Of a DNA stretch of 64,000 bases, positions 1-64,000 are shown one piece after another. Numbering within the stretch: the stretch's first letter is position 1; every line of letters begins with the position of its first letter. The DNA is from Alphaproteobacteria bacterium. GTDB lineage: Bacteria > Pseudomonadota > Alphaproteobacteria > Bin95. The notes beneath the pieces were generated by a model that searched no databases, was not told the DNA's origin, and worked only from the letters and a program-made list of their open reading frames with translations. The stretch spans positions 1,344,001 through 1,408,000 of the forward strand of contig CBDBGH010000003.1 of assembly GCA_965205265.1 (NCBI GenBank), written 5' to 3'. The position numbers and the translations under genes were made by a program.

Positions 1-1335
1 TTTGTCGGGCAGGCGGGCACCACGGCTGTCGGGCTCGGCATGCCGAACCTGCCGCTGGCGCCGGTCGCCGGCCATGTCGATACGCAGACCGACAACGAGC
101 TCCGCTCAAACGTGCTGGGCGAGACGCTGGACGCCGTGATCGCGAACCTGACGGAGCCGCCGGACGAGGCCGTCGAGACGGTCGAGCCCGAGCCGCGCGA
201 CATCGTGTTCGAGGGCAGCTTCGAGGAGGTGAACCGCCTCTTCTACGAGAACCGCTGGTCCGACGGGCTGCCGGTGGTGCCGCCTTCGGTGGAGAAGATC
301 GAGCGCTTCCTCGCCTTCTGCGACCGGCCCGCGGACGCCGTGCTCGGCAAGCTCCCGCCCGACAACCGGGCGGCGACGGTCTGGAATGTGGCCGCGAACG
401 GCGTCATGGCCGGCTGCCGGCCGGAATACATGCCGGTGCTGGTGGCGCTCGCCGAGGCGATGGCGAACCCGGAATACGGCGTCGAGCATTCCGGCAACAC
501 GCCGGGCGCGGAGACGCTGATTACCGTCAACGGCCCCATCGCGAAGGCGCTCGGCTTCAACTATGAGCAGGGTGCGCTCAGGGACGGCTTCCAGGCCAAC
601 ACCTCGGTCGGGCGCTTCTGGCGGCTCTATCTGCGCAATGTCGCAGGCTTCATCCCGCACGAAACCGACAAGGGCACTTTCGGCAACACCTGGCGGGTGG
701 CGCTGGCCGAGAACGAGGATGTGCTGAAGCGGATCGGCTGGCCCAACACGGCGACCGATATGGGCCTGCCGGAAGGCGCCAACGCCGTCACCGTCTCCCG
801 CTATACCGGCGGCGACGTGGTGACCTCCGTTTTCGGGCGCCGGGCGGAGGAGATGCTGCCCTATCTGGCGGACGCGCTGGTCAAGCAGTCCGGCTGGGAG
901 CTTGTGTTCACCGTCGGCATGGCGACCGGCACCTACCGCCCGCTGCTGGTGCTCTCGCCGATCCTGGCTGAGACCATCGCCGGTTCGGGGCTCTCCAAGG
1001 ACGACATGCGGGACTGGCTCTACGAGCATGCGCGGATGCCGGCCCGGAAGTTCGAGCGATATATCTCGGGCTGGACCAACCTGGTGCCGGGCCACCGCTC
1101 GCTGACGGAACTCGTGGCGCTCGGCAAGGCGCCCGAGGTCTTCGCCGAGTCCGACGATCCGGACCGCATGGTGCCCATCGTCTGCGAGCCGGAGGATTTC
1201 GGCATTGCGGTCGCGGGCGACCCGCTGCGCACCAACGCCTATGTGTTCGCGCATAACGGCATACTCGGCTTCCCGGTGACCCGCGAGATCGAGCTGCCGG
1301 CGGACTGGCAGGCCCAGCTGGCGGCAGCTGGTTAA
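1..1335 (+). CDS. 5'-truncated UGSC-type domain + 'WSDGLP' domain fusion protein (function unknown)
   Basis: Frame is open from base 1 (FVGQAGTTAVGLGMPNLPLAPVAGH..., which resembles the C-terminal half of the UGSC domain at 58.8 kb, FFALGKAEAECLGMAGLPIAVVPHP). It is followed by RWSDGLPVVPPS, AANGVMAGCRPEY and ANTSVGR, shared with three other ORFs in the window. The start lies outside the window. Confidence 0.8.
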   Translation, partial: FVGQAGTTAVGLGMPNLPLAPVAGHVDTQTDNELRSNVLGETLDAVIANLTEPPDEAVETVEPEPRDIVFEGSFEEVNRLFYENRWSDGLPVVPPSVEKIERFLAFCDRPADAVLGKLPPDNRAATVWNVAANGVMAGCRPEYMPVLVALAEAMANPEYGVEHSGNTPGAETLITVNGPIAKALGFNYEQGALRDGFQANTSVGRFWRLYLRNVAGFIPHETDKGTFGNTWRVALAENEDVLKRIGWPNTATDMGLPEGANAVTVSRYTGGDVVTSVFGRRAEEMLPYLADALVKQSGWELVFTVGMATGTYRPLLVLSPILAETIAGSGLSKDDMRDWLYEHARMPARKFERYISGWTNLVPGHRSLTELVALGKAPEVFAESDDPDRMVPIVCEPEDFGIAVAGDPLRTNAYVFAHNGILGFPVTREIELPADWQAQLAAAG

Positions 1336-1356
1336 CTGAGGAAAGAAGGCAGGCCG

Positions 1357-1641
1357 ATGCAGGTCTCTGTCACCGAGGCAAGGAAGCATCTGGCTGCACT
1401 TATGCGCCGTGCAGAGGCAGGCGAAGAGGTTGTGCTGACCCGCAATGGCCGGGCGACCGTCAGGCTGGTGCCCGTGCCGCAGCAGCCCAAAGCCGAGATG
1501 CGTCGCGCTGCGATTGCCGATGCACAGGCCGCCGTTCGCAAGCGACTTGCCGAACTCGGTGAGGCAGGTGACCGGACGGCTGGCCCGAGCGCGGCCCGCA
1601 GCCAGGACTTCCTTTATGACGACGATGGTTTGCCGGCTTGA
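1357..1641 (+). CDS. Phd/YefM-family antitoxin (orphan)
   Basis: N-terminus MQVSVTEARKHLAALMRRAEAGEEVVLTRNGRATVRLVP is a typical Phd/YefM signature. Confidence 0.85.
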   Translation: MQVSVTEARKHLAALMRRAEAGEEVVLTRNGRATVRLVPVPQQPKAEMRRAAIADAQAAVRKRLAELGEAGDRTAGPSAARSQDFLYDDDGLPA

Positions 1642-1673
1642 AGCTGACGCTGTCGCCACTGGCGAGCGTGTGA
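1638..1673 (+). pseudogene. possible 5' remnant of a RelE/ParE-like toxin truncated by a MITE
   Basis: TTG overlaps the antitoxin TGA (TTGA). It reads MKLTLSPLA and then runs into the MITE terminal repeat, which supplies the stop. Confidence 0.35.
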
Positions 1674-1935
1674 AGAAATCGGATTTGTCGGGTTTTACGC
1701 CGCCCGTCCGGCGGGAAACAGCCCTTGGTGTGCCCCAAACCGTCACCCCGGACTTGATCCGGGGTCCATCCCTGACCGGTTGCGCCAGCCGCAGCCGTTC
1801 GAGAGGAAACCGAACCGTCTGCGCCCGCCGAGAGAACCGGAGATGGACCCCGGATCAAGTCCGGGGTGACGATGTTTATCTGTCCTCGTCCCCTTTCGAT
1901 ACGGCCGACTGCCGCTCCGATTTCTTCACACGCTC
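1664..1935. mobile_element. MITE-like element with 20-bp perfect terminal inverted repeats
   Basis: GAGCGTGTGAAGAAATCGGA at 1664-1683 and its exact reverse complement at 1916-1935; no transposase; no clear target duplication. Confidence 0.8.
1741..1871. repeat. CGTC-tagged REP inverted dimer nested in the MITE
   Basis: CGTCACCCCGGACTTGATCCGGGGTCCATC (1741-1770) and its perfect reverse complement (1842-1871). Confidence 0.9.
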
Positions 1936-1953
1936 AAGCGCGGAAACGACGAC

Positions 1954-3099
1954 ATGAGCAGAGCAACACTCTGGTTGCTGATTCCGGCGGGCCAGCGGGC
2001 GAACGGGGCGTGGATCGACGACACGCTCGTCCGCCGGGCGCGCGAGAAGGGCATGACCGCCCGGCTGACGGAGGCCGGGCGCTTTCCCCGGCAGCGTGTG
2101 GAGGTGCTGCGGGACGGGGACGCCGGCGCGCTCTACTACCGGCGGGGCTGGACCGACGGCCTGCCCATCCTGCCGCCGACGCTCGACCGGGTGGACGCCA
2201 TGCTGCGCGGGTCGGCGCGCGGGCGGAACGAGAGCCTGGGCGAACTCGACCCGCTGAAAGGCGTGGCGACGGTTGAGCGCGTGGCCGCCAACGCCGTCAT
2301 GGCGGGCTGCGCGCCGGAGCATTTCCCGGTCGTCCTTGCCGCCGTCGAGGCGCTGGCCGACCCCGCCTTCAACCTGCGCGGCGTGCAGACCACGGACGAG
2401 AATGTGGCGCCGCTCATCCTGCTGAGCGGGTCTGTGGTCGAGCGGCTGGAGGTGAATGCCGGCTTCGGCATGCTGGGGCCGGGCTGGCAGGCCAATGCCG
2501 CCATCGGCCGGGCGGTCCGGTTCGTCATGAACAATATCGGCGGCGGCTGGCCGGAGGCCGTTTCCTTCGCCGGGCTCGGCCAGCCGGGCCGCTACACCCT
2601 TGTGCTGGCGGAGAACGCCGCCGCCAACCCCTGGGAGCCGCTGCACGAGGAGCTGGGCGGCGAGAACGTGCTGGCGCTCATGCGGGCGGAGACCGCCATC
2701 AATGTGACCGGCGGGCTGGACGACCTTGCGAGCGTAATGGGTTCCGCCGCCTCGACCTTCAACATGGCCTGGGAAGGCAAGGCGGCGGTTGTGATAGCGC
2801 CCTTCGTGGCGCAGGAACTGGCGGGGCAGGGCTGGTCCAAGGCCGATGTGAAAGAAGCGCTCTGGCGGCGGGGGCGGATGCCGCGCGCCGAATTCGAGAA
2901 GCTCTGGCTGCGCACCCGCCTCATCGGCGGCGAACGCTGGCCGGAATGGACGGAGGGAGAAGCCGCCGTGCCGGCCGTCGCGCGGCCGGAGGACATCGTG
3001 CTGATCGTGGCCGGCGGCGACATCCCGATCCCGCAATGCGCCTGGTTCCCGTCCTGGGGCTTCCCGCCCTGCTGCATCGTGAAGGAGATCGCCGCGTGA
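1954..3099 (+). CDS. 'WTDGLP' domain protein, paralogue 2 (function unknown)
   Basis: GWTDGLPILPPT, VAANAVMAGCAPEHFP, ANAAIGRAVR, DIVLIVAGG motifs; Cys-rich C-terminus (PQCAW...PPCC). Confidence 0.85.
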   Translation: MSRATLWLLIPAGQRANGAWIDDTLVRRAREKGMTARLTEAGRFPRQRVEVLRDGDAGALYYRRGWTDGLPILPPTLDRVDAMLRGSARGRNESLGELDPLKGVATVERVAANAVMAGCAPEHFPVVLAAVEALADPAFNLRGVQTTDENVAPLILLSGSVVERLEVNAGFGMLGPGWQANAAIGRAVRFVMNNIGGGWPEAVSFAGLGQPGRYTLVLAENAAANPWEPLHEELGGENVLALMRAETAINVTGGLDDLASVMGSAASTFNMAWEGKAAVVIAPFVAQELAGQGWSKADVKEALWRRGRMPRAEFEKLWLRTRLIGGERWPEWTEGEAAVPAVARPEDIVLIVAGGDIPIPQCAWFPSWGFPPCCIVKEIAA

Positions 3100-3917
3100 G
3101 GCCGCTCGACCTTGCAGTCGTCGGCGGCGGCGTGGCGGGGCTTGCGGCTGCCGACGAAGCGGTTTCTCTGGGGCTTGAGGTGGCGCTGTTCGAGTCGGGG
3201 CTCTATGGCGGCCTCGTCGCCAATGTGGGCGCGCTCGACGGTTGGCCCGCCATCGTTAGCGGCTCCGAGCTGGCCTATGGCTGGAAGGAGCGGCTGACGG
3301 AAACCGGCGTTCGCTTCCACGAGGAGCATGTCGAGGCCGTCCGCGTTCAGGGCCGCCGCCGGATCGTCGAGACGGACCGCAGCCGCTATCGGGCGAAAGC
3401 GGTCGTCGCGGCGACCGGCGCGAGGCTCCGCCGTCTGGACGTGCCGGGCGAGGAGGAACTGACCGGGCGCGGCGTGTCGCAATGCGCCTTCTGCGACGCC
3501 GGCTTCTTCAGGGATGCCGACGTGGCCGTGGTGGGCGGCGGCGATGCGGCCTTGCAGGAAGCGCTGCACCTCGCCGGCTATGTGCGCTCTGTGTCGATGA
3601 TCGTGCGCGGCGGGCGGCTGAGGGCCCGGCCGGGCTACGGGGCGCGGGCGGCGGCCGACCCGAAGTTCCGCTTCCACTGGAACAGCGAGGTCGCCTCCAT
3701 CGACGGGGAAAGCGGCGTCGAGGGCGTGACGCTCGCAGACGGGCGGCGGCTGGAGGTCTCGGGCGTGTTCGTCTTCATCGGCCTTGAGCCGGTAACGGCG
3801 CTGGCGGGGGAGGGCGCTTTCGCCGCCGGCGCCGTTCGCACGGGCGGTTCGCTCGCCGAGGCCGTGGCCGACGGGCAGCGCGCCGCTAGGGAGGCCGCCG
3901 CGGCGCTCAGGCGATGA
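3096..3917 (+). CDS. thioredoxin reductase (TrxB)-like FAD/NAD(P)-dependent oxidoreductase
   Basis: GTG start overlaps the upstream TGA; VVGGGVAG FAD motif, ATGA, GRGVSQCAFCD (CxxC), VAVVGGGDAA NADPH motif, GVFVFIG; C-terminal region is shortened. Confidence 0.85.
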   Translation: MRPLDLAVVGGGVAGLAAADEAVSLGLEVALFESGLYGGLVANVGALDGWPAIVSGSELAYGWKERLTETGVRFHEEHVEAVRVQGRRRIVETDRSRYRAKAVVAATGARLRRLDVPGEEELTGRGVSQCAFCDAGFFRDADVAVVGGGDAALQEALHLAGYVRSVSMIVRGGRLRARPGYGARAAADPKFRFHWNSEVASIDGESGVEGVTLADGRRLEVSGVFVFIGLEPVTALAGEGAFAAGAVRTGGSLAEAVADGQRAAREAAAALRR

Positions 3918-4842
3918 GCGGGCGCACTTCCTCGGCGAAGCGGTGCAGGCCCTCGATGCGCATGGGCTGGTCGCCGATGAAGTCGAGGTTGAAGTGGCGC
4001 ACGCCGGCCTTGTGGAAGGCGGCGATCTTCTCGGCGATGTCGGCGGGCGTGCCGAGCGCGGCATAGCGTTCCGCCGGCCTGCGGAAGTCCATCGCATAGC
4101 GCTTCGACAGCAGCGCCGCCGCCCGGTCGAGCGCCTTCTCATAGGTCTCGTCGATGCAGCAGAAGAGCAGATGGGAGGTGCCGAAGGCTTCGATCTCGCG
4201 GCCAGCTTCCTCGGCCGCCGCGGCGATGGTGTCGAGCGCGCCTCCGAACATCTCCGGCGTGATGACATAGGACATGTAGCCGTCCGCCATGCGGCCCGCG
4301 CGCCGCAGAGCCGCCGGCTGGCGCCCGCCGCACCAGATCGGCGGTCCGCCGGAGGTGAAGGACGCCGGCTGCATATGCACTTCCGAAAAGGGGAAGAACC
4401 GGCCTTCATGCGAGACCGGCTCGCCGGTCCAGAGCTTCCGCAGCACCTCGATGGACTCGGTCATGCGCGCGCCGCGCTCGCTATGCGGTATGCCGGCAAG
4501 CTCCCATTCGGGCGGGAACTCGCCGCCGACGCCGATGCCGAAGATGAAGCGGCCTTCCGCCAGATGGTCCAGCGAGGCGGCCTGTTTCGCCACCCCCGCC
4601 GGATGGCGCATGGGCAGCAGATAGACGGCGGAGCCGACGGTAAGCCTGGAAGAAAGGGCGGCTGCATAGGAAAGCTGCACGAACGGGTCCAGGATCGGCG
4701 AGGTGAAGGCCAGATGGTCGCCAACCCAGATCGAATCGAACTCCAGCCGGTCCAGAAGCCCGACCGTCTTGCAGGCAAGCTCCGGCGTCGGCAGGCGGGT
4801 CATCAGGCCGAAGCGCGTCCGGTCGTCCAGCGGCAGGCTCAT
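3907..4842 (-). CDS. LLM-class flavin/F420-dependent oxidoreductase
   Basis: DSIWVGDH, HLAEGRFIFGIGVG, PPIWCGG, AGRMADG; ATG at 4842 follows AGGAAGG. Confidence 0.9.
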   Translation of the reverse strand: MSLPLDDRTRFGLMTRLPTPELACKTVGLLDRLEFDSIWVGDHLAFTSPILDPFVQLSYAAALSSRLTVGSAVYLLPMRHPAGVAKQAASLDHLAEGRFIFGIGVGGEFPPEWELAGIPHSERGARMTESIEVLRKLWTGEPVSHEGRFFPFSEVHMQPASFTSGGPPIWCGGRQPAALRRAGRMADGYMSYVITPEMFGGALDTIAAAAEEAGREIEAFGTSHLLFCCIDETYEKALDRAAALLSKRYAMDFRRPAERYAALGTPADIAEKIAAFHKAGVRHFNLDFIGDQPMRIEGLHRFAEEVRPLIA

Positions 4843-5005
4843 CGTCGGCATCCTTCCTGTTGCAGGGCCTCGCCACAAATAGCCGTTCGGGAAGCGGTTC
4901 GGCAGGGAAAATTGCGCTGGCTGCCGGTCGAGCGCCCCTTCGCATTGAAGCATGCGTAATGATGTGTATATTGCATACACATACGAGGAGACAGGAGCAG
5001 GCGCG

Positions 5006-5281
5006 GTGGCGAGGGTCCAGTTGCTCATCCCCGATGACGAGCGGGAGCGCTTCGCCGACCAGGCGCGCCGGGAGGGCATGACTTTCAGCGCATGGCTGAG
5101 GGCCGCCGCCCGCGCCCGGCTGGAGGACAGCCGAAAGACCCGCCGGTTCGCATCCGAGGAAGAGATGGAGGCGTTCTTCCGCGAGTGCGACCTCAACGAC
5201 GGTCCGGAAAGCGAGCCGGACTGGCATGAGCATCTGGCCGTCATAGCCGCTTCGAGAGCCGGCGGAGAGAGCGGAACCTGA
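5006..5281 (+). CDS. ribbon-helix-helix (VapB-like) antitoxin
   Basis: ARVQLLIPDDERERFADQARREGMTFSAWLRAAA; directly upstream of a PIN gene. Confidence 0.75.
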   Translation: MARVQLLIPDDERERFADQARREGMTFSAWLRAAARARLEDSRKTRRFASEEEMEAFFRECDLNDGPESEPDWHEHLAVIAASRAGGESGT

Positions 5282-5703
5282 TCTTCGTCGATACCAACGT
5301 CTTCATGTATGCGGTCGGGCGTCCCCACCCGCTGAAACCGGTTGCGCGAAGGTTCTTCATGGAAGCGCATCGCGACCGCGTGGCGTTGTGCGTCTCGGCG
5401 GAAGTCCTTCAGGAGCTTGCCCATGCCTATCTGCCCCGGGGACGGCGCGAGGCCTTCGACGCTGCCCTCGACCTTGCCTCGCGCGCGGATGTCGAGGTCT
5501 GGCCTCTGGAAGAAGCCGATATCGTGCTGGCCCGGCGCCTTCACGACGAGCATCCTGCCCTCCAGGCTAGGGACCTCTGCCATCTGGCCAGTTGCCGCAG
5601 GCGGGGCGTGCGGGACATTGCGACCTTCGACCGGGACCTTGCCGCCGCTGCCGGTTCCGCGCCTATTCCGGTGAGTGGCGGTCCGCGATTGGAACCTTCA
5701 TGA
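5278..5703 (+). CDS. vapC: PIN-domain (VapC) toxin, probable CTG start
   Basis: In-frame (L/M)IFVDTNVFMYAVG from 5278, plus SAEVLQEL, RDLCHLA and IATFDRDL. Confidence 0.85.
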   Translation: MIFVDTNVFMYAVGRPHPLKPVARRFFMEAHRDRVALCVSAEVLQELAHAYLPRGRREAFDAALDLASRADVEVWPLEEADIVLARRLHDEHPALQARDLCHLASCRRRGVRDIATFDRDLAAAAGSAPIPVSGGPRLEPS

Positions 5704-6644
5704 TCTACCTGCAGTTGCTCGGCGGCTTCGTGCTTCTTCTGGGCGGGGCGGAATTCCTGGTACGGGGCGCGGTGCAGCTTGCGGCGCGGCTCGGCGTTTC
5801 GCCGCTGATCGTCGGGCTCACCGTGGTGGCCTATTGCACCACCATGCCGGAGCTGTTCGTCAGCCTCGAGGCGGCGTTCCGGGGCGCGCCCGGCATCGCC
5901 ATCGGCAATATCGTCGGCAGCAATATCTGCAACCTGCTCCTGATCCTGGGCGCGGCGGCCTGCGTGTATCCGCTGGCGGTCGAGCCGCGCGAGGTCCGTT
6001 TCGAGGGCTGCGCGGTCATGGGCGTGACGCTGCTGTTCCTCGCGCTGGCATTGACCGGCAGCCTGAGCCTGTTCGACGGCGTGCTGCTGCTGGTCTGCCT
6101 CGCCGCCTTCACCGTGATCTCCTACCGGCGTGCCCGGAGCGGCCACGGCGCCCCCGAGGTGGAGGAAACCGCGACGGACAAGCCGCTCTGGATGGTGCTC
6201 GGCACGCTCGCCATCGGCCTCGGCTGCGTCATCGCAGGTTCGAACCTGCTGGTCGGGGGCGCCATCGGCCTTGCCCGCGTGATCGGCGTTTCGGAAGCCG
6301 TGATCGGCGTAACCGTGGTCGCCGTCGGCACCTCGCTGCCGGAACTCGCCACGGCGGTGGTCTCGGCCTATCGCCGCCATCCCGAGGTCGCTGTCGGCAA
6401 TGTGCTGGGGGCGAATATCTTCAACCTGCTGGCCATCGGCGGCGTGGTGGCGACCGTCCATCCGCTCGACATTCCGGGCCGTCTGCTGGACCTCGCCGTC
6501 TGGGTCATGCTGGCCGCAACGGTTGCGCTCGTCTCCTGGCTGATGTTCCGGGGGCGGTTCGGGCGTCCGGCGGGCCTGCTGTTCCTGGCGGTCTATGCCG
6601 CCTATGTTGTCGTCGAGTATGGACCGTCGGCCGGCGCGGGATAG
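5700..6644 (+). CDS. calcium/sodium (YrbG-like) antiporter
   Basis: Two alpha-repeats, [17 protein letters not shown]...[10 protein letters not shown] and [15 protein letters not shown]...[10 protein letters not shown]; hydrophobic. Confidence 0.9.
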
Positions 6645-6648
6645 GCGC

Positions 6649-8529
6649 ATGGCGGAAGAGCAGACCGAACTGGAGGCCCCGCAGCGGCTGGCCGGAGGCG
6701 TCGAGGCGATCCGCCGGCATCTGCGCGTCATGCCGCTCACGCCCGGCGTCTATCGGATGATCGACCGGCGCGGGCAGGTGCTCTATGTCGGCAAGGCCCG
6801 CTCTTTGCGCCGGCGGGTCACGGCCTATGTCCGGCCCGACAACCAGCCCTACCGCATCCGCCGCATGATCTCCGAGACCGCCTCCATGGAGGTGGTGACG
6901 ACCCACACCGAGGTCGAGGCGCTGCTGCTCGAAATCAACCTCATCAAGGAGTTGCGCCCCCGCTACAACGTGCTGCTGCGGGACGACAAGAGCTTCCCCC
7001 ACATCCTGATCGCGCGCGACCACGAATGGCCGCGCATCCTCAAGCATCGCGGCGCGCGCTCGCGGACGGGGGAGTATTTCGGCCCCTTCGCCTCCGCCGG
7101 CGCGGTCAACCGGACCCTGACCGCCCTCCAGCGCGCCTTCCTGCTGAGGTCCTGTTCCGACGCCGTGTTCCGCAGCCGCACCCGGCCCTGCCTGCTCTAC
7201 CAGATCAAGCGCTGCTCGGCGCCCTGCGTCGGCCGGGTGTCGCCGGAGGATTACGAGGCGGCCATAGGGGAAGCGCGCGCCTTCCTCTCCGGCCAGAGCC
7301 AGTCCGTCCAGCAGGCGTTTTCCGAGCGCATGCAGGCCGCGAGCGACGCGCTGGAATTCGAGACCGCCGCGCTCTACCGGGACCGCATCCGGGCGTTGAC
7401 GCGGGTGCAGGCGCATCAGGACATCAATGTGGACGGCGTCGGCGATGCCGACGTGATCGCCGCCCATTTCGAAGGCGGGCAGGCCTGCATCCAGGTGTTC
7501 TTCTTCCGCGCCGGGCAGAATTTCGGCAACCGCGCCTATTTCCCGGCCGGCAGCCGGCACTACGACCCGGCGCAGTTCATCGCGGCGTTCGTCGGGCAGT
7601 TCTACTCCAACAAGCCGCCGCCGCGCCGCATCCTGCTGAGCGCGCGCCCGGCCGAAGACGCGCTGCTGGCCGAGGCGCTGAGCCTCAAGGCCGGCCGCCG
7701 CGTCGATCTGCGCTGGCCGATGCGCGGCGCCAAGCGCAAGCTGGTCGAGCATGCGCTCGCCAACGCCCGCGACGCGCTCTCCCGCCGCTCGGCGGAGAAT
7801 GCGACCCAGCGCGAGCTGCTCGGGCGCGTGGCGGAGCTCTTCGACCTCGAAGGCCCGCCGGAGCGGATCGAGGTCTATGACAACAGCCATATCCAGGGCC
7901 GGAACGCCGTCGGCGGCATGATCGTCGCCGGGCCGGAAGGCCTGGTCCGCAACGCCTACCGCAAGTTCAACATCAAGGGCGACGCCGCGCCCGGCGACGA
8001 TTTCGCCATGATGCGCGAGGTGCTCCGCCGGCGGTTCTCGCGCGCGCTCAAGGAGGACCCGGAGCGCGCCGGCGGCTCATGGCCGGACCTCGTGCTGATC
8101 GACGGCGGCGCGGGCCAGCTTTCCTCAGCGCAGGGCGTGCTTGCAGAGCTCGGCATCGAGGACATGCCGCTCGCCGCCATCGCCAAGGGGCCGGAGCGCA
8201 ATGCCGGGCGCGAACGCTTCTTCACGACGGAGAAGCCGCCCTTCTCGCTGCCGGAGCACGACCCCGCGCTGCATTTCCTGCAACGCCTGCGCGACGAGGC
8301 GCACCGCTTCGCCATCGGCACCCACAGGGCGCGCCGCGCGAAGGCCGTGCGGCAATCGCCGCTGGACGAGGTGGCCGGCATCGGCGCGGCCCGCAAGCGC
8401 GCCCTGCTGCACCATTTCGGCTCCGCCCGCGGCGTGGAGGGCGCCGGCTTCGAGGACCTGCTGGCTGTCCCCGGCATCTCGAAAACGGTCGCAAAGCGCC
8501 TCTACGACCATTTCCACCCGGAGGGGTAG
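6649..8529 (+). CDS. uvrC: excinuclease ABC subunit C
   Basis: GIY-YIG (PGVYRM...LYVGKA), [38 protein letters not shown]-terminal HhH. Confidence 0.97.
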
Positions 8530-8539
8530 GGCTCCAGCC

Positions 8540-9271
8540 CTACCAGAGCGCCCGCGTAAGCTCGCTCAGCGACACCTTCTGCCGGCCGTCCGCGTCGAAA
8601 TTCTTCGGGGCGAACCATTGGGCGTGGGCTTTGCGGACGGCGGGCCATTCTTCGTCCGTCAGGGAGAACCAGGCGGTGTCGCGGCTCCGGCCCTTCACGA
8701 TCAGGTGGTTGAGGAAGAGGCCCTCATAGCGGAAGCCGAGGCGGAGCGCGGCCGAGCGCGAGCCGGCGTTCAGCGCGTTGCACTTCCATTCCAGCCGCCG
8801 GTAGCCGCGCGTCTCCAGCACATGGTGCATCATCATCGAGAGCACCTCGGTCGCGCGGATGTCGCGCTGCCAGGCGCGGCCGAACCAGATATTGCCGATC
8901 TCGCCCACCCCGGCAGCCTGCTTGATCTCCATGAAGCTGCCCATGCCGCCGGGAACGCCCGTCGCCCGGTCCCGATAGACCATGAAGAGCGGGTCCTTCG
9001 AGGCGGCGCAGCCGATGAGCCATTCATGCACGGCCGCCGCGCCGGCGAACGGGCCGTAGCCGAGATAGTCCCAGATGCGGTCCGGCTCCTCGCCCTCGAT
9101 CCCGGCAGTGTAGAGGCCGGCGGCGTCCCGGTCCGGGTCCACCGGCTCCACGACCGTTCTCCGGCCGGTGAGGACGCTGCCTTCGAAGCCTTCCCAATGG
9201 CGCTGCGCCACCTCTGCGTTGCCGATGGGCCGCCGCCCGGCTGCGCTCGCCCGTTCCCTCTCGCTTGCCAT
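8540..9271 (-). CDS. RimJ/RimL-type GNAT acetyltransferase
   Basis: GYRRLEWKCNALNAGSRSAALRLGFRYEG...KGRSRDTAWFS. Confidence 0.9.
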   Translation of the reverse strand: MASERERASAAGRRPIGNAEVAQRHWEGFEGSVLTGRRTVVEPVDPDRDAAGLYTAGIEGEEPDRIWDYLGYGPFAGAAAVHEWLIGCAASKDPLFMVYRDRATGVPGGMGSFMEIKQAAGVGEIGNIWFGRAWQRDIRATEVLSMMMHHVLETRGYRRLEWKCNALNAGSRSAALRLGFRYEGLFLNHLIVKGRSRDTAWFSLTDEEWPAVRKAHAQWFAPKNFDADGRQKVSLSELTRALW

Positions 9272-9361
9272 GTCCCCGTCTCTGTTCCGGATGGGCCAAG
9301 GATAGCGGGGAAGGCGGTTTGCCGCTAAGGTCTGCGGCGACGATTTCGGGGGAGAAACGCG

Positions 9362-10399
9362 ATGCGGCTCGGCATCACGCTCGGCTACAGCGGCGGCGAC
9401 ATGGCGGACAAGGTGGCGCTCGTGCAGGAGGCCGAGCGCCTCGGTTACGAGATGTGCTGGACCTCGGAGGCCTGGGGCACGGACGCGATCTCGCCCGCCG
9501 CCTGGCTGCTCGCGCAGACCTCACGCATCAAGGTCGGCACGACCATCATCCAGATGCAGTCACGCTCGCCGGCGCTGGCGGCCATGACCTCCATGACCCT
9601 GCAGGAGATGTCCGGTGGGCGCTTCGTGCTCGGCATCGGCCCGTCGGGCCCGCAGGTGATCGAGGGCTGGCACGGCGTGCCGTTCGGCAAGCCGCTGGCG
9701 CGCACCCGCGAATATATCTCGATCATCCGCCAGATCCTGCGCCGCGAGGGCGTGCTGGAGCATCACGGCGAGCATTACGACATTCCCTATCACGGGCCGG
9801 GTGCCACCGGCCTCGGCAAGCCGCTCAAGACCATCCTGCATCCCGACCCGGACCTGACGATCTACACCGCCGCGATCACGCCGGCGGGCGTGCGCACCGC
9901 GGCGGAGGTTGCGGACGGAGTGATCCCGGTCTTCATGGACCCTGAGAGCGATGTCTTCGCGGAGCCGATTGCGGAAGGCATCGCCAAGGCGGGCAACGGC
10001 AAGACGGCCGCCGATTTCGAGGTCGTGCCCTTCGTGCCCGTCCGCGTCGGCGACGACCTTGAGGCCTGCCGCGCCCCGGTGCGCGAGCATCTCGCCTTCT
10101 ATGTCGGCGGCATGGGCGCGCGCGACAAGAACTTCTACAACGACTATGTCGGGCGCATGGGCTATGAGGACGCGGCGCGCAAGGTGCAGGATCTGTTCCT
10201 CTCCGGCCAGCGCAAGGAAGCGAGCGCCGCGCTGCCGGACGAGCTGGTGGACAGCGTGGCGCTGCTCGGCGACAAGGCCCGCATCCGCGACCGGCTGGGT
10301 GCGTGGAAGGACGCCATCGCCGCCGGCCGCGTCGCCGGCATCGCGCTGACCGGCGCCACGCCCGAGGCGGTCCGCACGGTGGCCGAGGCGGCGGCCTGA
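9362..10399 (+). CDS. LLM-class (probable F420-dependent) oxidoreductase
   Basis: WTSEAWGTDA, SGGRFVLGIGPSGPQVIEGWHG, AFYVGGMGARDKNFYND. Confidence 0.9.
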   Translation: MRLGITLGYSGGDMADKVALVQEAERLGYEMCWTSEAWGTDAISPAAWLLAQTSRIKVGTTIIQMQSRSPALAAMTSMTLQEMSGGRFVLGIGPSGPQVIEGWHGVPFGKPLARTREYISIIRQILRREGVLEHHGEHYDIPYHGPGATGLGKPLKTILHPDPDLTIYTAAITPAGVRTAAEVADGVIPVFMDPESDVFAEPIAEGIAKAGNGKTAADFEVVPFVPVRVGDDLEACRAPVREHLAFYVGGMGARDKNFYNDYVGRMGYEDAARKVQDLFLSGQRKEASAALPDELVDSVALLGDKARIRDRLGAWKDAIAAGRVAGIALTGATPEAVRTVAEAAA

Positions 10400-10432
10400 G
10401 CGGGCAGGGCGCACGACGCGGGGAGATAGCGA

Positions 10433-10837
10433 ATGGCCCGTCGGCATATCGAAGTGGACAAGCCCTGGCACAGGAGCATTCCCTTTGCGCAGGGCGTCGT
10501 GGCGACGGGCTCGCTGCTGTTCACCTCCGGCATCACGGCGCGCACGCCCGACGGCAAGATCGACGGCGTGGGCGACATGCGCCGGCAAATGGAGGTCTGC
10601 TTCGCCAACATGGCGGCGGTGCTGGAGAATGCCGGTATCGGTTGGGGGGACATGGTGAAAATGACCATGTACACCACCGACATCGAAGGCTTCAGCGAAC
10701 ATGCGGATGTCTGGCGGCGGCACTTCACGGGACGTCCGGGCAGCACGCTCGTGGAAGTCAGCCGGCTCGCCCTGCCGGAGATGCTCGTCGAGATCGAGGC
10801 GGTGTTCGACATGGGCGAAGCCGGCGACGCCGCGTGA
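10433..10837 (+). CDS. RidA/YjgF family protein
   Basis: LLFTSG, DMVKMTMYTTD, PGSTLVEVSRLALPEMLVEIEAV. Confidence 0.85.
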   Translation: MARRHIEVDKPWHRSIPFAQGVVATGSLLFTSGITARTPDGKIDGVGDMRRQMEVCFANMAAVLENAGIGWGDMVKMTMYTTDIEGFSEHADVWRRHFTGRPGSTLVEVSRLALPEMLVEIEAVFDMGEAGDAA

Positions 10838-10847
10838 GGAGGCTTCG

Positions 10848-12152
10848 ATGCCGGACGGTTCGCTGACATCCTTCATGGCTGCAAAGGCAGGGGATATCCT
10901 CTCCGCCTGCACAAGCTGCGGCGCCTGCGTCGAGGCCTGTCCCGTCGTGCCCCATGCGGGGATTTCGGATGTGGCGCCGGAGGCGGTTGCCGGCGGTGTG
11001 CTGCAGGTGTTGCGGGACGGCGGGCGGCTGGAGGGGCCGGCGGACGCCTGGGTGCATCAGTGCAATGGCTGCGGCGCGTGCATTCCCGCCTGCCCGGAGG
11101 GCGTCAATCCGCGCAACATGGTGATGCTCGCCGCTGCCAAATCCTCGGAAACGCACAGCGACACGCCGCAGCTCTTCCGCAAGATGGCCCGCGCCATTCG
11201 CCTGATGGCGGCGATGCAGCTTGCCCCGGCGGACCTGGCGCGGCTGCTGCAGCCGCCGAAGCCGCGGTCCGTGCCAGTGGTTTTCTATGTCGGCTGCAAC
11301 GCCGTGCGCACGCCGCACCTGCTGTTCAACGCGATGTATGTGCTCGACGCCATCGAGGTCGATTACGAGGTGCTGGGCGGGCCGGCCGCCTGCTGCGGCA
11401 TCATCCACACCAAGTGGGAAGGCGAGACGGAGGCCGGCGGGCGCGTGACCGACGGAACGCTCAAGCGTTTCGGCGACTTCCAGCCGGAGCGGGTGCTGAG
11501 CTGGTGTCCCTCCTGCCAGCTCCATATCGGGGAGACGGTGGAAGGCTATGGCGAGGCGGCCTTCGCCTTCGAGCATGTGACCGGCTATCTGGTCGAGAAC
11601 GAGGAGCGGCTGCGCGGCCTCTATACGACGGAAGTGCCGATGCGGGTGCTGCTGCACGCGCATGAGGGCATGGCGGAGCTGGGCCGGAATGTCGCCCGGC
11701 TGCTGGGCGATGTGCCGGGGCTGGAAATCGCCGGCATCGCCTGGGAGTCCGGTTATACCTGCGGCGGCTCCGGCCAGGACCGCTCGCCCGGCCTCAAAGC
11801 GGAGCGCCGCAGGGCGACCTATGCGATGGCCGAGGAGACGGGCGCGGAGGCGCTGGTCTCGCTCTATCACGGCTGCCACGCGCAACTCTCCGCCGGAGCC
11901 GAGACGCAGGGCCCGCCGGTCGTCAATTTCACGGATTTCCTGGTGCGCGCGCTGGGCGGCGAGCCGCGCGAGGACCTGCTGTCCGGCTGGCGGATGGCCG
12001 GCGACTGGCAGGCGCTCGCGGCGCGCAGCATGCCGATGTTGGAGCGGAACGCGGTTTCGGTCGATCCGGACCGGTTCGCGTCCTTGCTCCCGGACATGCT
12101 GGCGAGCAAGGAGTTCACAGGCGGCCTCGACGAGCTTGTCCGGCCGCGGTGA
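10848..12152 (+). CDS. Fe-S oxidoreductase (two 4Fe-4S motifs + CCG domains, GlpC/HdrD-like)
   Basis: CTSCGACVEACP, CNGCGACIPACP, FYVGC, CCG, CPSC, TCGG, YHGC. Confidence 0.85.
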   Translation: MPDGSLTSFMAAKAGDILSACTSCGACVEACPVVPHAGISDVAPEAVAGGVLQVLRDGGRLEGPADAWVHQCNGCGACIPACPEGVNPRNMVMLAAAKSSETHSDTPQLFRKMARAIRLMAAMQLAPADLARLLQPPKPRSVPVVFYVGCNAVRTPHLLFNAMYVLDAIEVDYEVLGGPAACCGIIHTKWEGETEAGGRVTDGTLKRFGDFQPERVLSWCPSCQLHIGETVEGYGEAAFAFEHVTGYLVENEERLRGLYTTEVPMRVLLHAHEGMAELGRNVARLLGDVPGLEIAGIAWESGYTCGGSGQDRSPGLKAERRRATYAMAEETGAEALVSLYHGCHAQLSAGAETQGPPVVNFTDFLVRALGGEPREDLLSGWRMAGDWQALAARSMPMLERNAVSVDPDRFASLLPDMLASKEFTGGLDELVRPR

Positions 12153-12172
12153 ACGCCTGCCGCGCTTTGTGA

Positions 12173-12646
12173 ATGGGCAAAGTCGTTCTCGAGGTCAACG
12201 GCGCGGTCCGCGAGGTCGAGGCGGACCCTGCGACGCCGCTGATCTATGTGCTCCGCAACCGGCTGGGCCTTGTCGGCGCAAAGCTCGGCTGCGGGCTGGA
12301 GCAGTGCGGGGCCTGCGCCGTGATCGTCGATGGCGAGAAGGTGCTGAGCTGTGTGCGGGCCGTCTCCGAATTCGAGGGGTGCCGGATCGTGACGGTGGAG
12401 GGCCTTGCGGAGGGCGCGGACCTCAACCCGGTGCAGCGCGCCTTCCTGGAAACCGGCGCGGCCCAATGCGGCTATTGCACGGGCGGGCTGGTCGTGGCGC
12501 TGACCGCATATCTGGAAACGGCGGAGCGCCCGGACCGGAAGGGCGCGATCGCCGCGCTCGAAGGCCATCTCTGCCGCTGCGGCGCGCATGCCGACGTGCT
12601 GCGGGCGGTGGACCGGCTCGTCGCCGGGGCGGCCGATGGTGTTTAG
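12173..12646 (+). CDS. (2Fe-2S)-binding small subunit of Mo-hydroxylase (CoxS/IorA-like)
   Basis: GAKLGCGLEQCGACAV, QCGYCTGG, HLCRCG. Confidence 0.92.
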   Translation: MGKVVLEVNGAVREVEADPATPLIYVLRNRLGLVGAKLGCGLEQCGACAVIVDGEKVLSCVRAVSEFEGCRIVTVEGLAEGADLNPVQRAFLETGAAQCGYCTGGLVVALTAYLETAERPDRKGAIAALEGHLCRCGAHADVLRAVDRLVAGAADGV

Positions 12647-12892
12647 AGCACGATCCTTTCAGACTGAAGCAGGCGGTATCCTGACCCTCTTTCCGTCATG
12701 CCCGCCCCCCATATCGTCATGCCCGGACTTGTTCCGGGCATCTCCCTCGGGACAGTCGCGGCGGCGGAAGTGGATGCCCGGAACAAGTCCGGGCATGACG
12801 GACAGGAGAGCGTCCGGGCATGACGGGACGGAAGACGCCGCGCTTCGCGCCTGGCCTGCGCCCGCGAAAGCGGGGACCGGGGCGGCCGATGG
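12624..12892. repeat. REP-containing insertion bounded by a 16-bp direct repeat
   Basis: CCGGGGCGGCCGATGG at 12624-12639 and 12877-12892; REP dimer CGTCATGCCCGGACTTGTTCCGGGCATC at 12715-12742 with reverse complement at 12773-12800, plus outer half-sites. Confidence 0.85.
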
Positions 12893-15042
12893 CGGTTAAC
12901 CCGAGCCTTCTCGCCAATCCGGCGCTCGACGACTGGCTCTCCTTCGACGCCGGCGGGACCGTCACCGTGCGCAGCGGCAAGGTCGATATCGGCCAGCGCA
13001 TCTCGACGGCGGTCGCCCTGCTGGTGGCGGACGAACTGCAAATCGACCCCGGCCGGGTGGAGGTCGCGCGGGTGGAGACCGGCCGCTCGCCGGACGAGGG
13101 TTTTACTTCGGGCAGCCAGTCGATGGCCCAGACGGGCAATGCGGTCCGGCTGGCGGCGGCAACGGCGCGGCGGCATCTGCTGGAGCGCGCCGCCTGGGCG
13201 CTGGAGGTCGATCCTGCCGAACTGGAGGTCGATGACGGCGCGATCCATTCCCGCGCTACCAACCGGAAGACGAGCTATTGGGAACTCGCCGCCGGCAGGC
13301 CGTTCGGCATCGCTGTCGATGCGGAGGCGCCGCTCAGGCCGCGCGCGGCCCTCGGCCATGTCGGCGGCGCGGCAAGGGCGCGGGGGCTGGAGGACATCCT
13401 TCGCGGCCGGCCTTGTTTCCTGCACGACATGAGCCGGCCCGGCATGCTGCATGCGCGCACGGTGCGCCCGCCGCACTACCATGCGCGGCTTACGGTCCTG
13501 GACGAAGCCGTAGTCGAACGCCTCGCGACGGAAGGCGTCGAGATCGTGCGCGACGGCAGCTTCCTCGCAGTTGCGGCGGCGGACGAATATGCGGCGGTCA
13601 GGGCGGCGGAGCGTCTCGCCGCTGCCGCGTCCTGGGACATGGGCGGCGGGCTTCCCTCCGGCGACATCCACGAGAGTCTGCGCGCCAATGAGAGGGTGAG
13701 CCTGCCGGTCATCGACGGTGCGCCGGTCGAGGCTCCGGTTCCGCCGCTCGACCCCCTGCCGGCCGGGGCGGTCGCCACGCTCGAAGCGCGCTACGAGCGG
13801 CCTTACCAGATGCACGGCTCGCTCGGCCCCTCGGCTGCAATGGCGGCGTTCGCCGAGGGCGTCCTGACCGTCCATACCCACAGCCAGGGCGTCTATTTCC
13901 TGCGGGCCGCGCTCGCAGAGGCGTTCGGCATGGAGCCCGACGCGGTCCGCGTCATCCACGCGCCGGGCGCCGGCTGCTACGGCCATAACGGCGCGGACGA
14001 CGCCGCCTTCGACGCGGCCCTCATCGCCCGTGCGCTTCCCGGCAGGCCGGTGATGCTCAAATGGACGCGCGAGGAGGAGCATGCCTGGGAGCCCTACGGG
14101 TCCTGTGCCTCGATGGACCTCCGCGCGAGCCTCGACGGCGAGGGCCTGATCGCCGCCTGGTCTCATGAGACCTATAGCGATACCTATTCCATGCGGCCCC
14201 GGCCCGGTCCGAACCGGATGGGCGCGGCGCGGCTGCTCTCCGCCCGGTTCCTGGCCGAGCCGCTGGAGCCGCCCGTCATGGGCCCGGCGATGGCGCCCCA
14301 TATGGGCATCCACCGCAATCTCGACCCGCTTTACGACCTGCCCGAGAAGCGCCTTGTGAAGCATCTGGTGCGCGGCATGCCGCTCCGGGTCTCGGCGCTG
14401 CGCTCGCTCGGCGCCTATGCCAATGTCTTCGCCATCGAGTCCTTCATGGACGAGCTCGCGGCGAAAGCGGGCTGCGACCCCGTGTCCTTCCGGCTCCGCC
14501 ACCTTTCGGACCCGCGCGGGCGCGCCGTCGTCGAGGCGGCGGCGGCGCGCCTCGACCCCGCGGGCGCGGACTGCAGGCAAGGCCGGGGGCGCGGGCTCGG
14601 ATTCGCGCAGTACAAGAACAGCGCCGCCTATGCCGCCGTCATCATGGAAGTTTCGGTCGGCGATGCGGGCGACATCCGGCTCGAACGCTGCGTCATCGCG
14701 GCCGATGCCGGCGAGATCGCGGACCGCGCCGGCCTTGCCGCGCAGCTGGAAGGGGGCGTCATCCAGGCGGCAAGCTGGACGCTGCACGAAGCGGTGGCGT
14801 TCGACCGGGACGGCATTACCAGCCAGGACTGGGACACCTATCCGATCCTGGGCTTCGACAATGCGCCCGCGTTCGAGACCGTGCTGATCGACCCCGGCCG
14901 GCAGCCGTTCCTCGGCGCGGGAGAAGCGACGGCCGGCCCCACTGCAGCCGCCATCGCCAATGCCGTTCATGCCGCGACGGGGCTGAGGCTCAGGCGAATT
15001 CCGTTCACGCCCGATACGGTGCGCGCCGCCGCCCTGGCGTAA
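12889..15042 (+). CDS. molybdopterin-binding large subunit, xanthine dehydrogenase/IorB-NicB-like family
   Basis: SGKVDIGQRIST, SPDEGFTSGSQS, RPYQMHGSLGPS, GAGCYGHNGADD, LRSLGA, AQLEGG, GAGE. Confidence 0.9.
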   Translation: MAVNPSLLANPALDDWLSFDAGGTVTVRSGKVDIGQRISTAVALLVADELQIDPGRVEVARVETGRSPDEGFTSGSQSMAQTGNAVRLAAATARRHLLERAAWALEVDPAELEVDDGAIHSRATNRKTSYWELAAGRPFGIAVDAEAPLRPRAALGHVGGAARARGLEDILRGRPCFLHDMSRPGMLHARTVRPPHYHARLTVLDEAVVERLATEGVEIVRDGSFLAVAAADEYAAVRAAERLAAAASWDMGGGLPSGDIHESLRANERVSLPVIDGAPVEAPVPPLDPLPAGAVATLEARYERPYQMHGSLGPSAAMAAFAEGVLTVHTHSQGVYFLRAALAEAFGMEPDAVRVIHAPGAGCYGHNGADDAAFDAALIARALPGRPVMLKWTREEEHAWEPYGSCASMDLRASLDGEGLIAAWSHETYSDTYSMRPRPGPNRMGAARLLSARFLAEPLEPPVMGPAMAPHMGIHRNLDPLYDLPEKRLVKHLVRGMPLRVSALRSLGAYANVFAIESFMDELAAKAGCDPVSFRLRHLSDPRGRAVVEAAAARLDPAGADCRQGRGRGLGFAQYKNSAAYAAVIMEVSVGDAGDIRLERCVIAADAGEIADRAGLAAQLEGGVIQAASWTLHEAVAFDRDGITSQDWDTYPILGFDNAPAFETVLIDPGRQPFLGAGEATAGPTAAAIANAVHAATGLRLRRIPFTPDTVRAAALA

Positions 15043-15115
15043 TCCCGCCGCCGGCGCACAACAACGCCAGGGCCGGGGAGGGCAATCGCGTTCGGATGTC
15101 GTGCGTGAACACCCT

Positions 15116-15571
15116 CGTCATGCCCGAACGCCCCCTCCGTCATACCCGGCCTTGTTCCGGGTATCCATGCGGCCGCGCCGGGAGAAGCGATAGAGGGATG
15201 CCCGGATCAAGTCCATTGCTGTCCGGTTCAGCCGTCGTGCGAGGCCGGTCTGGGGTTTGGGCGTGTGCGGCGTCTCCTGTCCGGCATGCCCGAATGCCCC
15301 CTTCGACAAGCTTGGAACAGGCTTCTCCGTCATACCCGGACTTGTTCCGGGTATCTCTCTCCACAGCTTCCGTCGGACGGCCGCATGGATACCCGGAACA
15401 AGTCCGGGTATGACGATGTGAGGGTTAGGACGCCGGGCGCCGATCCGAGTCCCGATTCAGCCGGACCCTTCAAAACCCGGTTGAATCCAAGCCATGCGCC
15501 CTGCCCGCAAATCCTAAACCGGACAGCAGTGGATCAAGTCCGGGCATGACGATATGGGGGCAGGCATGACG
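15116..15571. repeat. composite CGTC-REP cluster
   Basis: Multiple CGTCAT(G/A)CCCGG.CTTG.TCCGGG and CGGG(C/T)ATGACG units in inverted pairs. Confidence 0.85.
15214..15531. mobile_element. 318-bp MITE inserted inside a REP, with 9-bp target duplication
   Basis: TIRs CATTGCTGTCCGGTT (15214-15228) and AACCGGACAGCAGTG (15517-15531), one mismatch; GATCAAGTC duplicated at 15205-15213 and 15532-15540. Confidence 0.85.
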
Positions 15572-15595
15572 ATATGAGGGTCGGGCGGTCACCTG

Positions 15596-15638
15596 TTGAC
15601 ATTGCAATGTTATATAGTATCGATATGTTATCGTATCT
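15596..15638 (+). promoter_or_regulatory. promoter with probable Zur/Fur-family boxes
   Basis: AT-rich TTGACATTGCAATGTTATATAGTATCGATATGTTATCGTATC with two ATGTTAT half-sites (15607, 15625), upstream of metal-uptake genes. Confidence 0.55.
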
Positions 15639-15697
15639 CATAAATGCAGCTCGGGTGGAGAAGCCGTGTTGCGAAGGAACGCGGGGGAGGAACACAA

Positions 15698-17215
15698 ATG
15701 CGCGGACTCCTGAGGTTTGTGCGGGCGGCGGTCGTTGGATTGCCGGTCCTGTTTGCCGCTTCGGCGGCCGAGGCGCAGTCGGGGCCGCCGACGGCGGAAG
15801 AGTTGGCCGCGCAGATCGACGCGCTAAAGCAGGACTACGAAAAGCGCATTGCGGCGCTCGAAGCGCAGATTGCCGCGATGAAGGCCAGGCCCGCGGCCGC
15901 GGGTGGGAAGGCCGCTCCGGCGGCGCGGATCGCCAAGCGGACCGGCGACAACAGCTTCAACCCGGCCATCGGCGTCGTCCTCAATGCCATGTTCGTGGAC
16001 CGCTCCGACGAGGAGGTGGGGCTTCCCGGCTTCCAGGTCGGCCATGAGTCCGAACGCCCGGCAAAGGGCTTCTCGCTCGGCCACAGCGAAGTGACGGCGT
16101 CGGGCAATATCGACGACAAGTTCCGGGGGTCTCTGACGCTCGGCCTCGGCGCCCATGGCAACGAGACGGAGGTCGAGCTTGAGGAGGCCTATATCCAGAC
16201 CCTGGCCGGCTCCGGCCTGCCGGACGGGACGCGGATCAAGGCGGGCCGGGCGCTCTGGACCTTCGGCTACCTGAACGAGCAGCACGCCCATGGCGACGAC
16301 TTCGCCGACCGCCCGCTGCCCTACCGCGCCTTCCTGGACGGCGCCTACAACGATGACGGCATCGAGCTTTCCGTGGTGCTTCCGGGCGATATCTACAAGG
16401 AGGTCGGCGGCGGCCTGTTCCGTGGCGGCGATACGCCCTTCGGCGGCTCCGAATCCGGCCGCGAAGCCTGGTCCGCCTATGCGCGCATCGGCGGCGATGT
16501 CGGCAGCAATTCGGCGCTGCGGCTCGGCGCCTACGTCCTCGACGGCACAGCCCACGGCCGGAGCGGCGTCGCGCATGCGCATGGGCATGACGACGAGCAT
16601 GCGCATGAAGACGAGCATGAGCACGAGAACGGAGAGAATGGCCACCACGCGGATGAGAACGGAGAGGAAGAACACGAGGAGCATGCCCATTCCGAGTTCT
16701 TCTCCGACGGCATGTTCACGGGCGACACGCGGCTCTTCGGCGTCGATTTCCGCTACACTTGGGCGCCGACGGGCAATGCGCGAGACAGCGAGCTGATCCT
16801 CCAGGGCGAGTATTTCCGCCGCAGCGAGGACGGTGACTACACGCTGACGGAGAACGAATGCGCAGACCATATAGAGCAGGATGACGGCACAGAGGTGGAT
16901 CATGACCACGAAGTCTGCGTAGCGCACACCGATACCGAGTCCTTCAGCGGCGACGCCAATGGCTGGTATGCGCAGGCGGTGTACAAGTTCCTGCCCCAAT
17001 GGCGGGTCGGCGCCCGCTATGCGCGCCTCTCGCCGCCGAGCGCTGCGGAGGTGGACGATACGTCCACGATCAGCGCCATGCTCGACTGGACCAACAGCGA
17101 GTTCGGGCGGGTCCGGTTCCAGTACAACCGCGAATCCTCCGGCGACATGCGCGACAACCAGCTCATCCTGCAATATGTCATGAGCCTCGGCGCCCACGCC
17201 GCCCACAGCTTCTGA
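15698..17215 (+). CDS. His-rich outer-membrane beta-barrel, probable Zn/metal uptake channel or receptor
   Basis: GGAGG SD, signal peptide, coiled coil, FNPAIGVVLN, ELEEAYIQT, His/Glu-rich loop, C-terminal LQYVMSLGAHAAHSF. Confidence 0.8.
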   Translation: MRGLLRFVRAAVVGLPVLFAASAAEAQSGPPTAEELAAQIDALKQDYEKRIAALEAQIAAMKARPAAAGGKAAPAARIAKRTGDNSFNPAIGVVLNAMFVDRSDEEVGLPGFQVGHESERPAKGFSLGHSEVTASGNIDDKFRGSLTLGLGAHGNETEVELEEAYIQTLAGSGLPDGTRIKAGRALWTFGYLNEQHAHGDDFADRPLPYRAFLDGAYNDDGIELSVVLPGDIYKEVGGGLFRGGDTPFGGSESGREAWSAYARIGGDVGSNSALRLGAYVLDGTAHGRSGVAHAHGHDDEHAHEDEHEHENGENGHHADENGEEEHEEHAHSEFFSDGMFTGDTRLFGVDFRYTWAPTGNARDSELILQGEYFRRSEDGDYTLTENECADHIEQDDGTEVDHDHEVCVAHTDTESFSGDANGWYAQAVYKFLPQWRVGARYARLSPPSAAEVDDTSTISAMLDWTNSEFGRVRFQYNRESSGDMRDNQLILQYVMSLGAHAAHSF

Positions 17216-17285
17216 GCCCCGGAGACACGCCATGAAGGGGGCTCATGTTTCGGGGGCGGCCCGCCCCTTTTCGGGCGCCCTTTCC

Positions 17286-17439
17286 CGTCATACCCGCCTC
17301 TCATATCGTCATGCCCGGACTTGTTCCGGGCATCTCCCTCCACCGCTTCCGCCGGCCGACCGCATGGATACCCGGAACAAGTCCGGGTATGACGGAGAGG
17401 GGCGTTCGGACATGACGCAGGGGGCGTTCGGACATGACG
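17286..17439. repeat. composite CGTC-REP cluster
   Basis: CGTCATGCCCGGACTTGTTCCGGGCATC ... GATACCCGGAACAAGTCCGGGTATGACG, plus tandem GGGGCGTTCGGACATGACG. Confidence 0.85.
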
Positions 17440-17489
17440 GAGCCGGGGCAGAGCTTGCATCGATGCAATTCCCAAAGGGTCTCTAGGCC

Positions 17490-18407
17490 ATGAAAATGAA
17501 ACGAACGGCGCTGGCGGCCGCGCTCGCGGCCGCCCTGCTGTCGCCGGCGGCGGCGGACGCGGAGGTCCGGATCCTCGCCTGCGAGCCTGAATGGGCGGCG
17601 CTTGCGGAGGAAATCGGCGGCGGCGATGTCGTTGTCCACTCGGCGACCCACGGCCGGCAGGACGCGCACCACATACGCGCGCGGCCCAGCCTGATCGCCA
17701 AGGTGCGGCGCGCGAAAATACTGTTCTGCTCCGGCGCGGACCTGGAAGTCGGCTGGCTGCCCGTGCTTCTGGAACGGGGCGCGGGGCGAATCGTCCAGCC
17801 GGGCCAGCCTGGGCACATCATGGCGGCGGACCATGTCGAGGTGCTGGAGCGGCCGGCAGTCGTGGACCGCAGCCTGGGAGACATCCACCCGGGCGGGAAT
17901 CCGCATGTCCATCTCGACCCGCGCAACATCGCTATTCTTGCCGGAGTGCTGACGGAACGGCTGGAGCGGATCGACCCGGAGCGCGCGGCGGCCTACCGGC
18001 AGCGGCTGGCGTCCTTCCAGGCCCGCTGGGCCGACGCCGCGGCCGGCTGGCGCGAGCGGGCGGAGAAGCTGGGCGGCATGAAGGTGTTCGTCCATCACAA
18101 GGCATGGCCCTATCTGCTGCACTGGACGGGGCTGGAACAGGTTGCGGCCCTGGAGAGGGTTTCGGGCGTTCCGCCGACCGCATCGCATCTGGCCGAGGTC
18201 CTCGAACTGGCGCGGGGCAGCGGCGCGAAGGCCATTCTCCGCGCGCCCTTCGACCCTGAGGACGCCTCTGAGTGGCTGTCCGGGAAAACCGGGCTTCCGG
18301 CCGTCGAGCTTCCGTTCACGGTAGGCGGCCGCCCGGAGGCGACGGACCTGTTCTCCCTGTTCGACAGCACGCTGGCCCTGCTCGAGGAGGCCAGAGATCG
18401 GTCTTGA
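17490..18407 (+). CDS. Zn/Mn ABC transporter substrate-binding protein (ZnuA/TroA-like)
   Basis: Signal peptide, QDAHHIRARPS, GADLEVGWLP, GDIHPGGNPHVHLDP, GVPPTASHL. Confidence 0.9.
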   Translation: MKMKRTALAAALAAALLSPAAADAEVRILACEPEWAALAEEIGGGDVVVHSATHGRQDAHHIRARPSLIAKVRRAKILFCSGADLEVGWLPVLLERGAGRIVQPGQPGHIMAADHVEVLERPAVVDRSLGDIHPGGNPHVHLDPRNIAILAGVLTERLERIDPERAAAYRQRLASFQARWADAAAGWRERAEKLGGMKVFVHHKAWPYLLHWTGLEQVAALERVSGVPPTASHLAEVLELARGSGAKAILRAPFDPEDASEWLSGKTGLPAVELPFTVGGRPEATDLFSLFDSTLALLEEARDRS

Positions 18408-19164
18408 CCTGCTCGATATCCTGGCGCCGGGCCTTGTCGTCGGACTGCTGGTCGCGGCGGCCCATGCGCCGCTGGGTATCGAAGTCCTCAAACGCGGCAT
18501 CGTGTTCATCGACCTTGCCACCGCCCAGGTCGTCGGGCTCGCCGTCATCCTGCTCGACCTCTGGCTGCACGAACCGTCCTGGACCGTGAAGCAGGGGTCG
18601 GCCTTCGCGGCCGGCATCGCCATCGCGCTGTTCTTCCGCTGGGTCGAGCGCAAGTCGCCGGACGAGCAGGAAGCGGTGATCGGCAGCAGCTTCATCGTCG
18701 CCGCCTCGGCGGCGCTGCTGGCGCTTGCCAACGACCCGCATGGCGGCGAGGCGCTGCGCCATGTGCTTTCCGGCCAGATCCTGTTCGCGTCCTGGCACGA
18801 CATAGCGGCCTTCCTGCCGATCTACGGCCTCTTCGCCGTTCTCTGGCTCGCCGCGCCGCGTCTGCGCGCCGGCGCCGGCTTCTTCGTGTTGTTCGCCCTT
18901 GTCGTCACGGCGTCGATGCAGCTGGTCGGCGTTTATCTGGTGTTCGCAAGCCTCATCCTGCCGGCGCTCGCGGCCCGCGCTGGCAAGGGCTATATCCACT
19001 GGCGCGCCTTCGCCAGCGGCGCTCTGGCCGTCGTCGCGGGCATCGCCGTATCGGCGGCCTCCGACCTGCCCGCAGGCCCGCTCCTGGTCGTCTGCTTCGC
19101 CGTATCGGCAGCCGCAACGCGCCTGCTTTTCCGCAGCCGGCCGATATTGCGCGCTATGCGGTAG
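18397..19164 (+). CDS. metal ABC transporter permease (ZnuB-like), probable non-canonical start
   Basis: HAPLGIEVLKRGIVFIDLA, EQEAVIG, VGVYLVFASLILPA, DLPAGP. The first TM helix lies upstream of the first ATG/GTG/TTG (18502); ATC at 18397 follows GAGGAGG. Confidence 0.8.
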   Translation: MGLDLLDILAPGLVVGLLVAAAHAPLGIEVLKRGIVFIDLATAQVVGLAVILLDLWLHEPSWTVKQGSAFAAGIAIALFFRWVERKSPDEQEAVIGSSFIVAASAALLALANDPHGGEALRHVLSGQILFASWHDIAAFLPIYGLFAVLWLAAPRLRAGAGFFVLFALVVTASMQLVGVYLVFASLILPALAARAGKGYIHWRAFASGALAVVAGIAVSAASDLPAGPLLVVCFAVSAAATRLLFRSRPILRAMR

Positions 19165-20107
19165 TGATGGACTGCAACGCGCGCTGTCTGCGGGCCAGGT
19201 CGCGAACGGTTTCGGCGAAATACCGGAAAGCGGAAAAGTCCCAGGCCGAAACGCGAGAGACCAGGCCGGCGCGAAATCGGGTCCTCCCGAACTCGAGCGG
19301 CAACGGCTTGAGGCGAAGTTCGGGAAGCCTGTCGAGAAAGGTGGTCGGAAGGCGGGACAGGTAGGGCCCCGCGCCCATCAGGGTCAGACCCGCAGGGCCG
19401 GCGCGGACGACTATACGTACATGTTTGCCGGTTCTGGCGAAGATTTCGTCGAGAAGTTCGGCAAGCGGCGAGCGGCCTTCGTCGTCCCGCGTCCTGGCCG
19501 GAGCGTCGCAGTCGATCCACGGCCACTCCACCAAGGCGCTGCAGGTCACCTCTCCGGCGTGAAGGGGATGGTCCGAGCGGGCGACGATGCGCGATGTCAT
19601 GTCCAGAAAGCTGTCGCGCCGAAGGATTGCCGGAAGCTGGCGGTCGACATCGATGCGGCCGCAATGGAGGTCGGTTTCGCCGTTCACGAGCAACCGGATG
19701 CCCTCCAGGAATGTCATGGTGTGCAGCCTCAGCTCGACATCCGGAAAAGCATCGTGAAACCTGGCAACGGCCTCGGGCAATATGGCCTGCATCCAGATCG
19801 GGCCCGCCGTGACCCGCAGGCCGCTCGTACGGCCCGTCAGCGTCGATTTGATCGTTCCCTCGGCGGTCTCCATCTCGCGCAGGATGTAGCGGGCCTGCTC
19901 GGCGACCGTGGCGCCGAATTCGGTAAGGCGGACGCCTGTCGGGAGCCGTTCGAAGAGCTTCCCGCCGAATGAGGCCTCGAGCCGGGCGATGGCGCGCGAC
20001 AGGGCCGGCTGCGTCATCGCCATCCGGTCTGCCGCGCCAAGGACGGTGCCGGTCTCCGCGACGGTGAGGAATTTCCTGAGATCGCTGCGCTTTTCGAACA
20101 TGCGCAC
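19154..20107 (-). CDS. LysR-family transcriptional regulator
   Basis: AADRMAMTQPALSRAIARLEASFGGKLFER HTH followed by a substrate-binding domain. Confidence 0.92.
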   Translation of the reverse strand: MRMFEKRSDLRKFLTVAETGTVLGAADRMAMTQPALSRAIARLEASFGGKLFERLPTGVRLTEFGATVAEQARYILREMETAEGTIKSTLTGRTSGLRVTAGPIWMQAILPEAVARFHDAFPDVELRLHTMTFLEGIRLLVNGETDLHCGRIDVDRQLPAILRRDSFLDMTSRIVARSDHPLHAGEVTCSALVEWPWIDCDAPARTRDDEGRSPLAELLDEIFARTGKHVRIVVRAGPAGLTLMGAGPYLSRLPTTFLDRLPELRLKPLPLEFGRTRFRAGLVSRVSAWDFSAFRYFAETVRDLARRQRALQSITTA

Positions 20108-20556
20108 TTCACTCCTTGGGCAGTCTGCAGGAGGACTTGTGGCAGTTATATAGGCGATAACGCCTGAAAATTAAGGATTCAATTTTCCAATTCGATAAAA
20201 AATCACACAATTTATTATATCGAAGTTAGAGCCATAAGATTAACTTTCGGGCCCTATTAGTTTTTATCGTATCGGTAAAAACGCCAATATAGTATAATAT
20301 CCAGTCGAATTTCGATTTTATGAAATTTCTGCGTGGAGAATCGCCCATCGGCATTCCCGGACAAAATATCGCTTTGCCGGTTCGATGACCTCAATTGCGG
20401 AAATTACGAAATCTTCCGATGAGCATTGCGGTTCGACTGTTGAAAAAGATTCGAGACGGGCGGCCCTGAAAAGGCCGTATTCCGGCCATGCCGCTGCCGC
20501 ACAGGCCGTTTAGCCGGGGTCCATCGCAACCCGTATCCTGAGAGGAGGACCTCGGC

Positions 20557-21624
20557 ATGCATCGTTTCGGTATCCTGTCGGCGGCCATTCTGCTTGCCGC
20601 CGCTGCAATGGGCCCGGCGACGGCGCCCGCATCGGACCGCGACTACCGCCTCACCGGGCCCTATACCCACGACGCCCTCGCGATCTATCTGATCCATCGC
20701 GAGGCGGAAAACCCCGGCCCCGTGCCGCTCACGCTTGCCGAGGCGATGGAGCAGGGCGTCGTGAAGGTTATGGAAACCGGCGATGTCGAGGAGTTGGTCG
20801 TCCGCAATCGAGGTGGCCGCGAGGTCTTCATCCAGGCAGGCGATATCGTCAAGGGCGGCAAGCAGGATCGCGTGCTGACCATCAGCATGGTCGTGCCGCC
20901 GCATTCCGGAGACATTCCCGTCGGCGCCTTCTGCGTGGAGCAGGGCCGATGGGAAGGGCGGGGCTCCGAGAAAGAGCGCGAGTTCTCGGCGTCCACGGCG
21001 CGCCTGCCGTCGAAGTCCGGCAGGGTGGCGCTCTACCGCCGGGCGCAGGAAAGCCTGAGTGCGACCGGCGGCAGACGGGCATGGACAAGGGACCGTTCGT
21101 CGGGCCGGGGCGACCTCCAGGGGCGGATATGGGCGTCGGTCACGGCGACGCAGTCGGGCCTGGGCGGGGCCGTGAGGCAGTCCGTGGCCGACGAGCGGTC
21201 GCGCTCAAGCCTGCAACTGTCTCTGGAGAACGCCGCTCTGGCGTCGGCGCTGGAAGGTTATGAGGAAGCGCTGGGGCGGCTGGCGCAGGACCATCCGGAC
21301 GCGGTCGGCTATGTCTTCGCCATAGGCGGCAGGCTCGACGGCGGCGACGAGTTCGCGAGCACCGGCCTGTTCCGGAAGCTCTGGGCGCGGCAGTTGAAGG
21401 CGGCGGCGACGGAGGCCCTGGCGTCGGAGGACGAAACGGCGCGACCCGGCCCGACTCTGGCCGAGGTCGCAGTCTTCATCGACGCCGCGCGCACCGGCGA
21501 GGGCTCGAGCAGGGCCATGCCCGGACGGATAACCGTCGAAACCCGTGCGTCGGACGAAGCCTTCTACACCGAGATGCGCCGCTCGCAAGGCACCTGGGTC
21601 CACCGCAGCATCATCGCCCGGTAA
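20557..21624 (+). CDS. secreted ARPP-1/DUF6569-like domain protein
   Basis: GAGGAGG SD; signal peptide; LVVRN...VFIQAGDIVKGGKQDRVL...IPVGAFCVEQGRW motif; family assignment from motif recall only. Confidence 0.65.
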   Translation: MHRFGILSAAILLAAAAMGPATAPASDRDYRLTGPYTHDALAIYLIHREAENPGPVPLTLAEAMEQGVVKVMETGDVEELVVRNRGGREVFIQAGDIVKGGKQDRVLTISMVVPPHSGDIPVGAFCVEQGRWEGRGSEKEREFSASTARLPSKSGRVALYRRAQESLSATGGRRAWTRDRSSGRGDLQGRIWASVTATQSGLGGAVRQSVADERSRSSLQLSLENAALASALEGYEEALGRLAQDHPDAVGYVFAIGGRLDGGDEFASTGLFRKLWARQLKAAATEALASEDETARPGPTLAEVAVFIDAARTGEGSSRAMPGRITVETRASDEAFYTEMRRSQGTWVHRSIIAR

Positions 21625-21674
21625 CGCAGGCCGGGCTGCCGACTACGGCGCATAACAGGCGGAATCGCCTGGGG

Positions 21675-22076
21675 TCACCGGATGGACAACCGTTGTTCGA
21701 CCCATCGAACGACCGTTTCGGCGATTTCTGTAGCTTGCGAGTATTCTTCGGTGGTTACCGGGCGCACGACACCGGGGTAACGTGTGGCGGAGGCGTAGAG
21801 AGTCAGTTCGGCAGCAGCGCGTATCTCTTCCGGTACCTCTTCTCCTTCCTCTTCCAAAAGGAACAGCAGACGCCCCAGATCGTGCACGTAGGGGAAGTCG
21901 ATGCGTCGTTCGATCAACAATGCCTTGACCGCCTTCTCCGCGGCCTGTTGAGCGAGAAAGCACAGGTCCTCCAGATAGGCTTCGGGAACCCGATTGCGGG
22001 CCAAGACCAGACTGCTTCTCGCCCGGTTCAGCCATTCGCGGGGATCGTCCGGAGAGAAACGCTCAGGAGGCGTCAT
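21675..22076 (-). CDS. HEPN-domain protein (toxin of MNT-HEPN pair)
   Basis: EWLNRARSSL, CFLAQQAAEKAVKA, PYVHDL, YASATRYP. Confidence 0.88.
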   Translation of the reverse strand: MTPPERFSPDDPREWLNRARSSLVLARNRVPEAYLEDLCFLAQQAAEKAVKALLIERRIDFPYVHDLGRLLFLLEEEGEEVPEEIRAAAELTLYASATRYPGVVRPVTTEEYSQATEIAETVVRWVEQRLSIR

Positions 22077-22392
22077 AGAGCACCTGCCCTTCCAGAAGGG
22101 CGGATTTGAAGACCAGGGCATGACTGTCCCTGAACCGTTCCAGGTCCTTCGGCGCTGCAACGACCGCGTCCACTGCGGCGCCCGCTCCGTACAAACTCCG
22201 GTATATGCGCCCCAGCAGGCCGAGAGTATCGGGATCGTCCTTGACGACCAGAATGTCCAGATCGCTGTCGGCGCCCATATCTCCTCTGGCCGCCGATCCG
22301 AAAAGAATTATCTTTTCAGGGGCGGCGGCTTCGACGATGCGTCTGACAATATCGTCGATAGTTTCCCGACTGGTTGTCTGCTGCGCATTCAT
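22063..22392 (-). CDS. minimal nucleotidyltransferase (MNT) antitoxin
   Basis: PEKIILFGSAARGDMGADSDLDILVV (GS-x10-DxD). Confidence 0.9.
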   Translation of the reverse strand: MNAQQTTSRETIDDIVRRIVEAAAPEKIILFGSAARGDMGADSDLDILVVKDDPDTLGLLGRIYRSLYGAGAAVDAVVAAPKDLERFRDSHALVFKSALLEGQVLYDAS

Positions 22393-22432
22393 GGCAATCC
22401 AAGGGTCCCGGTTCGTGTCCGACGCCGCTTGG

Positions 22433-22957
22433 CTATCCGCTGCGGATGGCGGCGAGGATGGGCTGGATGGCGCGCTCGGCGATGTCCGTCAGCTCTTCCG
22501 GCGTGCGGTTCTGGATCGGGTGGTCCACGAACACCACGGCCGGGCGCACGCCCATGGCGTCCGCCTGCACGGCGGCGGCGTCGCGGAACTCCTCGGTCGC
22601 AATGGCGCAGCCGGGCATTCCCAGGCGGTCCAGCTCGATGATGTCATGCAAACTGCACGACGTGCACGAGCCTCAGTCCGCAAGCCCTTCGACAACGATG
22701 TCGCAGCGCTCCACGAGGTCCTGGATGACGCCGCGCGGGGCGGGCTTGGTGTGCGTCGGCTTGGCGAAGCGCATCACCTTCAGGCCCTGGGCGGCCAGCC
22801 GCTCCTCCACCGCGTCGAGGAACTCCACCGAACGCTCCTTGCCGATGGAGAGCAGGCCGATGGTGAGGCCGTCGAGGCTTGCCGGCGGCACGACGGGCTG
22901 CCGGTAGGCCGGCTCCGTCTCCGCCGTCGGGTCCCGCATCGTATAGGGTTCCGTCAT
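22433..22957 (-). CDS. UGSC-family selenoprotein (174 aa, Sec95)
   Basis: ORFs 22673-22957 and 22433-22672 are in frame across a single TGA (22675-22673): EGLAD-U-GSCTSCSLHDIIELDRLGMP. The ATG overlaps the upstream stop. Confidence 0.85.
22643..22661 (-). promoter_or_regulatory. putative bacterial SECIS hairpin
   Basis: GTCGTGCA-GTT-TGCATGAC, starting 11 nt after the TGA. Confidence 0.7.
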
Positions 22958-24402
22958 GGTCCGATCTCCTTCGTTACAGGATCGACTTCTCCGGTCATCC
23001 GCATTCCGGTCCACCCCCCTATGACCGCCGAGAACAGGCCCGCCGGTCCGCCCGCGCGCGCAATCAGGAAGGTGGGTTCGCGGAACTTGTCGATGACTTC
23101 GTGCTCCCGGCCGGGCTCCAGTCCTTCGGCGAGGCCGCCGGCGCCGCGCACGACGTCGCGTCCCGGTCGTTTCAGCGCGGTCCAGAGGGCTTCATGGATT
23201 TCATCGCGGCCCCAGCCCTCGGACTTGTAGATAAGGTAATGCTCCGGCGAGAGCACCAGCAGCGCCCCGCCGAACTCGCAGAGCTTCGGATGGTTCACAT
23301 GCCAGAGATAGTGGGCGAGCGAGGTCGTCAGCTCCTTCGCCGTGCGGCTCTTCTGGTCCACGAAGCCGCTCACCCCCTCGCCGTGGAAGAGGGTGACGGC
23401 GGACCTGCCCGGCGGGATGCCGCGCGCGACCGAGAGCGGCGTCCAGTCCGGGTCGGTTTCGTCCTCCGCGAAGCAGAAGGTGTATTTGCCGGGATTGCCG
23501 AGCGCCGCGCGGTCGATCTCGCCCGGCCGCCCGCCGCCGACATTGCGGACGATGAGCTGGAAGGCCCGGCCGATGGTGGCGTTGGCGCGGTTGCCCTGGC
23601 CGAGCGCGTTCAGGCCCCAGTTCATGCCGATGCGGCGCACGACGGGGCCGTTCACGACGATCACGGGCCCCGCGAAATGCGTCGTACAGAGCAGGCCGTG
23701 CATGGAGAACGCCGGGTCCAGTGCCGCTTCGACCGCTGCCAGCACGGTCGGGAAATATTCGGGCCGGCAGCCGGCCATGACGGCGTTGATGGCCGCCTTC
23801 TCCACCGTGCAGGGGATGAGGTTGGGCGGGATCGCCCCGATAACCTCGCCGGCCGCGCGCGTGGTGCCGGCCAGCATCCGCGCCACGCGCAGGTCGGTCG
23901 GCGGCACGATCGGCAGCCCGTCGGTCCAGCCCCGGTCGAAGGCCGCTTCCATCGGGTCGTCATGGTCCTCGACGGTGATCCGCCGCGCCTTGAGCGGGAT
24001 ATCGCCGAAGCGCACCGCCAGCCTCTCCGGCATCCCGAACTCGACCGACAGCGACCCGCATCCGGGCCGGTTCTCGGGCAGGTCCTCGCCGAGACCGTCG
24101 TTGCCGGTAAGGGCCCGCCATTCGGCCTTGTTCCATCCGATCGCGCGCGCGGCTTCCCTGCCGCCGCTGAAGCGGATCAAGGTCGGCACGGTCTCGATGT
24201 CAAGCCGGTATGAAAGCTCGAGATCGCCGTCGTGACGGGGCGCGGCGCCCTCGGGAAAGAAGGGATCGTCCTGCGTAACCGCAACGGCCCCTTTTGCCGC
24301 CAGTTCCGCGAGGACCGGCGCAACCAGGACGCAGGTCGGACAGTCCCGCTTGACCACCGCCAGCAGGCCGTCGGAAGGAAGGGCATCGCGCCAACCGGTC
24401 AC
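22954..24402 (-). CDS. thioredoxin-like (CPTC) domain + 'WTDGLP' domain fusion, paralogue 3
   Basis: VVKRDCPTC, LDIETVPTLIRF (cis-Pro loop), PGCGS linker, then GWTDGLPIVPPT, AINAVMAGCRPEYFP, ANATIGRA. Confidence 0.85.
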   Translation of the reverse strand: MTGWRDALPSDGLLAVVKRDCPTCVLVAPVLAELAAKGAVAVTQDDPFFPEGAAPRHDGDLELSYRLDIETVPTLIRFSGGREAARAIGWNKAEWRALTGNDGLGEDLPENRPGCGSLSVEFGMPERLAVRFGDIPLKARRITVEDHDDPMEAAFDRGWTDGLPIVPPTDLRVARMLAGTTRAAGEVIGAIPPNLIPCTVEKAAINAVMAGCRPEYFPTVLAAVEAALDPAFSMHGLLCTTHFAGPVIVVNGPVVRRIGMNWGLNALGQGNRANATIGRAFQLIVRNVGGGRPGEIDRAALGNPGKYTFCFAEDETDPDWTPLSVARGIPPGRSAVTLFHGEGVSGFVDQKSRTAKELTTSLAHYLWHVNHPKLCEFGGALLVLSPEHYLIYKSEGWGRDEIHEALWTALKRPGRDVVRGAGGLAEGLEPGREHEVIDKFREPTFLIARAGGPAGLFSAVIGGWTGMRMTGEVDPVTKEIGP

Positions 24403-24415
24403 TTGTCAGCCTCCG

Positions 24416-26044
24416 TTACTCAGCCGCTGAAGCACTTTGCACGGAAACCGTATCCGCTTCCATGGCCTCCGCCATGCGGCGGAGTTCTGCTTTCTGGATC
24501 TTGGTGCCGTTGGCGCTGTGGGTGACGGGGAAGGCGTCTATGGCGGCGGCCCGGACGGGCACCTTGTAGTTGGCCATGGTCTCGCGGCACCAGGCGAGGA
24601 GCGCCGTTTCGTCAAAGCGGCCTTCCGCCGGGCGCACGAAGGCGAAGGCGCGAGGCCCTCGCGGCGTGGCCACGCCGACGACCTGGCACCCGGCGACCGT
24701 GGGATGCGTCTCGATATGCGCCTCGATCTCGCTCGGGCTGGTGAGGAACCCGGCGAGGCGGAGCGTGTCGCCCATGCGCGCCTCATAGACGAAGCTGCCG
24801 TCGGCGCGCATGCGGCCGGCGTCTCCGGTGCGCAGGAACCCGTCCTCCGTCATCGCCGCGGCGGTGGCTTCCGGGTTGCCCTCATAGCGGAGGAAGAGGC
24901 TCGGGCAACGCATTTCGACCTCGCCCGAGACGCCGGGCGGACAGAGCGCGCCGGTCTCGACATCGCGCACCCGCACCGCGGCTTCCGGAGCCACGGGATA
25001 GCCGCCGCCTGCCAGCCGGTCCTCCAGCGGCGCGTCGATCTTCTGCACGGCCATCAGCGCGCCGACCTCGCTCATGCCGTAAAGCCCGATCAGCGGCACG
25101 CCGCGCGCCAGCGTCCGCGCCGCGAAATCCTCCAGCGTCGGATTGAACAGCGCATAGCCGCAGAGGCGCAGGCTCGGGAAGGGTTCCGGCTCTTCGCGCA
25201 GGGCCAGCATGCCCGCATACATATCGTCCGTGCCCATGAAATGCGTGACCTTGTGCCGGCGCACCGCTTCGGCGGCCTCGCCCGGCGTGAACAGCGGGGC
25301 CAGGACGTTGGGCGCGCCGGCGGCAACCGTCGCCATCATGGTCGAGAAGCCGAACACGCCGCAAAGCGGCGTCGCCTGGTAGCTGACCGCGCCCGGCCGG
25401 TCCCAGCCGAAGGCGGCGACGCAGTCGCGGGCATGGCGCGTCACCGGCTCCTGTCCGTGCAGCACGAATTTGGGCTTCGAGGTGGTGCCGGAGGTTGTGA
25501 AGATGTTGCAGGGGTCGTCCGGCGCCGCGCGGTCCTCGGCCAGCGGCGGAGCCCCGAACAGCGCCCGCACCGCCGTGACCGGCTTGCCGGCCACTCGCTC
25601 TGGCACCGGCGCTTCGCCCTCGTCATGGACCAGCACCCGCTCGAGACCGGCGAGCGCGTCGTCCCCGATCTCGACCAGCATCCCGGCGAAGTCGATGTCC
25701 TTGAAACCCGGCCACATGACAAGCGCCCGCGCCCCGGACCGCGAAAGGATGTCCGCGACTTCGAGCGCCCGGAAGCGGGTGTTGACCGCGACCGTCACCG
25801 CGCCGAGGCGGCCGAGCGCAAAATAGAGCGCGAGCCAGGCCGGTACGTTCGGCAGCCAGAGCGCGACCTTGTCGCCCCGCCCGATACCGAGTTCCGCCAG
25901 CGCCGCCGCCGCCCGGCGCGAGCGGTCCAGCAGGTCGGCATAGCTCCAGGTCTCTTCGCCGCAGATGAGCGCCGGCGCGTCCCCCGTTTCTTCTTCCGCG
26001 ACGCGCTCCAGCAGGGCGGAGAGGGTCTCGCGCATGTCCCTCAC
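24416..26044 (-). CDS. AMP-binding acyl-CoA synthetase
   Basis: FTTSGTTSKPK, YGMSE, FLRTGDAG, NYKVP, GTKIQK. Confidence 0.9.
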   Translation of the reverse strand: MRDMRETLSALLERVAEEETGDAPALICGEETWSYADLLDRSRRAAAALAELGIGRGDKVALWLPNVPAWLALYFALGRLGAVTVAVNTRFRALEVADILSRSGARALVMWPGFKDIDFAGMLVEIGDDALAGLERVLVHDEGEAPVPERVAGKPVTAVRALFGAPPLAEDRAAPDDPCNIFTTSGTTSKPKFVLHGQEPVTRHARDCVAAFGWDRPGAVSYQATPLCGVFGFSTMMATVAAGAPNVLAPLFTPGEAAEAVRRHKVTHFMGTDDMYAGMLALREEPEPFPSLRLCGYALFNPTLEDFAARTLARGVPLIGLYGMSEVGALMAVQKIDAPLEDRLAGGGYPVAPEAAVRVRDVETGALCPPGVSGEVEMRCPSLFLRYEGNPEATAAAMTEDGFLRTGDAGRMRADGSFVYEARMGDTLRLAGFLTSPSEIEAHIETHPTVAGCQVVGVATPRGPRAFAFVRPAEGRFDETALLAWCRETMANYKVPVRAAAIDAFPVTHSANGTKIQKAELRRMAEAMEADTVSVQSASAAE

Positions 26045-27069
26045 GCCCGCACGAAACGCAAGACGCCGTCTGGCCCCTGCTCGCGCTCGGCGCGCCCCGC
26101 CTGCCAGAGATTGTGGAGATGGGCGATGGATTCGCCGATGGCGAAGGACTGCTGGTGCAGGTCCAGCGGACGGTGGAAGAAGACCGGCAGCAGGTCTATG
26201 GCGTGCCTCGGTTCCGCCAGGGCTTCGCAGCCGTCGTCGAGGCGGGCCCGGTGGTGGTCGCGCAACTGCGCGAGGCGCTCATGCAGGCCGTAGAACGGCC
26301 GGTCGTGGCTGCAAAGCGTGAAGGTGCCGTCCGGCAGGTGGGCGAAGGCGTGGGTGCTGTCGAGAAACTGCTGCAGCGGGTCGCCGTCCGGCTCCACGAA
26401 ATGCACAGAGACATTGGTCGTGATGCGCGGCAGCACCTGGTCGCCCGAGATCAGCAGTTTCGACTCCGGGCAGGCGAGGCAGACATGCTCGGGCGAATGG
26501 CCGGAGCCGGTGATCGCCTGCCATTCGCGCCCGCCGATGCGGATGGTGTCGCCATGCCGGATGCGGCGATAGACGATGGGCGGCCGAACGACGTTCTGGG
26601 CGTAGAAATTGCCGCGCCCGCGCATGGCGTCCACGGTCGTCGTGGCCATGCCGTTGCGCCGCCAGAAGCGCAGCATCTCTTCCATGTTGCGTTCGCGGGC
26701 GTCGAAGGCGAAATGCGACCAGAGCCATTCCGCGAGGCTCATCCAGAGCTCCGCTTCGGGAAAGCGCGCAAGCAGCCATTGCGCGAGGCCCATATGGTCC
26801 GGGTGGAAATGGGTGACCAGAACGCGGCGGACCGGGCGCCCGGCAAGCAGCGTGCGGATCAGCGTCTCCCAGAGATCGCGCACGCCGTCCTTGTTCAGCC
26901 CGCAATCGACGACGGTCCAGCCGTCCCCGTCTTCCAGCAGGTAGAGGTTGATGTGGTCGAGCACGAAGGGCAGCGGCATCCGCACCCACCAGATTCCCTC
27001 GGCCACCTGCCGCGCCGCGCCCTCGGGCGGCGGCTCGTCATAAGGGTACTCGACGACGACGGCGTTCAC
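26041..27069 (-). CDS. MBL-fold metallo-hydrolase
   Basis: GTG at 27069; WVRMPLPFVLDHINLYLL, THFHPDH, GHSPEH, ISGDQVLPRIT. Confidence 0.9.
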   Translation of the reverse strand: MNAVVVEYPYDEPPPEGAARQVAEGIWWVRMPLPFVLDHINLYLLEDGDGWTVVDCGLNKDGVRDLWETLIRTLLAGRPVRRVLVTHFHPDHMGLAQWLLARFPEAELWMSLAEWLWSHFAFDARERNMEEMLRFWRRNGMATTTVDAMRGRGNFYAQNVVRPPIVYRRIRHGDTIRIGGREWQAITGSGHSPEHVCLACPESKLLISGDQVLPRITTNVSVHFVEPDGDPLQQFLDSTHAFAHLPDGTFTLCSHDRPFYGLHERLAQLRDHHRARLDDGCEALAEPRHAIDLLPVFFHRPLDLHQQSFAIGESIAHLHNLWQAGRAEREQGPDGVLRFVRA

Positions 27070-27323
27070 TTGCCGGTTTCTGCCAGCCGGGCCTCCAGGG
27101 CGGCGACGCGCGCTTCCAGCCGCTCCTGCTCCATGCGCGCGTTCTGCGCCATCTCCTGCACGGCCTCGAAATCCTCGCGCCGCACAAGGTCCATCGAATC
27201 GAGCAATTGCTGCAGCCGGTCGCGGACCATCGACTCCATCTCGTCGCGAACGGCGCCCGCCGCGCCGGCGGCGCCTGAGGCCATGCGGGCCAGATCGTCC
27301 AGGACACGTTTTCCGGTTTGCAT
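27066..27323 (-). CDS. ubiK: UbiK/BMFP accessory factor
   Basis: MQTGKRVLDDLAR...MDLVRREDFEAVQEMA; divergent from lgt as in other alphaproteobacteria. Confidence 0.85.
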   Translation of the reverse strand: MQTGKRVLDDLARMASGAAGAAGAVRDEMESMVRDRLQQLLDSMDLVRREDFEAVQEMAQNARMEQERLEARVAALEARLAETGK

Positions 27324-27432
27324 GGGTTCGACTCCGGGCATAGCTTCTCGACCGCGCCGACAGGATGGGCCATGAAATGATGCTTGTCACGGGAGATCGC
27401 GCCGGCCGGTCGGAGCCGGCGAAACCCCGGCC

Positions 27433-28224
27433 GTGATTCTGCCTGTCATCCCGTTCCCCGTCATCGATCCGGTGGCGATCGATCTCGGGCCGCTGGGCAT
27501 ACGCTGGTATGCGCTCGCCTATCTCGCGGGCCTCGTCGTCGGCTGGCGGCTGGCGCGCCGCCTCGCCGTGCTGCCGCCCTACCTCATGCGCGCCGAACGG
27601 GTGGACGACCTGCTCGCCTGGATGGTGCTGGGCGTCGTCGCCGGGGGGCGGCTCGGCTATGTGCTGTTCTACAAGCCGGGCTACTACCTCGCGAACCCGG
27701 AGGAGGTGCTGTTCCTCTGGCAGGGCGGCATGTCGTTCCATGGCGGGCTCGCCGGGGTCGTGCTGGCGGTCTTTCTGTTCGCGCGCCGCCGCGGGCTCCC
27801 CTTCCTGCGCGTGGGCGACATCGTGGCAGCGGTCGCCCCGGTCGGGCTGCTTCTCGGCCGGCTTGCCAATTTTGTGAACGGGGAACTTTACGGCCGGGCG
27901 ACGGACGTTTCCTGGGCGATGGTATTCCCCTCGGACCCGGCCGGCCTGCCGCGCCATCCGAGCCAGCTTTACGAAGCGGCGCTGGAGGGCCTGGCGCTGG
28001 GCATCGTCATGCTGGCGCTGGCCTCCAGGGAGCGGGTGCGGGCGCGGCCCGGCCTGCTGGCGGGCGTCTTCTTTCTCGGCTACGGGCTGGCGCGCTGCTT
28101 CGCCGAACTGTTCCGGGAGCCGGACGCGCATCTGGGGTTCGTCCTGGGGCCCGTCACGATGGGGCAGCTTCTTTCCCTGCCGCTCATCGCCATCGGCCTG
28201 GCGCTCGCGGTCCGCCGCCCGTGA
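27433..28224 (+). CDS. lgt: prolipoprotein diacylglyceryl transferase
   Basis: IRWYALAY, GGRLGYVLFY, GGMSFHGG, GRLANFVNGELYGR, RHPSQLYEA. Confidence 0.97.
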   Translation: MILPVIPFPVIDPVAIDLGPLGIRWYALAYLAGLVVGWRLARRLAVLPPYLMRAERVDDLLAWMVLGVVAGGRLGYVLFYKPGYYLANPEEVLFLWQGGMSFHGGLAGVVLAVFLFARRRGLPFLRVGDIVAAVAPVGLLLGRLANFVNGELYGRATDVSWAMVFPSDPAGLPRHPSQLYEAALEGLALGIVMLALASRERVRARPGLLAGVFFLGYGLARCFAELFREPDAHLGFVLGPVTMGQLLSLPLIAIGLALAVRRP

Positions 28225-29228
28225 CCGGCGGCCTGGCGGCAAGGCCGGTCCGGCGCATCGAGCGCGACGGGCCGATTTCGCTTGCGGAATTCATGGCGCT
28301 CAACAATGCCGCTTACTATGCCGGCCGCGACCCCTTCGGCCGGGGCGGGGACTTCATTACCGCGCCCGAGGTCAGCCAGATGTTCGGCGAGATCGTGGGG
28401 CTCTGGTGCGTGGATGCATGGGAGCGGTTGGGTCGGCCTGCGGATGTCCGGTTGATCGAGCTCGGGCCGGGGCGCGGGGTGCTGATGGCTGACGCCCTGC
28501 GCGCCGCCCGGCTGGAGCCGGCGTTCCGTCCCGAAGTGCATCTCGTGGAAACCTCGCCCGTGCTTCGCTCCCTCCAGCGCGCGCAAGGCTTCGGCGCCGT
28601 GTGGCACGACAGCCCGGACACGATACCGAACGGCCCCTCCATCTGGATCGCGAACGAGTTCTTCGACGCGCTGCCGATCCGCCAGTTCGTGCGGATCGGC
28701 GGAAACTGGCACGAGCGCTTGGTGGACTTCGAAGGGGACGGTTTCCGTTTCGTTGCAGGCCCCGCGCTCCGCCATGCCGGCGCGGGCGAAGACGGTGATA
28801 TTTCCGAGGTCTGTCCGGCGGCGGGCGGCATCGCGGCGGCTCTGGCGGCGCGTCCGGGCTACGGCCTCGCCATCGACTACGGCTATGTCGAGCCGCCCGG
28901 AAGGCCGACCGTGCAAGCGGTGAGTGGGCATGAGCCTGTCGATCCGTTGTCGCGGCCCGGCGAAGCGGATATGAGCGCGCATGTGGATTTCGCAGCGCTG
29001 ATGCGGGCAGGCCGCGAGGCCGGCGCGGCGGTCTGGGGGCCGGTGCTGCAGGGCGATTGGCTCCGCCGCCTCGGTATCGAGGCCCGCGCCGCCCGGCTCG
29101 GCGGCCAGAAGGAAGCGCTGGCGCGGCTGACCGGCGAGGATGCGATGGGCCGGCTGTTCCGGGTGCTGGCCTTCGGTCCGGCCGATGCACCCGCGCCCGC
29201 AGGGTTCCTGGAGGGAGAAGGGAGATGA
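28221..29228 (+). CDS. NDUFAF7/MidA-family SAM-dependent methyltransferase
   Basis: GDFITAPEVSQMFGE, IELGPGRG, ANEFFDALP, IDYG, DMSAHVDF. Confidence 0.92.
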   Translation: MTGGLAARPVRRIERDGPISLAEFMALNNAAYYAGRDPFGRGGDFITAPEVSQMFGEIVGLWCVDAWERLGRPADVRLIELGPGRGVLMADALRAARLEPAFRPEVHLVETSPVLRSLQRAQGFGAVWHDSPDTIPNGPSIWIANEFFDALPIRQFVRIGGNWHERLVDFEGDGFRFVAGPALRHAGAGEDGDISEVCPAAGGIAAALAARPGYGLAIDYGYVEPPGRPTVQAVSGHEPVDPLSRPGEADMSAHVDFAALMRAGREAGAAVWGPVLQGDWLRRLGIEARAARLGGQKEALARLTGEDAMGRLFRVLAFGPADAPAPAGFLEGEGR

Positions 29229-29977
29229 TGGAAGGGGACGCGCTATCGGGCCTTGCAGGCGTTGCGCATGCCTTCCTGGAGCGGGAAGGCGGCGTCAGCA
29301 CCGGCCTCTATGCCGGCCTCAATTGCGGCTTCGGCTTCGGCGACGACCGGGATGCGGTAAGCGAAAACCGCCGCCGCGCGCTGGCCGCAGTCGGCGCGGA
29401 CCGTCTGGCGACGCTCTACCAGGTCCACAGCGCCGAGGCCGCGATCCTGACGGAGCCGCCGAAGGGCCTGAGGGCCGACGGCATGGCGACCGACCGTCCG
29501 GGCCTGGCGCTCGGCATATTGACGGCGGATTGCGCGCCCGTGCTGCTTGCGGACGAGCGGGCGGGCGTCGTCGGCGCGGCCCATTGCGGCTGGCGCGGCG
29601 CGCTTGCCGGCATCGCCGAAGCTGTGCTGGAGCGCATGGAGGAACTGGGCGCGCGGGCGGGGCGGACGGTAGCGGCCGTCGGCCCCTGCATCGGGCAGGC
29701 GTCTTACGAAGTCGGCCCCGAGTTCCGCAAGGCGTTCGAGGCGGCCGATCCCGGCAACGGCCGCTGGTTCGTTGCTGCCGGGCGGCCCGGCCATTTCCGT
29801 TTCGACCTTTCCGGTTACGTCGCGGCGCGGTTGGAGCGCGTGGGCCTTGCGGCCGTCTCGTACGCCGGTGCGGATACCTGCGCCGAGGAGGAACGCTTCT
29901 TCAGCTACCGCCGCGCCTGCCTGCGGGGCGAAGCGGACTACGGCCGCCAATTGTCCCTGATCGCGCTGCGGCGCTGA
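29225..29977 (+). CDS. pgeF: peptidoglycan editing factor PgeF/YfiH
   Basis: REGGVS, QVHS, TADCAPVL, AHCGWRG, FFSYRR. Confidence 0.93.
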   Translation: MMEGDALSGLAGVAHAFLEREGGVSTGLYAGLNCGFGFGDDRDAVSENRRRALAAVGADRLATLYQVHSAEAAILTEPPKGLRADGMATDRPGLALGILTADCAPVLLADERAGVVGAAHCGWRGALAGIAEAVLERMEELGARAGRTVAAVGPCIGQASYEVGPEFRKAFEAADPGNGRWFVAAGRPGHFRFDLSGYVAARLERVGLAAVSYAGADTCAEEERFFSYRRACLRGEADYGRQLSLIALRR

Positions 29978-29980
29978 CCG

Positions 29981-32839
29981 CTAACCCGCCAGCCGTTCGG
30001 CCCGGCCGAGAGAGGCCGCCAGATACCGCGCCGTGTGGCTGTCCGGCGCGTCTGCCACTTCTTCCGGCGTGCCGGCGGCGACGATGCGCCCGCCCCCGGC
30101 GCCGCCCTCGGGGCCCAGATCGACGATCCAGTCCGCCGTTTTGATGACTTCGAGATTGTGTTCGATGACGATCACCGTATTGCCGGCATCGACCAGCGCA
30201 TGCAGCACCTCCAGCAGCTTGCGCACATCCTCGAAATGCAGGCCCGTGGTCGGCTCGTCCAGAATGTAGAGCGTCCGCCCGGTCGAGCGCCGGGACAGCT
30301 CCTTGGCGAGCTTGACGCGCTGCGCCTCGCCGCCGGAAAGCGTCGTCGCCTGCTGGCCGATCTTGATATAGCCGAGGCCGACCCGGCGCAGCGTCTCCAG
30401 CTTGTTGTAGACCGCCGGCACCGCCCGGAAGAGCTCGACGCCTTCCTCGACCGTCAGGTCCAGCACGTCGGCGATGGACCGGCCGCGGAAGCGCACTTCC
30501 AGCGTCTCGCGGTTGTAGCGCCGGCCCCGGCATGTCTCGCACTCCACATAGACATCGGGCAGGAAGTGCATCTCGATCTTGATGACGCCGTCGCCCTGGC
30601 AGGTCTCGCAGCGCCCGCCCTTCACGTTGAAGGAGAAGCGCCCCGGCTTGTAGCCGCGCGCCTTCGCTTCCGGCAGGCCGGTGAACCAGTCGCGTATCGG
30701 CGTGAACGCGCCGGTATAGGTGGCCGGGTTCGAGCGCGGCGTGCGCCCGATGGGCGACTGGTCGATGTCGATCACCTTGTCGATGAGGTCGGCGCCCTCG
30801 ATCCGCTCATGCGGGGCGGCCGCGCCGCGCGCGCCGTGGATTGCCCGCGCCAGCGCCTTGTAGAGCGTTTCCACGACCAGGGTGGACTTGCCGCCGCCCG
30901 AAACGCCGGTGACGCAGGCGAACACGCCGAGCGGGAAGGCGGCGTCGATATGCCGGAGGTTGTGGCCGCTCGCGCCCTGGACGACCAGCCGGTGCCCGTT
31001 GCCCGGCCGCCGCCGCTCCGGAATCGCGATCTGCCTGCGGCCGGTGAGGTATTGCGCCGTCAGCCCCTCTCCGCGCCCGACCACTTCCTCCGGCAGGCCC
31101 TCGGCCACGACACGGCCGCCATGCACGCCGGCGCCGGGGCCCATATCCACCAGGTAGTCGGCGCTGCGGATCGCCTCCTCGTCATGCTCGACGACGATGA
31201 CCGTGTTGTCGAGGTCGCGCAGGCGCCTCAGGGTCGCCAGCAGGCGGGCATTGTCGCGCTGGTGGAGGCCGATCGAGGGCTCGTCCAGCACATAGAGCAC
31301 GCCGGTCAGGCCCGAGCCGATCTGCGAGGCGAGCCTTATGCGCTGGCTCTCCCCGCCCGAGAGCGTGCCGGAGGACCGGTCCAGCGTCAGGTATTCGAGC
31401 CCGACATCGTTCAGGAAGCCCAGCCGGTCGTTGATTTCGCGGAGAATGCGGGCGCCGATTTCGCGCTGCTTGGGCGTCAGCGCCTTTTCCAGCCCGGCGA
31501 ACCAACGCCCGGCACTGCCGATGGAGAGCGCGGCGACATCGGAAATGTCGCGCCCGTCGATCCTGACGGCGAGCGCTTCGGGCCGCAGCCGCTTGCCGGC
31601 GCAGGTCTCGCAGGGCCGGGATGCGAGATATTTCGACAGCTCCTCGCGGACCCAGGCGCTGTCCGTCTCCCTCAGGCGGCGCTCCAGATTGTTGACGACC
31701 CCCTCGAACGGCTTGGTGACGCGGTAGTTCCGGATGCCGTCATTGTAGGCCATGGTCACCGGCTCGTTGCCGGAGCCGTAGAGCACCGCGCGGCGGACCT
31801 CTTCCGGCAGGTCGCGCCAGGGCGTGTTGACATCCACCTCGTAGTGGCGCGCGAGGCTCCTGAGCGTCTGCTGGTAGTATTTCGCGGTGGTGTTCTTCCA
31901 GGGCGCGACGGCGCCCCGGCGCATGCTCAGCCCCTCGTCCGGCACCACGAGCGCCGCATCGACATGGCGCCGGCTGCCGAGGCCGTCGCAGGCCGGGCAG
32001 GCGCCCGCCGGGTTGTTGAAGGAGAACAGGCGCGGCTCGATCTCCTCGATGGTGAAGCCGGAGACGGGGCAGGCGAAGCGGGCGGAGAACAGGATGCTTT
32101 CGCCCGTGCGCACATCCTCGACCGATGCCAGCCCGTCGGAGAGTTCGAGCGCCGTTTCCAGGCTGTCCGCCAGCCGGTTGCCGAGCCCGGGGCGGACCGC
32201 GATCCGGTCCACGACGATGGAGATGTCGTGCTTGAAATTCTTGCCGAGCGCCGGCGCTTCCTCGATGTCGTAGAGTTCGCCGTCGATCTTGACCCTCTGG
32301 AAGCCGCGCCGCTGGTATTCCCGGAGCTCCTTGCGGTATTCGCCCTTGCGGCCCCGCACGACCGGCGCCATCAGCAGCAGCCGCGAGCCTTCCGGCAGGG
32401 CCTCGATCCGGTCCGCCATCTGGGCGACGCTCTGGCTCTCTATGGGCAGGCCCGTAGCGGGCGAGTAGGGGATGCCGACCCGCGCCCACAGGAGGCGCAT
32501 GTAATCGTAGATCTCGGTAACGGTGGCCACGGTCGAGCGGGGATTGCGCGAGGTGGTCTTCTGCTCGATGGAGATCGCCGGCGAGAGGCCTTCTATCGAG
32601 TCGACATCGGGCTTGCGCATCAGCTCCAGGAATTGCCGCGCATAGGCGGAGAGGCTCTCCACATAGCGGCGCTGGCCTTCGGCATAGATCGTGTCGAAGG
32701 CCAGCGACGACTTGCCGGAGCCGGAAAGCCCGGTGACGACGACCAGGCTGCCGCGCGGCAGCGAGACATCGACGGATTTCAGATTGTGCTCCCGGGCGCC
32801 GCGAACGACGATCCGGCGGGGCTGGGACAAGGCTGTCAT
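29981..32839 (-). CDS. uvrA: excinuclease ABC subunit A
   Basis: [31 protein letters not shown], two LSGGE motifs, Zn fingers. Confidence 0.98.
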
Positions 32840-33144
32840 GACGGATGGGATTTTAGGGCGAACCGCCCCGGCATAGAAGCCGGGGCGTGTTTCCGCCGCA
32901 TTGCCGCGGCGGCCCGGTCCTCGCCGGGCAGGGCGCCGAACGGGATGTCCGGAGAACGCGCTGTGTGACGCTGGAGTCCATCGCGCCGCTGTGCAACACT
33001 CGCTCCGTCAGTCCGCCCGACATGGCGGACTGAGTAACCCGGCTGTGCCTGTCAGGCGCCGCCAATGGGTTACGGATATGGGGGGAGAGATCGTTCCATG
33101 CGCCGTAGCCAAGAGGACTCCGTTTCCGGAACCGGGAGAAAGAA

Positions 33145-34137
33145 ATGATAAAGAAAACGCTTCTGGCGGCGACCATGATGGCCGTTGTCACGGCAATGTC
33201 CACGGGTTCTTCGCTCGCCGCGACATTGATGAACATCGGCTATGCGACCGCCGAGTCGAATGCTTACGGCACGTTCATGAACACCTTCGCCGACCGTCTC
33301 AACAAGCTCACCGGCGGCGAAGTCCGGGTCAAGGTCCATTGCTGCTTCAAGATGGGCGGCGAGCAGGACATGTTCAAGAAGCTGCAGCTCGGCACGCTCG
33401 ACGGCACGCTGATCGCGCAGAACAACGCCGGCCCGTTCTACCCCAAGATCGACCTGCTGGTCATGCCGTACATGCTCCAGAACCTCGAACATGCCCTCAA
33501 GGTGGTCGATGGCGATGTCGGCAAGCAGATCTGGGGCGCGATGCCGGAAGAAGCCGGCGTCCATCTGGTGAAGATCGTGCTGGTCTCGTTCCGGCACATC
33601 TACAACTCGAAGCAGGCGATCAACTCCATCGAGGATTTCAAGCCGCTGAAATACCGGGTTCCCAAGAATGTCGTGATGGTGGACACCTACAAGGCGTTCG
33701 GCTCCGACCCTGTCCCGATGGCCTGGTCGGAAACCCTGACCGCCGTGCAGACCGGAACCGTCGATGGCGGCGACCTCCCGCTCGACGTGATTTACACCCA
33801 GAAGTTCCACGAGGTCGCCAAGCATGTCGCATTGACGGGCCACTTCGCGCTGACGCCGCCGTTCTTCGTCAGCACCAAGTTCATGGACAAGCTGACCGAC
33901 GAACAGAAGGACGCGCTCTACATGGCTGCCGATATCGCGGCGGAGGCAGCGCGGGCGCATCTCAGGATCGGTAACGAAGGGTTTACGCAAAAGCTCCTGG
34001 ACTCCGGCGTGAAGATCACGACTCCGGACACCAAGCCCTTCATCGAGGCGGCCGCCAAGGTGCATGCGGCCTTCGCGGCCGACCGCGGCCCCGAATATGT
34101 CGAACTGATCGAGGCGATCAACGCCGTCGCCAACTAG
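33145..34137 (+). CDS. dctP: TRAP transporter substrate-binding protein
   Basis: Signal peptide, LQLGTLDG, FRHIYN, LKYRVP, PVPMAWSE, AVQTGTVDG. Confidence 0.9.
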   Translation: MIKKTLLAATMMAVVTAMSTGSSLAATLMNIGYATAESNAYGTFMNTFADRLNKLTGGEVRVKVHCCFKMGGEQDMFKKLQLGTLDGTLIAQNNAGPFYPKIDLLVMPYMLQNLEHALKVVDGDVGKQIWGAMPEEAGVHLVKIVLVSFRHIYNSKQAINSIEDFKPLKYRVPKNVVMVDTYKAFGSDPVPMAWSETLTAVQTGTVDGGDLPLDVIYTQKFHEVAKHVALTGHFALTPPFFVSTKFMDKLTDEQKDALYMAADIAAEAARAHLRIGNEGFTQKLLDSGVKITTPDTKPFIEAAAKVHAAFAADRGPEYVELIEAINAVAN

Positions 34138-34158
34138 AACGGCGCTTCGGCAGCGAGC

Positions 34159-34199
34159 GGCCGCGGCGGGGCAAAAGGACCACCGGCCCCGCCGCGGCC
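34159..34199 (+). other. intercistronic 14-bp stem-loop after dctP (mRNA stabiliser or attenuator)
   Basis: GGCCGCGGCGGGGC / GCCCCGCCGCGGCC perfect arms; no U-tract. Confidence 0.6.
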
Positions 34200-34238
34200 C
34201 TCGACTTCGGTCCGGATACCCGTTCTACTGCTGGCCTC

Positions 34239-34766
34239 ATGCCCTCTTTCAGCACAGTCTTCGCGTTCCTTGAGCGGCGAGCCGAAGAAGTCATTGCGGG
34301 CGTCTGCGTCGTCGTCATGGCGGTGCTCGTCTTCTTCCAGGTCGTGATGCGTTACGTGTTCAGCGCGCCGACCTCCTGGTCGGACGAAATCGCCGTCTAT
34401 GCGATGCTCTGGTCCGTCTATATTTCGGCCTCCTGGGCGGTGCGCGAACGCGCCCACATACGGGTGATGAACCTGATTAATCTTTTCCCGGGCTGGATTG
34501 GGCTCGGTATGGCCGTGCTTAGCGACTTCGTGTGGTTCGTGTTCGCGATATATCTGACCTGGCAGAGTTTCCTCTTGCATCTCTCGATGTGGGAGCTTCC
34601 CTTCGAATCGCCGGTGCTGGGCGTTGCCCAGAAGTGGCCGTATCTGTGTCTGGTCGTGGGCTTCGCCCTGATGACGGTCCGTCTCGTCCAGGTCTATTAC
34701 CACTGGTACCGGGACGGCATTCTGCCGACGGCAGTCCCCGAGGGCGGGACGATCATCCATGATTGA
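34239..34766 (+). CDS. dctQ: TRAP small permease
   Basis: QVVMRYVFSAPTSWSDE, HIRV; four TM helices. Confidence 0.9.
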   Translation: MPSFSTVFAFLERRAEEVIAGVCVVVMAVLVFFQVVMRYVFSAPTSWSDEIAVYAMLWSVYISASWAVRERAHIRVMNLINLFPGWIGLGMAVLSDFVWFVFAIYLTWQSFLLHLSMWELPFESPVLGVAQKWPYLCLVVGFALMTVRLVQVYYHWYRDGILPTAVPEGGTIIHD

Positions 34767-36054
34767 AGCGCTCTACATGTTCGGGACGCTGGTCGTCACC
34801 ATCGCCTTCGGCATTCCGATCCCGATTGCGGTGGCGATGGCGACGCTGGTCGGCTACTTCCTGATCGACATTCCGGCCGTGGCGCTGGCCCAGGCCATGT
34901 ACACCGGGGTCGAGCCCTTTCCGCTTCTGACCGTGCCGCTCTTCGTATTCGCCGGCGCCCTGATGGAACGCGGCGGCCTCGCGCTCAGGATCGTGGCGAT
35001 CGCCCAGTCGCTGATCGGCAACTACATGGGCAGTCTCGGCCTGGTGGCCGTGCTCGGATGCACCTTCTTCGCCGCCCTCTCGGGCTCCGGCCCTGCGACC
35101 ACGGCGGCCATCGGCGCCGTCATGATTCCGGCGATGGTCCGCGAGCGTTACGACCCGGCTTTCGGCGGTGCGATCGCCGCCTCCGGCGGTGCGCTGGGAA
35201 GCCTTATTCCGCCGAGCAACCTGATGATCATCTACGGCGTGGTCTCGGACGTTTCGATCCCGCGCATGTTCCTCGCCGGCGTCGTGCCAGGGTTGCTCGC
35301 GAGCGCGCTGCTGCTGCTGGTCACCTGGCTGATCGCGCGCCGGCGCGGCTATGGCGGGCAGACCGACCACAGTTTTTCATGGGCGCGCGTCGGGCAGGCC
35401 TGCTGGGACGGCAAATGGGCTATCGGCGCTCCCGTCCTGATCCTCGGCGGCATCTACAGCGGGGCCTTCACACCTACCGAAGCAGCTTCGGTCGCGGTGG
35501 TTTACGCCTTTCTCGTCGGTCAATTCGTGCATCGCGAACTGACCTGGGAGGCGATCCTGTCCTGCCTGAAGACCACGGCGATGATCTCGGGCGCGGTCCT
35601 CATCATCGTCGGTCCGGCCAAGGCCTTCGGCGAGTTGCTGAGCCTGATGGACGTGCCGTTCCTGATCGGCGAATTCCTGACCGGCTTCACGGACAGCAGC
35701 TTTGTCCTGCTCCTGGTCATCTCCGCGATCCTCATCATCACCGGCATGTTCCTCGAGTCCATTGCCCAGATCATCCTGCTGACCCCGCTGATGCTTCCGA
35801 TCGCGGTTTCGGTCGGCATCGATCCGGTAGTGTTCGGTGTCATCATGGTGATCGCCTGCGAGATCGGCTTCCTTACACCGCCAGTCGGGGCGAACCTGTT
35901 CGTTGCAACGCGATTAACGAATGTGGGTATCGACAAGATTTCGGTCGCCGTGATCCCGTTCCTGCTCACCTATGTCGTGGTGATCGTCCTGATCGCGCTC
36001 TTCCCGGACTTTGTATTGTGGCTGCCGGACCTCGCCTTCGGGCCGAGCGGATAG
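34759..36054 (+). CDS. dctM: TRAP large permease
   Basis: LLTVPLFVFAG, SGSGPA, LIPPS, GAFTPTEA, TPPVGANLF. Confidence 0.93.
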   Translation: MIEALYMFGTLVVTIAFGIPIPIAVAMATLVGYFLIDIPAVALAQAMYTGVEPFPLLTVPLFVFAGALMERGGLALRIVAIAQSLIGNYMGSLGLVAVLGCTFFAALSGSGPATTAAIGAVMIPAMVRERYDPAFGGAIAASGGALGSLIPPSNLMIIYGVVSDVSIPRMFLAGVVPGLLASALLLLVTWLIARRRGYGGQTDHSFSWARVGQACWDGKWAIGAPVLILGGIYSGAFTPTEAASVAVVYAFLVGQFVHRELTWEAILSCLKTTAMISGAVLIIVGPAKAFGELLSLMDVPFLIGEFLTGFTDSSFVLLLVISAILIITGMFLESIAQIILLTPLMLPIAVSVGIDPVVFGVIMVIACEIGFLTPPVGANLFVATRLTNVGIDKISVAVIPFLLTYVVVIVLIALFPDFVLWLPDLAFGPSG

Positions 36055-36188
36055 CCATGCAATCCCGATAGGGCGGTGCCGGCCGGCCCCTGCCCGGAGG
36101 GCAACGATCACGGCGCTTTCCTGCTCTTCCGGCTGCCCGGATATGAGGTGTCGGGAAGTGTGGGCCGGCGAGACAAAGTTACCGATTC

Positions 36189-36203
36189 GTTCCACAGGGT
36201 TTC
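36189..36203. promoter_or_regulatory. possible alphaproteobacterial LexA box
   Basis: GTTC-CACAGGG-TTTC (GTTC-N7-GTTC with one mismatch) upstream of ssb. Confidence 0.4.
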
Positions 36204-36269
36204 GGGTCGATTCAGTCGCCGGCCGGGTGTATGTTTCAGGGGCGAATCGGGTGTAAGGGAACAGCGGTT

Positions 36270-36740
36270 ATGGCAGGCAGCGTCAACAAGGTGATTCTGG
36301 TTGGGAATCTTGGCCGCGACCCCGAAATCCGGACCATGCAGTCGGGAGACAAGCTGGCGCAATTTTCGCTCGCGACCTCGGAGACCTGGAACGACCGGCA
36401 AAGCGGCGAGCGGCGCGAACGCACTGAGTGGCATCGGGTCGTCATATTCGGGCGTCTGGCGGAAATCGCCGAGCGGTTTCTTCGCAAGGGGTCGAAGGTG
36501 TATCTCGAAGGCAGCCTGCAAACGCGCAAATGGCAGGACCAGTCCGGTCAGGACCGCTATACGACCGAGGTCGTTTTGCAGCGGTTCCGGGGCGAACTCC
36601 AGATGCTCGACCGGGCCGGCGATAGCGAATCCCGCGACAGGGATTACGGCAGCTATGACGACCGGGATTCGGGCGGCGGCAGGTCCGCCGCGCCGGCGCC
36701 GGCATTGGGCTCCGACCTGGACGACGACATCCCCTTCTGA
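36270..36740 (+). CDS. ssb: single-stranded DNA-binding protein
   Basis: [19 protein letters not shown]...DDDIPF. Confidence 0.98.
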
Positions 36741-36813
36741 TGAACCGCCCCCTGCACCACGCAGCTTCCGCCGGCGCGGCCCCCGACAACCTCCCGCAAC
36801 CACCTAGCGTTCC

Positions 36814-39537
36814 GTGAACGACACGATAACCATAGAGCCGGACGACATCGCGCCGGTTGCGCTCGAAGACGAGATGCGCCGCTCATATCTCGATTACGCG
36901 ATGAGCGTGATCGTGGCGCGCGCGCTGCCGGATGTGCGCGACGGGCTGAAGCCGGTCCACCGGCGCATCCTCTATGCCATGCGCGAGGGCGGCTACGGCT
37001 GGAACCAGCCCTTCCGCAAGTCGGCGCGCATCGTCGGCGACGTGATGGGCAAGTTCCACCCGCACGGCGACAGCGCGATCTACGACGCCATGGTGCGGAT
37101 GGCGCAGCCCTTCTCCATGCGCCTGCCGCTGGTGGCGGGGCAGGGCAATTTCGGCTCGATGGACAACGACCCCCCTGCGGCGATGCGCTACACCGAAGCG
37201 CGGCTCGCGCGGGCGGCCGAAGCGCTGCTGACCGATATCGACAAGGACACGGTCGATTTCCAGCCGAACTACGATGACAGCGAGCAGGAGCCCGTCGTCC
37301 TGCCGGCGCAATATCCGAACCTGCTGGTCAACGGCGCGGGCGGCATCGCCGTCGGCATGGCGACCAACATCCCGACCCACAATCTGGGCGAGGTGATCGA
37401 CGCCTGCTTCGCCTATCTCGACAATCCGGCGATCACCGTCGAAGAACTGATGGAATATGTGCCGGGGCCGGACTTCCCGACCGGCGGCGTGCTGCTGGGC
37501 CGGGAAGGCATCCGGCAGGCCTATCTGACCGGGCGCGGCACGGTCATCCTCCGGGCCCGCACCGAGATCGAGGAGCGGCAGGGCAACCGCGAGGCGATCA
37601 TCGTCACGGAGGTGCCCTACCAGGTCAACAAGGCGCGGATGACCGAGCGCATCAGCGAGGTCGTGAACCTGAAGCTGATCGAGGGCATCCAGGCGCTCCG
37701 GGACGAAAGCGACCGGCGCGGCATCCGCATCGTCATCGAGCTCAAGCCGGGCGTGGAGCACCGCGTGCTGCTGAACCAGCTTTACCGGCACACGCAGATG
37801 CAGGTCAGCTTCGGCATCAACATGCTGGCGCTGAACGGCGGGCGACCCGAGACACTCTCGCTGGATCGCATCATCCGCGCCTTCGTGGCCTTCCGCGAAG
37901 AGGTCGTCGCGCGGCGCACCCGCCACGATCTCGGCAAGGCGCGGGAGCGCGCGCATGTGTTGGTCGGCCTCGCGGTCGCCGTCGCCAATATAGACGAGAT
38001 CATCCGAGTCATCCGGCAGGCGGGCGATCCGGCGGAAGCACGCGCCGCCCTGCTGGCGCGGGCCTGGCCGGCGGCGGATACGGCGCCGCTGCTCGACCTT
38101 CTCGGCACGGCCGGCGGCGCGCTGGAGGACGGCGGCTACCGGCTGAGCGACGCGCAGGCGCGCGCGATCCTGGACCTGCGCCTGCACCGGCTGACCGGCC
38201 TCGAACGGCAGAAGATCGCCGAGGAGCTGGAGGAGGTGGCGGCGCGCATTCGCGGCTATCTGGAAATCCTGGGCTCGCGGGAGAAGCTGCTCGCCGTGAT
38301 CCGCGAGGAGCTCCAGAGCGTGCGGGACCGCTTTGCGGACGAGCGCCGCTCCATCTTCACCGACGACGAGATCGACCCCGACGAAGAGGACCTGATCCAG
38401 CGCGAGGACATGGTCGTGACGGTGAGCCAGGGCGGCAATATCCGGCGCGTGCAGCTTTCCACCTACCGGGCGCAGAAGCGCGGCGGCAAGGGCAGGGCGG
38501 GCATGTCCACCCGCTACGAGGACGCGGTCTCGCAGGTCATCATCGCGCACACGCACACGCCGCTGCTGTTCTTCTCCGCCTCGGGCATCGTTTACAAGCT
38601 CAAGGTCCACCGGCTGCCGCGCACGGGCCCGCAGGGGCGCGGGGTCAAGATGCAGCAGGTCATCGAGGCGCTGCCGGCGGGCGAGCGCATCACCGCCGTC
38701 ATGGCCATGCCGGACGACGAGGAAAGCTGGCAGGACCTCTCGGTCATGTTCGCGACCCAGAACGGCAATGTCCGGCGGAACACGCTTGCGGACTTCATCA
38801 ACATTCCCCGGCGCGGCAAGATCGCGATGAAGCTGGACGAGGACGACGTGCTGGTGGGCGTGAAGCCCTGCGGGCCGGGCGACCATATCCTGCTGGCGAC
38901 CCGGCAGGGCAAGGCGCTGCGTTTCCCGGCGGAGGATGTGCGGGAATTCGTCAGCCGCGCCTCCACCGGCGTGCGCGGCATAAACCTTCTTGAGGATGAC
39001 CGCGTTATCTCCATGAGCGTCGTCGATGGGTTCATGATCGACAGCACAGAGGAGCGGGATACCTATCTGAGCCAGAACGGCATCGGGGACCTGATTCGCA
39101 CGGCCGAACTCAAAGAGCACGAGCAGATGATCCTCTCGGTCGCTTCGGACGGCTACGGCAAGCGCACTTCCGCCTACGACTACCGCGTGACGAAGCGCGG
39201 CGGGCAGGGCATCGATCTGATGGCGCGCAGCAGCGAAGAGGTCGAGGTGGTCGCTGCCTTCCCCGTCGAGGACACGGACCAGCTTCTGCTGATGACCGAT
39301 GGCGGCCAGTTGATCCGCTGCCCCGTAACCGATATTCGCAAGGCGCGCCGGGCGACGAGGGGCGTGCGGCTGTTCAACATCCCGGAAGGCGCACGGGTGG
39401 TGCAGGTTTCGCATCTCGCGGACGCCAACGGCGCGAACGGGGCGCATGACGACGAAACGGACGGTGAGGAAGGCGAAGCGCCGGAAGGCGGGGCGGAGGA
39501 AGCGGCCGCCGCCGGCGATGCAGGAGAGCAAGAGTGA
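36814..39537 (+). CDS. gyrA: DNA gyrase subunit A
   Basis: [28 protein letters not shown], GyrA-box QKRGGKG. Confidence 0.97.
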
Positions 39538-40079
39538 ACCACGAGAAGATCGGCCTTTACCCCGGCACGTTCGACCCGATCACCAACGGCCATATCGACA
39601 TCATCTACCGGGGCGCGCGTCTGGTGGACCGGCTGATCGTCGGCGTGTTCAACAATGCCGGCAAGGGGCCGCTTTTCAGCCCGGAAGAACGCAAGGCGAT
39701 GGTCGAGGACGAGATCGCCGCGCTGGGCGACCGGGCGGTTGCCGGGCGGATCGAGGTGCGGCTGATGGACGGCCTTCTGGTCGCCTATGCGCGCGAGCAC
39801 CGGGTGAGCGTGATCTTCCGGGGGCTCCGGGCCGTCTCCGACTTCGAATACGAGATGCAGATGGCGAACCTCAACCGCACGATGGAGCCGGATGTCGAGA
39901 CCGTCTTCCTCTCGGCCTCGGAGCACCACCAGTTCATCTCCTCGCGCTTCGTCAAGGAGATCGCGGCGCTGGGCGGGGACTCCTCGGCGTTCACCACGCC
40001 GCGGGTGATCGCGGCGCTGGAGGCGCGCTTCGGCGACGGGCGCAAGGTCGAGAGCGGCGCCGCCTCCAAGGTCTATTGA
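39534..40079 (+). CDS. coaD: pantetheine-phosphate adenylyltransferase
   Basis: [34 protein letters not shown]. Confidence 0.97.
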
Positions 40080-40131
40080 CCGGCCCTTGACAGCGCCCGC
40101 GCCGCCGCACAGTTTCGCCGCCGTCCCGGTC

Positions 40132-40207
40132 GGGCGCGTAGCTCAGTTGGTAGAGCATCTGACTTTTAATCAGACGGTCCCAGGTTCGAATCCTGGCGCG
40201 CTCACCA
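40132..40207 (+). tRNA. tRNA-Lys(TTT)
   Basis: 76-nt cloverleaf GGGCGCGTAGCTCAG...CTGACTTTTAATCAG...GGTTCGAATCC...CACCA. Confidence 0.97.
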
Positions 40208-40317
40208 TATTTTCAATGACTTGGTGGCAGATCGCTGACTCGCGGAAATGGAGCGTGTCAGCACTTTGCAGGCAGTGGACGTGGTGAGGCGGTCGCGACC
40301 ATCGTTAGAAAATGGGG

Positions 40318-40647
40318 TTACGAGGCCATGACCCGCAGTTTGCCGCTGCTGGTGGATTGCGGCTGGCGGATGACGATGTCGATGTCGCGGCCGAGCACGG
40401 TCAAGAGGCGAAGCAGACGCTCCAGCGAATATTCACGAAAATCGCCCCTGAGCAGCCGCGACACGTCGGGCTGGGACAGTCCGAGCAGGCGTCCGGCTTC
40501 GGTCTGGGTGATTCCGAGCTGCCGGACAATAGCGTCGATACGGGTGACCAGTTCGGCCTTTACAATATGCGCATCGGCGTCGGCAAGGCCAAGATCGGCG
40601 AAGACGTTGCCTGTGCCGGTTTCGACGGCGGCGTCGGATGTGGTCAT
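40318..40647 (-). CDS. XRE/HTH antitoxin (HigA-like)
   Basis: GNVFADLG, TQTEAGRLLGLSQPDVSRLLRG, SLERL. Confidence 0.88.
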   Translation of the reverse strand: MTTSDAAVETGTGNVFADLGLADADAHIVKAELVTRIDAIVRQLGITQTEAGRLLGLSQPDVSRLLRGDFREYSLERLLRLLTVLGRDIDIVIRQPQSTSSGKLRVMAS

Positions 40648-40651
40648 GGTT

Positions 40652-41008
40652 TCAGCCTCCTCCTTGTGCGCTGCGATAATGCTGTTCCGCGACCCTCAAC
40701 CTGCGCCGGACAAGGTCAAGTTCCTTCTTCGGCGTGGCAATCCCACGTTTGGCCTTTTTCTGGAAGGCGTGCAGGACATAGACTGCCGTTTCGAACCGGA
40801 CCGTATAGATGGCCCTGAAAGTGTCTCCATCGTGGCGTGACGCCACCTCCAGCACGCCAGCGCCAAAGCCTCTGAGCGGCTTGGCGTCGCGATGCCGAAG
40901 TCCGGCCTGGGCTTGGTAAATTGCAAAGCCCATGTGGCGCCGCACGGGGTCCGGAAACCGTTTCAGGTCGGCATTGCTGGTTCCTGTCCATAGGACGGGC
41001 TTTAGCAT
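40652..41008 (-). CDS. RelE/HigB (Gp49-like) toxin
   Basis: DLKRFP, AKPLRGFGAGVLE, FRAIY, VYVLHAFQKK; toxin-first gene order. Confidence 0.88.
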   Translation of the reverse strand: MLKPVLWTGTSNADLKRFPDPVRRHMGFAIYQAQAGLRHRDAKPLRGFGAGVLEVASRHDGDTFRAIYTVRFETAVYVLHAFQKKAKRGIATPKKELDLVRRRLRVAEQHYRSAQGGG

Positions 41009-41161
41009 CTTCGTTCATTCCAGATTATAGGGAGGCCACCATAAATCGACAAGTTAAGCGGTGCGAAATGCACCGACAAAGCATTGTTTGAGATCCTGCA
41101 TGTCATCCGATCGACAGAGCAGAGCTTTTCTTCGCCGCTGGGTAGCCGTGGAAGCTTCGCG

Positions 41162-41437
41162 ATGAAGGCGCTTCCCGAAGGCGTGGCGCGCTATGGCGGG
41201 ACGCCGGAGTTTTCGGACGGGGCGATCCCGGCGAACCTGCTGCGCTCGCATCGCACGAAGGCCGGGACCTGGGCGAAGATCGTCGTGCTGGAGGGGCGGC
41301 TGCTCTACCGCATTCTCGAACCCGAACATGAGGAAATCGAGCTTTCGCCGGAGCGGCCCGGAATCGTGGAGCCTGATGTTCTGCACGAGGTCGAGGCGCG
41401 AGGCCGCGTCCGCTTCCGGGTGGACTTCTACCGCTGA
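41162..41437 (+). CDS. DUF1971 (TehB N-terminal/YeaR-like) cupin protein
   Basis: TPEF...IPANLLRSHRTKAGTWAKIVVLEGRLLY...HEVE...VDFY. Confidence 0.8.
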   Translation: MKALPEGVARYGGTPEFSDGAIPANLLRSHRTKAGTWAKIVVLEGRLLYRILEPEHEEIELSPERPGIVEPDVLHEVEARGRVRFRVDFYR

Positions 41438-41440
41438 CCG

Positions 41441-42577
41441 TCAGCCCAGCGCCTGCTCCAGGTCCGCGATGAGCTCGTCGGCGCGCTCTATGCCGACGGA
41501 GAGGCGGAGCAGGTTGGCCGGCACGGCGCTATGCGGCCCTTCGACCGTTGCCCGGTGCTCGATCAGGCTTTCGACGCCGCCGAGCGAGCTCGCCGGCACG
41601 AAGAGCCTTGTGCGCGTCGCAATCCGCTTCGCGGCCTCCGCGCCGCCTTCGACCAGCAGCGAGAGCATGGCGCCGAAGCTGCCGCCCGTCTGGCGTTTCG
41701 CGATCTCGTGGCCGGCGTGGGACTCGAGCCCCGGATAGAGCACGGCCTCAATGCCGGCGCGGCCCTCGAAATGCCGGGCGATGGCGAGCGCGTTCGCAGC
41801 CTGGCGCTCATAGCGCAAATGCAGGGTGCGCATGCCGCGCAGCAGCAGCCAGGCCTCGAACGCGCCGAGCACGCCGCCCATGCGCGTGCGCGCCGCCCCG
41901 ATCTCCTGCCAGCGCTCGTCCGCGGCCCTCGTTGCCAGCACGCCCGCCAGCAGGTCGCTGTGGCCGGCGAGGTATTTCGTGGCGGAGTGGAAAACGATGT
42001 CGGCCCCGAGTTCGAGCGCCCGCAGCGTCACCGGCGGCGTCGCGGTGGCGTCCACGCCCAGGACCGCGCCTGCGTCCCGCGCAACCCCGGCGGCGGCGCG
42101 CACGTCGATTACGTCCCAGGTCGGGTTCACGCAGGTCTCGATCCAGACGACCGAGGTCCGGCCGGGCCTGACCGCCGCTTCCAGCGCGCCCGGTTCGGAC
42201 GCATCGAAGAAGTTGACCTCGACCCCGCGCCGTTCGGCGAGGCGGCGCAGCAGGTCCGCCGCGCCGTGATACATCACCCGCGGCGCAACCGCGTGGTCGC
42301 CCGCGCCCAGGCTGTCGAAGAAGGTCGCGACCGCCGCCATTCCCGAGGAGAAGACCAGCGCGTCCTCCGCGCCTTCCAGTTCCGCCAGCACCTCTTCCAC
42401 ATGCGCGACGGTCGGGTTGGCGTCGCGGCTGTAGGTGTAGCCGCTTGTCTCGTAGCGGTCGTCGCGCGCAAAGGTCGTGGCGGGATGGATCGGCGGCACC
42501 ACGGCGCCGGTTTCCCGGTCGAGGAACCGTCCTCCCTGGGCGAGCAGGGTGTCGAGCGAACGCTCGTTGCGGGTCAT
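41441..42577 (-). CDS. Cys/Met-metabolism PLP enzyme (cystathionine gamma-synthase/lyase family)
   Basis: AVVPPIHPATTF, YSRDANPT, FSSGMAA, HSATKYLAGHSD, SLGGVESL, LRLSVGIE. Confidence 0.92.
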   Translation of the reverse strand: MTRNERSLDTLLAQGGRFLDRETGAVVPPIHPATTFARDDRYETSGYTYSRDANPTVAHVEEVLAELEGAEDALVFSSGMAAVATFFDSLGAGDHAVAPRVMYHGAADLLRRLAERRGVEVNFFDASEPGALEAAVRPGRTSVVWIETCVNPTWDVIDVRAAAGVARDAGAVLGVDATATPPVTLRALELGADIVFHSATKYLAGHSDLLAGVLATRAADERWQEIGAARTRMGGVLGAFEAWLLLRGMRTLHLRYERQAANALAIARHFEGRAGIEAVLYPGLESHAGHEIAKRQTGGSFGAMLSLLVEGGAEAAKRIATRTRLFVPASSLGGVESLIEHRATVEGPHSAVPANLLRLSVGIERADELIADLEQALG

Positions 42578-43284
42578 GCGTTGCCGGGATCGTTCCGGCG
42601 CGCCCAGACGTCCTGCGGCGGCGTCTCGGCAGGCGCGCGGGCGCGGAGCGCGTAATAGGGCAGATATTTCCGGTATGCCTCCCAGAGGCGGCGAAGCTCG
42701 CCCACCGCGCCGTCGTGAAGGTCCACCCGGAGGTCGATATCCTCGACGATGTCCGCCCCGCGCACGATCAGCGCCGCCGAGCGCTCCGGCAGGTGCGTGC
42801 CGTCGGGCGAAGCCTGGCCGCCCGCATCGCGCCCCGCCTCGATTGCCTTGAGCAGCCGCTCCGGCAGGTCGTCCCCGGCGCGCTCACCCCATGCTGCGGC
42901 CATCGCCTGCACCGTCGCCTCCCCGGCCAGCACATTGCCGAAGACCGCGAAGCCCTCGCCGGTAATGTGGCCGGACCAGGGCCGGGTGCGGGGCCCGGTA
43001 TGCGCCGCGACGCGGCCGTCGGCCGCCGCGATGACAACCTGACGCCATTCGAAGTCCGGGTCCTGCGCCGCCAGCAGCCGGAGCACCCCGTCGGGGTCGG
43101 GCGTCTCCCTGAGCGCGGCGGTGGCTAGCGGCCCGAGCGCGGGGTTGGCGAAGGCCTGGGTCGAGAGCGCCGCCACGCCGCGCTCGAAGAACGGGCAATA
43201 GCCGCCGACGCCGAGCGAATAGGTCGTGATGCCGATGCCGAGCCGTCCCGTCTCCGGGCAGGCGCCGAGCGCCGTGAAGGTCAT
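42574..43284 (-). CDS. DUF1028 (Ntn-hydrolase-like) protein
   Basis: MTFTALGACPETGRLGI, STQA, AAHTG, GNVLAG, SAAL, DLRVD. Confidence 0.85.
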   Translation of the reverse strand: MTFTALGACPETGRLGIGITTYSLGVGGYCPFFERGVAALSTQAFANPALGPLATAALRETPDPDGVLRLLAAQDPDFEWRQVVIAAADGRVAAHTGPRTRPWSGHITGEGFAVFGNVLAGEATVQAMAAAWGERAGDDLPERLLKAIEAGRDAGGQASPDGTHLPERSAALIVRGADIVEDIDLRVDLHDGAVGELRRLWEAYRKYLPYYALRARAPAETPPQDVWARRNDPGNA

Positions 43285-43301
43285 CGCAGGTTCCTCCGCC
43301 G

Positions 43302-45047
43302 TCAGAACTGTTCGGCCGCCATCTCCAGCTCCGCCCCGCCGGCGGCCTTGACGGCGGCGAGGAGCCCGGCATGTTGCGGCAGCAGCGTGTCGGCATAGAA
43401 GCGGGCGGTCAGGCGCTTCGCCTCCAGGAACTCCCGGTCCTCCGCGCCTTCCGCCAGAAGCCGCGCGGCCGCCGCCGCGCCTCGGGCGAGCAGCCAGCCG
43501 CCGGTCGCCAGCCCGAGCAGGTGGCAGAACGGGACGGCTGCTGCGGCGGCCGCGCCGAACTCCCTGCCGAAGCGGCCGAGAATGAGCCCCGCCGCGCGCT
43601 CGACCGCGTCGATGGCGGCGGCGAGGTTCTCGCCCGGCCCGTCGGCGCGCATCAGGGCAAGCTGCGCGCGGAGCGCCTCGCCGCCGTCCCGGGCGAGCTT
43701 GCGCGCGACGAGGTCCATGGCCTGGATGCCGTTGGTGCCTTCGTAGATCGGCGCGATGCGGCTGTCTCGCATATGCTGGGCGGCGCCGGTTTCCTCGATG
43801 AAGCCCATCCCGCCATGCACCTGGACACCGAGCGAGGCGATCTCGACGCCGAGGTCGCTGCACCACGCCTTGACCACCGGGATCATGAGGTCCACCTGCG
43901 CCTGGGCCTCCGCGTCGCCGGTGCGCTGCGCCCGGTCGAGCGCGCCCGCCACCCAGTAACAGAGCGCGCGCATGGCCTCGATCTCGGCCTTCATGGTCAT
44001 CAGCATCCGGCGCACGTCCGGATGGTGGAGGATCGGCACCGGAGCCTTCCCGCCGGTCGTCTCGTCATAGCCCTGGACGCGCTCCATGGCGAAGGCGCGG
44101 GCCTGCTGATAGGCCCGCTCCGCCACCGCAACGCCCTGCAGGCCGACGCCGAGGCGGGCATTGTTCATCATCGTGAACATGTACTGGATGCCGCAATTCT
44201 CTTCGCCGACCAGCATGCCGAGCGCGCCGTCGCCCTCGCCATAGGCCATCACGCAGGTCGGGCTGCCGTGAATGCCGAGCTTGTGTTCGAGCCCGACCGG
44301 GCGCAGGTCGTTGCGCGCGCCGAGGCTGCCGTCCTCGTTCACCAGCACCTTCGGCACGATGAACAGCGAGACGCCGCGAATGCCGCGCGGCGCATCCGGC
44401 GTGCGCGCCAGCACCATGTGGACGATGTTGTCGGTGAAGTCCTGGTCGCCGTAGCTGATGAAGATCTTCTGCCCGCTGATGCGGTATGTGCCGTCGCCCG
44501 CCGGCACGGCGCGTGTGGCGAGCGCGCCGACATCGGAGCCGGCCTGGGGCTCCGTCAGGTTCATCGTGCCGGCCCATTCGCCGGAGATCATCTTCTCCAG
44601 AAAGACATCCTTCTGCTCGTCCGAACCGTGGTTCGAGAGCAGGTCCACCGCGCCCTGAGTGAGCAGCGGCGCCAGCGAGAAGGAGAGGCAGGCCGACTGC
44701 CACATTTCCGTGAGCGCCGTGGACACGAGCCAGGGCAGGCCCTGGCCTCCGTATTCGGGGTCGAAGGGCGCACCGTTCCAGCCGCCCTCGCAGAACTGCC
44801 GATAGGTCTCCCGGAATCCGTCCGCCGTGCGCACGACGCCGTTTTCCAGCACCGCGCCCTGGATGTCGCCGACCCGGTTGAGGGGCGCCACCGCTTCGTC
44901 GGCGAACCGCCCCGCTTCGGTCAGCACGGCATCGACGAGATCGACCGAAATCTCCTCCATGCCGGGCAGGGCGATCACCCCGTCCAGCCCGGCGATCTCG
45001 GTCATGGCGAAGCGAATGTCGCGGAGGGGCGCGGCGTAATCGGACAT
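43302..45047 (-). CDS. acyl-CoA dehydrogenase (long, DmdC-like group)
   Basis: GTMNLTEPQAGSD, GQKIFISYG, EHKLGIHGSPT, QVHGGMGF, IYEGTNGIQ. Confidence 0.92.
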   Translation of the reverse strand: MSDYAAPLRDIRFAMTEIAGLDGVIALPGMEEISVDLVDAVLTEAGRFADEAVAPLNRVGDIQGAVLENGVVRTADGFRETYRQFCEGGWNGAPFDPEYGGQGLPWLVSTALTEMWQSACLSFSLAPLLTQGAVDLLSNHGSDEQKDVFLEKMISGEWAGTMNLTEPQAGSDVGALATRAVPAGDGTYRISGQKIFISYGDQDFTDNIVHMVLARTPDAPRGIRGVSLFIVPKVLVNEDGSLGARNDLRPVGLEHKLGIHGSPTCVMAYGEGDGALGMLVGEENCGIQYMFTMMNNARLGVGLQGVAVAERAYQQARAFAMERVQGYDETTGGKAPVPILHHPDVRRMLMTMKAEIEAMRALCYWVAGALDRAQRTGDAEAQAQVDLMIPVVKAWCSDLGVEIASLGVQVHGGMGFIEETGAAQHMRDSRIAPIYEGTNGIQAMDLVARKLARDGGEALRAQLALMRADGPGENLAAAIDAVERAAGLILGRFGREFGAAAAAAVPFCHLLGLATGGWLLARGAAAAARLLAEGAEDREFLEAKRLTARFYADTLLPQHAGLLAAVKAAGGAELEMAAEQF

Positions 45048-45087
45048 TGGCGGCACACCGGAGGCATTGTCGGGAGGCTGGGAAATG

Positions 45088-45161
45088 TGGCTGGGCGACC
45101 TGGATTCGAACCAGGGCTACTGGGGCCAGAACCCAGCGTTCTGCCGCTAAACTATCGCCCA
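45088..45161 (-). tRNA. tRNA-Gln(CTG)
   Basis: Reverse complement TGGGCGATAGTTTAGCGGCAGAAC-GCTGGGTTCTGGCCCCAG-...GGTTCGAATCC...CAGCCA, 74 nt. Confidence 0.93.
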
Positions 45162-45289
45162 ACGCACAGGCCCCAACATATCGTCCATCCGGCCCGGTTT
45201 GGCAAGAGCCTCCGGCCGGCCCCGGCGCCGCCCGCCGGAACCGCAGCAATGTCGGGCCATCCCGGCTATCATGGCCGGGGAGTTCGGCG

Positions 45290-46294
45290 ATGCAACAGCA
45301 GCAGCGGCAGCCAGCGCAGCCCGGGACCGGAGCGCCGGTCTATGCGGCGCTCGATCTCGGCACCAACAACTGCCGGCTGCTCGTCGTGCGCCCCTCGGAG
45401 CGCGGCTTCGACGTGGTGGACAGCTTTTCGCGCATCGTCCGGCTCGGCGAGGGCCTGCAGATCACCGGCCGCCTCTCGGAAAAGGCCATCGAACGGACCA
45501 TCCGGGCCCTGCATATCTGCGCCGGCAAGATCAGGCGGCGGCGGGTCACGCGGCTGCGCTCGGTAGCCACAGACGCCTGCCGCCGTGCCGCCAACTGCGC
45601 CGGCTTCGTGGAGCGGGTGAAGCGCGAGACGGGTGTGGGGCTGGAAATCATCGGCGCGCGCGAGGAAGCGGCGCTGGCGGCGGCGGGGTGCGCGCCCCTG
45701 CTCGACCCCGCCCGCGGGCGCGCCCTGGTGTTCGATATCGGCGGGGGCAGCACCGAACTCATGTGGCTGGCGGTCACGGGAGAGGGCCGCGCCTGCCTGC
45801 TCGATTCGACGTCCCTTCCCTGGGGCGTGGCCCGCATGGCGGAGACCTTCGGCTCGGACCGGATTTCCGCCCGCGCCTACAGGGCGATGACGGAGGCGGT
45901 GGCGCCCTGGCTGCGCCGCTTCGACGAGGCGAACGGCATCTCCGCGGCGGTGGCGGCGGACGGGGTGCAGATGCTCGGCACCTCGGGCCCGGTGACGATC
46001 GTTGCGGGGCTGCATCTCGGCCTGGCGCGCTATCGCCGCGATCTGGTGGACGGGTGCACGCTCGCTTTCGACGATCTCGACGCGGTCTCCGCCACGCTGC
46101 GCCGGCTGGACAGGAAGGCGAGGGCGCGGCTGCCCTGTATCGGGCGCGAGCGGGCGGACATGGCGGTCGGCGGCTGCGCCATACTGGAGGCGATCTGCCG
46201 GATGTGGCCCGTCGGCTCGGTCCGGGTTGCCGACCGGGGGGTGCGCGAGGGCATCCTGTTCCGCATGATCGCGAATGACGGCGGGGCGGCGTGA
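45290..46294 (+). CDS. Ppx/GppA-family phosphatase
   Basis: AALDLGTNNCRLL, IVRLGEG, VATDACR, DIGGGSTE, DRGVREG. Confidence 0.93.
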   Translation: MQQQQRQPAQPGTGAPVYAALDLGTNNCRLLVVRPSERGFDVVDSFSRIVRLGEGLQITGRLSEKAIERTIRALHICAGKIRRRRVTRLRSVATDACRRAANCAGFVERVKRETGVGLEIIGAREEAALAAAGCAPLLDPARGRALVFDIGGGSTELMWLAVTGEGRACLLDSTSLPWGVARMAETFGSDRISARAYRAMTEAVAPWLRRFDEANGISAAVAADGVQMLGTSGPVTIVAGLHLGLARYRRDLVDGCTLAFDDLDAVSATLRRLDRKARARLPCIGRERADMAVGGCAILEAICRMWPVGSVRVADRGVREGILFRMIANDGGAA

Positions 46295-46995
46295 GCCGGC
46301 CTCCGCGCGCGCGGCCGGGGCGGCAGGCGGGGCTGAAACCCCGGCTCCGCACGGCGAAAGGACGCAAGACGGCGTCCACCCGCTGGTTGCAGCGCCAGCT
46401 CAGCGATTCCTACGTGGCGGAAGCCAAACGGCTGGGCCTGCGGTCCCGCGCGGCCTTCAAGCTGATGCAGCTCGATGACCGCTTCCGCCTGCTGAAACCG
46501 GGAAGCGCGGTGCTCGACCTCGGCGCGGCCCCGGGCGGCTGGACCCAGGTGGCGGTGGCGCGGGGCGCCGGGGCGGTGGTCGCGGCGGACCTCCAGGCGA
46601 TGGAGCCGGTGCCGGGCGCTTGCTGCCTGCTGCTCGACCTGGAGGGCAGCGATGCTCCCGCGCGACTCGGCGCCGCCCTGCCGGACGGCGCCGACCTCGT
46701 ACTGAGCGATATGGCGCCGCGCACCACCGGACATGCGGCGACCGACCGGTTGCGCATCGTCGCGCTGGCGGAGCTGGCATATGAGGCGGCGCGGGCGTTG
46801 CTGCGGCCTGGCGGCGCCCTGGTTGTCAAGGTTTTTCAAGGGGGTGTGCACCAGGACCTGCTGAATGCGTTGAAGCAGGATTTCGCCTTTGTGCGCCATG
46901 CGAAGCCGGATGCGAGCCGCAAGGAGTCCTCGGAACTCTACCTCGTGGCGACGGGTTTTCGCGCCTCGAATGCAGTGGCTTCACATTCCGGCTGA
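46291..46995 (+). CDS. rlmE: 23S rRNA Um2552 methyltransferase
   Basis: SRAAFKL, DLGAAPGGW, SDMAP, KPDASRKESSE. Confidence 0.95.
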   Translation: MSRPPRARPGRQAGLKPRLRTAKGRKTASTRWLQRQLSDSYVAEAKRLGLRSRAAFKLMQLDDRFRLLKPGSAVLDLGAAPGGWTQVAVARGAGAVVAADLQAMEPVPGACCLLLDLEGSDAPARLGAALPDGADLVLSDMAPRTTGHAATDRLRIVALAELAYEAARALLRPGGALVVKVFQGGVHQDLLNALKQDFAFVRHAKPDASRKESSELYLVATGFRASNAVASHSG

Positions 46996-47026
46996 GGCGG
47001 GTATAAGAAGGCGTCAACCCCGATGA

Positions 47027-49005
<1,979 letters not shown>

Positions 49006-49050
49006 AATTACCTTTTTATTCTGATTTTTAGAGATAATTCCTGAATATAA

Positions 49051-49078
49051 TTGACATTGGAAAATTATATGATAGTAT
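49051..49078 (+). promoter_or_regulatory. sigma70-type promoter
   Basis: TTGACA (49051-49056), 16 nt, TAGTAT (49073-49078), with extended-10 TG and an AT-rich upstream tract. Confidence 0.6.
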
Positions 49079-49416
49079 AGGGGTAGAAAGCAGCAAACGG
49101 CATCCTGGGAGCCGTGGCCTCTTCTGCTGCGCGCTGGCGCGAAAAGCCCCCGATTCGGCCAACAGGCGAAGTGCGCCCCGCGTCCGGCTCGCGCGCGCGG
49201 GCGCATCCGGGCAATCAGGCGCGCAAACCGCGCCGGCGCGAAACGCGCGCCCACGGGCGCGGGCGCCCGCGCAGGATACGCGCGAATCAGGGTCCGCCGC
49301 TTCGGGGAACCGGGCGATGGAGGGAATGGAACGAGGTGGAACGAAACGAGGTGAAGGAACGACATGCAGGATTGCGAAAACAGGGTTTCGGCGGAGCGGG
49401 CCTTTGTCCCCCTTTT

Positions 49417-49441
49417 GTCGTCCCCGCGAAGGCGGGGACCC
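49417..49441. repeat. second REP/RPE-type palindrome
   Basis: GTCGTCCCCGCGAAGGCGGGGACCC; degenerate partner near 49535-49560; related half at about 12860-12878. Confidence 0.7.
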
Positions 49442-49679
49442 GGCCCTGGCTCCCGATGCCGCCGCGGCCGATGGAGAGGAGACCGGGCTGCCGGGGCTGC
49501 CGCAAGAACCGGGGCTGGGTTCGGGGGCCGGGGCGACCCCCGCTCTCGCGAGGGCAGGCGGTTGGGGGCATGCAAGGCAACGCCACCGCAGGAGATGTTC
49601 GAATCCGGTAGCCCGCAGGCGGGGGAGGGCGGCAAGCTGAGCTTCATGCCTGAACCGGCTACAGGATATGAACTCTCGG

Positions 49680-49756
49680 CATGCAAAACATGACATCGCA
49701 TGACACACCGCAGGGAGTCTCGCAGGTCCTCATGACGAAACATGACACCTCATGAC
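49680..49756 (+). repeat. 10-bp-phased CATGAC arrays (two triplets)
   Basis: CATGAC at 49689, 49699, 49731, 49741 and 49751; CATGCA at 49680. Confidence 0.8.
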
Positions 49757-49799
49757 GTTTCCGCAGCCCTTCCCGGGGGCCGGGCGGCGTCTGCGGCCG

Positions 49800-50816
49800 T
49801 TACAATCCCTGGCGCACCTTGGGGAACACGTCCTCGGCGAGGCGCTGCAGGGTCTCCAAAGTCAGGCTCTGCGGCACGCCCGACCACTGGACGCTCATCA
49901 CGATGTGGTTGACGCCGGTGGCCCGTACCAGCGCGATCATCTGCTCTGCCACCTCGTCCGCCGAGCCGACGAGAAAACGGTCGCGGGCGAGGTCTTCGAA
50001 GGCGGCGGTGAGGTTCGCGTCGCCGGCCGGCATCGCCTTGTCCTGGCCCCAGGAGGCATAGACGGCGTATTTGCCGGCGAGATGCGGGCCGCAGAGCCGG
50101 ATCGCCTCTTCGCGGCTGTCGGCGACGAACACCTCGCGGCGGATCGGCAATTCCTCCGGCATGGGCTTGCCCAGATCGTCCAGCGCCCGGCGATAGACCT
50201 CCAATTGCTCCAGGATCGTCGAAATCCGGTTATGGGGGTTGATGTACCAGCAGGTTCCAAGGCGTGCCGCCCGGCGGATTGCGGCGTCCGCATTGGCGCC
50301 GACCCAAATCGGCGGATGCGGCTTCTGCACCGGCTTGGTAGGGCAGGACGCCTCCCGGAGCGCGAAATGCGAGCCCTCCATGGAAACTTTCTCTTCCGTC
50401 CAGAGCCGCCGGATAGCTTCGAGGTTCTCTTCGAACCGGCGTATCCGCTCTGCCTGGACGGTGCCGAAGCCCGCCATTTCGACATCCCGGTAGCCGAGGC
50501 CCACGCCCACGATCATGCGCCCGCCCGACATGACATCCATGGTCGCCAATTGCTCGGCAAGGTCGAGCGGCTTGTGCAGCGGCAAGAGGATGATGCCGGC
50601 ATTGAGGCGGAGATTGGGGGCCTCCGCCATCATCCGGGTGAGATAGGGCAGTTGCTGGAAGTCCTGGTAGGGGTATGCGCTGTAGTGCGAGCCCTTGGTG
50701 AGCGATGCGAAGCCGAGGCGGTCTGCCAGGCGCACCTGCTCTGCGAGTTCCGCAAAGCGCTGCTGCATGTCATCGCCCAGTTCGTACTGGCCGCGCGTCA
50801 TCAACCCGAATTGCAT
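49800..50816 (-). CDS. LLM-class flavin-dependent oxidoreductase
   Basis: LLPLHKPLDLAEQLATMDVMSGGR, GLGYRDVE, PVQKPHPPIWVGA, IRRAARLG. Confidence 0.92.
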   Translation of the reverse strand: MQFGLMTRGQYELGDDMQQRFAELAEQVRLADRLGFASLTKGSHYSAYPYQDFQQLPYLTRMMAEAPNLRLNAGIILLPLHKPLDLAEQLATMDVMSGGRMIVGVGLGYRDVEMAGFGTVQAERIRRFEENLEAIRRLWTEEKVSMEGSHFALREASCPTKPVQKPHPPIWVGANADAAIRRAARLGTCWYINPHNRISTILEQLEVYRRALDDLGKPMPEELPIRREVFVADSREEAIRLCGPHLAGKYAVYASWGQDKAMPAGDANLTAAFEDLARDRFLVGSADEVAEQMIALVRATGVNHIVMSVQWSGVPQSLTLETLQRLAEDVFPKVRQGL

Positions 50817-50819
50817 GGC

Positions 50820-51830
50820 CTACAATCCCTGCTTCACAAGCGGAACGACTTCTTCCGCCATCACATGCATCTGCTCCAGAACGAGCTGCTGGGGCATTCC
50901 CGGCCACTGGATCGGCAGGGAAAGCTGGTTGGCCCCCGTCGCCTTCATCATGCCTACGATCTGTTCGGCGACCTCGTCGGCGGAGCCGAACAGGAAGCGG
51001 TCGCGGGCCAGTTCGTCGAATTCCTGGCCGAGGTCGTTGTCGCCCTCCGGCATCGTCTTGTCCTGGCCCCAGGCGTGATACGCCTTGTATTTGGCCTCGA
51101 GATAGGGCCGGGCGAGCCGGATCGCCTCGGCGCGGGTCCGGGCCACGAACATCTCCCGCGCCAGCGGCAGCGTTTCCGGCCAGGGCTTGCCCGCTTCGTC
51201 GAGGCCCCGCTTGTACACCTCGATCTGGCGCAGGATCGTGTCGATGCGGTTGTGCGGATTTATCATCCAGCTGTCGGCGATATGCGCGGCGCGGCGGATT
51301 GCCGGGTCGGCATTGGCACCGATCCAGATGGGCGGCGGCCTTTGCGGCTTCAGGGAGCAGACAGCGCCGTCGAGCTCAAAATGCGAGCCCTTCATCGTCA
51401 CTTCGTCCTCGGTCCACAAGCGCCTGATCGCCTGGATATTCTCGACCATGCGCGGCACCCGCTCCCGGCGGGTGGTGCCGAAGGCCTTGAACTCGACATC
51501 GCGGTAGCCGATGCCGACGCCGAGGATGAAGCGCCCGCCGGTGAACAGGTCGAGCGCCGCCGCCTGCTCGGCAATCTCCAGCGGCTTGTGCAGGGGCAGC
51601 AGCACGATGGAGGTGATGAAGGTGAGGCCCGGCGCTTCCGCCGCCGCGCGGGCGAGGAAGGGGATCTGCTGGATTTCCTGCCAGGGCGAGGAGCTGTAAT
51701 GGCAGGATTTCGCGATGCCGGTAAAGCCGAGTCGCTTCGCCAGGCGGACTTGCTCCATCAGTTCCTCGAAGCGCGCACCCATGTCGTCTCCGGGCGGAAA
51801 CTGGCCCCGGATCGCCAGAACGAACTGCAT
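50820..51830 (-). CDS. LLM-class flavin-dependent oxidoreductase (tandem paralogue)
   Basis: LLPLHKPLEIAEQAAALDLFTGGR, GIGYRDVE, PPIWIGANADPAIRRAA. Confidence 0.92.
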   Translation of the reverse strand: MQFVLAIRGQFPPGDDMGARFEELMEQVRLAKRLGFTGIAKSCHYSSSPWQEIQQIPFLARAAAEAPGLTFITSIVLLPLHKPLEIAEQAAALDLFTGGRFILGVGIGYRDVEFKAFGTTRRERVPRMVENIQAIRRLWTEDEVTMKGSHFELDGAVCSLKPQRPPPIWIGANADPAIRRAAHIADSWMINPHNRIDTILRQIEVYKRGLDEAGKPWPETLPLAREMFVARTRAEAIRLARPYLEAKYKAYHAWGQDKTMPEGDNDLGQEFDELARDRFLFGSADEVAEQIVGMMKATGANQLSLPIQWPGMPQQLVLEQMHVMAEEVVPLVKQGL

Positions 51831-51899
51831 GGAAAGCAATCCCCCGATTTGCGTCGCCGGCATTATGCACGAAATGCCCGCCACTGCCGGTATGGCGGG

Positions 51900-52772
51900 C
51901 TACAAATGGCGCGTGGCGCGCCGACGCTCCCGCCAGATTGCGAAGAGGCCGCTGGCAACCACGACACCCGCCCCGGCAATCGTCCAGGAATCGGGAAATG
52001 CGCCGAACCCGACCCAGCCCCAGAGCGTGGCCCAGACCAGCAGCGTGTAGTTGAACGGCTGCAGGACGGCGGCCGGCGCCTCCCGCGCTGCAAGGATCAG
52101 CAGGCCGTGCGTAACAATGCCGAGCACGCCGACCGCGCCGAGAAGCGTCCACCCATAAGCGTCCGGCGGATGCCAGGCGAAAGGCACGGAGGCGCTCCAG
52201 ACCGCGAAGCCGATGATGGCCGTGTAGAGCAGGGTCGTCTCCGGCCGGTCTTCGCGCAGGCGGCGCAGCAGCAACTGGTAATACGCCCAACCGAACGCGG
52301 CCACGAGCGGCAGAACGGTCAGGGGATCGAAGACGCCGATGCCGGGCCGGATTACGACCAGCGTGCCGGCGAATCCCAGCATCACCGCAGTCCACCTCCA
52401 GGGGCCCACACGCTCGCCGAGCAGGGGCACGGCAAGGGCGGTGGCGATGAGAGGCGAGGCGGCAGCTACCGCATGGACGTCGGCGAGCGGCAATTTCGAG
52501 ATCGCATAGACGAACAGCCACATTTCGAACGCCAGCACGAAGGAGCGAAACAGTTGAAGGCGCCAATTCGGCGTTCGCAGCATCGCGCCGACACCGCCGC
52601 GCCGGGCTGCCAGCGCCAGCGCAAAGGCAAGGAACAGCGCGAACCGCAGGAACAATACCTGCGAGACGGGGTAGGTCTGGGTTGCGAGCTTGCCGACGGC
52701 GTCGAGGCTCGCGAGCATCGCCATCGCCACGATCATCAACGCAATGCCGCGCGCCGGCCGGTCGGGCCTCAT
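51900..52772 (-). CDS. DMT/EamA-family transporter
   Basis: Ten TM helices; LPLAD, LLGERVGPWRW, VVIRPG, LQPFNY. Confidence 0.9.
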   Translation of the reverse strand: MRPDRPARGIALMIVAMAMLASLDAVGKLATQTYPVSQVLFLRFALFLAFALALAARRGGVGAMLRTPNWRLQLFRSFVLAFEMWLFVYAISKLPLADVHAVAAASPLIATALAVPLLGERVGPWRWTAVMLGFAGTLVVIRPGIGVFDPLTVLPLVAAFGWAYYQLLLRRLREDRPETTLLYTAIIGFAVWSASVPFAWHPPDAYGWTLLGAVGVLGIVTHGLLILAAREAPAAVLQPFNYTLLVWATLWGWVGFGAFPDSWTIAGAGVVVASGLFAIWRERRRATRHL

Positions 52773-52897
52773 GGCAACAGGCAGGGTGCAGGGCGGGGGC
52801 GGGGCCGGCTCATGCGGCGGTTTCGCACGACCCGGCTCGGTTGTGTCGCCCGAAAGCAGCGGGCAATATCCGCCGCTCTCTATTCACCGGACAAGGC

Positions 52898-53854
52898 ATG
52901 ACCCCCGAACAATTGGAAAAGCTGGAGTCCATCGAGCGCGTCCGCGAAGGCTATGCGGAACTCGGCTATATCTGTTCGCGCCAGATTGCAACGGCGATCT
53001 ATGTTGCGGGCCACCTGGGCAAGCCCGTTCTCGTCGAAGGCCCGGCCGGCGTCGGCAAGACCGAGCTCGCGAACACGACGGCGGCCTATCTCGACCTGCC
53101 GCTCATCCGGCTGCAATGCTACGAAGGCCTCGACGAGGCCAAGGCGCTCTACGAGTGGCGCTACGCCAAGCAGCTTCTCTACACGCAGATCCTGCGGGAC
53201 AAGCTGGGCGAGGTGCTGGGCGAGGCCCAGGGACTCAAGGAATCCATGGACCGTCTGCATGCCCATGCGGATGTGTTCTTCTCCGAGCGCTTCCTTGCGC
53301 CGCGGCCCCTGCTCAAGGCGTTGCGCGAGCCCGGCGGCGCGGTTCTGCTGATCGACGAGGTGGACAAGTCGGACCACGAATTCGAGGCTTTCCTGCTGGA
53401 AATCCTGTCCGAGTTCCAGGTCTCGATTCCGGAGCTCGGGACGATCAAGGCGGGACGCCGCCCGGTCGTGTTCCTCACCTCCAACAACACCCGCGAGATG
53501 AGCGACGCGCTGAAGCGGCGCTGCCTGCATCTCTATGTGCCGTTTCCCGATGCGCCGCTCGAACGCGAGATCATCCAGGCCCGCATCCCGGAGATTCCGC
53601 GCAACCTGAAATACCAGCTCGTTTCCTTCGTACAGCAGGTGCGGGAGCTCGATCTGAAGAAGCAGCCCTCCGTCAGCGAGTCCATCGACTGGGCGCGCGT
53701 GCTGCTGCTGCTTCACGCAGATGAGCTCGACCCCGACATGGTGCGGCAGACGCTCAACGTCTTCCTCAAATTCGAGGAGGACATCCAGTCCGTCGACGGG
53801 GAGCTCTACGGATTTGCGCGCCAGGCGAAGAAGGCGGACAGCGTACGCGCCTGA
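52898..53854 (+). CDS. MoxR-family AAA+ ATPase (CoxD-like)
   Basis: EGPAGVGKT, RLQCYEGLDE, LLIDEVDK, TSNNTREMSDALKRRC. Confidence 0.92.
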   Translation: MTPEQLEKLESIERVREGYAELGYICSRQIATAIYVAGHLGKPVLVEGPAGVGKTELANTTAAYLDLPLIRLQCYEGLDEAKALYEWRYAKQLLYTQILRDKLGEVLGEAQGLKESMDRLHAHADVFFSERFLAPRPLLKALREPGGAVLLIDEVDKSDHEFEAFLLEILSEFQVSIPELGTIKAGRRPVVFLTSNNTREMSDALKRRCLHLYVPFPDAPLEREIIQARIPEIPRNLKYQLVSFVQQVRELDLKKQPSVSESIDWARVLLLLHADELDPDMVRQTLNVFLKFEEDIQSVDGELYGFARQAKKADSVRA

Positions 53855-55185
53855 TGGAGCGCACCTTCACCAATTTCCTCTCTGCATTGCGGGGAGCCGA
53901 AATCAGGGTTTCGGTCGCCGAGACGCTCGATGCGATGGAGACGGCGCGGCTGATGGGCTGGTCGGACCGGCAGAGCCTGCACGACGCCCTTGCCATGGCG
54001 CTTGCCAAGACGCCCGAGGAAAAGACCGGGTTCACCCGCATCTTCGACGAATTCTTCGCGTTCGAGAGCTTCCACGACCGCCGGGACGAGGAGCCTCCCG
54101 AGGAGGGTGGGCAAGCCGACAGCGACGACCTGCTGGCCATGCTGGAAGCCGGCGACCGTGCGGCGCTAGCGCTCGCCATGCAGGAGGCGGCGGTGGAAGT
54201 CGGGGTGGAGAACATCCGCTTCTTTACCCAGCGCGGCCTCTATACCCAGCGCGTGCTCCAGCAAATGGGCGTCGAGGGCGTGGATGCGCAGATCCAGGCG
54301 ATGGGCGGGCAGGGCGGCGGCGGCAGCGCCGGGCAGGCCCTGCAGGAAAGCCGGGCCTGGCTGTTCGAGCAGGTGCGGAACTATGTGGAACAGCAGCTTT
54401 CGCTCCAGGGCGCTGCGACCTCGCAGGAGCTTCGCGAAGACCGGCTGCGCCGCTCCCGCCTCGGCAATCTGGACCGCCGCGACCGGGAGCAGATGCGCCG
54501 CATCGTGGAGAAGATCTGCCGCCGGCTGGTGGCGCTGCATTCCCGCCGGCGCAAGATGAAGAACCGCGGCCAGCTCGACATCCGCCGCACCATGCGCCGC
54601 AATTACGGCAATGACGGCGTGCTGTTCGAGCTGGAGTGGAAGAAGCGCAAGCTCGACCGGCCCCGCGTCATGGCGATCTGCGATGTCAGCGGCTCCGTGG
54701 CGAGCGTCGCGCGGTTCCTGCTGCAGTTCCTCTATGAGCTGCACGAACTCCTGCACGACATTCGCAGCTTCGCCTTTTCCGGATACCTCATCGAGGTCTC
54801 GGAGCACTTCAAGGACAACATTGCGGACGCGGCCGCCGACAAGGTGATGCAGAAGGTCGGATATATGCCGACGGATTACGGCGAGTCGCTTACCAATTTC
54901 CGCGAGAGCTTCCTGGCCGATGTGGACCGCAACACGACGATCATCATTCTGGGCGACGCGCGGTCGAACAACACCGACCCGAAGGCGGAATACCTGAAGG
55001 AGATGCACGAACGCTGCAAGCGGCTCATCTGGCTCAACCCCGAACCGCCGCCGCTCTGGGGCACGGGAGACAGCGAGATGCGCCGCTACCGGCCCTATTG
55101 CGATCTCCTTCGTGAATGCAACACCCTCAATCATTTGGAGCGTGTTGTTAATGATTTGCTTGAGACAGCGCAAAGGGCCGCCTGA
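53854..55185 (+). CDS. VWA-domain protein (CoxE-like)
   Basis: LDIRRTMR, CDVSGSV (MIDAS), TDYG, ILGDARSN, WLNPE. Confidence 0.9.
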   Translation: MERTFTNFLSALRGAEIRVSVAETLDAMETARLMGWSDRQSLHDALAMALAKTPEEKTGFTRIFDEFFAFESFHDRRDEEPPEEGGQADSDDLLAMLEAGDRAALALAMQEAAVEVGVENIRFFTQRGLYTQRVLQQMGVEGVDAQIQAMGGQGGGGSAGQALQESRAWLFEQVRNYVEQQLSLQGAATSQELREDRLRRSRLGNLDRRDREQMRRIVEKICRRLVALHSRRRKMKNRGQLDIRRTMRRNYGNDGVLFELEWKKRKLDRPRVMAICDVSGSVASVARFLLQFLYELHELLHDIRSFAFSGYLIEVSEHFKDNIADAAADKVMQKVGYMPTDYGESLTNFRESFLADVDRNTTIIILGDARSNNTDPKAEYLKEMHERCKRLIWLNPEPPPLWGTGDSEMRRYRPYCDLLRECNTLNHLERVVNDLLETAQRAA

Positions 55186-55197
55186 GGCTGGAACGGG

Positions 55198-55770
55198 TTA
55201 GCCGCTCTCCGCAGGTTCCTCGACCCAATGACGCCGGAAGACCGGTATCTGGGTCAGGGAAAACGCGAATGTGAGGCCGATCGTGCCGAACAGCTTGTAG
55301 TTGACCCAGAAGTCCGTGGACTGGGTGCGCCAGACGATTTCGTTCAGCGCCGCCATGGCGACGAAGAACAGCCCGAAACGCAAGGTCAGCTTGCGCCATC
55401 CGTCGTCGTCGATCTTCCAGACCGCGCCGAACAGCGGCTTCAGCAGCGGCTTCCCGAAGGCAAGCCCGCCAAGCAATATGGCAGCGATGAACGCCTTCAC
55501 GATGGTCGGCTTCATCTTGATGAAGGTCTCGTCCGCAAGCAGCAGCGTGAGCCCGCCGAACACCGCGACCAGCCCCGCCGTCACCAGCGGCAGGGGCGCC
55601 AGGCGCCGCTCGAAATACCAGGAGACGGCCAGCATGACGGCGGTGGCCGCCATGATCGCCGCCGTCGCCCACATGATGCCGGCGGCGTAATAGGTGACGA
55701 AGAAGACCAGAAGCGGCCCGTAATCGACCGCGAAGCGAAGGCCCTTCGGCGCGGAGTTCGGTTCAGACAT
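55198..55770 (-). CDS. yciB: inner membrane protein YciB (septation protein A)
   Basis: DYGPLLVFF, VFGGLTL, FIKMKPTIV, LNEIVWR, WVNYKLFG. Confidence 0.93.
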   Translation of the reverse strand: MSEPNSAPKGLRFAVDYGPLLVFFVTYYAAGIMWATAAIMAATAVMLAVSWYFERRLAPLPLVTAGLVAVFGGLTLLLADETFIKMKPTIVKAFIAAILLGGLAFGKPLLKPLFGAVWKIDDDGWRKLTLRFGLFFVAMAALNEIVWRTQSTDFWVNYKLFGTIGLTFAFSLTQIPVFRRHWVEEPAESG

Positions 55771-56263
55771 TGTAGATATCCAGGGCGACATCCACCCCGT
55801 CGTTCAGGAAAATGACCGTCTTGGCGGCAATCCGCCACTCGCCGTCCTCAAGGCGGAGCCGGTAGCGGTAGCGCCCGCCATGCACGCGCGCGCCCTTGAG
55901 CGTGGCATATTGATGCACAGTCCAGGACGCGACGGCCTCGACCTCGCCTTCCCCGGCGGAGAGGATCAGCACATTGCCGACCACATGGCAGGAGCGCGGC
56001 ATCGGGAGCGAGGCGTAGCTGTCCCGCGTGCCGATGCGGAACACTCGGTCATCAAGGCCTTCCTTGCCCCGGATGTAGATCAGCGCGAGTTCGGTTTCGG
56101 GGTCTCGGGCAAGCGTTTCCTCGCCGGTCCAAGCGGGCACCCAGAAGGTCACATCTTCGGTGAACAGCGCCAGCCAGTCCTCGAAGCGTCGTTCGTCCAG
56201 AAGCCAGGCATCGAGATGGATAACGCGCTCGACGGCAAGCTGCAGGCCCGGATCGATCTTCAC
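55763..56263 (-). CDS. aromatic-ring-hydroxylating dioxygenase beta subunit
   Basis: GTG at 56263; LLDERRFEDWLALF, FWVPAW, GLDDRVFRI, PRSCHVVGNV, DIYNV. Confidence 0.9.
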   Translation of the reverse strand: MKIDPGLQLAVERVIHLDAWLLDERRFEDWLALFTEDVTFWVPAWTGEETLARDPETELALIYIRGKEGLDDRVFRIGTRDSYASLPMPRSCHVVGNVLILSAGEGEVEAVASWTVHQYATLKGARVHGGRYRYRLRLEDGEWRIAAKTVIFLNDGVDVALDIYNV

Positions 56264-57582
56264 GCGGCAACCCCATCGGCGCGCGCCATAAGGCGACGCC
56301 ATTGACGGTATTGCCCGTGATAGAGCGTTTCGTGGTCCCAGCGCGGGCTGGTGGAAACGGGCCGGATGCCGAGGTCGGTCGCAGCATCGTCGCCGCCTTC
56401 CTGCATGGCGGCAATGCCGCGCGAGAGGTCGTTCCAGCGGTCGAGGCGGCCTTCGCATCCCGCTTGCGTATCCTCCAGCGCAGCCGAGTCGTCCGGCGTG
56501 GCGAGCCCGCTCATCAGGAAGAAATCGCGGAACTTCGACAGCCTCGCCGTTCGCGCGGCGCGGCTCTCCCCCTTCGGCGCGATGCAATAGACCGTAACTT
56601 CCGTGCGGCTCGGTGAAATCGGCCGGATGACCCGGATCTGCGTCGACGACTGGTCCATCAGGAATACGTTCGGGAAGAGCAGCAGGTTGCGCCCCCGCGC
56701 GCACATCCAGGTCCATTTGCTCTCGCCGACAAGCGGCAGGATGCGGGCGCGCGCTTCCCAGAGCGGCGCCGACTCCGGCATGCCGCGCTCGGTCCAGATC
56801 AGGTTGTGGCCGTTGCCGAGGTCGTAGCAGCCGTTGCGGGTCTTGCCCATGAAACGGGTATTGTCGGTGCGCCCGGTCCCGGTTGCTTCGGACTTCAAGT
56901 CGCGGCGCTGGATGGTGGTGACGAAGTTCCGGTGGACGGTCGAGACATGGTAGCCGTCCACGCCGTTTTCGGTCTGGAGCTTCCAATTGCCGTCCACGAC
57001 ATAGCTCGCCTGGCCCGGAACGATTTCCATGCCGTCCGGCGACTGGTCGGCGACGAGATCGATGACGGGAAGAGCCTCGCCCAGATGCTCGGCGAGCGGC
57101 GGCGCATCGGGATTGAGCGAGCCGAAGACGAAGCCCTTGTAGCTTTCCACCAGCGGCACTGTCTTGAGGCCGAAATCGGCGCGCGATGCGCCGGGCGGCA
57201 ATGCCGAACTGCGCTCGTCCTTGATTTTCGTGCAGGCGCCGAAGGTGTCGTAGCACCAGCCGTGATAGCGGCACACGAACGTGGTCGCCTTGCCCTGCCG
57301 GGTGGGCGTCAGACGGGCGCCGCGATGGGCGCAGGCGTTCAGCATGGCGCCGATGGTGCCGTCGGCCCGCCGGTTGACGATCACCGGCTGCCGGCCCATC
57401 CGGACGGCGAGGTAGTCGCCGGACTCCGGGATCTGGCTCTCATGCGCGAGATAGATCCAGTTGCCCTCGAAGATCGTCTCGATCTCGGCGGCGAAAACCT
57501 CGGGGTCCGTATAGATGGCCCGGTCCACCCTGAAGACGCCCTCGCCGGCGCGGTCGTCCACGAGCGATGCAAAGGCGCTCAT
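56260..57582 (-). CDS. Rieske dioxygenase alpha subunit (benzoate/anthranilate 1,2-dioxygenase-like)
   Basis: NACAHRG...CRYHGW Rieske motif; NWKLQTENGVDGYHVSTVH; SGLATPDD. Confidence 0.92.
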   Translation of the reverse strand: MSAFASLVDDRAGEGVFRVDRAIYTDPEVFAAEIETIFEGNWIYLAHESQIPESGDYLAVRMGRQPVIVNRRADGTIGAMLNACAHRGARLTPTRQGKATTFVCRYHGWCYDTFGACTKIKDERSSALPPGASRADFGLKTVPLVESYKGFVFGSLNPDAPPLAEHLGEALPVIDLVADQSPDGMEIVPGQASYVVDGNWKLQTENGVDGYHVSTVHRNFVTTIQRRDLKSEATGTGRTDNTRFMGKTRNGCYDLGNGHNLIWTERGMPESAPLWEARARILPLVGESKWTWMCARGRNLLLFPNVFLMDQSSTQIRVIRPISPSRTEVTVYCIAPKGESRAARTARLSKFRDFFLMSGLATPDDSAALEDTQAGCEGRLDRWNDLSRGIAAMQEGGDDAATDLGIRPVSTSPRWDHETLYHGQYRQWRRLMARADGVAA

Positions 57583-57613
57583 CGCATTGCGCCTCCCCTG
57601 CGGAGGTTGTTGA

Positions 57614-59260
57614 CTAATCCCGGATCGCCTCGGTGACGGAGAGGGTGCTGCCGAAGGACGGGATGACGCAGGAGTGGCGTCCCGCCCCGCCGGCGACCAT
57701 GACCATGAGCTGGTCCCGCTCGCTCACGATGCGCACGCCGTCCCTGCCGTCCGGGCCGACGAAACGCTCCGGCACCTGTTGGCCGTAAAGCGCCATCTGC
57801 GCCTTGCCGATATGCCAGCGCGGGATGATCGCGCGCTCGATGATGAAGCGCTCGACATCCTCTTTCGACCAGCCCTCGCGCGCGATCACCTCGGCATGTT
57901 CCGGGCCGATCACCACGAGATATTCGCCGTGGAAATAGGAGTTGTTGCAGCCGGGCGTGGCCATGGTGCCGCAGATCGTCAGCAGAACGTCTTCGGCCGT
58001 TTCGCTGTAGTGGTCGTTGACATTGTGCGGGCCCTCGACGCCGCAGAGGGTGACCGCGTTCTCCTCCGCCCCGAAGCCCCGTTCGGCATGGAAGGGCGCC
58101 CAGGGATTGGCCTCGCCATTTTCCGCGAAGCAGTAGCTGTATTTGGCGGGTGTGCCCATCGTCGCGCGGTCGAGCACGCTGGGCTGCGCGCCGCCGATAT
58201 TGGTCAGCACGAGGCGGACCGCGCGCCCGATCGCGGCATTGGCGTGGACGCCCTGGCCCATGCAATTGGTGCCCGATGCGATGTCGAGCTCGTCCGTGAT
58301 CGGCCCGTGCACGACGGTCAAGAGGCCGCAGGGATGGGTCGTGGACTGGAGCGCCTTCAGGTTCAGCCGCTCGGCGGTCATGGCCCGGGTCGCGGCGAGG
58401 ATGACCGGCATCATGGCCGGCGTCGCCCCGGCCATCACGGCATTGGCGGCAACCTTGCCGACCGTCGCGAGGCCGAGGCGCGGCTCGACCGGGCCGATTT
58501 CCTCGCCCGGGTCGCGCCCATCCAGCATGGCTTCCCAGCGGTCGGGCGTCGGCGGAACGAAGGGCAGGCCGTCGGTCCAGCCGCGCTGGTAGAAGACGCG
58601 GTTCAGTGCCTCGGGCGAGTCGGGGCCGGAAATCCGCTCCGGCGCGCCGGGCGCGTTGAAGTCGCCCTCGAACAGCGAGCGGTAGCGCATCCGGCCCCGC
58701 TTCGGCAGGGGACGGTTGCGGCATTCCTCCGCGAGCGCCGCCGCATCCGCCTCCAGCATGTGGACGATCTGGTCTATCGCCTCGTCGGCGATCTCCGAAA
58801 CGCCGGGAGGCGGCAGTTTCGCCACCGGATGCGGTACGACTGCAATCGGCAGGCCGGCCATGCCGAGGCACTCGGCCTCCGCCTTGCCGAGAGCGAAGAA
58901 CTCGTCCGTACAGGTAACGGCGACCGGAATGCCGCGCTCTTCGAGCTTGATCGCGTCATGGATACACCACGACGTGCAGGAGCCTCAGTCGCCGAAGGCG
59001 GCGGCAACGGCGTGGACGCGGTCGAGCCACTGCTGCGAGAAATTGGCGGGCTCGCTCGCGATCTTCTGGAAGAGCTCGAACTCCAGATGCGGGTAACGCG
59101 CCTTCAGCCGGTGCGACAGCTCTTCCAGGTAAAGGTCTGCATTCGCCTTGAGATTCGAGAACAGGCCAACGACCTCTACGTCTTCCAGGGACCGCCGCGG
59201 CGCCAGCGCGCCGCTATTGCGCTGGTAGATGCCGCAAGGATTGATAAGCTCCTGTGCCAT
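57614..59260 (-). CDS. UGSC selenoprotein domain + 'WTDGLP' domain fusion (548 aa, Sec92), paralogue 4
   Basis: ATG at 59260; single in-frame TGA at 58987-58985: [26 protein letters not shown]. The frame continues into ORF 57614-58861 (GWTDGLPFVPPT). Confidence 0.85.
58955..58973 (-). promoter_or_regulatory. putative bacterial SECIS hairpin
   Basis: GTCGTGG-TGTAT-CCATGAC, starting 11 nt after the TGA. Confidence 0.7.
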
Positions 59261-59300
59261 GGGCGCGACCCTAGCGCCCGGATCGGGAGGAAAGCAAGAG

Positions 59301-60059
59301 ATGGGACGCCTGGAAGGCAAGACCGCGATCATCACCGGCGCCGGGTCCGGGATCGCCAGGGCAGCCACCGGAATCTTCATTCGCGAGGGCGCGAAGGTGA
59401 TGGTGGCGGAAATCGACGAGGCGGCGGGCGCCGCAGCGGCGGCGGAGACGGGCGCCGCGTTCCACCGCACCGATGTGACGGACGACGCCTCGGCGGCCGC
59501 CTGCGCGGCGGCGGCGATGGCCGAGTTCGGGCGCATCGACATCCTGTTCAACTGCGCCGGCGGGTCGGTGATCGAGGACACGAAAATCGACACGGTCGAT
59601 CTCGGCGTCTGGGACCGCACCATCCCGCTCGACCTCAAGGGGCCCATGCTGATGTGCCGCCACGTCGTGCCGCACATGGTTGCGGGCGGCGGCGGCGCCG
59701 TCGTCAATGTCTCTTCCGTGGTGGCGCTCCGGGGCAACCATCCCGCGCACATCTATTCGGCGGCGAAAGGCGGGCTGATTTCCTTCACGCGCTCGCTCGC
59801 CGGCTCCTATTCGGACCAGGACGTACGCGCCAATGTCATCTGCCCCGGCCTCATCCTGACCGAGCGCGTCCGCGCCCGTTACCGCCAGCCGAACGAGGAG
59901 CGCCCGCGCGAAGGCTCGATCGGCACCTTCGAGCAATATCCGTTCGGCGTCGGCCAGCCGGAGGACATCGCCAATGTCGCGCTTTTCCTCGCTTCGGACG
60001 AGGCGCGCATGGTGAACGGCGCGGTCATCCCGGCAGAGGGCGGGATTTCCCACTATTGA
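59301..60059 (+). CDS. SDR-family oxidoreductase
   Basis: TGAGSGIA, FNCAG, NVSS, YSAAK. Confidence 0.93.
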   Translation: MGRLEGKTAIITGAGSGIARAATGIFIREGAKVMVAEIDEAAGAAAAAETGAAFHRTDVTDDASAAACAAAAMAEFGRIDILFNCAGGSVIEDTKIDTVDLGVWDRTIPLDLKGPMLMCRHVVPHMVAGGGGAVVNVSSVVALRGNHPAHIYSAAKGGLISFTRSLAGSYSDQDVRANVICPGLILTERVRARYRQPNEERPREGSIGTFEQYPFGVGQPEDIANVALFLASDEARMVNGAVIPAEGGISHY

Positions 60060-60089
60060 CGGACGGCGGCAGCGAGAGGAGTGCAGGAT

Positions 60090-60845
60090 ATGGGACGCTT
60101 GGAAGGCAAGATCGCGGTGATTACCGGCGCGGGAACCGGAATCGCCAAAGCGGCCACCGGACTCTTCATTCGCGAGGGCGCGAATGTGATGGTGGCGGAA
60201 ATCGACGAGGCGGCCGGGTCCGCGACGGCGGCGGAGACCGGTGCTTCCTTCCACCGCACCGATGTCACCGACGACGCCTCGGCGGCGGCCTGCGCGGCAG
60301 CGGCGATGGCGGAGTTCGGGCGCATCGACATCCTGTTCAACTGCGCCGGCGGCTCGGTCCCGGAGGACGGCAAGATCGATGAAGTCGATCTCGCTGTCTG
60401 GGACCGCACGATCCCGCTCGATTTGAAGGGCCCGATGCTGATGTGCCGCCATGTCGTGCCGCAGATGATCGCGGGCGGCGGCGGCGCGGTCATCAACATT
60501 TCGTCCGTCGCGGCGCTGCGCGGCTTCGTTCCCAGCCACGTCTATTCGGCGGCGAAAGGCGGTCTGATTTCCTTCACCCGCTCGCTCGCCGGCTCCTATT
60601 CCGACCAGGGCGTGCGCGCCAATGTCATCTGTCCCGGCCTCATCCTGACCGGGCGGATACTGGCGCGCCTGCCGCCCGACCGGGAGCGCGTGAACGAAGG
60701 GCCGTTCGCCGTCTTCAACCGGTATCCCTTCAGCGTCGGGCAGCCGGAGGACATCGCCAATATCGGGCTCTTCCTGGCCTCGGACGAGTCCCGGATGGTC
60801 AACGGCGCGGTCATCCCGGCGGAAGGCGGCGTTTCCCACTACTGA
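60090..60845 (+). CDS. SDR-family oxidoreductase (tandem duplicate)
   Basis: TGAGTGIA, FNCAG, NISS, YSAAK; long stretches identical to the upstream SDR. Confidence 0.93.
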   Translation: MGRLEGKIAVITGAGTGIAKAATGLFIREGANVMVAEIDEAAGSATAAETGASFHRTDVTDDASAAACAAAAMAEFGRIDILFNCAGGSVPEDGKIDEVDLAVWDRTIPLDLKGPMLMCRHVVPQMIAGGGGAVINISSVAALRGFVPSHVYSAAKGGLISFTRSLAGSYSDQGVRANVICPGLILTGRILARLPPDRERVNEGPFAVFNRYPFSVGQPEDIANIGLFLASDESRMVNGAVIPAEGGVSHY

Positions 60846-61354
60846 GCCGCCCGGCCGGCCGTCATCGGCATCAGCAGCCGGAACGGAATCAGCATGGCGA
60901 GCGCGAAGGCGACCTTCCAAAGGAAGTCCCCGATCCCGAGCGTCACCCAGGGCACATCCGTGCCGTAGAAGGCAATCGAGAAGAAGAGCGCCGTATCGAC
61001 GGCGGAGCCGAGCATCGAGGAGACCAGCGGCGCCTGCCACCAGGCCTGGCGCCGCATCCGGTCGAACACGAATACGTCCAGTAGCTGGGCGACCAGAAAG
61101 GCCAGGCCCGAGGCGACTGCGATGCGCGGCGTCGCGAGCACGATGGACAGCGCCACAGCCGCGGCGAACCCGACATAGACGACCCGCCGCGCCGTGGCCG
61201 CGCCGTGCATCCGGTTGGTGAGGTCTGTGACCAGGAAGCAGACAGGGTAGGTGAACGCGCCCCAAGTCAGCCAGTCATTGATCGGGTACTGGACGAGCAC
61301 ATTGGAGAGCGCGACCAGCCCGGCCATGGCGGCCAGCGGCAGGAGAAGGTGCAT
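60839..61354 (-). CDS. queuosine-precursor (VUT/YhhQ-family) transporter
   Basis: SNVLVQYP, TWGAFTYPVCFLVTD, RIAVASGLAFLVAQLLD, DTALFFSIAF. Confidence 0.85.
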   Translation of the reverse strand: MHLLLPLAAMAGLVALSNVLVQYPINDWLTWGAFTYPVCFLVTDLTNRMHGAATARRVVYVGFAAAVALSIVLATPRIAVASGLAFLVAQLLDVFVFDRMRRQAWWQAPLVSSMLGSAVDTALFFSIAFYGTDVPWVTLGIGDFLWKVAFALAMLIPFRLLMPMTAGRAAQ

Positions 61355-61367
61355 GGGCGAAGCGGCC

Positions 61368-62075
61368 TCAGTGCACGTCTTCGGGGCCGAGCATGGCGCG
61401 TTTCAGCTTCTCGAAGGTGAAGCCGGGGCCGCGGCAGACATCCAGCACGATTTTTTCCTTGGCCGCGACCTCGGCCGCCGCCTTCGGCACCTCGCGCGCC
61501 TGGTCGATGGGAATGACCGCTGCACCGTGCCGGTCCGCGTGAACGAGGTCGCCGCTGTTGACGATCATGCCGGCGACGCTCACCTGTCCGCCGAAATCCA
61601 CTGCATGCACATGGGCATGCGCCGGCTTGATCGAACCCGCGATGGCCTGGAAGCCGTCCGCCCAGTCGGGAATGTCGCGGATGCAGCCGTCGGTGACGAC
61701 GCCGAGACAGCCGAGCGCCTTGTGGATGTTGGAGTTCACCTCGCCCCAGAAGGCGCCGAAGCCGGCGCGCGGGCCATCCAGGTCCTGCAACACCACGATC
61801 TGCGGCGACGGGCCGCCATGGGCGACATAGTCGTAATAGGCCACGCGCAGCTTCGTCGCTTCGTCGCCGCCGACGGCGCTCGGGAATTGCGAGCGTATGG
61901 TGCCGGTGCGCGCATAGCCGACGATGGGCGGCAGGTCCGGGAACGGGCAGACCAGCGGCTCGACGGTGAAGCCGGTGTTCAGCCGGCTGCCGGCGACGAC
62001 CTCCAGCGCGTTGCAGATCGTGGGCGTGTCGAGCGCGCGCAGCGCGGCGAGGTCCTCTTCGGTCAGCTTGGACAA
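61368..62075 (-). CDS. RraA/HMG-aldolase family protein
   Basis: DTPTICNALE, VGYART, AFWGEV, GVVTDGCIRD, GDLVHADRHG. Confidence 0.88.
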   Translation of the reverse strand: MSKLTEEDLAALRALDTPTICNALEVVAGSRLNTGFTVEPLVCPFPDLPPIVGYARTGTIRSQFPSAVGGDEATKLRVAYYDYVAHGGPSPQIVVLQDLDGPRAGFGAFWGEVNSNIHKALGCLGVVTDGCIRDIPDWADGFQAIAGSIKPAHAHVHAVDFGGQVSVAGMIVNSGDLVHADRHGAAVIPIDQAREVPKAAAEVAAKEKIVLDVCRGPGFTFEKLKRAMLGPEDVH

Positions 62076-62130
62076 GATTCTCTTCTCCTGACGGGATGAA
62101 CAAGGGGAGCGGCCGCGCCGTCCGGCGGAG

Positions 62131-62160
62131 TGTCATGAAATGTCATGTTTTGTCATGAAC
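62131..62160 (-). repeat. 10-bp-phased CATGAC triplet
   Basis: TGTCATG at 62131, 62141 and 62151 (reverse complement of the 49.7-kb motif). Confidence 0.8.
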
Positions 62161-62228
62161 CCCCATGCAGCGACCTTCGGCGAGCAGCTTACCATGCCGC
62201 TCACGGCATCGGGTGCGGACACGCCCGC

Positions 62229-62981
62229 TTATCGGCCGGTGAACATGGGCTTGCGCTTCTCGCGGAAGGCGCGCCCGCCTTCCTTCTGGTCTTCGCTGCG
62301 GCTGATCGAGAGCAGCTCGCGCCGGGCCAGCGCCTGAAGTTCGGAGGGTCCGCGCGCCACCACCGTATCGCGCACGAACCGCTTGACCGTTCGCAGCACG
62401 AGCGGCGCGCTGTCCCTGAGGATGGTCGCGTAGTCCCTCGCCGCGGCCATCAGCTCGCCTTTCGGCACGGCGCGGTTGACCATGCCGATCTCGGCGGCGC
62501 GTTCTCCGTCGAAATGCTTGCCGGTCATCATGAATTCCATCGCCAGCTTGTGCGGGATGCGCGCCGCCAGCCCGGCGATGAGCCCGCCGCAGAACCCGAT
62601 CTGCGCCTCGGGATAGAAGAAGTCGGCGGTCTCGTCGGCCACCGCGAGGTCGCAGAATTCGACCAGGCAGAAGGCTCCGCCGACGCAGTAGCCGTGGACG
62701 GCGGCGACGATCGGCTTGTCCACCATCACGCCCACGCCCGGCATGCACTCCCAGAGTTCCGGGTCGCGGGGCGGGTCGCGCAGGTCCGCGCCGACCGAAA
62801 AGGCCCGCTCGCCGGCGCCGGTCAGGATCGCGACGCGGTCGTCGCCGTCCTGCAATCGTTCGAAGGCCTGGATGAGTTCGGCGACCAGCCCGTTCGAGAG
62901 CGCATTCATCTTGTCGGGCCGGTTGAGCGTAATCGTTGCGATGCCGTCTTCGGAGCGGTAGTCGATCAGCGGCGCATTCAC
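62229..62981 (-). CDS. enoyl-CoA hydratase/isomerase family protein
   Basis: ITLNRPDKMNAL, AFSVGADL, KPIVAAVHGYCVGG, PEAQIG, AFREKRKP. Confidence 0.92.
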   Translation of the reverse strand: MNAPLIDYRSEDGIATITLNRPDKMNALSNGLVAELIQAFERLQDGDDRVAILTGAGERAFSVGADLRDPPRDPELWECMPGVGVMVDKPIVAAVHGYCVGGAFCLVEFCDLAVADETADFFYPEAQIGFCGGLIAGLAARIPHKLAMEFMMTGKHFDGERAAEIGMVNRAVPKGELMAAARDYATILRDSAPLVLRTVKRFVRDTVVARGPSELQALARRELLSISRSEDQKEGGRAFREKRKPMFTGR

Positions 62982-63045
62982 GGATGCGTTCTCCCGTTTG
63001 CGAATCCGGTATAGGATAGCGCCTGGCCGCAGGGGAGGGCGACTC

Positions 63046-63912
63046 TTGGCCGACCGACCGCTGGTGGAGGCGCTGTTTCACGAGCCGAGTTCGACGGTAA
63101 GCTATATCGTGGCCTGCCCGGAGACCGGCCGGGCCGCGATCGTCGATCCGGTGCTCGACTACGACATCTATTCCGGGCGGACCGAAACGGCTTTCGCCGA
63201 ACGGCTTGTCGAGCGGGTTCGCGAGCGCGGCCTCAGCGTCGAGTGGATCCTCGAAACCCATGTGCATGCCGACCATCTGAGCGCCGGCGCCTTCCTCAAG
63301 CAGACGCTCGGCGGCAGGACGGCCATCGGCGGCCACATCGTCGATGTGCAGGCGGTCTTCAAGGACATCTACAACCTGCCGCCGGAGTTCCTGACGGACG
63401 GCTCGCAGTTCGACCGGCTGTTCGGTGACGAGGAGCGGTTCCGGATCGGGGAGGTGGAAGCGCGGGTGCTGCACACGCCGGGCCACACGCCGGCCTGCGT
63501 CACCTATGTCATCGGCGATGCCGCCTTCACCGGCGACACGGTGTTCATGCCGGATTTCGGCACGGCGCGCTGCGATTTCCCCGGCGGCGACGCGGCGGCG
63601 CTCTACCGCTCCGCGCGGCGCATCCTCGCGCTGCCGCCCGAAACCCGCATCTTCGTCGGGCACGACTACGCGCCGGGCGGGCGGGAGGTCGCGTGGGAGA
63701 CGACGGTGGAAGAGGAGCGCAGGGCGAACCGGCATGTGCGCGACGGCATCGACGAGCAGGCCTTCGTCGCCATGCGCACCGAGCGCGACAAGGTGCTGGA
63801 TGTGCCGGCGCTGCTGTTGCCGTCGATCCAGGTGAACATGCGCGGCGGCGACCTGCCGGAGCCGGAAAGCAACGGCCGCGCCTATCTCAAGATTCCGCTC
63901 AACGCCTTCTGA
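63046..63912 (+). CDS. persulfide dioxygenase-like MBL-fold protein (ETHE1/Blh type)
   Basis: AAIVDPVLDYD, ETHVHADHLS, TPGHTPAC, GTARCDFPGG, GHDY, YLKIPLN. Confidence 0.9.
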   Translation: MADRPLVEALFHEPSSTVSYIVACPETGRAAIVDPVLDYDIYSGRTETAFAERLVERVRERGLSVEWILETHVHADHLSAGAFLKQTLGGRTAIGGHIVDVQAVFKDIYNLPPEFLTDGSQFDRLFGDEERFRIGEVEARVLHTPGHTPACVTYVIGDAAFTGDTVFMPDFGTARCDFPGGDAAALYRSARRILALPPETRIFVGHDYAPGGREVAWETTVEEERRANRHVRDGIDEQAFVAMRTERDKVLDVPALLLPSIQVNMRGGDLPEPESNGRAYLKIPLNAF

Positions 63913-63915
63913 ACC

Positions 63916-64000
63916 ATGACCGACCTGCTGGACGCCACGGGCCTGCGCTGTCCGATTCCCGTCCTGCGGGCCCGCAAGCGCCTCCGCACGATGGCGCCCG
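63916..64000 (+). CDS. tusA: TusA-family sulfurtransferase (3'-truncated by window edge)
   Basis: MTDLLDATGLRCPIPVLRARK (CPxP motif). Confidence 0.85.
   Translation, partial: MTDLLDATGLRCPIPVLRARKRLRTMAP

Follow-up and report, generated by a model that had tools for sequence, protein, structure and literature searches.

The 64-kb stretch of alphaproteobacterial DNA analysed here (the window) contains a recurring set of genes and raises the question of what kind of system they encode. The set combines a domain of about 340 amino acids with the motif WTDGLP, called W below, and UGSC (PF24696), the domain of an abundant selenoprotein. Taken together, the evidence below suggests that UGSC and W probably form a thioredoxin-fed selenium enzyme, a distant relative of the clostridial glycine and proline reductases.

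W genes and in-frame TGA codons

Four W paralogues are present in the window and eight in the whole genome, and a UGSC domain is fused or adjacent to seven of the eight. The four W domains of the window share 31-39% pairwise identity over about 290-340 aa. Their coordinates and motifs, as given in a preliminary description of this DNA, were all found again. Chance is dismissed as an explanation for the recurrence of the set, because the genome holds eight W copies and seven UGSC domains, and all seven of the latter carry a TGA at the identical aligned position.

The first gene, w1 (1..1335, + strand), belongs to a gene for a 574-aa UGSC(Sec)-W fusion, of which the window contains the 3′ part; the gene begins 390 nt before the window does (genome position C3:1343611), and Sec102 lies outside the window. 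A UGSC fusion at base 1 had been guessed, and the complete gene, with the motif GCUGSC, confirms it. This fusion is followed by w2 (1954..3099, +), a 381-aa W-domain protein of a conserved subtype without the UGSC core. A divergent TrxB-like flavoprotein gene (3096..3917, +; 273 aa, with CAFC) overlaps w2 by GTGA and is translationally coupled to it. The 482-aa product of w3 (22954..24402, - strand) consists of a Trx-like domain with CPTC, a PGCGS linker and a W domain; the CPTC domain matches TIGR01068 at E=0.004, far below the cut-off. Coupled to w3, with an ATGA overlap, is u3 (22433..22957, -), a stand-alone 174-aa UGSC selenoprotein with Sec95 (TGA at 22675-22673). Finally, w4 (57614..59260, -) is a 548-aa UGSC(Sec92)-W fusion with DUGSCTSW and its TGA at 58987-58985. 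The preliminary description needs one correction: w2 itself has neither a UGSC nor a Trx domain. Against PF24696 (cut-off 25 bits) w1, u3 and w4 score 99, 134 and 140 bits; against NF041046 (cut-off 125), u3 (125.9) and w4 (127.4) are above and w1 (40.7) is below.

Contigs from sequencing runs share few words with the window (shares 0.14 and 0.06). In one RNA run, X1, a relative's contig joins w1 to w2 across 29 nt; X1 spans all 30 bins, so DNA carry-over is possible and the run is no evidence of expression.

Among 82 aligned UGSC domains, TGA occupies the selenocysteine position in 77 and a Cys codon in 2. Covariation analysis delineated a SECIS hairpin, located at 22643..22661 (-) in u3 and at 58955..58973 (-) in w4. 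The hairpin is 87% paired with 30 double changes, and its covariation was reached by 0 of 500 shuffles. The genome encodes tRNA-Sec, SelB and SelD, and SelA is represented by one tblastn match. Given this covariation and the presence of the Sec machinery, the in-frame TGA is read, on sequence grounds, as selenocysteine. Among the 77 Sec genes, the residue three past the UxxC Cys is most often Trp (59 genes), with Cys in 11 genes, and this Trp/Cys position covaries with a SECIS base pair.

Pairing of W with UGSC and its earlier description

Of 401 Pseudomonadota genomes, seven contain W, and these seven are also the ones with UGSC above its cut-off. In 69 of 80 GTDB loci UGSC lies no more than 1.2 kb from W, and each of the five tested genomes with an isolated W has a UGSC(Sec) elsewhere. 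These observations support the view that the two domains are obligate partners; their genomic co-occurrence had been set as a test of the proposed system, and it is found. All 36 family members examined carry 2-6 UGSC copies per genome. With 8095 clusters at 50% identity, W is a very large family, and its paralogue subtypes are stable across phyla, with up to eight divergent copies kept. Yet W proteins match no Pfam or NCBIfam model and have no clear relative in the PDB, which agrees with the proposal that W stands outside the characterised families.

The system is not undescribed, as had been supposed. The fusion is already in print as "UGSC/Unknown_1" in Figure S1A of Zhang and Gladyshev 2008 (PMC2398784). 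As far as that figure extends, the Unknown_1 alignment (AVNGVMAGCRPEYMP...VEHSGNTPG) is the W domain, its rows match w1 almost letter for letter, and its GOS reads belong to the w1 subtype. The available part of the paper reports just the fusion, one conserved Cys and a likely Trx-like fold for UGSC, and proposes a thiol-redox role. Relative to that part, the obligate co-occurrence, the GrdB link, the dimer, the donor fusions and the Sec-less w2 subtype are new here. UGSC is listed as uncharacterised in the accessible text of a 2026 review (PMC13188914), and searches of the openly accessible literature listed no functional study of UGSC, PF24696, NF041046 or Unknown_1.

Relatives and predicted structures of the two domains

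Comparison of 41 UGSC members with family models may provide some clues regarding their ancestry. TIGR01917 was matched by 20, PrdB by 10, GrdF by 10, TIGR01918 by 9 and GrdH by 6, and no unrelated family was matched by more than one. The best match, to TIGR01917, has an E of 6e-6 over about 70 aa. An hhalign comparison of UGSC with five PrdB-like proteins gave a probability of 79.6% and an E of 1.5e-5 and placed U and C in register. The similarity to GrdB extends over no more than about 70 residues, and all matches are remote, falling well short of the cut-offs of the families concerned (TIGR01917/01918/04483 and NF040794/5). This evidence supports the reading of UGSC as a remote but specific homologue of GrdB/PrdB in which Sec and the next Cys are aligned. 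A resemblance to the C-terminus of GrdB had been suggested; it stands as far as UxxC is concerned but not for UxxCxxC, the third Cys of GrdB being unconserved in UGSC.

The parallels with the clostridial systems go somewhat further. The UxxC-bearing Sec domain of GrdB, GrdF, GrdH and PrdB detectably shares its ancestry with UGSC, and both Grd and Prd have a second subunit (GrdE, PrdA), as UGSC has W. The C. difficile grd operon, in the part of PMC10880999 available, holds dedicated Trx/TrxB genes, which can be likened to the donors of UGSC-W discussed below, and the active core of Prd is given as A2B2 in the accessible part of PMC11229817, in which PrdB was made in its Sec form by suppression and its Cys variant was inactive. 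There are also clear differences. None of 129 W proteins matches the GrdE/PrdA pyruvoyl family PF09338 at E up to 5, although homology beyond the reach of HMMs is possible. UGSC has about 175 aa, compared with 238-435 positions in the GrdB/PrdB family models, and the hosts of UGSC-W, unlike those of Grd/Prd, are not Stickland fermenters. Neighbour clustering revealed no recurring GrdA or GrdC genes in W loci. A search of this genome for GrdA and GrdE/PrdA gave no match, but its positive control was also silent; PF09338 searches of five other genomes, run without a positive control, gave none either.

In the fused w4 model (pLDDT 95.9, pTM 0.94), UGSC is predicted to have five alternating strand-helix units and is similar to Rossmann/flavodoxin-like domains, with a Z of about 10 and an rmsd of about 3 across 120-140 aligned residues. 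The model thus favours a Rossmann-like domain over the thioredoxin fold suggested in 2008. A PrdB-like query found no relative among solved structures; UGSC profiles, W profiles and w2 gave nothing significant against PDB sequences (best E 0.09-0.5). All clusters from ESM Atlas were either unnamed or UGSC, and no named cluster came up once those were skipped.

For W alone, Foldseek gave no match at E<=0.001, and VIA reached a Z of 5.2-5.3 at best, for 82 residues in the C-terminal subdomain, whose arrangement is chorismate-mutase/tubulin-C-terminal-like. W therefore has no clear fold match, which by itself is not evidence of a new fold. The best Foldseek matches, with E at least 0.004 and TM at most 0.26, are weak ones to class I fumarases and cyclic amide hydrolases. 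Three candidate relationships were rejected: a separate match to class I fumarases (E 5e-4, TM 0.19, rmsd 12); an FtsZ/tubulin likeness seen for either domain at an E of about 0.5 and a Z of about 5, judged to reflect a common arrangement; and a remnant of the first UGSC strand at the w2 N-terminus (hhalign probability 0.3%, E 0.24, not significant).

The w1 W domain and w2 were modelled together with an ipSAE of 0.79, compared with 0.00 for the best control; runs agree in at least 81% of contacts and partner pLDDT is at least 84. The ipSAE mark used for a dimer is reached by 116 of 157 solved pairs and 2 of 215 mismatched pairs. W thus models as a two-fold dimer with DGLP at the two-fold axis, and w2 is a probable dimer partner of w1. 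WTDGLP had been taken for a substrate-site motif; in the models it forms the dimer core instead. Tandem W-W fusions (six, and one partial) occur among the top 150 W proteins. No residue of W is both invariant and clearly catalytic, and the two commonest Cys (122/129 and 120/129) are each absent from some of the genome's own paralogues.

Electron donors and the proposed enzyme

W is fused to a full TrxB in one protein (P0166), to FeThRed_B in two (P0154, P0209) and to AhpC/Redoxin in three (P0164, P0207, P0211). Genome G206 has a trxB-UGSC-W-W operon; an apparent TrxB-UGSC fusion there was rejected, a genuine stop codon separating two genes. In the window, the TrxB-like gene adjoins W copies without a Trx domain. 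Its product scores 196 bits against TIGR01292, under the equivalog cut-off of 343.45, and is 32% identical to housekeeping TrxB. Like TrxB, it has CxxC and the motifs for binding FAD and NAD(P)H, but its C-terminal FAD region is shortened by a deletion of about 22 aa common to its relatives. In a FastTree phylogeny of 10 sequences with low internal support, it groups loosely with other UGSC-associated copies and not with housekeeping TrxB. Just 3 of 80 loci have a TrxB-like gene near W, and none of eight w2 orthologues in a sister genus has trxB or w1 within 1.5 kb. The idea of thiol donor modules survives in that such modules are repeatedly fused or adjacent, but one fixed chain from NADPH through TrxB and Trx to Sec does not; the donors look interchangeable.

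The paralogues had also been supposed to serve catabolic operons, which the neighbourhoods do not bear out. The acyl-CoA ligase, MBL hydrolase and ring dioxygenase of the window have few or no counterparts in the 80 W loci. LLM (8) and SDR (6) genes compare with about 6 expected each from this genome's density, a rough control, and no catabolic neighbour recurs with W above this background. Gene context points to no substrate.

The main reading, to which we assign a probability of about 0.55, is that UGSC-W is a thiol-fed, pyruvoyl-independent Sec reductase of small molecules. UGSC and W would be two subunits of one selenoenzyme. W would dimerize as a homodimer, heterodimer or tandem fusion via DGLP/MAG/IGR, and UGSC, a predicted five-stranded Rossmann-like relative of the GrdB/PrdB Sec domain, would dock on it as in the fused model, with Sec at a helix N-terminus within U-G-S-C. 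The reduced selenolate may attack the substrate, a small organic molecule bound by the variable loops in W, and the Cys three residues after Sec may resolve the adduct into a selenenylsulfide. This would then be reduced again by the thiol donor available at the locus in question, which may be a Trx/AhpC-like domain together with the Cys of the PGCG linker, a TrxB-like flavoprotein dedicated to the system, or a domain of the ferredoxin-thioredoxin reductase type. The stable paralogue subtypes could then serve different substrates. A wider proposal has roughly even odds: UGSC-W would be a large and so far undescribed selenoenzyme class in which a minimal GrdB-type Sec nucleophile sits on a dimeric partner, itself of unsolved fold, in place of the pyruvoyl subunit. 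TrxB, Trx or ferredoxin-thioredoxin modules would feed it interchangeably, its forms would include w1-w2 heterodimers with a Sec-less half, and it would have diversified into many reductases, each specific for its substrate, among bacteria from the sea, freshwater, groundwater and sponges. If the main reading is right, Sec-based reductive chemistry, thought typical of clostridia, would be widespread in other bacteria without the pyruvoyl cofactor. UGSC also gains a fixed partner, a likely oligomeric state, a Stickland-reductase ancestry and named electron donors, which makes an NADPH-coupled substrate screen directly feasible.

An unlikely alternative is a general antioxidant or protein-repair system, with UGSC as a peroxidase or disulfide reductase and W as a mere scaffold. 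UxxC at a helix N-terminus, the W fusions to AhpC/Redoxin-like, TrxB and FTR domains, a W motif that is structural in the dimer model and the role suggested in the available part of PMC2398784 would all fit. Such a system does not readily explain up to eight divergent paralogues in stable subtypes, the patchy distribution (7/401) or nearest HMM relatives that are small-molecule reductases and not Prx/Trx families.

Equally improbable is a non-reductive or detoxifying reaction (lyase, transferase, organometal(loid) binding) in which Sec serves as nucleophile or metal(loid) ligand and the donors just keep it reduced. Donors are optional at most loci, the resolving Cys is variable (UGSS in 5 of 77 Sec genes), and the weak matches of W to fumarases and amide hydrolases point the same way. 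Those fold matches are not significant, and independent fusions to three kinds of reductant suit an electron-consuming turnover, as do GrdB/PrdB relatives that are reductases.

Somewhat less probable again is selenium or sulfur trafficking, in which the complex reduces selenite, selenodiglutathione or polysulfide and passes selenide or sulfide on, for example to SelD. The cassette does lie inside or beside sel genes in G394/G191 and G364: a selA-selB-TrxW-UGSC-(Ndh-SelD) operon in G394 and selB directly upstream in G364. In addition, a selB-like match lies near W in locus L039, a rhodanese gene adjoins the G206 cluster, and the genome's own selAB are 13-16 kb upstream of w1. On the other hand, the 80 GTDB loci contain no selA or selD, UGSC is kept in its Cys form in a genome without selA (G212), and a single trafficking task needs no set of paralogues. 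A sole selenoprotein travelling with its machinery would presumably cluster with sel genes anyway.

Finally, it is very improbable that the TGA is a real stop in split or broken genes: most database homologues do end there, the 80 loci include one frameshifted UGSC (L064), and that of G330 looks broken, but the constant TGA position with its rare Cys counterparts, the SECIS covariation and the Sec machinery argue for readthrough as Sec.

The W domain and its UGSC partner

Motif scan and translation bear out the four copies of the WTDGLP domain (W) claimed in the preliminary description, and the feature is real: in six frames of the window, which spans G000:C3:1344001-1408000, W[TS]DGLP with A.N.VMAG was found at four places and D-TGA-GSC at two. 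By translation, w1 starts 390 nt before the window and encodes 574 aa with a fused UGSC domain (GCUGSC), a fusion that had been guessed at base 1. The w2 gene (1954-3099, 381 aa) overlaps a TrxB-like gene (3096-3917) by 4 bases, as w3 (22954-24402, a CPTC domain plus W) does the stand-alone UGSC gene u3 (22433-22957); in w4 (57614-59260) UGSC is again fused. The W domains are 31-39% identical pairwise, and w1, u3 and w4 score above the PF24696 (UGSC) cut-off. W itself has no Pfam or NCBIfam match, and in 129 W-family proteins scanned the recognised parts were attached UGSC fragments only.

Eight W copies occur in the genome, and a UGSC domain is fused or adjacent to all but one of them. Among 401 Pseudomonadota genomes, this one included, W was found in 7 and UGSC over the cut-off in the same 7. 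In 80 GTDB loci, a sample biased towards w4, UGSC lies at most 1.2 kb from W in 69. Of the remaining 11, four are truncated where the contig starts, one sits on a contig of 4 kb, and six are Poribacteria-type stand-alone W genes; five of these six genomes were checked, and all five carry UGSC(Sec) elsewhere. Two to six UGSC copies occur in 36/36 genomes of the bacterium's own family. U and W belong together, and W is an obligate partner. A search with a W profile reached 8095 clusters (50% identity), of which 2512 had E<1e-30.

The components are already known: a named selenoprotein family, and a partner that a single supplement from 2008 mentions (PMC2398784). There, Zhang and Gladyshev report a 'UGSC/Unknown_1' fusion whose Unknown_1 alignment is W (GOS reads of w1 subtype), suggest a Trx-like fold for UGSC and note one conserved Cys. 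In the portions available, PMC1976440 and PMC5029168 only count UGSC, and PMC13188914 (2026) places it among the uncharacterised. The literature searched yielded no functional study of UGSC, nor the combined picture of an obligate partner, a dimer core, pyruvoyl-less GrdB ancestry and interchangeable thiol donors.

Some minor features may be recorded. The Poribacteria-type W proteins (L024, L028, L029, L036, L051, L075) are shortened to about 310 aa. The w2-type proteins P0219 and P0258 have lipoprotein or TAT-like leaders, which suggests exported Sec-less members. The stretch between w1 and w2 (window 1357-1641 and 1664-1935) contains a Phd/YefM antitoxin gene on its own and a nested palindrome with perfect arms of 20 nt and 30 nt; this insert varies among relatives, and in several w1 and w2 are directly adjacent. 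Directly after u3 are two short minus-strand genes (21675-22392), a candidate nucleotidyltransferase/HEPN toxin-antitoxin pair.

Selenocysteine and the relation to protein B

The in-frame TGA of UGSC is selenocysteine. Among 82 UGSC domains in the 80 loci, TGA is found in 77, Cys in 2 and neither in 2, and one domain is frameshifted. In 62 sequences from these loci and the window, a hairpin of 7 pairs lies 15-33 nt from the TGA; its pairing reaches 87%, with 30 double changes, a score favoured by deriving the structure from the same sequences; 0/500 shuffles were as high, and slid controls reached at most 54%. The genome encodes tRNA-Sec, SelB and SelD. In five other genomes, selA was found in three TGA carriers and is missing from G212, which carries Cys; G330, whose UGSC looks broken, has none over the cut-off.

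Of 41 UGSC proteins scanned with loose thresholds, some matched the protein-B profiles TIGR01917 (20, best 6e-6), GrdF (10), PrdB (10), TIGR01918 (9) and GrdH (6); unrelated families matched once at most. Against five PrdB-like proteins, including L007, a separate selenoprotein of the same genome, hhalign gave 79.6% (E 1.5e-5) in an alignment of 69 columns that keeps the U and C positions lined up. These matches make UGSC a distant relative of the Sec domain in protein B, outside the family itself. The proposed likeness to GrdB thus holds as distant homology, not as membership, and its third Cys is not conserved: the sixth residue after Sec is Trp in 59/77 and Cys in 11/77. The Trp/Cys change coincides with a G-C to C-G switch of the hairpin's closing pair, partly via a synonymous Val codon (GTC with TGG 27 times, GTG with TGC 8 times); therefore the supposed third-Cys residue is RNA-constrained. 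Glycine and D-proline reductases use a pyruvoyl subunit, whereas none of the 129 W proteins matched that family (PF09338). According to PMC11229817, the Sec of Prd attacks the substrate alpha-carbon at a pyruvoyl site, and the enzyme is active as an A2B2 unit.

The L007 protein (L007:745-1956, G000:C3 about 1193230-1194440) has VUPNC and a C-terminal extension; no PrdA was found in the genome, and 7 of the 401 genomes, not counting this one, have relatives of the Cys type. The selB gene, preceded by a selA-like gene, lies 13-16 kb upstream of w1 (L001:82-1971 and upstream); near it, two transposase-like genes appear to break an ABC solute-binding gene (L001 about 7670-10890). Two UGSC-W fusions have lost both Sec and Cys (L038:9399-11096, L049:1140-2810). 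Each is part of a tandem array that also has intact copies, and each might serve as the inactive half of a hetero-oligomer.

Predicted structure and a proposed w1-w2 pair

The AlphaFold2 model of w4 (150 rows) places the U and W domains confidently relative to each other, because pLDDT is 95.9 and pTM 0.94. The U domain is modelled as alpha/beta/alpha with five strands, Sec92 starting helix 93-108, and fold searches matched it to domains of a generic Rossmann/flavodoxin-like kind (Z up to 10.2; rmsd 2.8 over 122 residues). W alone (w2, pLDDT 93.4) has no clear relative among solved structures.

A dimer of the w1 W domain with w2 was modelled at ipSAE 0.79 (0.79, 0.80 and 0.75 in the single runs, against 0.00 for the highest of three controls), with contact agreement of at least 81% and partner pLDDT of at least 84. 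The mark of this test is reached by 116/157 solved pairs and 2/215 mismatched pairs, and close cousins can pass it, so hetero- and homodimer are not told apart. In the closest contacts, the DGLP, MAG and IGR motifs of the two chains meet each other, which in the model makes the W signature the core of a two-fold dimer. Loops that vary more (w2 246-269 and 353-366) also take part in the interface.

Genomic data lend support to a w1-w2 pair. First, w1 is upstream of w2 in 13/15 same-genus loci, and also in G444, from another family, where orthologues of w1, w2, w3 and u3 form one cluster. Second, 12 w1/w2 match pairs, paired by eye, lie on equally sized contigs, two with consecutive locus tags, and tandem W-W fusions exist. 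Against the pair, w1 is within 1.5 kb of w2 orthologues of the sister genus in 0/8.

Candidate electron donors, neighbours and proposed activity

The preliminary description proposed one NADPH-TrxB-Trx-Sec chain. Among the best 150 W proteins, W is fused to a full TrxB (P0166), ferredoxin-thioredoxin reductase beta (P0154, P0209), AhpC/Redoxin-like domains (P0164, P0207, P0211) or a CxxC domain of ~75 aa (e.g. ACAECL; P0143, P0169, P0201, P0208, P0264) that Pfam hardly recognises (a weak NifU match in one of the five). Nine Trx-W fusions examined have a linker Cys (PGCG/FGCA) in 8 and CxxC in 6. TrxB-like genes are near W in 3/80 loci, where their density in this genome would predict about 0.3; the control is rough and the numbers are small. 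The donor is therefore a modular part and not a single fixed chain. In the window, the TrxB-like protein retains CAFC and shares 32% identity with housekeeping TrxB, and like its relatives it carries a deletion; its gene follows w2 in 15/15 same-genus loci, and G206 has the order trxB-UGSC-W-W. The C. difficile grd operon carries its own TrxA/TrxB (PMC10880999).

Our preferred reading of UGSC-W, at a probability of roughly 55%, is a Sec reductase that is fed by thiols and acts on small molecules. A general antioxidant function seems unlikely, and non-reductive or metal(loid) chemistry equally so. Selenium or sulfur trafficking is slightly less probable still; in favour of selenium handling, the cassette in G394 (L109:4360-12248) lies in selA-selB-TrxW-UGSC-(Ndh-SelD), the last a fusion. 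In G364 (L110:5006-10698), a Trx-W/UGSC cassette is inside or beside selA-selB genes.

The substrate of the favoured reductase was not found from the neighbourhoods of the 80 loci. Recurrent neighbours are TctC, SDR, ABC, enoyl-CoA hydratase-like, LLM, amidase, CoA-transferase and MmgE/PrpD genes. That the paralogues serve catabolic operons found no support: LLM and SDR genes are no denser near W than in this genome, the acyl-CoA ligase and MBL genes adjoining w3 recur in 0/80 loci, and the dioxygenase adjoining w4 in 2/80. Divergent from w4 are two similar tandem SDR genes (59301-60845), and in the close relative L008 an LLM gene sits between w4 and ring dioxygenase genes. ARAGORN places tRNA-Lys at window 40132-40207 and tRNA-Gln at 45088-45161.

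Follow-up and report, generated by a model that had tools for sequence, protein, structure and literature searches.

The window, by which we mean the whole 64,000-nucleotide stretch of DNA analyzed, carries on its minus strand a gene that runs from an ATG at 59260 to a TAG at 57616..57614 and yields 548 codons when TGA is translated as selenocysteine (U). The only stop inside this frame is a single TGA at codon 92, in the context GGC GAC TGA GGC TCC TGC ACG TCG TGG TGT (TGA at 58987..58985). Residues 91 to 95 accordingly read D-U-G-S-C, and in the alignment this column matches the DCGSC of homologs that carry Cys. ORF calling with genetic code table 11 instead gives a frame that ends at the TGA and a 415-aa ORF from the ATG at 58861, and the interval between them, 58984 to 58861, is open for 41 codons. 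The original prediction had described the locus in just these terms, as a 548-aa protein with Sec92 whose TGA lies 41 open codons before the annotated ORF; the codons, coordinates and count were all borne out, and translation with TGA as U gives exactly one 548-residue frame. A second TGA copy had been claimed for a very divergent paralog, and it was found on the minus strand at 22675..22673 as GAC TGA GGC TCG TGC ACG TCG TGC, with the UGSC domains of the two paralogs 28% identical. The features of the fusion gene and of this second locus are listed in Table 1.

Table 1. Features of the fusion gene and of the related split module in the window
Feature	Position	Strand	Basis or remarks
UGSC::WTDGLP fusion selenoprotein gene (predicted)	57614..59260	minus	548 codons, Sec92; translated with TGA as U
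UGSC domain, residues 5-170	58751..59248	minus	PF24696 and NF041046
TGA, predicted selenocysteine codon 92, U-G-S-C motif	58985..58987	minus	in-frame reading and ortholog conservation
Putative SECIS-type hairpin, CGUCGUGG-UGUAU-CCAUGACG	58954..58974	minus	minimum-energy fold, pS drop, covariation
Internal Met134, ATG taken as start by table 11 calling (415 aa)	58859..58861	minus	ORF call
WTDGLP domain (probably "Unknown_1"), approximately residues 209-548	57617..58636	minus	homolog alignment
Split module gene 1: CPTC (thioredoxin-like) N terminus plus WTDGLP, 482 aa	22954..24402	minus	tblastn with the C-terminal domain of the fusion gene, E 1e-49
Split module gene 2: stand-alone UGSC selenoprotein (predicted), TGA at 22673-22675	22433..22957	minus	126.1 bits, one TGA

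Family models were scored with Cys substituted for Sec. The Pfam model PF24696 (UGSC) matched residues 5 to 170 with 140.3 bits, against a cut-off of 25, and the NCBIfam model NF041046 ("UGSC family (seleno)protein") matched residues 28 to 169 with 127.4 bits, barely above its cut-off of 125; both matches span the TGA. Across the whole genome, seven matches to PF24696 exceeded the cut-off, and each of the seven contains exactly one in-frame TGA. The genome also encodes the machinery for selenocysteine insertion, with selA (531.5 bits), selB (435.2 bits) and selD (277.1 bits) all far over their curated cut-offs, selA and selB adjacent to each other approximately 13 kb before the window, and a tRNA-SeC with anticodon tca identified by ARAGORN.

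Orthologs of the fusion gene were searched for in 41 genomes, namely this genome (G000) and 40 relatives. Full-length matches with one TGA were identified in G000, in 14 of the 16 genomes of the same genus (88 to 97% identity) and, from a different family, in the single genome G030, whose ortholog is 56% identical to the fusion gene; the remaining two same-genus genomes gave weaker, partial matches only. The TGA is codon 92 in all 16 full-length orthologs. Differences between the fusion gene and its orthologs were summed over 12 pairwise comparisons free of gaps, excluding L032 and L034 because of length differences and L035 because of divergence. The pN/pS ratio was 0.116 in codons 1 to 91, before the TGA, 0.006 in codons 93 to 133, between the TGA and the called ATG, and 0.099 in codons 134 to 548, the called ORF, showing purifying selection on both sides of the TGA. 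Because of the value of 0.006, the stretch that gene callers leave as noncoding is the most constrained part of the gene.

A word-indexed protein search listed 120 matches, among which P0008 (554 aa, 55% identity, 100% coverage) was the single full-length one, with Cys at the Sec column. The other 119 matches listed are 366 to 468 aa long and cover 66 to 81% of the query, and they therefore start after the TGA. An exhaustive search of representatives returned 5,435 proteins at an E value of ≤1e-3, including many fused forms of 530 to 570 aa. Twenty full-length fused homologs were aligned, and 12 of them carry CxxC, two the first Cys only and six neither residue, so that Cys stands at the Sec column in P0008 and 13 others. 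Sec forms are underrepresented in this sample, being truncated by gene callers. A search of the ESM Atlas with a stand-alone homolog yielded only clusters of the same family that were unnamed or bore automatic names. From the homologs with the first Cys only or neither residue it follows that the WTDGLP domain can exist without the UxxC couple. Alignment with Cys-containing homologs had been suggested in the original prediction as a check, and its outcome agrees with the proposed frame, since the 554-aa Cys homolog spans the junction and 12 of the 20 show CxxC. Two fragments aside, the public calls listed for the cluster of closest orthologs are 415 to 436 aa long and start after the TGA, and the three named calls in that cluster are all "hypothetical protein." The ortholog group thus shows concretely that the listed public gene calls of near-identical genes begin after the UGA, and the description of this selenoprotein as hidden is a fair one.

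The reading that we favor, with a probability of about 0.92 from sequence evidence, is that 59260..57614 encodes a UGSC-family fusion protein made by reading through the TGA as Sec. The locus could be divided instead into two separate genes, one an ORF of 91 residues that ends with the TGA, the other coding for 415 residues from ATG 58861. These are exactly the ORFs that table 11 calling yields, and they would suit the 415- to 436-aa public calls listed for close orthologs. This arrangement is nevertheless very improbable: the 41 codons that it would leave untranslated between TGA and ATG show the strongest constraint in the gene (pN/pS of 0.006), the UGSC model requires both sides of the TGA, the Cys homologs are unbroken across it, and the frame has been retained in 16 of 16 orthologs. 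We regard a pseudogene inactivated by nonsense mutation as the least credible explanation, with next to no chance of being correct, even though an in-frame stop codon exists. The TGA recurs in all seven paralogs of the genome, in all 16 orthologs at codon 92, down to 56% identity, and in 73 of 82 UGSC domains of other phyla; both halves of the gene are under purifying selection, whereas relaxed selection after the TGA would be expected of a pseudogene and was not seen, and Sec machinery is encoded in the genome. The argument against a nonsense mutation that had been built on the TGA of two divergent paralogs holds with these larger counts.

The same 12 comparisons revealed a sharp local change in synonymous variation. 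In codons 93 to 104, directly after the TGA, pS is 0.033, compared with 0.39 in codons 61 to 91 on the 5' flank and 0.41 in codons 105 to 133 on the 3' flank. This synonymous collapse points to a constraint acting at the RNA level. In the minimum-energy fold a putative SECIS-type hairpin begins 10 nt downstream of the UGA, and the paralog at 22.6 kb has a hairpin, GUCGUGCA-GUU-UGCAUGAC, in the same position. The stability of the 71-nt stretch is unremarkable (z of -1.02, with 30 of 200 shuffles folding equally well), and that of the paralog hairpin has a z of -2.22. Covariation was analyzed in the 48 nt from the TGA of 77 distinct UGSC genes, of which this genome contributes 4 and other species 73; these stretches align free of gaps. 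When columns 15 to 22 are set against columns 26 to 33, 86.7% of 616 helix cells are paired, although the helix overlaps a conserved coding motif and its structure was worked out on the same sequences, so that this pairing signal is partly shared with protein constraint. Sliding the partner strand by one to three columns lowers the pairing to 18 to 50%. Both sides have changed in 35 helix cells, a number reached by 0 of 500 shuffles, and pair 21-27 is G-C in 48 and C-G in 23 of the 77 genes. The pair swaps accompany amino acid changes (W..I/V/F versus C..L/V), and peptide and helix therefore covary. Approximately nine genes of other subtypes (e.g., CUGSCTPAVLR) fold differently and were counted as unpaired. 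SECIS elements of the Escherichia coli fdhF type are hairpins within the coding region whose apical loop contains G and U. The element after UGA-92 resembles them in its place inside the coding region, shortly downstream of the UGA, and in its apical G and U, and differs in that its stem is short, at 8 bp, and lacks an Rfam match; no SECIS family of Rfam matched the hairpin region, the sole row returned being a chance miRNA.

The C-terminal WTDGLP domain is recognizable in the fusion gene by the motifs GWTDGLPFVPPT, NAVMAG, TTHP, NAAIGRA, AENG, PEHA and AGGAGRHS, which across the family generalize to GWTDGLPxVPPT, NAVMAG, TTHP, NAxIGRA, AEN, PEHA and VAGGxGxHS. Among 144 sequences, residues G278, G319, R346 and E380 are invariant and no Cys is. 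The domain has no Pfam or NCBIfam match, and at a Pfam E value of ≤10 the C-terminal domain and the 482-aa paralog gave nothing except a chance-level hit to TraF (E of 0.28). Using tblastn, eight WTDGLP copies were found in the genome. When the TGAs are read through, the seven UGSC loci comprise three fusions and four split modules. UGSC is N terminal in all three fusions, which are this gene, one straddling the window start and one at C3:3.64 Mb. In each of the four split modules the WTDGLP gene lies directly upstream of the UGSC gene, and in the pair at 22433-24402 the ATG of the UGSC gene overlaps the stop of its partner (ATGA). The eighth WTDGLP copy is located at window positions 2131-3018, after the fused gene at the window start. 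The genome thus holds seven UGSC/WTDGLP modules, three of them fused.

The pairing was surveyed in other species by scanning one genome per species, which gave at least 546 relatives, keeping 80 loci and searching these with HMMs built from our own alignments. The 80 loci represent Proteobacteria, Chloroflexota, Rokubacteria, Binatia, Acidobacteriota, Actinomycetota, one genome of the Bacillus group and three lineages of archaea. A UGSC domain was found within 300 nt of WTDGLP and on the same strand at 69 of the 80 loci. At 19 loci the two are also in the same frame with no TAA or TAG between them and are candidate fusions, and at 50 they are separate. A further four loci have UGSC at 0.7 to 1.4 kb from WTDGLP, and at seven none was found, two of these being cases at a locus end. 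Both orders of the two genes occur. The 80 loci contain 82 UGSC domains, with TGA at the motif in 73, Cys in four, neither in one and the column uncovered in four. The original prediction had taken the fusion as Rosetta-stone evidence that the two separate genes at 22.4 to 24.4 kb form one functional unit, an inference that holds: all seven UGSC genes of the genome are fused to or follow a WTDGLP gene, and 69 of 80 loci of other species are paired. Judged from this gene arrangement, WTDGLP is an obligate partner of UGSC, the two being paired almost always.

Neither the family nor the fusion is new. In the GOS selenoproteome of Zhang and Gladyshev (2008, PLoS Genet), a UGSC-containing protein is reported among the major families, with 255 Sec and 21 Cys forms, a UxxC motif and no domain hit, and its fusion to a conserved domain that is named there "Unknown_1" is described (PMC2398784). 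UGSC reads in Dataset S1 of that paper run on into ...GWTDGLP(I/V)VPPT...NGVMAGCRPEYMP..., and the fusion has therefore been in print since 2008. These reads share with the present gene the domain order and the WTDGLP and NGVMAGC motifs; unlike it, they belong to the CUGSCTPAVLR subtype, which is that of the paralog at the window start, whereas the fusion gene is of a different subtype. Membership in the UGSC family (NF041046, PF24696) is indicated by the U-G-S-C motif, by the alternation of Sec and Cys and by the matches to both models; most described members, however, stand alone at approximately 150 to 170 aa, and here UGSC forms the N-terminal part of a protein of 548 aa. The fusion gene thus adds one more member to an established selenoprotein family, in a fused arrangement that was known before. 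The earlier claim of a selenoprotein stands; both family and fusion had already been published (PMC2398784). The list in a 2022 review gives the UGSC family without a function (PMC9312934), and a 2026 review, which cites NF041046, places it among families that are functionally largely uncharacterized (PMC13188914). A literature search on the mechanism or partner of UGSC returned no paper beyond the GOS paper and these two reviews. UGSC proteins are among the commonest selenoproteins of environmental bacteria. Categorically, then, the fusion gene adds nothing new, and its value is as a clean single-chain example with complete Sec machinery, seven paralogous modules and a confident model.

That model was obtained with AlphaFold2 for the full-length protein from a 144-row alignment and is a compact two-domain structure with a mean pLDDT of 95.9 and a pTM of 0.94. 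In it the UGSC domain (residues 1 to 170) adopts a three-layer alpha/beta fold, and U92 is positioned between strand 84-90 and helix 93-108, at the N terminus of the helix. Comparison of the full model with the PDB using Foldseek gave one row at an E value of ≤0.001, 7xky_A (E of 3.8e-4, TM of 0.18 to 0.28). Other rows, at E values of approximately 2e-3 to 6e-3, were flavodoxin-like alpha/beta proteins (azoreductases, flavodoxin-like domains and lumazine synthase), which presumably stem from the N-terminal domain. A thioredoxin fold was suggested for UGSC in the GOS paper (PMC2398784), and thioredoxin-fold proteins are absent among the Foldseek matches listed for the full model, in which both domains served as query. 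Folded alone, the C-terminal domain has a pLDDT of 92.1. Foldseek returned no row at an E value of ≤0.001 for it (best E of 1.6e-3, TM of 0.15 to 0.32), and with VIA-align the best Z against 48,161 chains was 5.4, and that of 7xky_A 4.4 (rmsd of 5.6 over 183 residues), both below the tool's noise level of 7 to 8. The rows that pointed to fumarate hydratase, Toblerone and chorismate-mutase-like folds for WTDGLP were below noise. In a comparison with Fe-S hydro-lyases (class I fumarate hydratase and L-serine dehydratase) the fold rows were weak, and WTDGLP has no invariant Cys in the 144 sequences. Against PDB sequences the UGSC profile had no matches at an E value of ≤10, and the WTDGLP profile had a single chance match (E of 0.7). 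By these sequence and model comparisons no solved relative of WTDGLP is recognized, and we do not claim a novel fold.

Complex prediction takes table 11 proteins, and a Cys-type pair was therefore chosen in place of proteins of this genome: the two separately encoded proteins of locus L045 from a haloarchaeon, run with alignments of our own. The L045 UGSC and WTDGLP proteins gave an ipSAE of 0.83 (median of three runs), compared with 0.00 for the best of three controls. Of 157 solved complexes 116 attain this mark, as do 2 of 215 mismatched pairs, a calibration that is only roughly valid when alignments of our own are used. Contact agreement between runs was at least 62%, and the pLDDT of the partners was at least 82. 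On the UGSC side the confident contacts involve the N-terminal strand (residues 11 to 25) and residue 106, which adjoins the Sec-equivalent Cys105, and on the WTDGLP side they involve the VPPT, NAVMAG and RL..N.GG motifs. This prediction speaks in favor of the split UGSC and WTDGLP proteins binding each other.

On the favored reading, the ribosome would decode UGA-92 as selenocysteine by means of SelA, SelB, SelD, tRNA-Sec and the SECIS-type hairpin. In the model, U92-G-S-C95 would then be flanked by strand 84-90 and helix 93-108, where a redox-active UxxC pair usually lies. The UGSC and WTDGLP domains may together form one enzyme, in which the WTDGLP domain would provide the substrate pocket through the conserved residues D230, T308, N341, R346, D364, E380 and H455, and a U92/C95 selenenylsulfide would perform redox chemistry and would probably be re-reduced by a thioredoxin-type system. 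We put the chances at about even that UGSC/WTDGLP is such a selenol/thiol redox enzyme with its substrate pocket in the WTDGLP domain. The broader proposal, that UGSC and WTDGLP constitute an undescribed two-part selenoenzyme class whose catalytic domain lacks a solved structural relative and which has diversified into many substrate-specific paralogs, is likewise evenly poised between right and wrong; were it true, the fused copy would be a single-chain entry point to the chemistry of the class. The gene is in any event a practical construct for asking whether a selenol/thiol pair and a partner domain form one enzyme. Grd selenoprotein B works with a larger second subunit and receives electrons from thioredoxin. 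The likeness to selenoprotein B of the GrdB/PrdB type (PF07355, GRDB) lies in the UxxC motif and a second, larger partner subunit and concerns only the way of working; sequence comparison revealed no relationship, and the WTDGLP partner has no solved-structure match by sequence. Table 2 of the GOS paper gives UxxC as the motif of PrdB (PMC2398784). Membership of UGSC in GrdB/PrdB was rejected, as three UGSC domains had no GRDB match at an E value of ≤10 and the GRDB model, run over the whole genome, matched three other places and none of the seven UGSC loci.

A real Sec fusion in which UGSC is not catalytic is a less likely outcome, which we would give only an outside chance. The UGSC domain would then act as a lid on a WTDGLP enzyme, structural or regulatory in nature, or would carry selenium, sulfur or metal for it. 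Such a role would suit the six of 20 full-length homologs that keep the domain without both redox residues, the predicted contacts, most of which are made by the N-terminal strand of UGSC and not by the Sec loop alone, and the lack of a conserved reductant partner among 115 ORFs from 40 loci, with Pyr_redox_2 in just two loci. Selenocysteine is costly, however, and has been retained in 73 of 82 UGSC domains. A UxxC at a helix N terminus, as in the AlphaFold2 model, is classic redox geometry, the predicted interface includes a residue adjoining the Sec position, and some WTDGLP partners bear CPTC thioredoxin-like extensions.

In the genome, the stop of the fusion gene is followed at a distance of 30 nt by Rieske oxygenase alpha and beta genes, and two SDR genes that are 82% identical to each other diverge upstream of it and are kept within the genus. 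An operon link with the Rieske genes was considered and rejected for want of conservation. At 11 same-genus loci the Rieske gene is approximately 1 kb further off, and at L021, the one inspected, the space before it is occupied by a convergent 326-aa ORF; the surroundings of the distant orthologs L035, L040 and L041 yielded no Rieske gene. The survey of neighboring genes against Pfam covered 115 of 227 same-strand ORFs, which represent 40 of the 80 loci, and neither a common pathway nor a conserved reductant partner was found among them. The families recorded most often were DUF6282 (five loci), TctC (four) and SDR (three), followed by thioredoxin-reductase-like Pyr_redox_2, PrpD, enoyl-CoA hydratase and amidohydrolase_2, each at two of the 40 loci.

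The main selenoprotein gene, a UGSC::WTDGLP fusion, is flanked by genes with differing conservation. The start codons of this gene and of the first divergent SDR gene are only about 40 nt apart, and the two SDR genes, which share 82% identity, keep this divergent layout with the selenoprotein gene across the genus. On the other side, the Rieske oxygenase genes lie approximately 1 kb more distant from the selenoprotein gene in 11 same-genus loci, and in one of these (L021) the gap contains a 326-aa ORF, which by eye appears to be luciferase-like; its counterpart therefore seems to have been lost from the source genome.

Features of the selenoprotein gene neighborhoods and related loci (window positions unless prefixed; G000:C3, source-genome contig carrying the window)
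Feature	Position	Strand	Remark
UGSC::WTDGLP fused selenoprotein no. 2, C-terminal part	1-1335, extending upstream to G000:C3:1343611	+	CUGSCTPAVLR subtype
Eighth WTDGLP-domain copy of genome	2131-3018	+	Directly after fused gene at window start
Two small ORFs, overlapping each other	21675-22392	-	Just downstream of 22.4-kb UGSC gene
Rieske oxygenase alpha/beta genes	55763-57582	-	30 nt after main selenoprotein gene
Tandem SDR genes	59301-60059, 60081-60845	+	Divergent from main selenoprotein gene
Convergent 326-aa ORF	L021:513-1493		Occupies selenoprotein-Rieske gap
GRDB (glycine/betaine reductase B) match in 178-aa ORF (L120)	G000:C3:1193984-1194199	-	32.4 bits, above cut-off

As the TGA of the second fused selenoprotein gene lies 87 nt before the first base of the window, only its partner domain is seen there. 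The WTDGLP copy that follows has no UGSC gene of its own. Among the 80 loci from other species, 8 likewise show the tandem order of UGSC, WTDGLP, and a second, shorter WTDGLP. Remoter fused relatives (36 to 38% identity) were identified in two further genomes (L036, G035:C14; L037, G018:C12), and in both the match contains two in-frame TGAs.

Inspection by eye of the small ORFs beside the 22.4-kb UGSC gene suggests a candidate nucleotidyltransferase/HEPN toxin-antitoxin pair. Elsewhere in the genome, the ORF with the GRDB match covers the C-terminal part of the model, and the matched stretch is without an internal stop.
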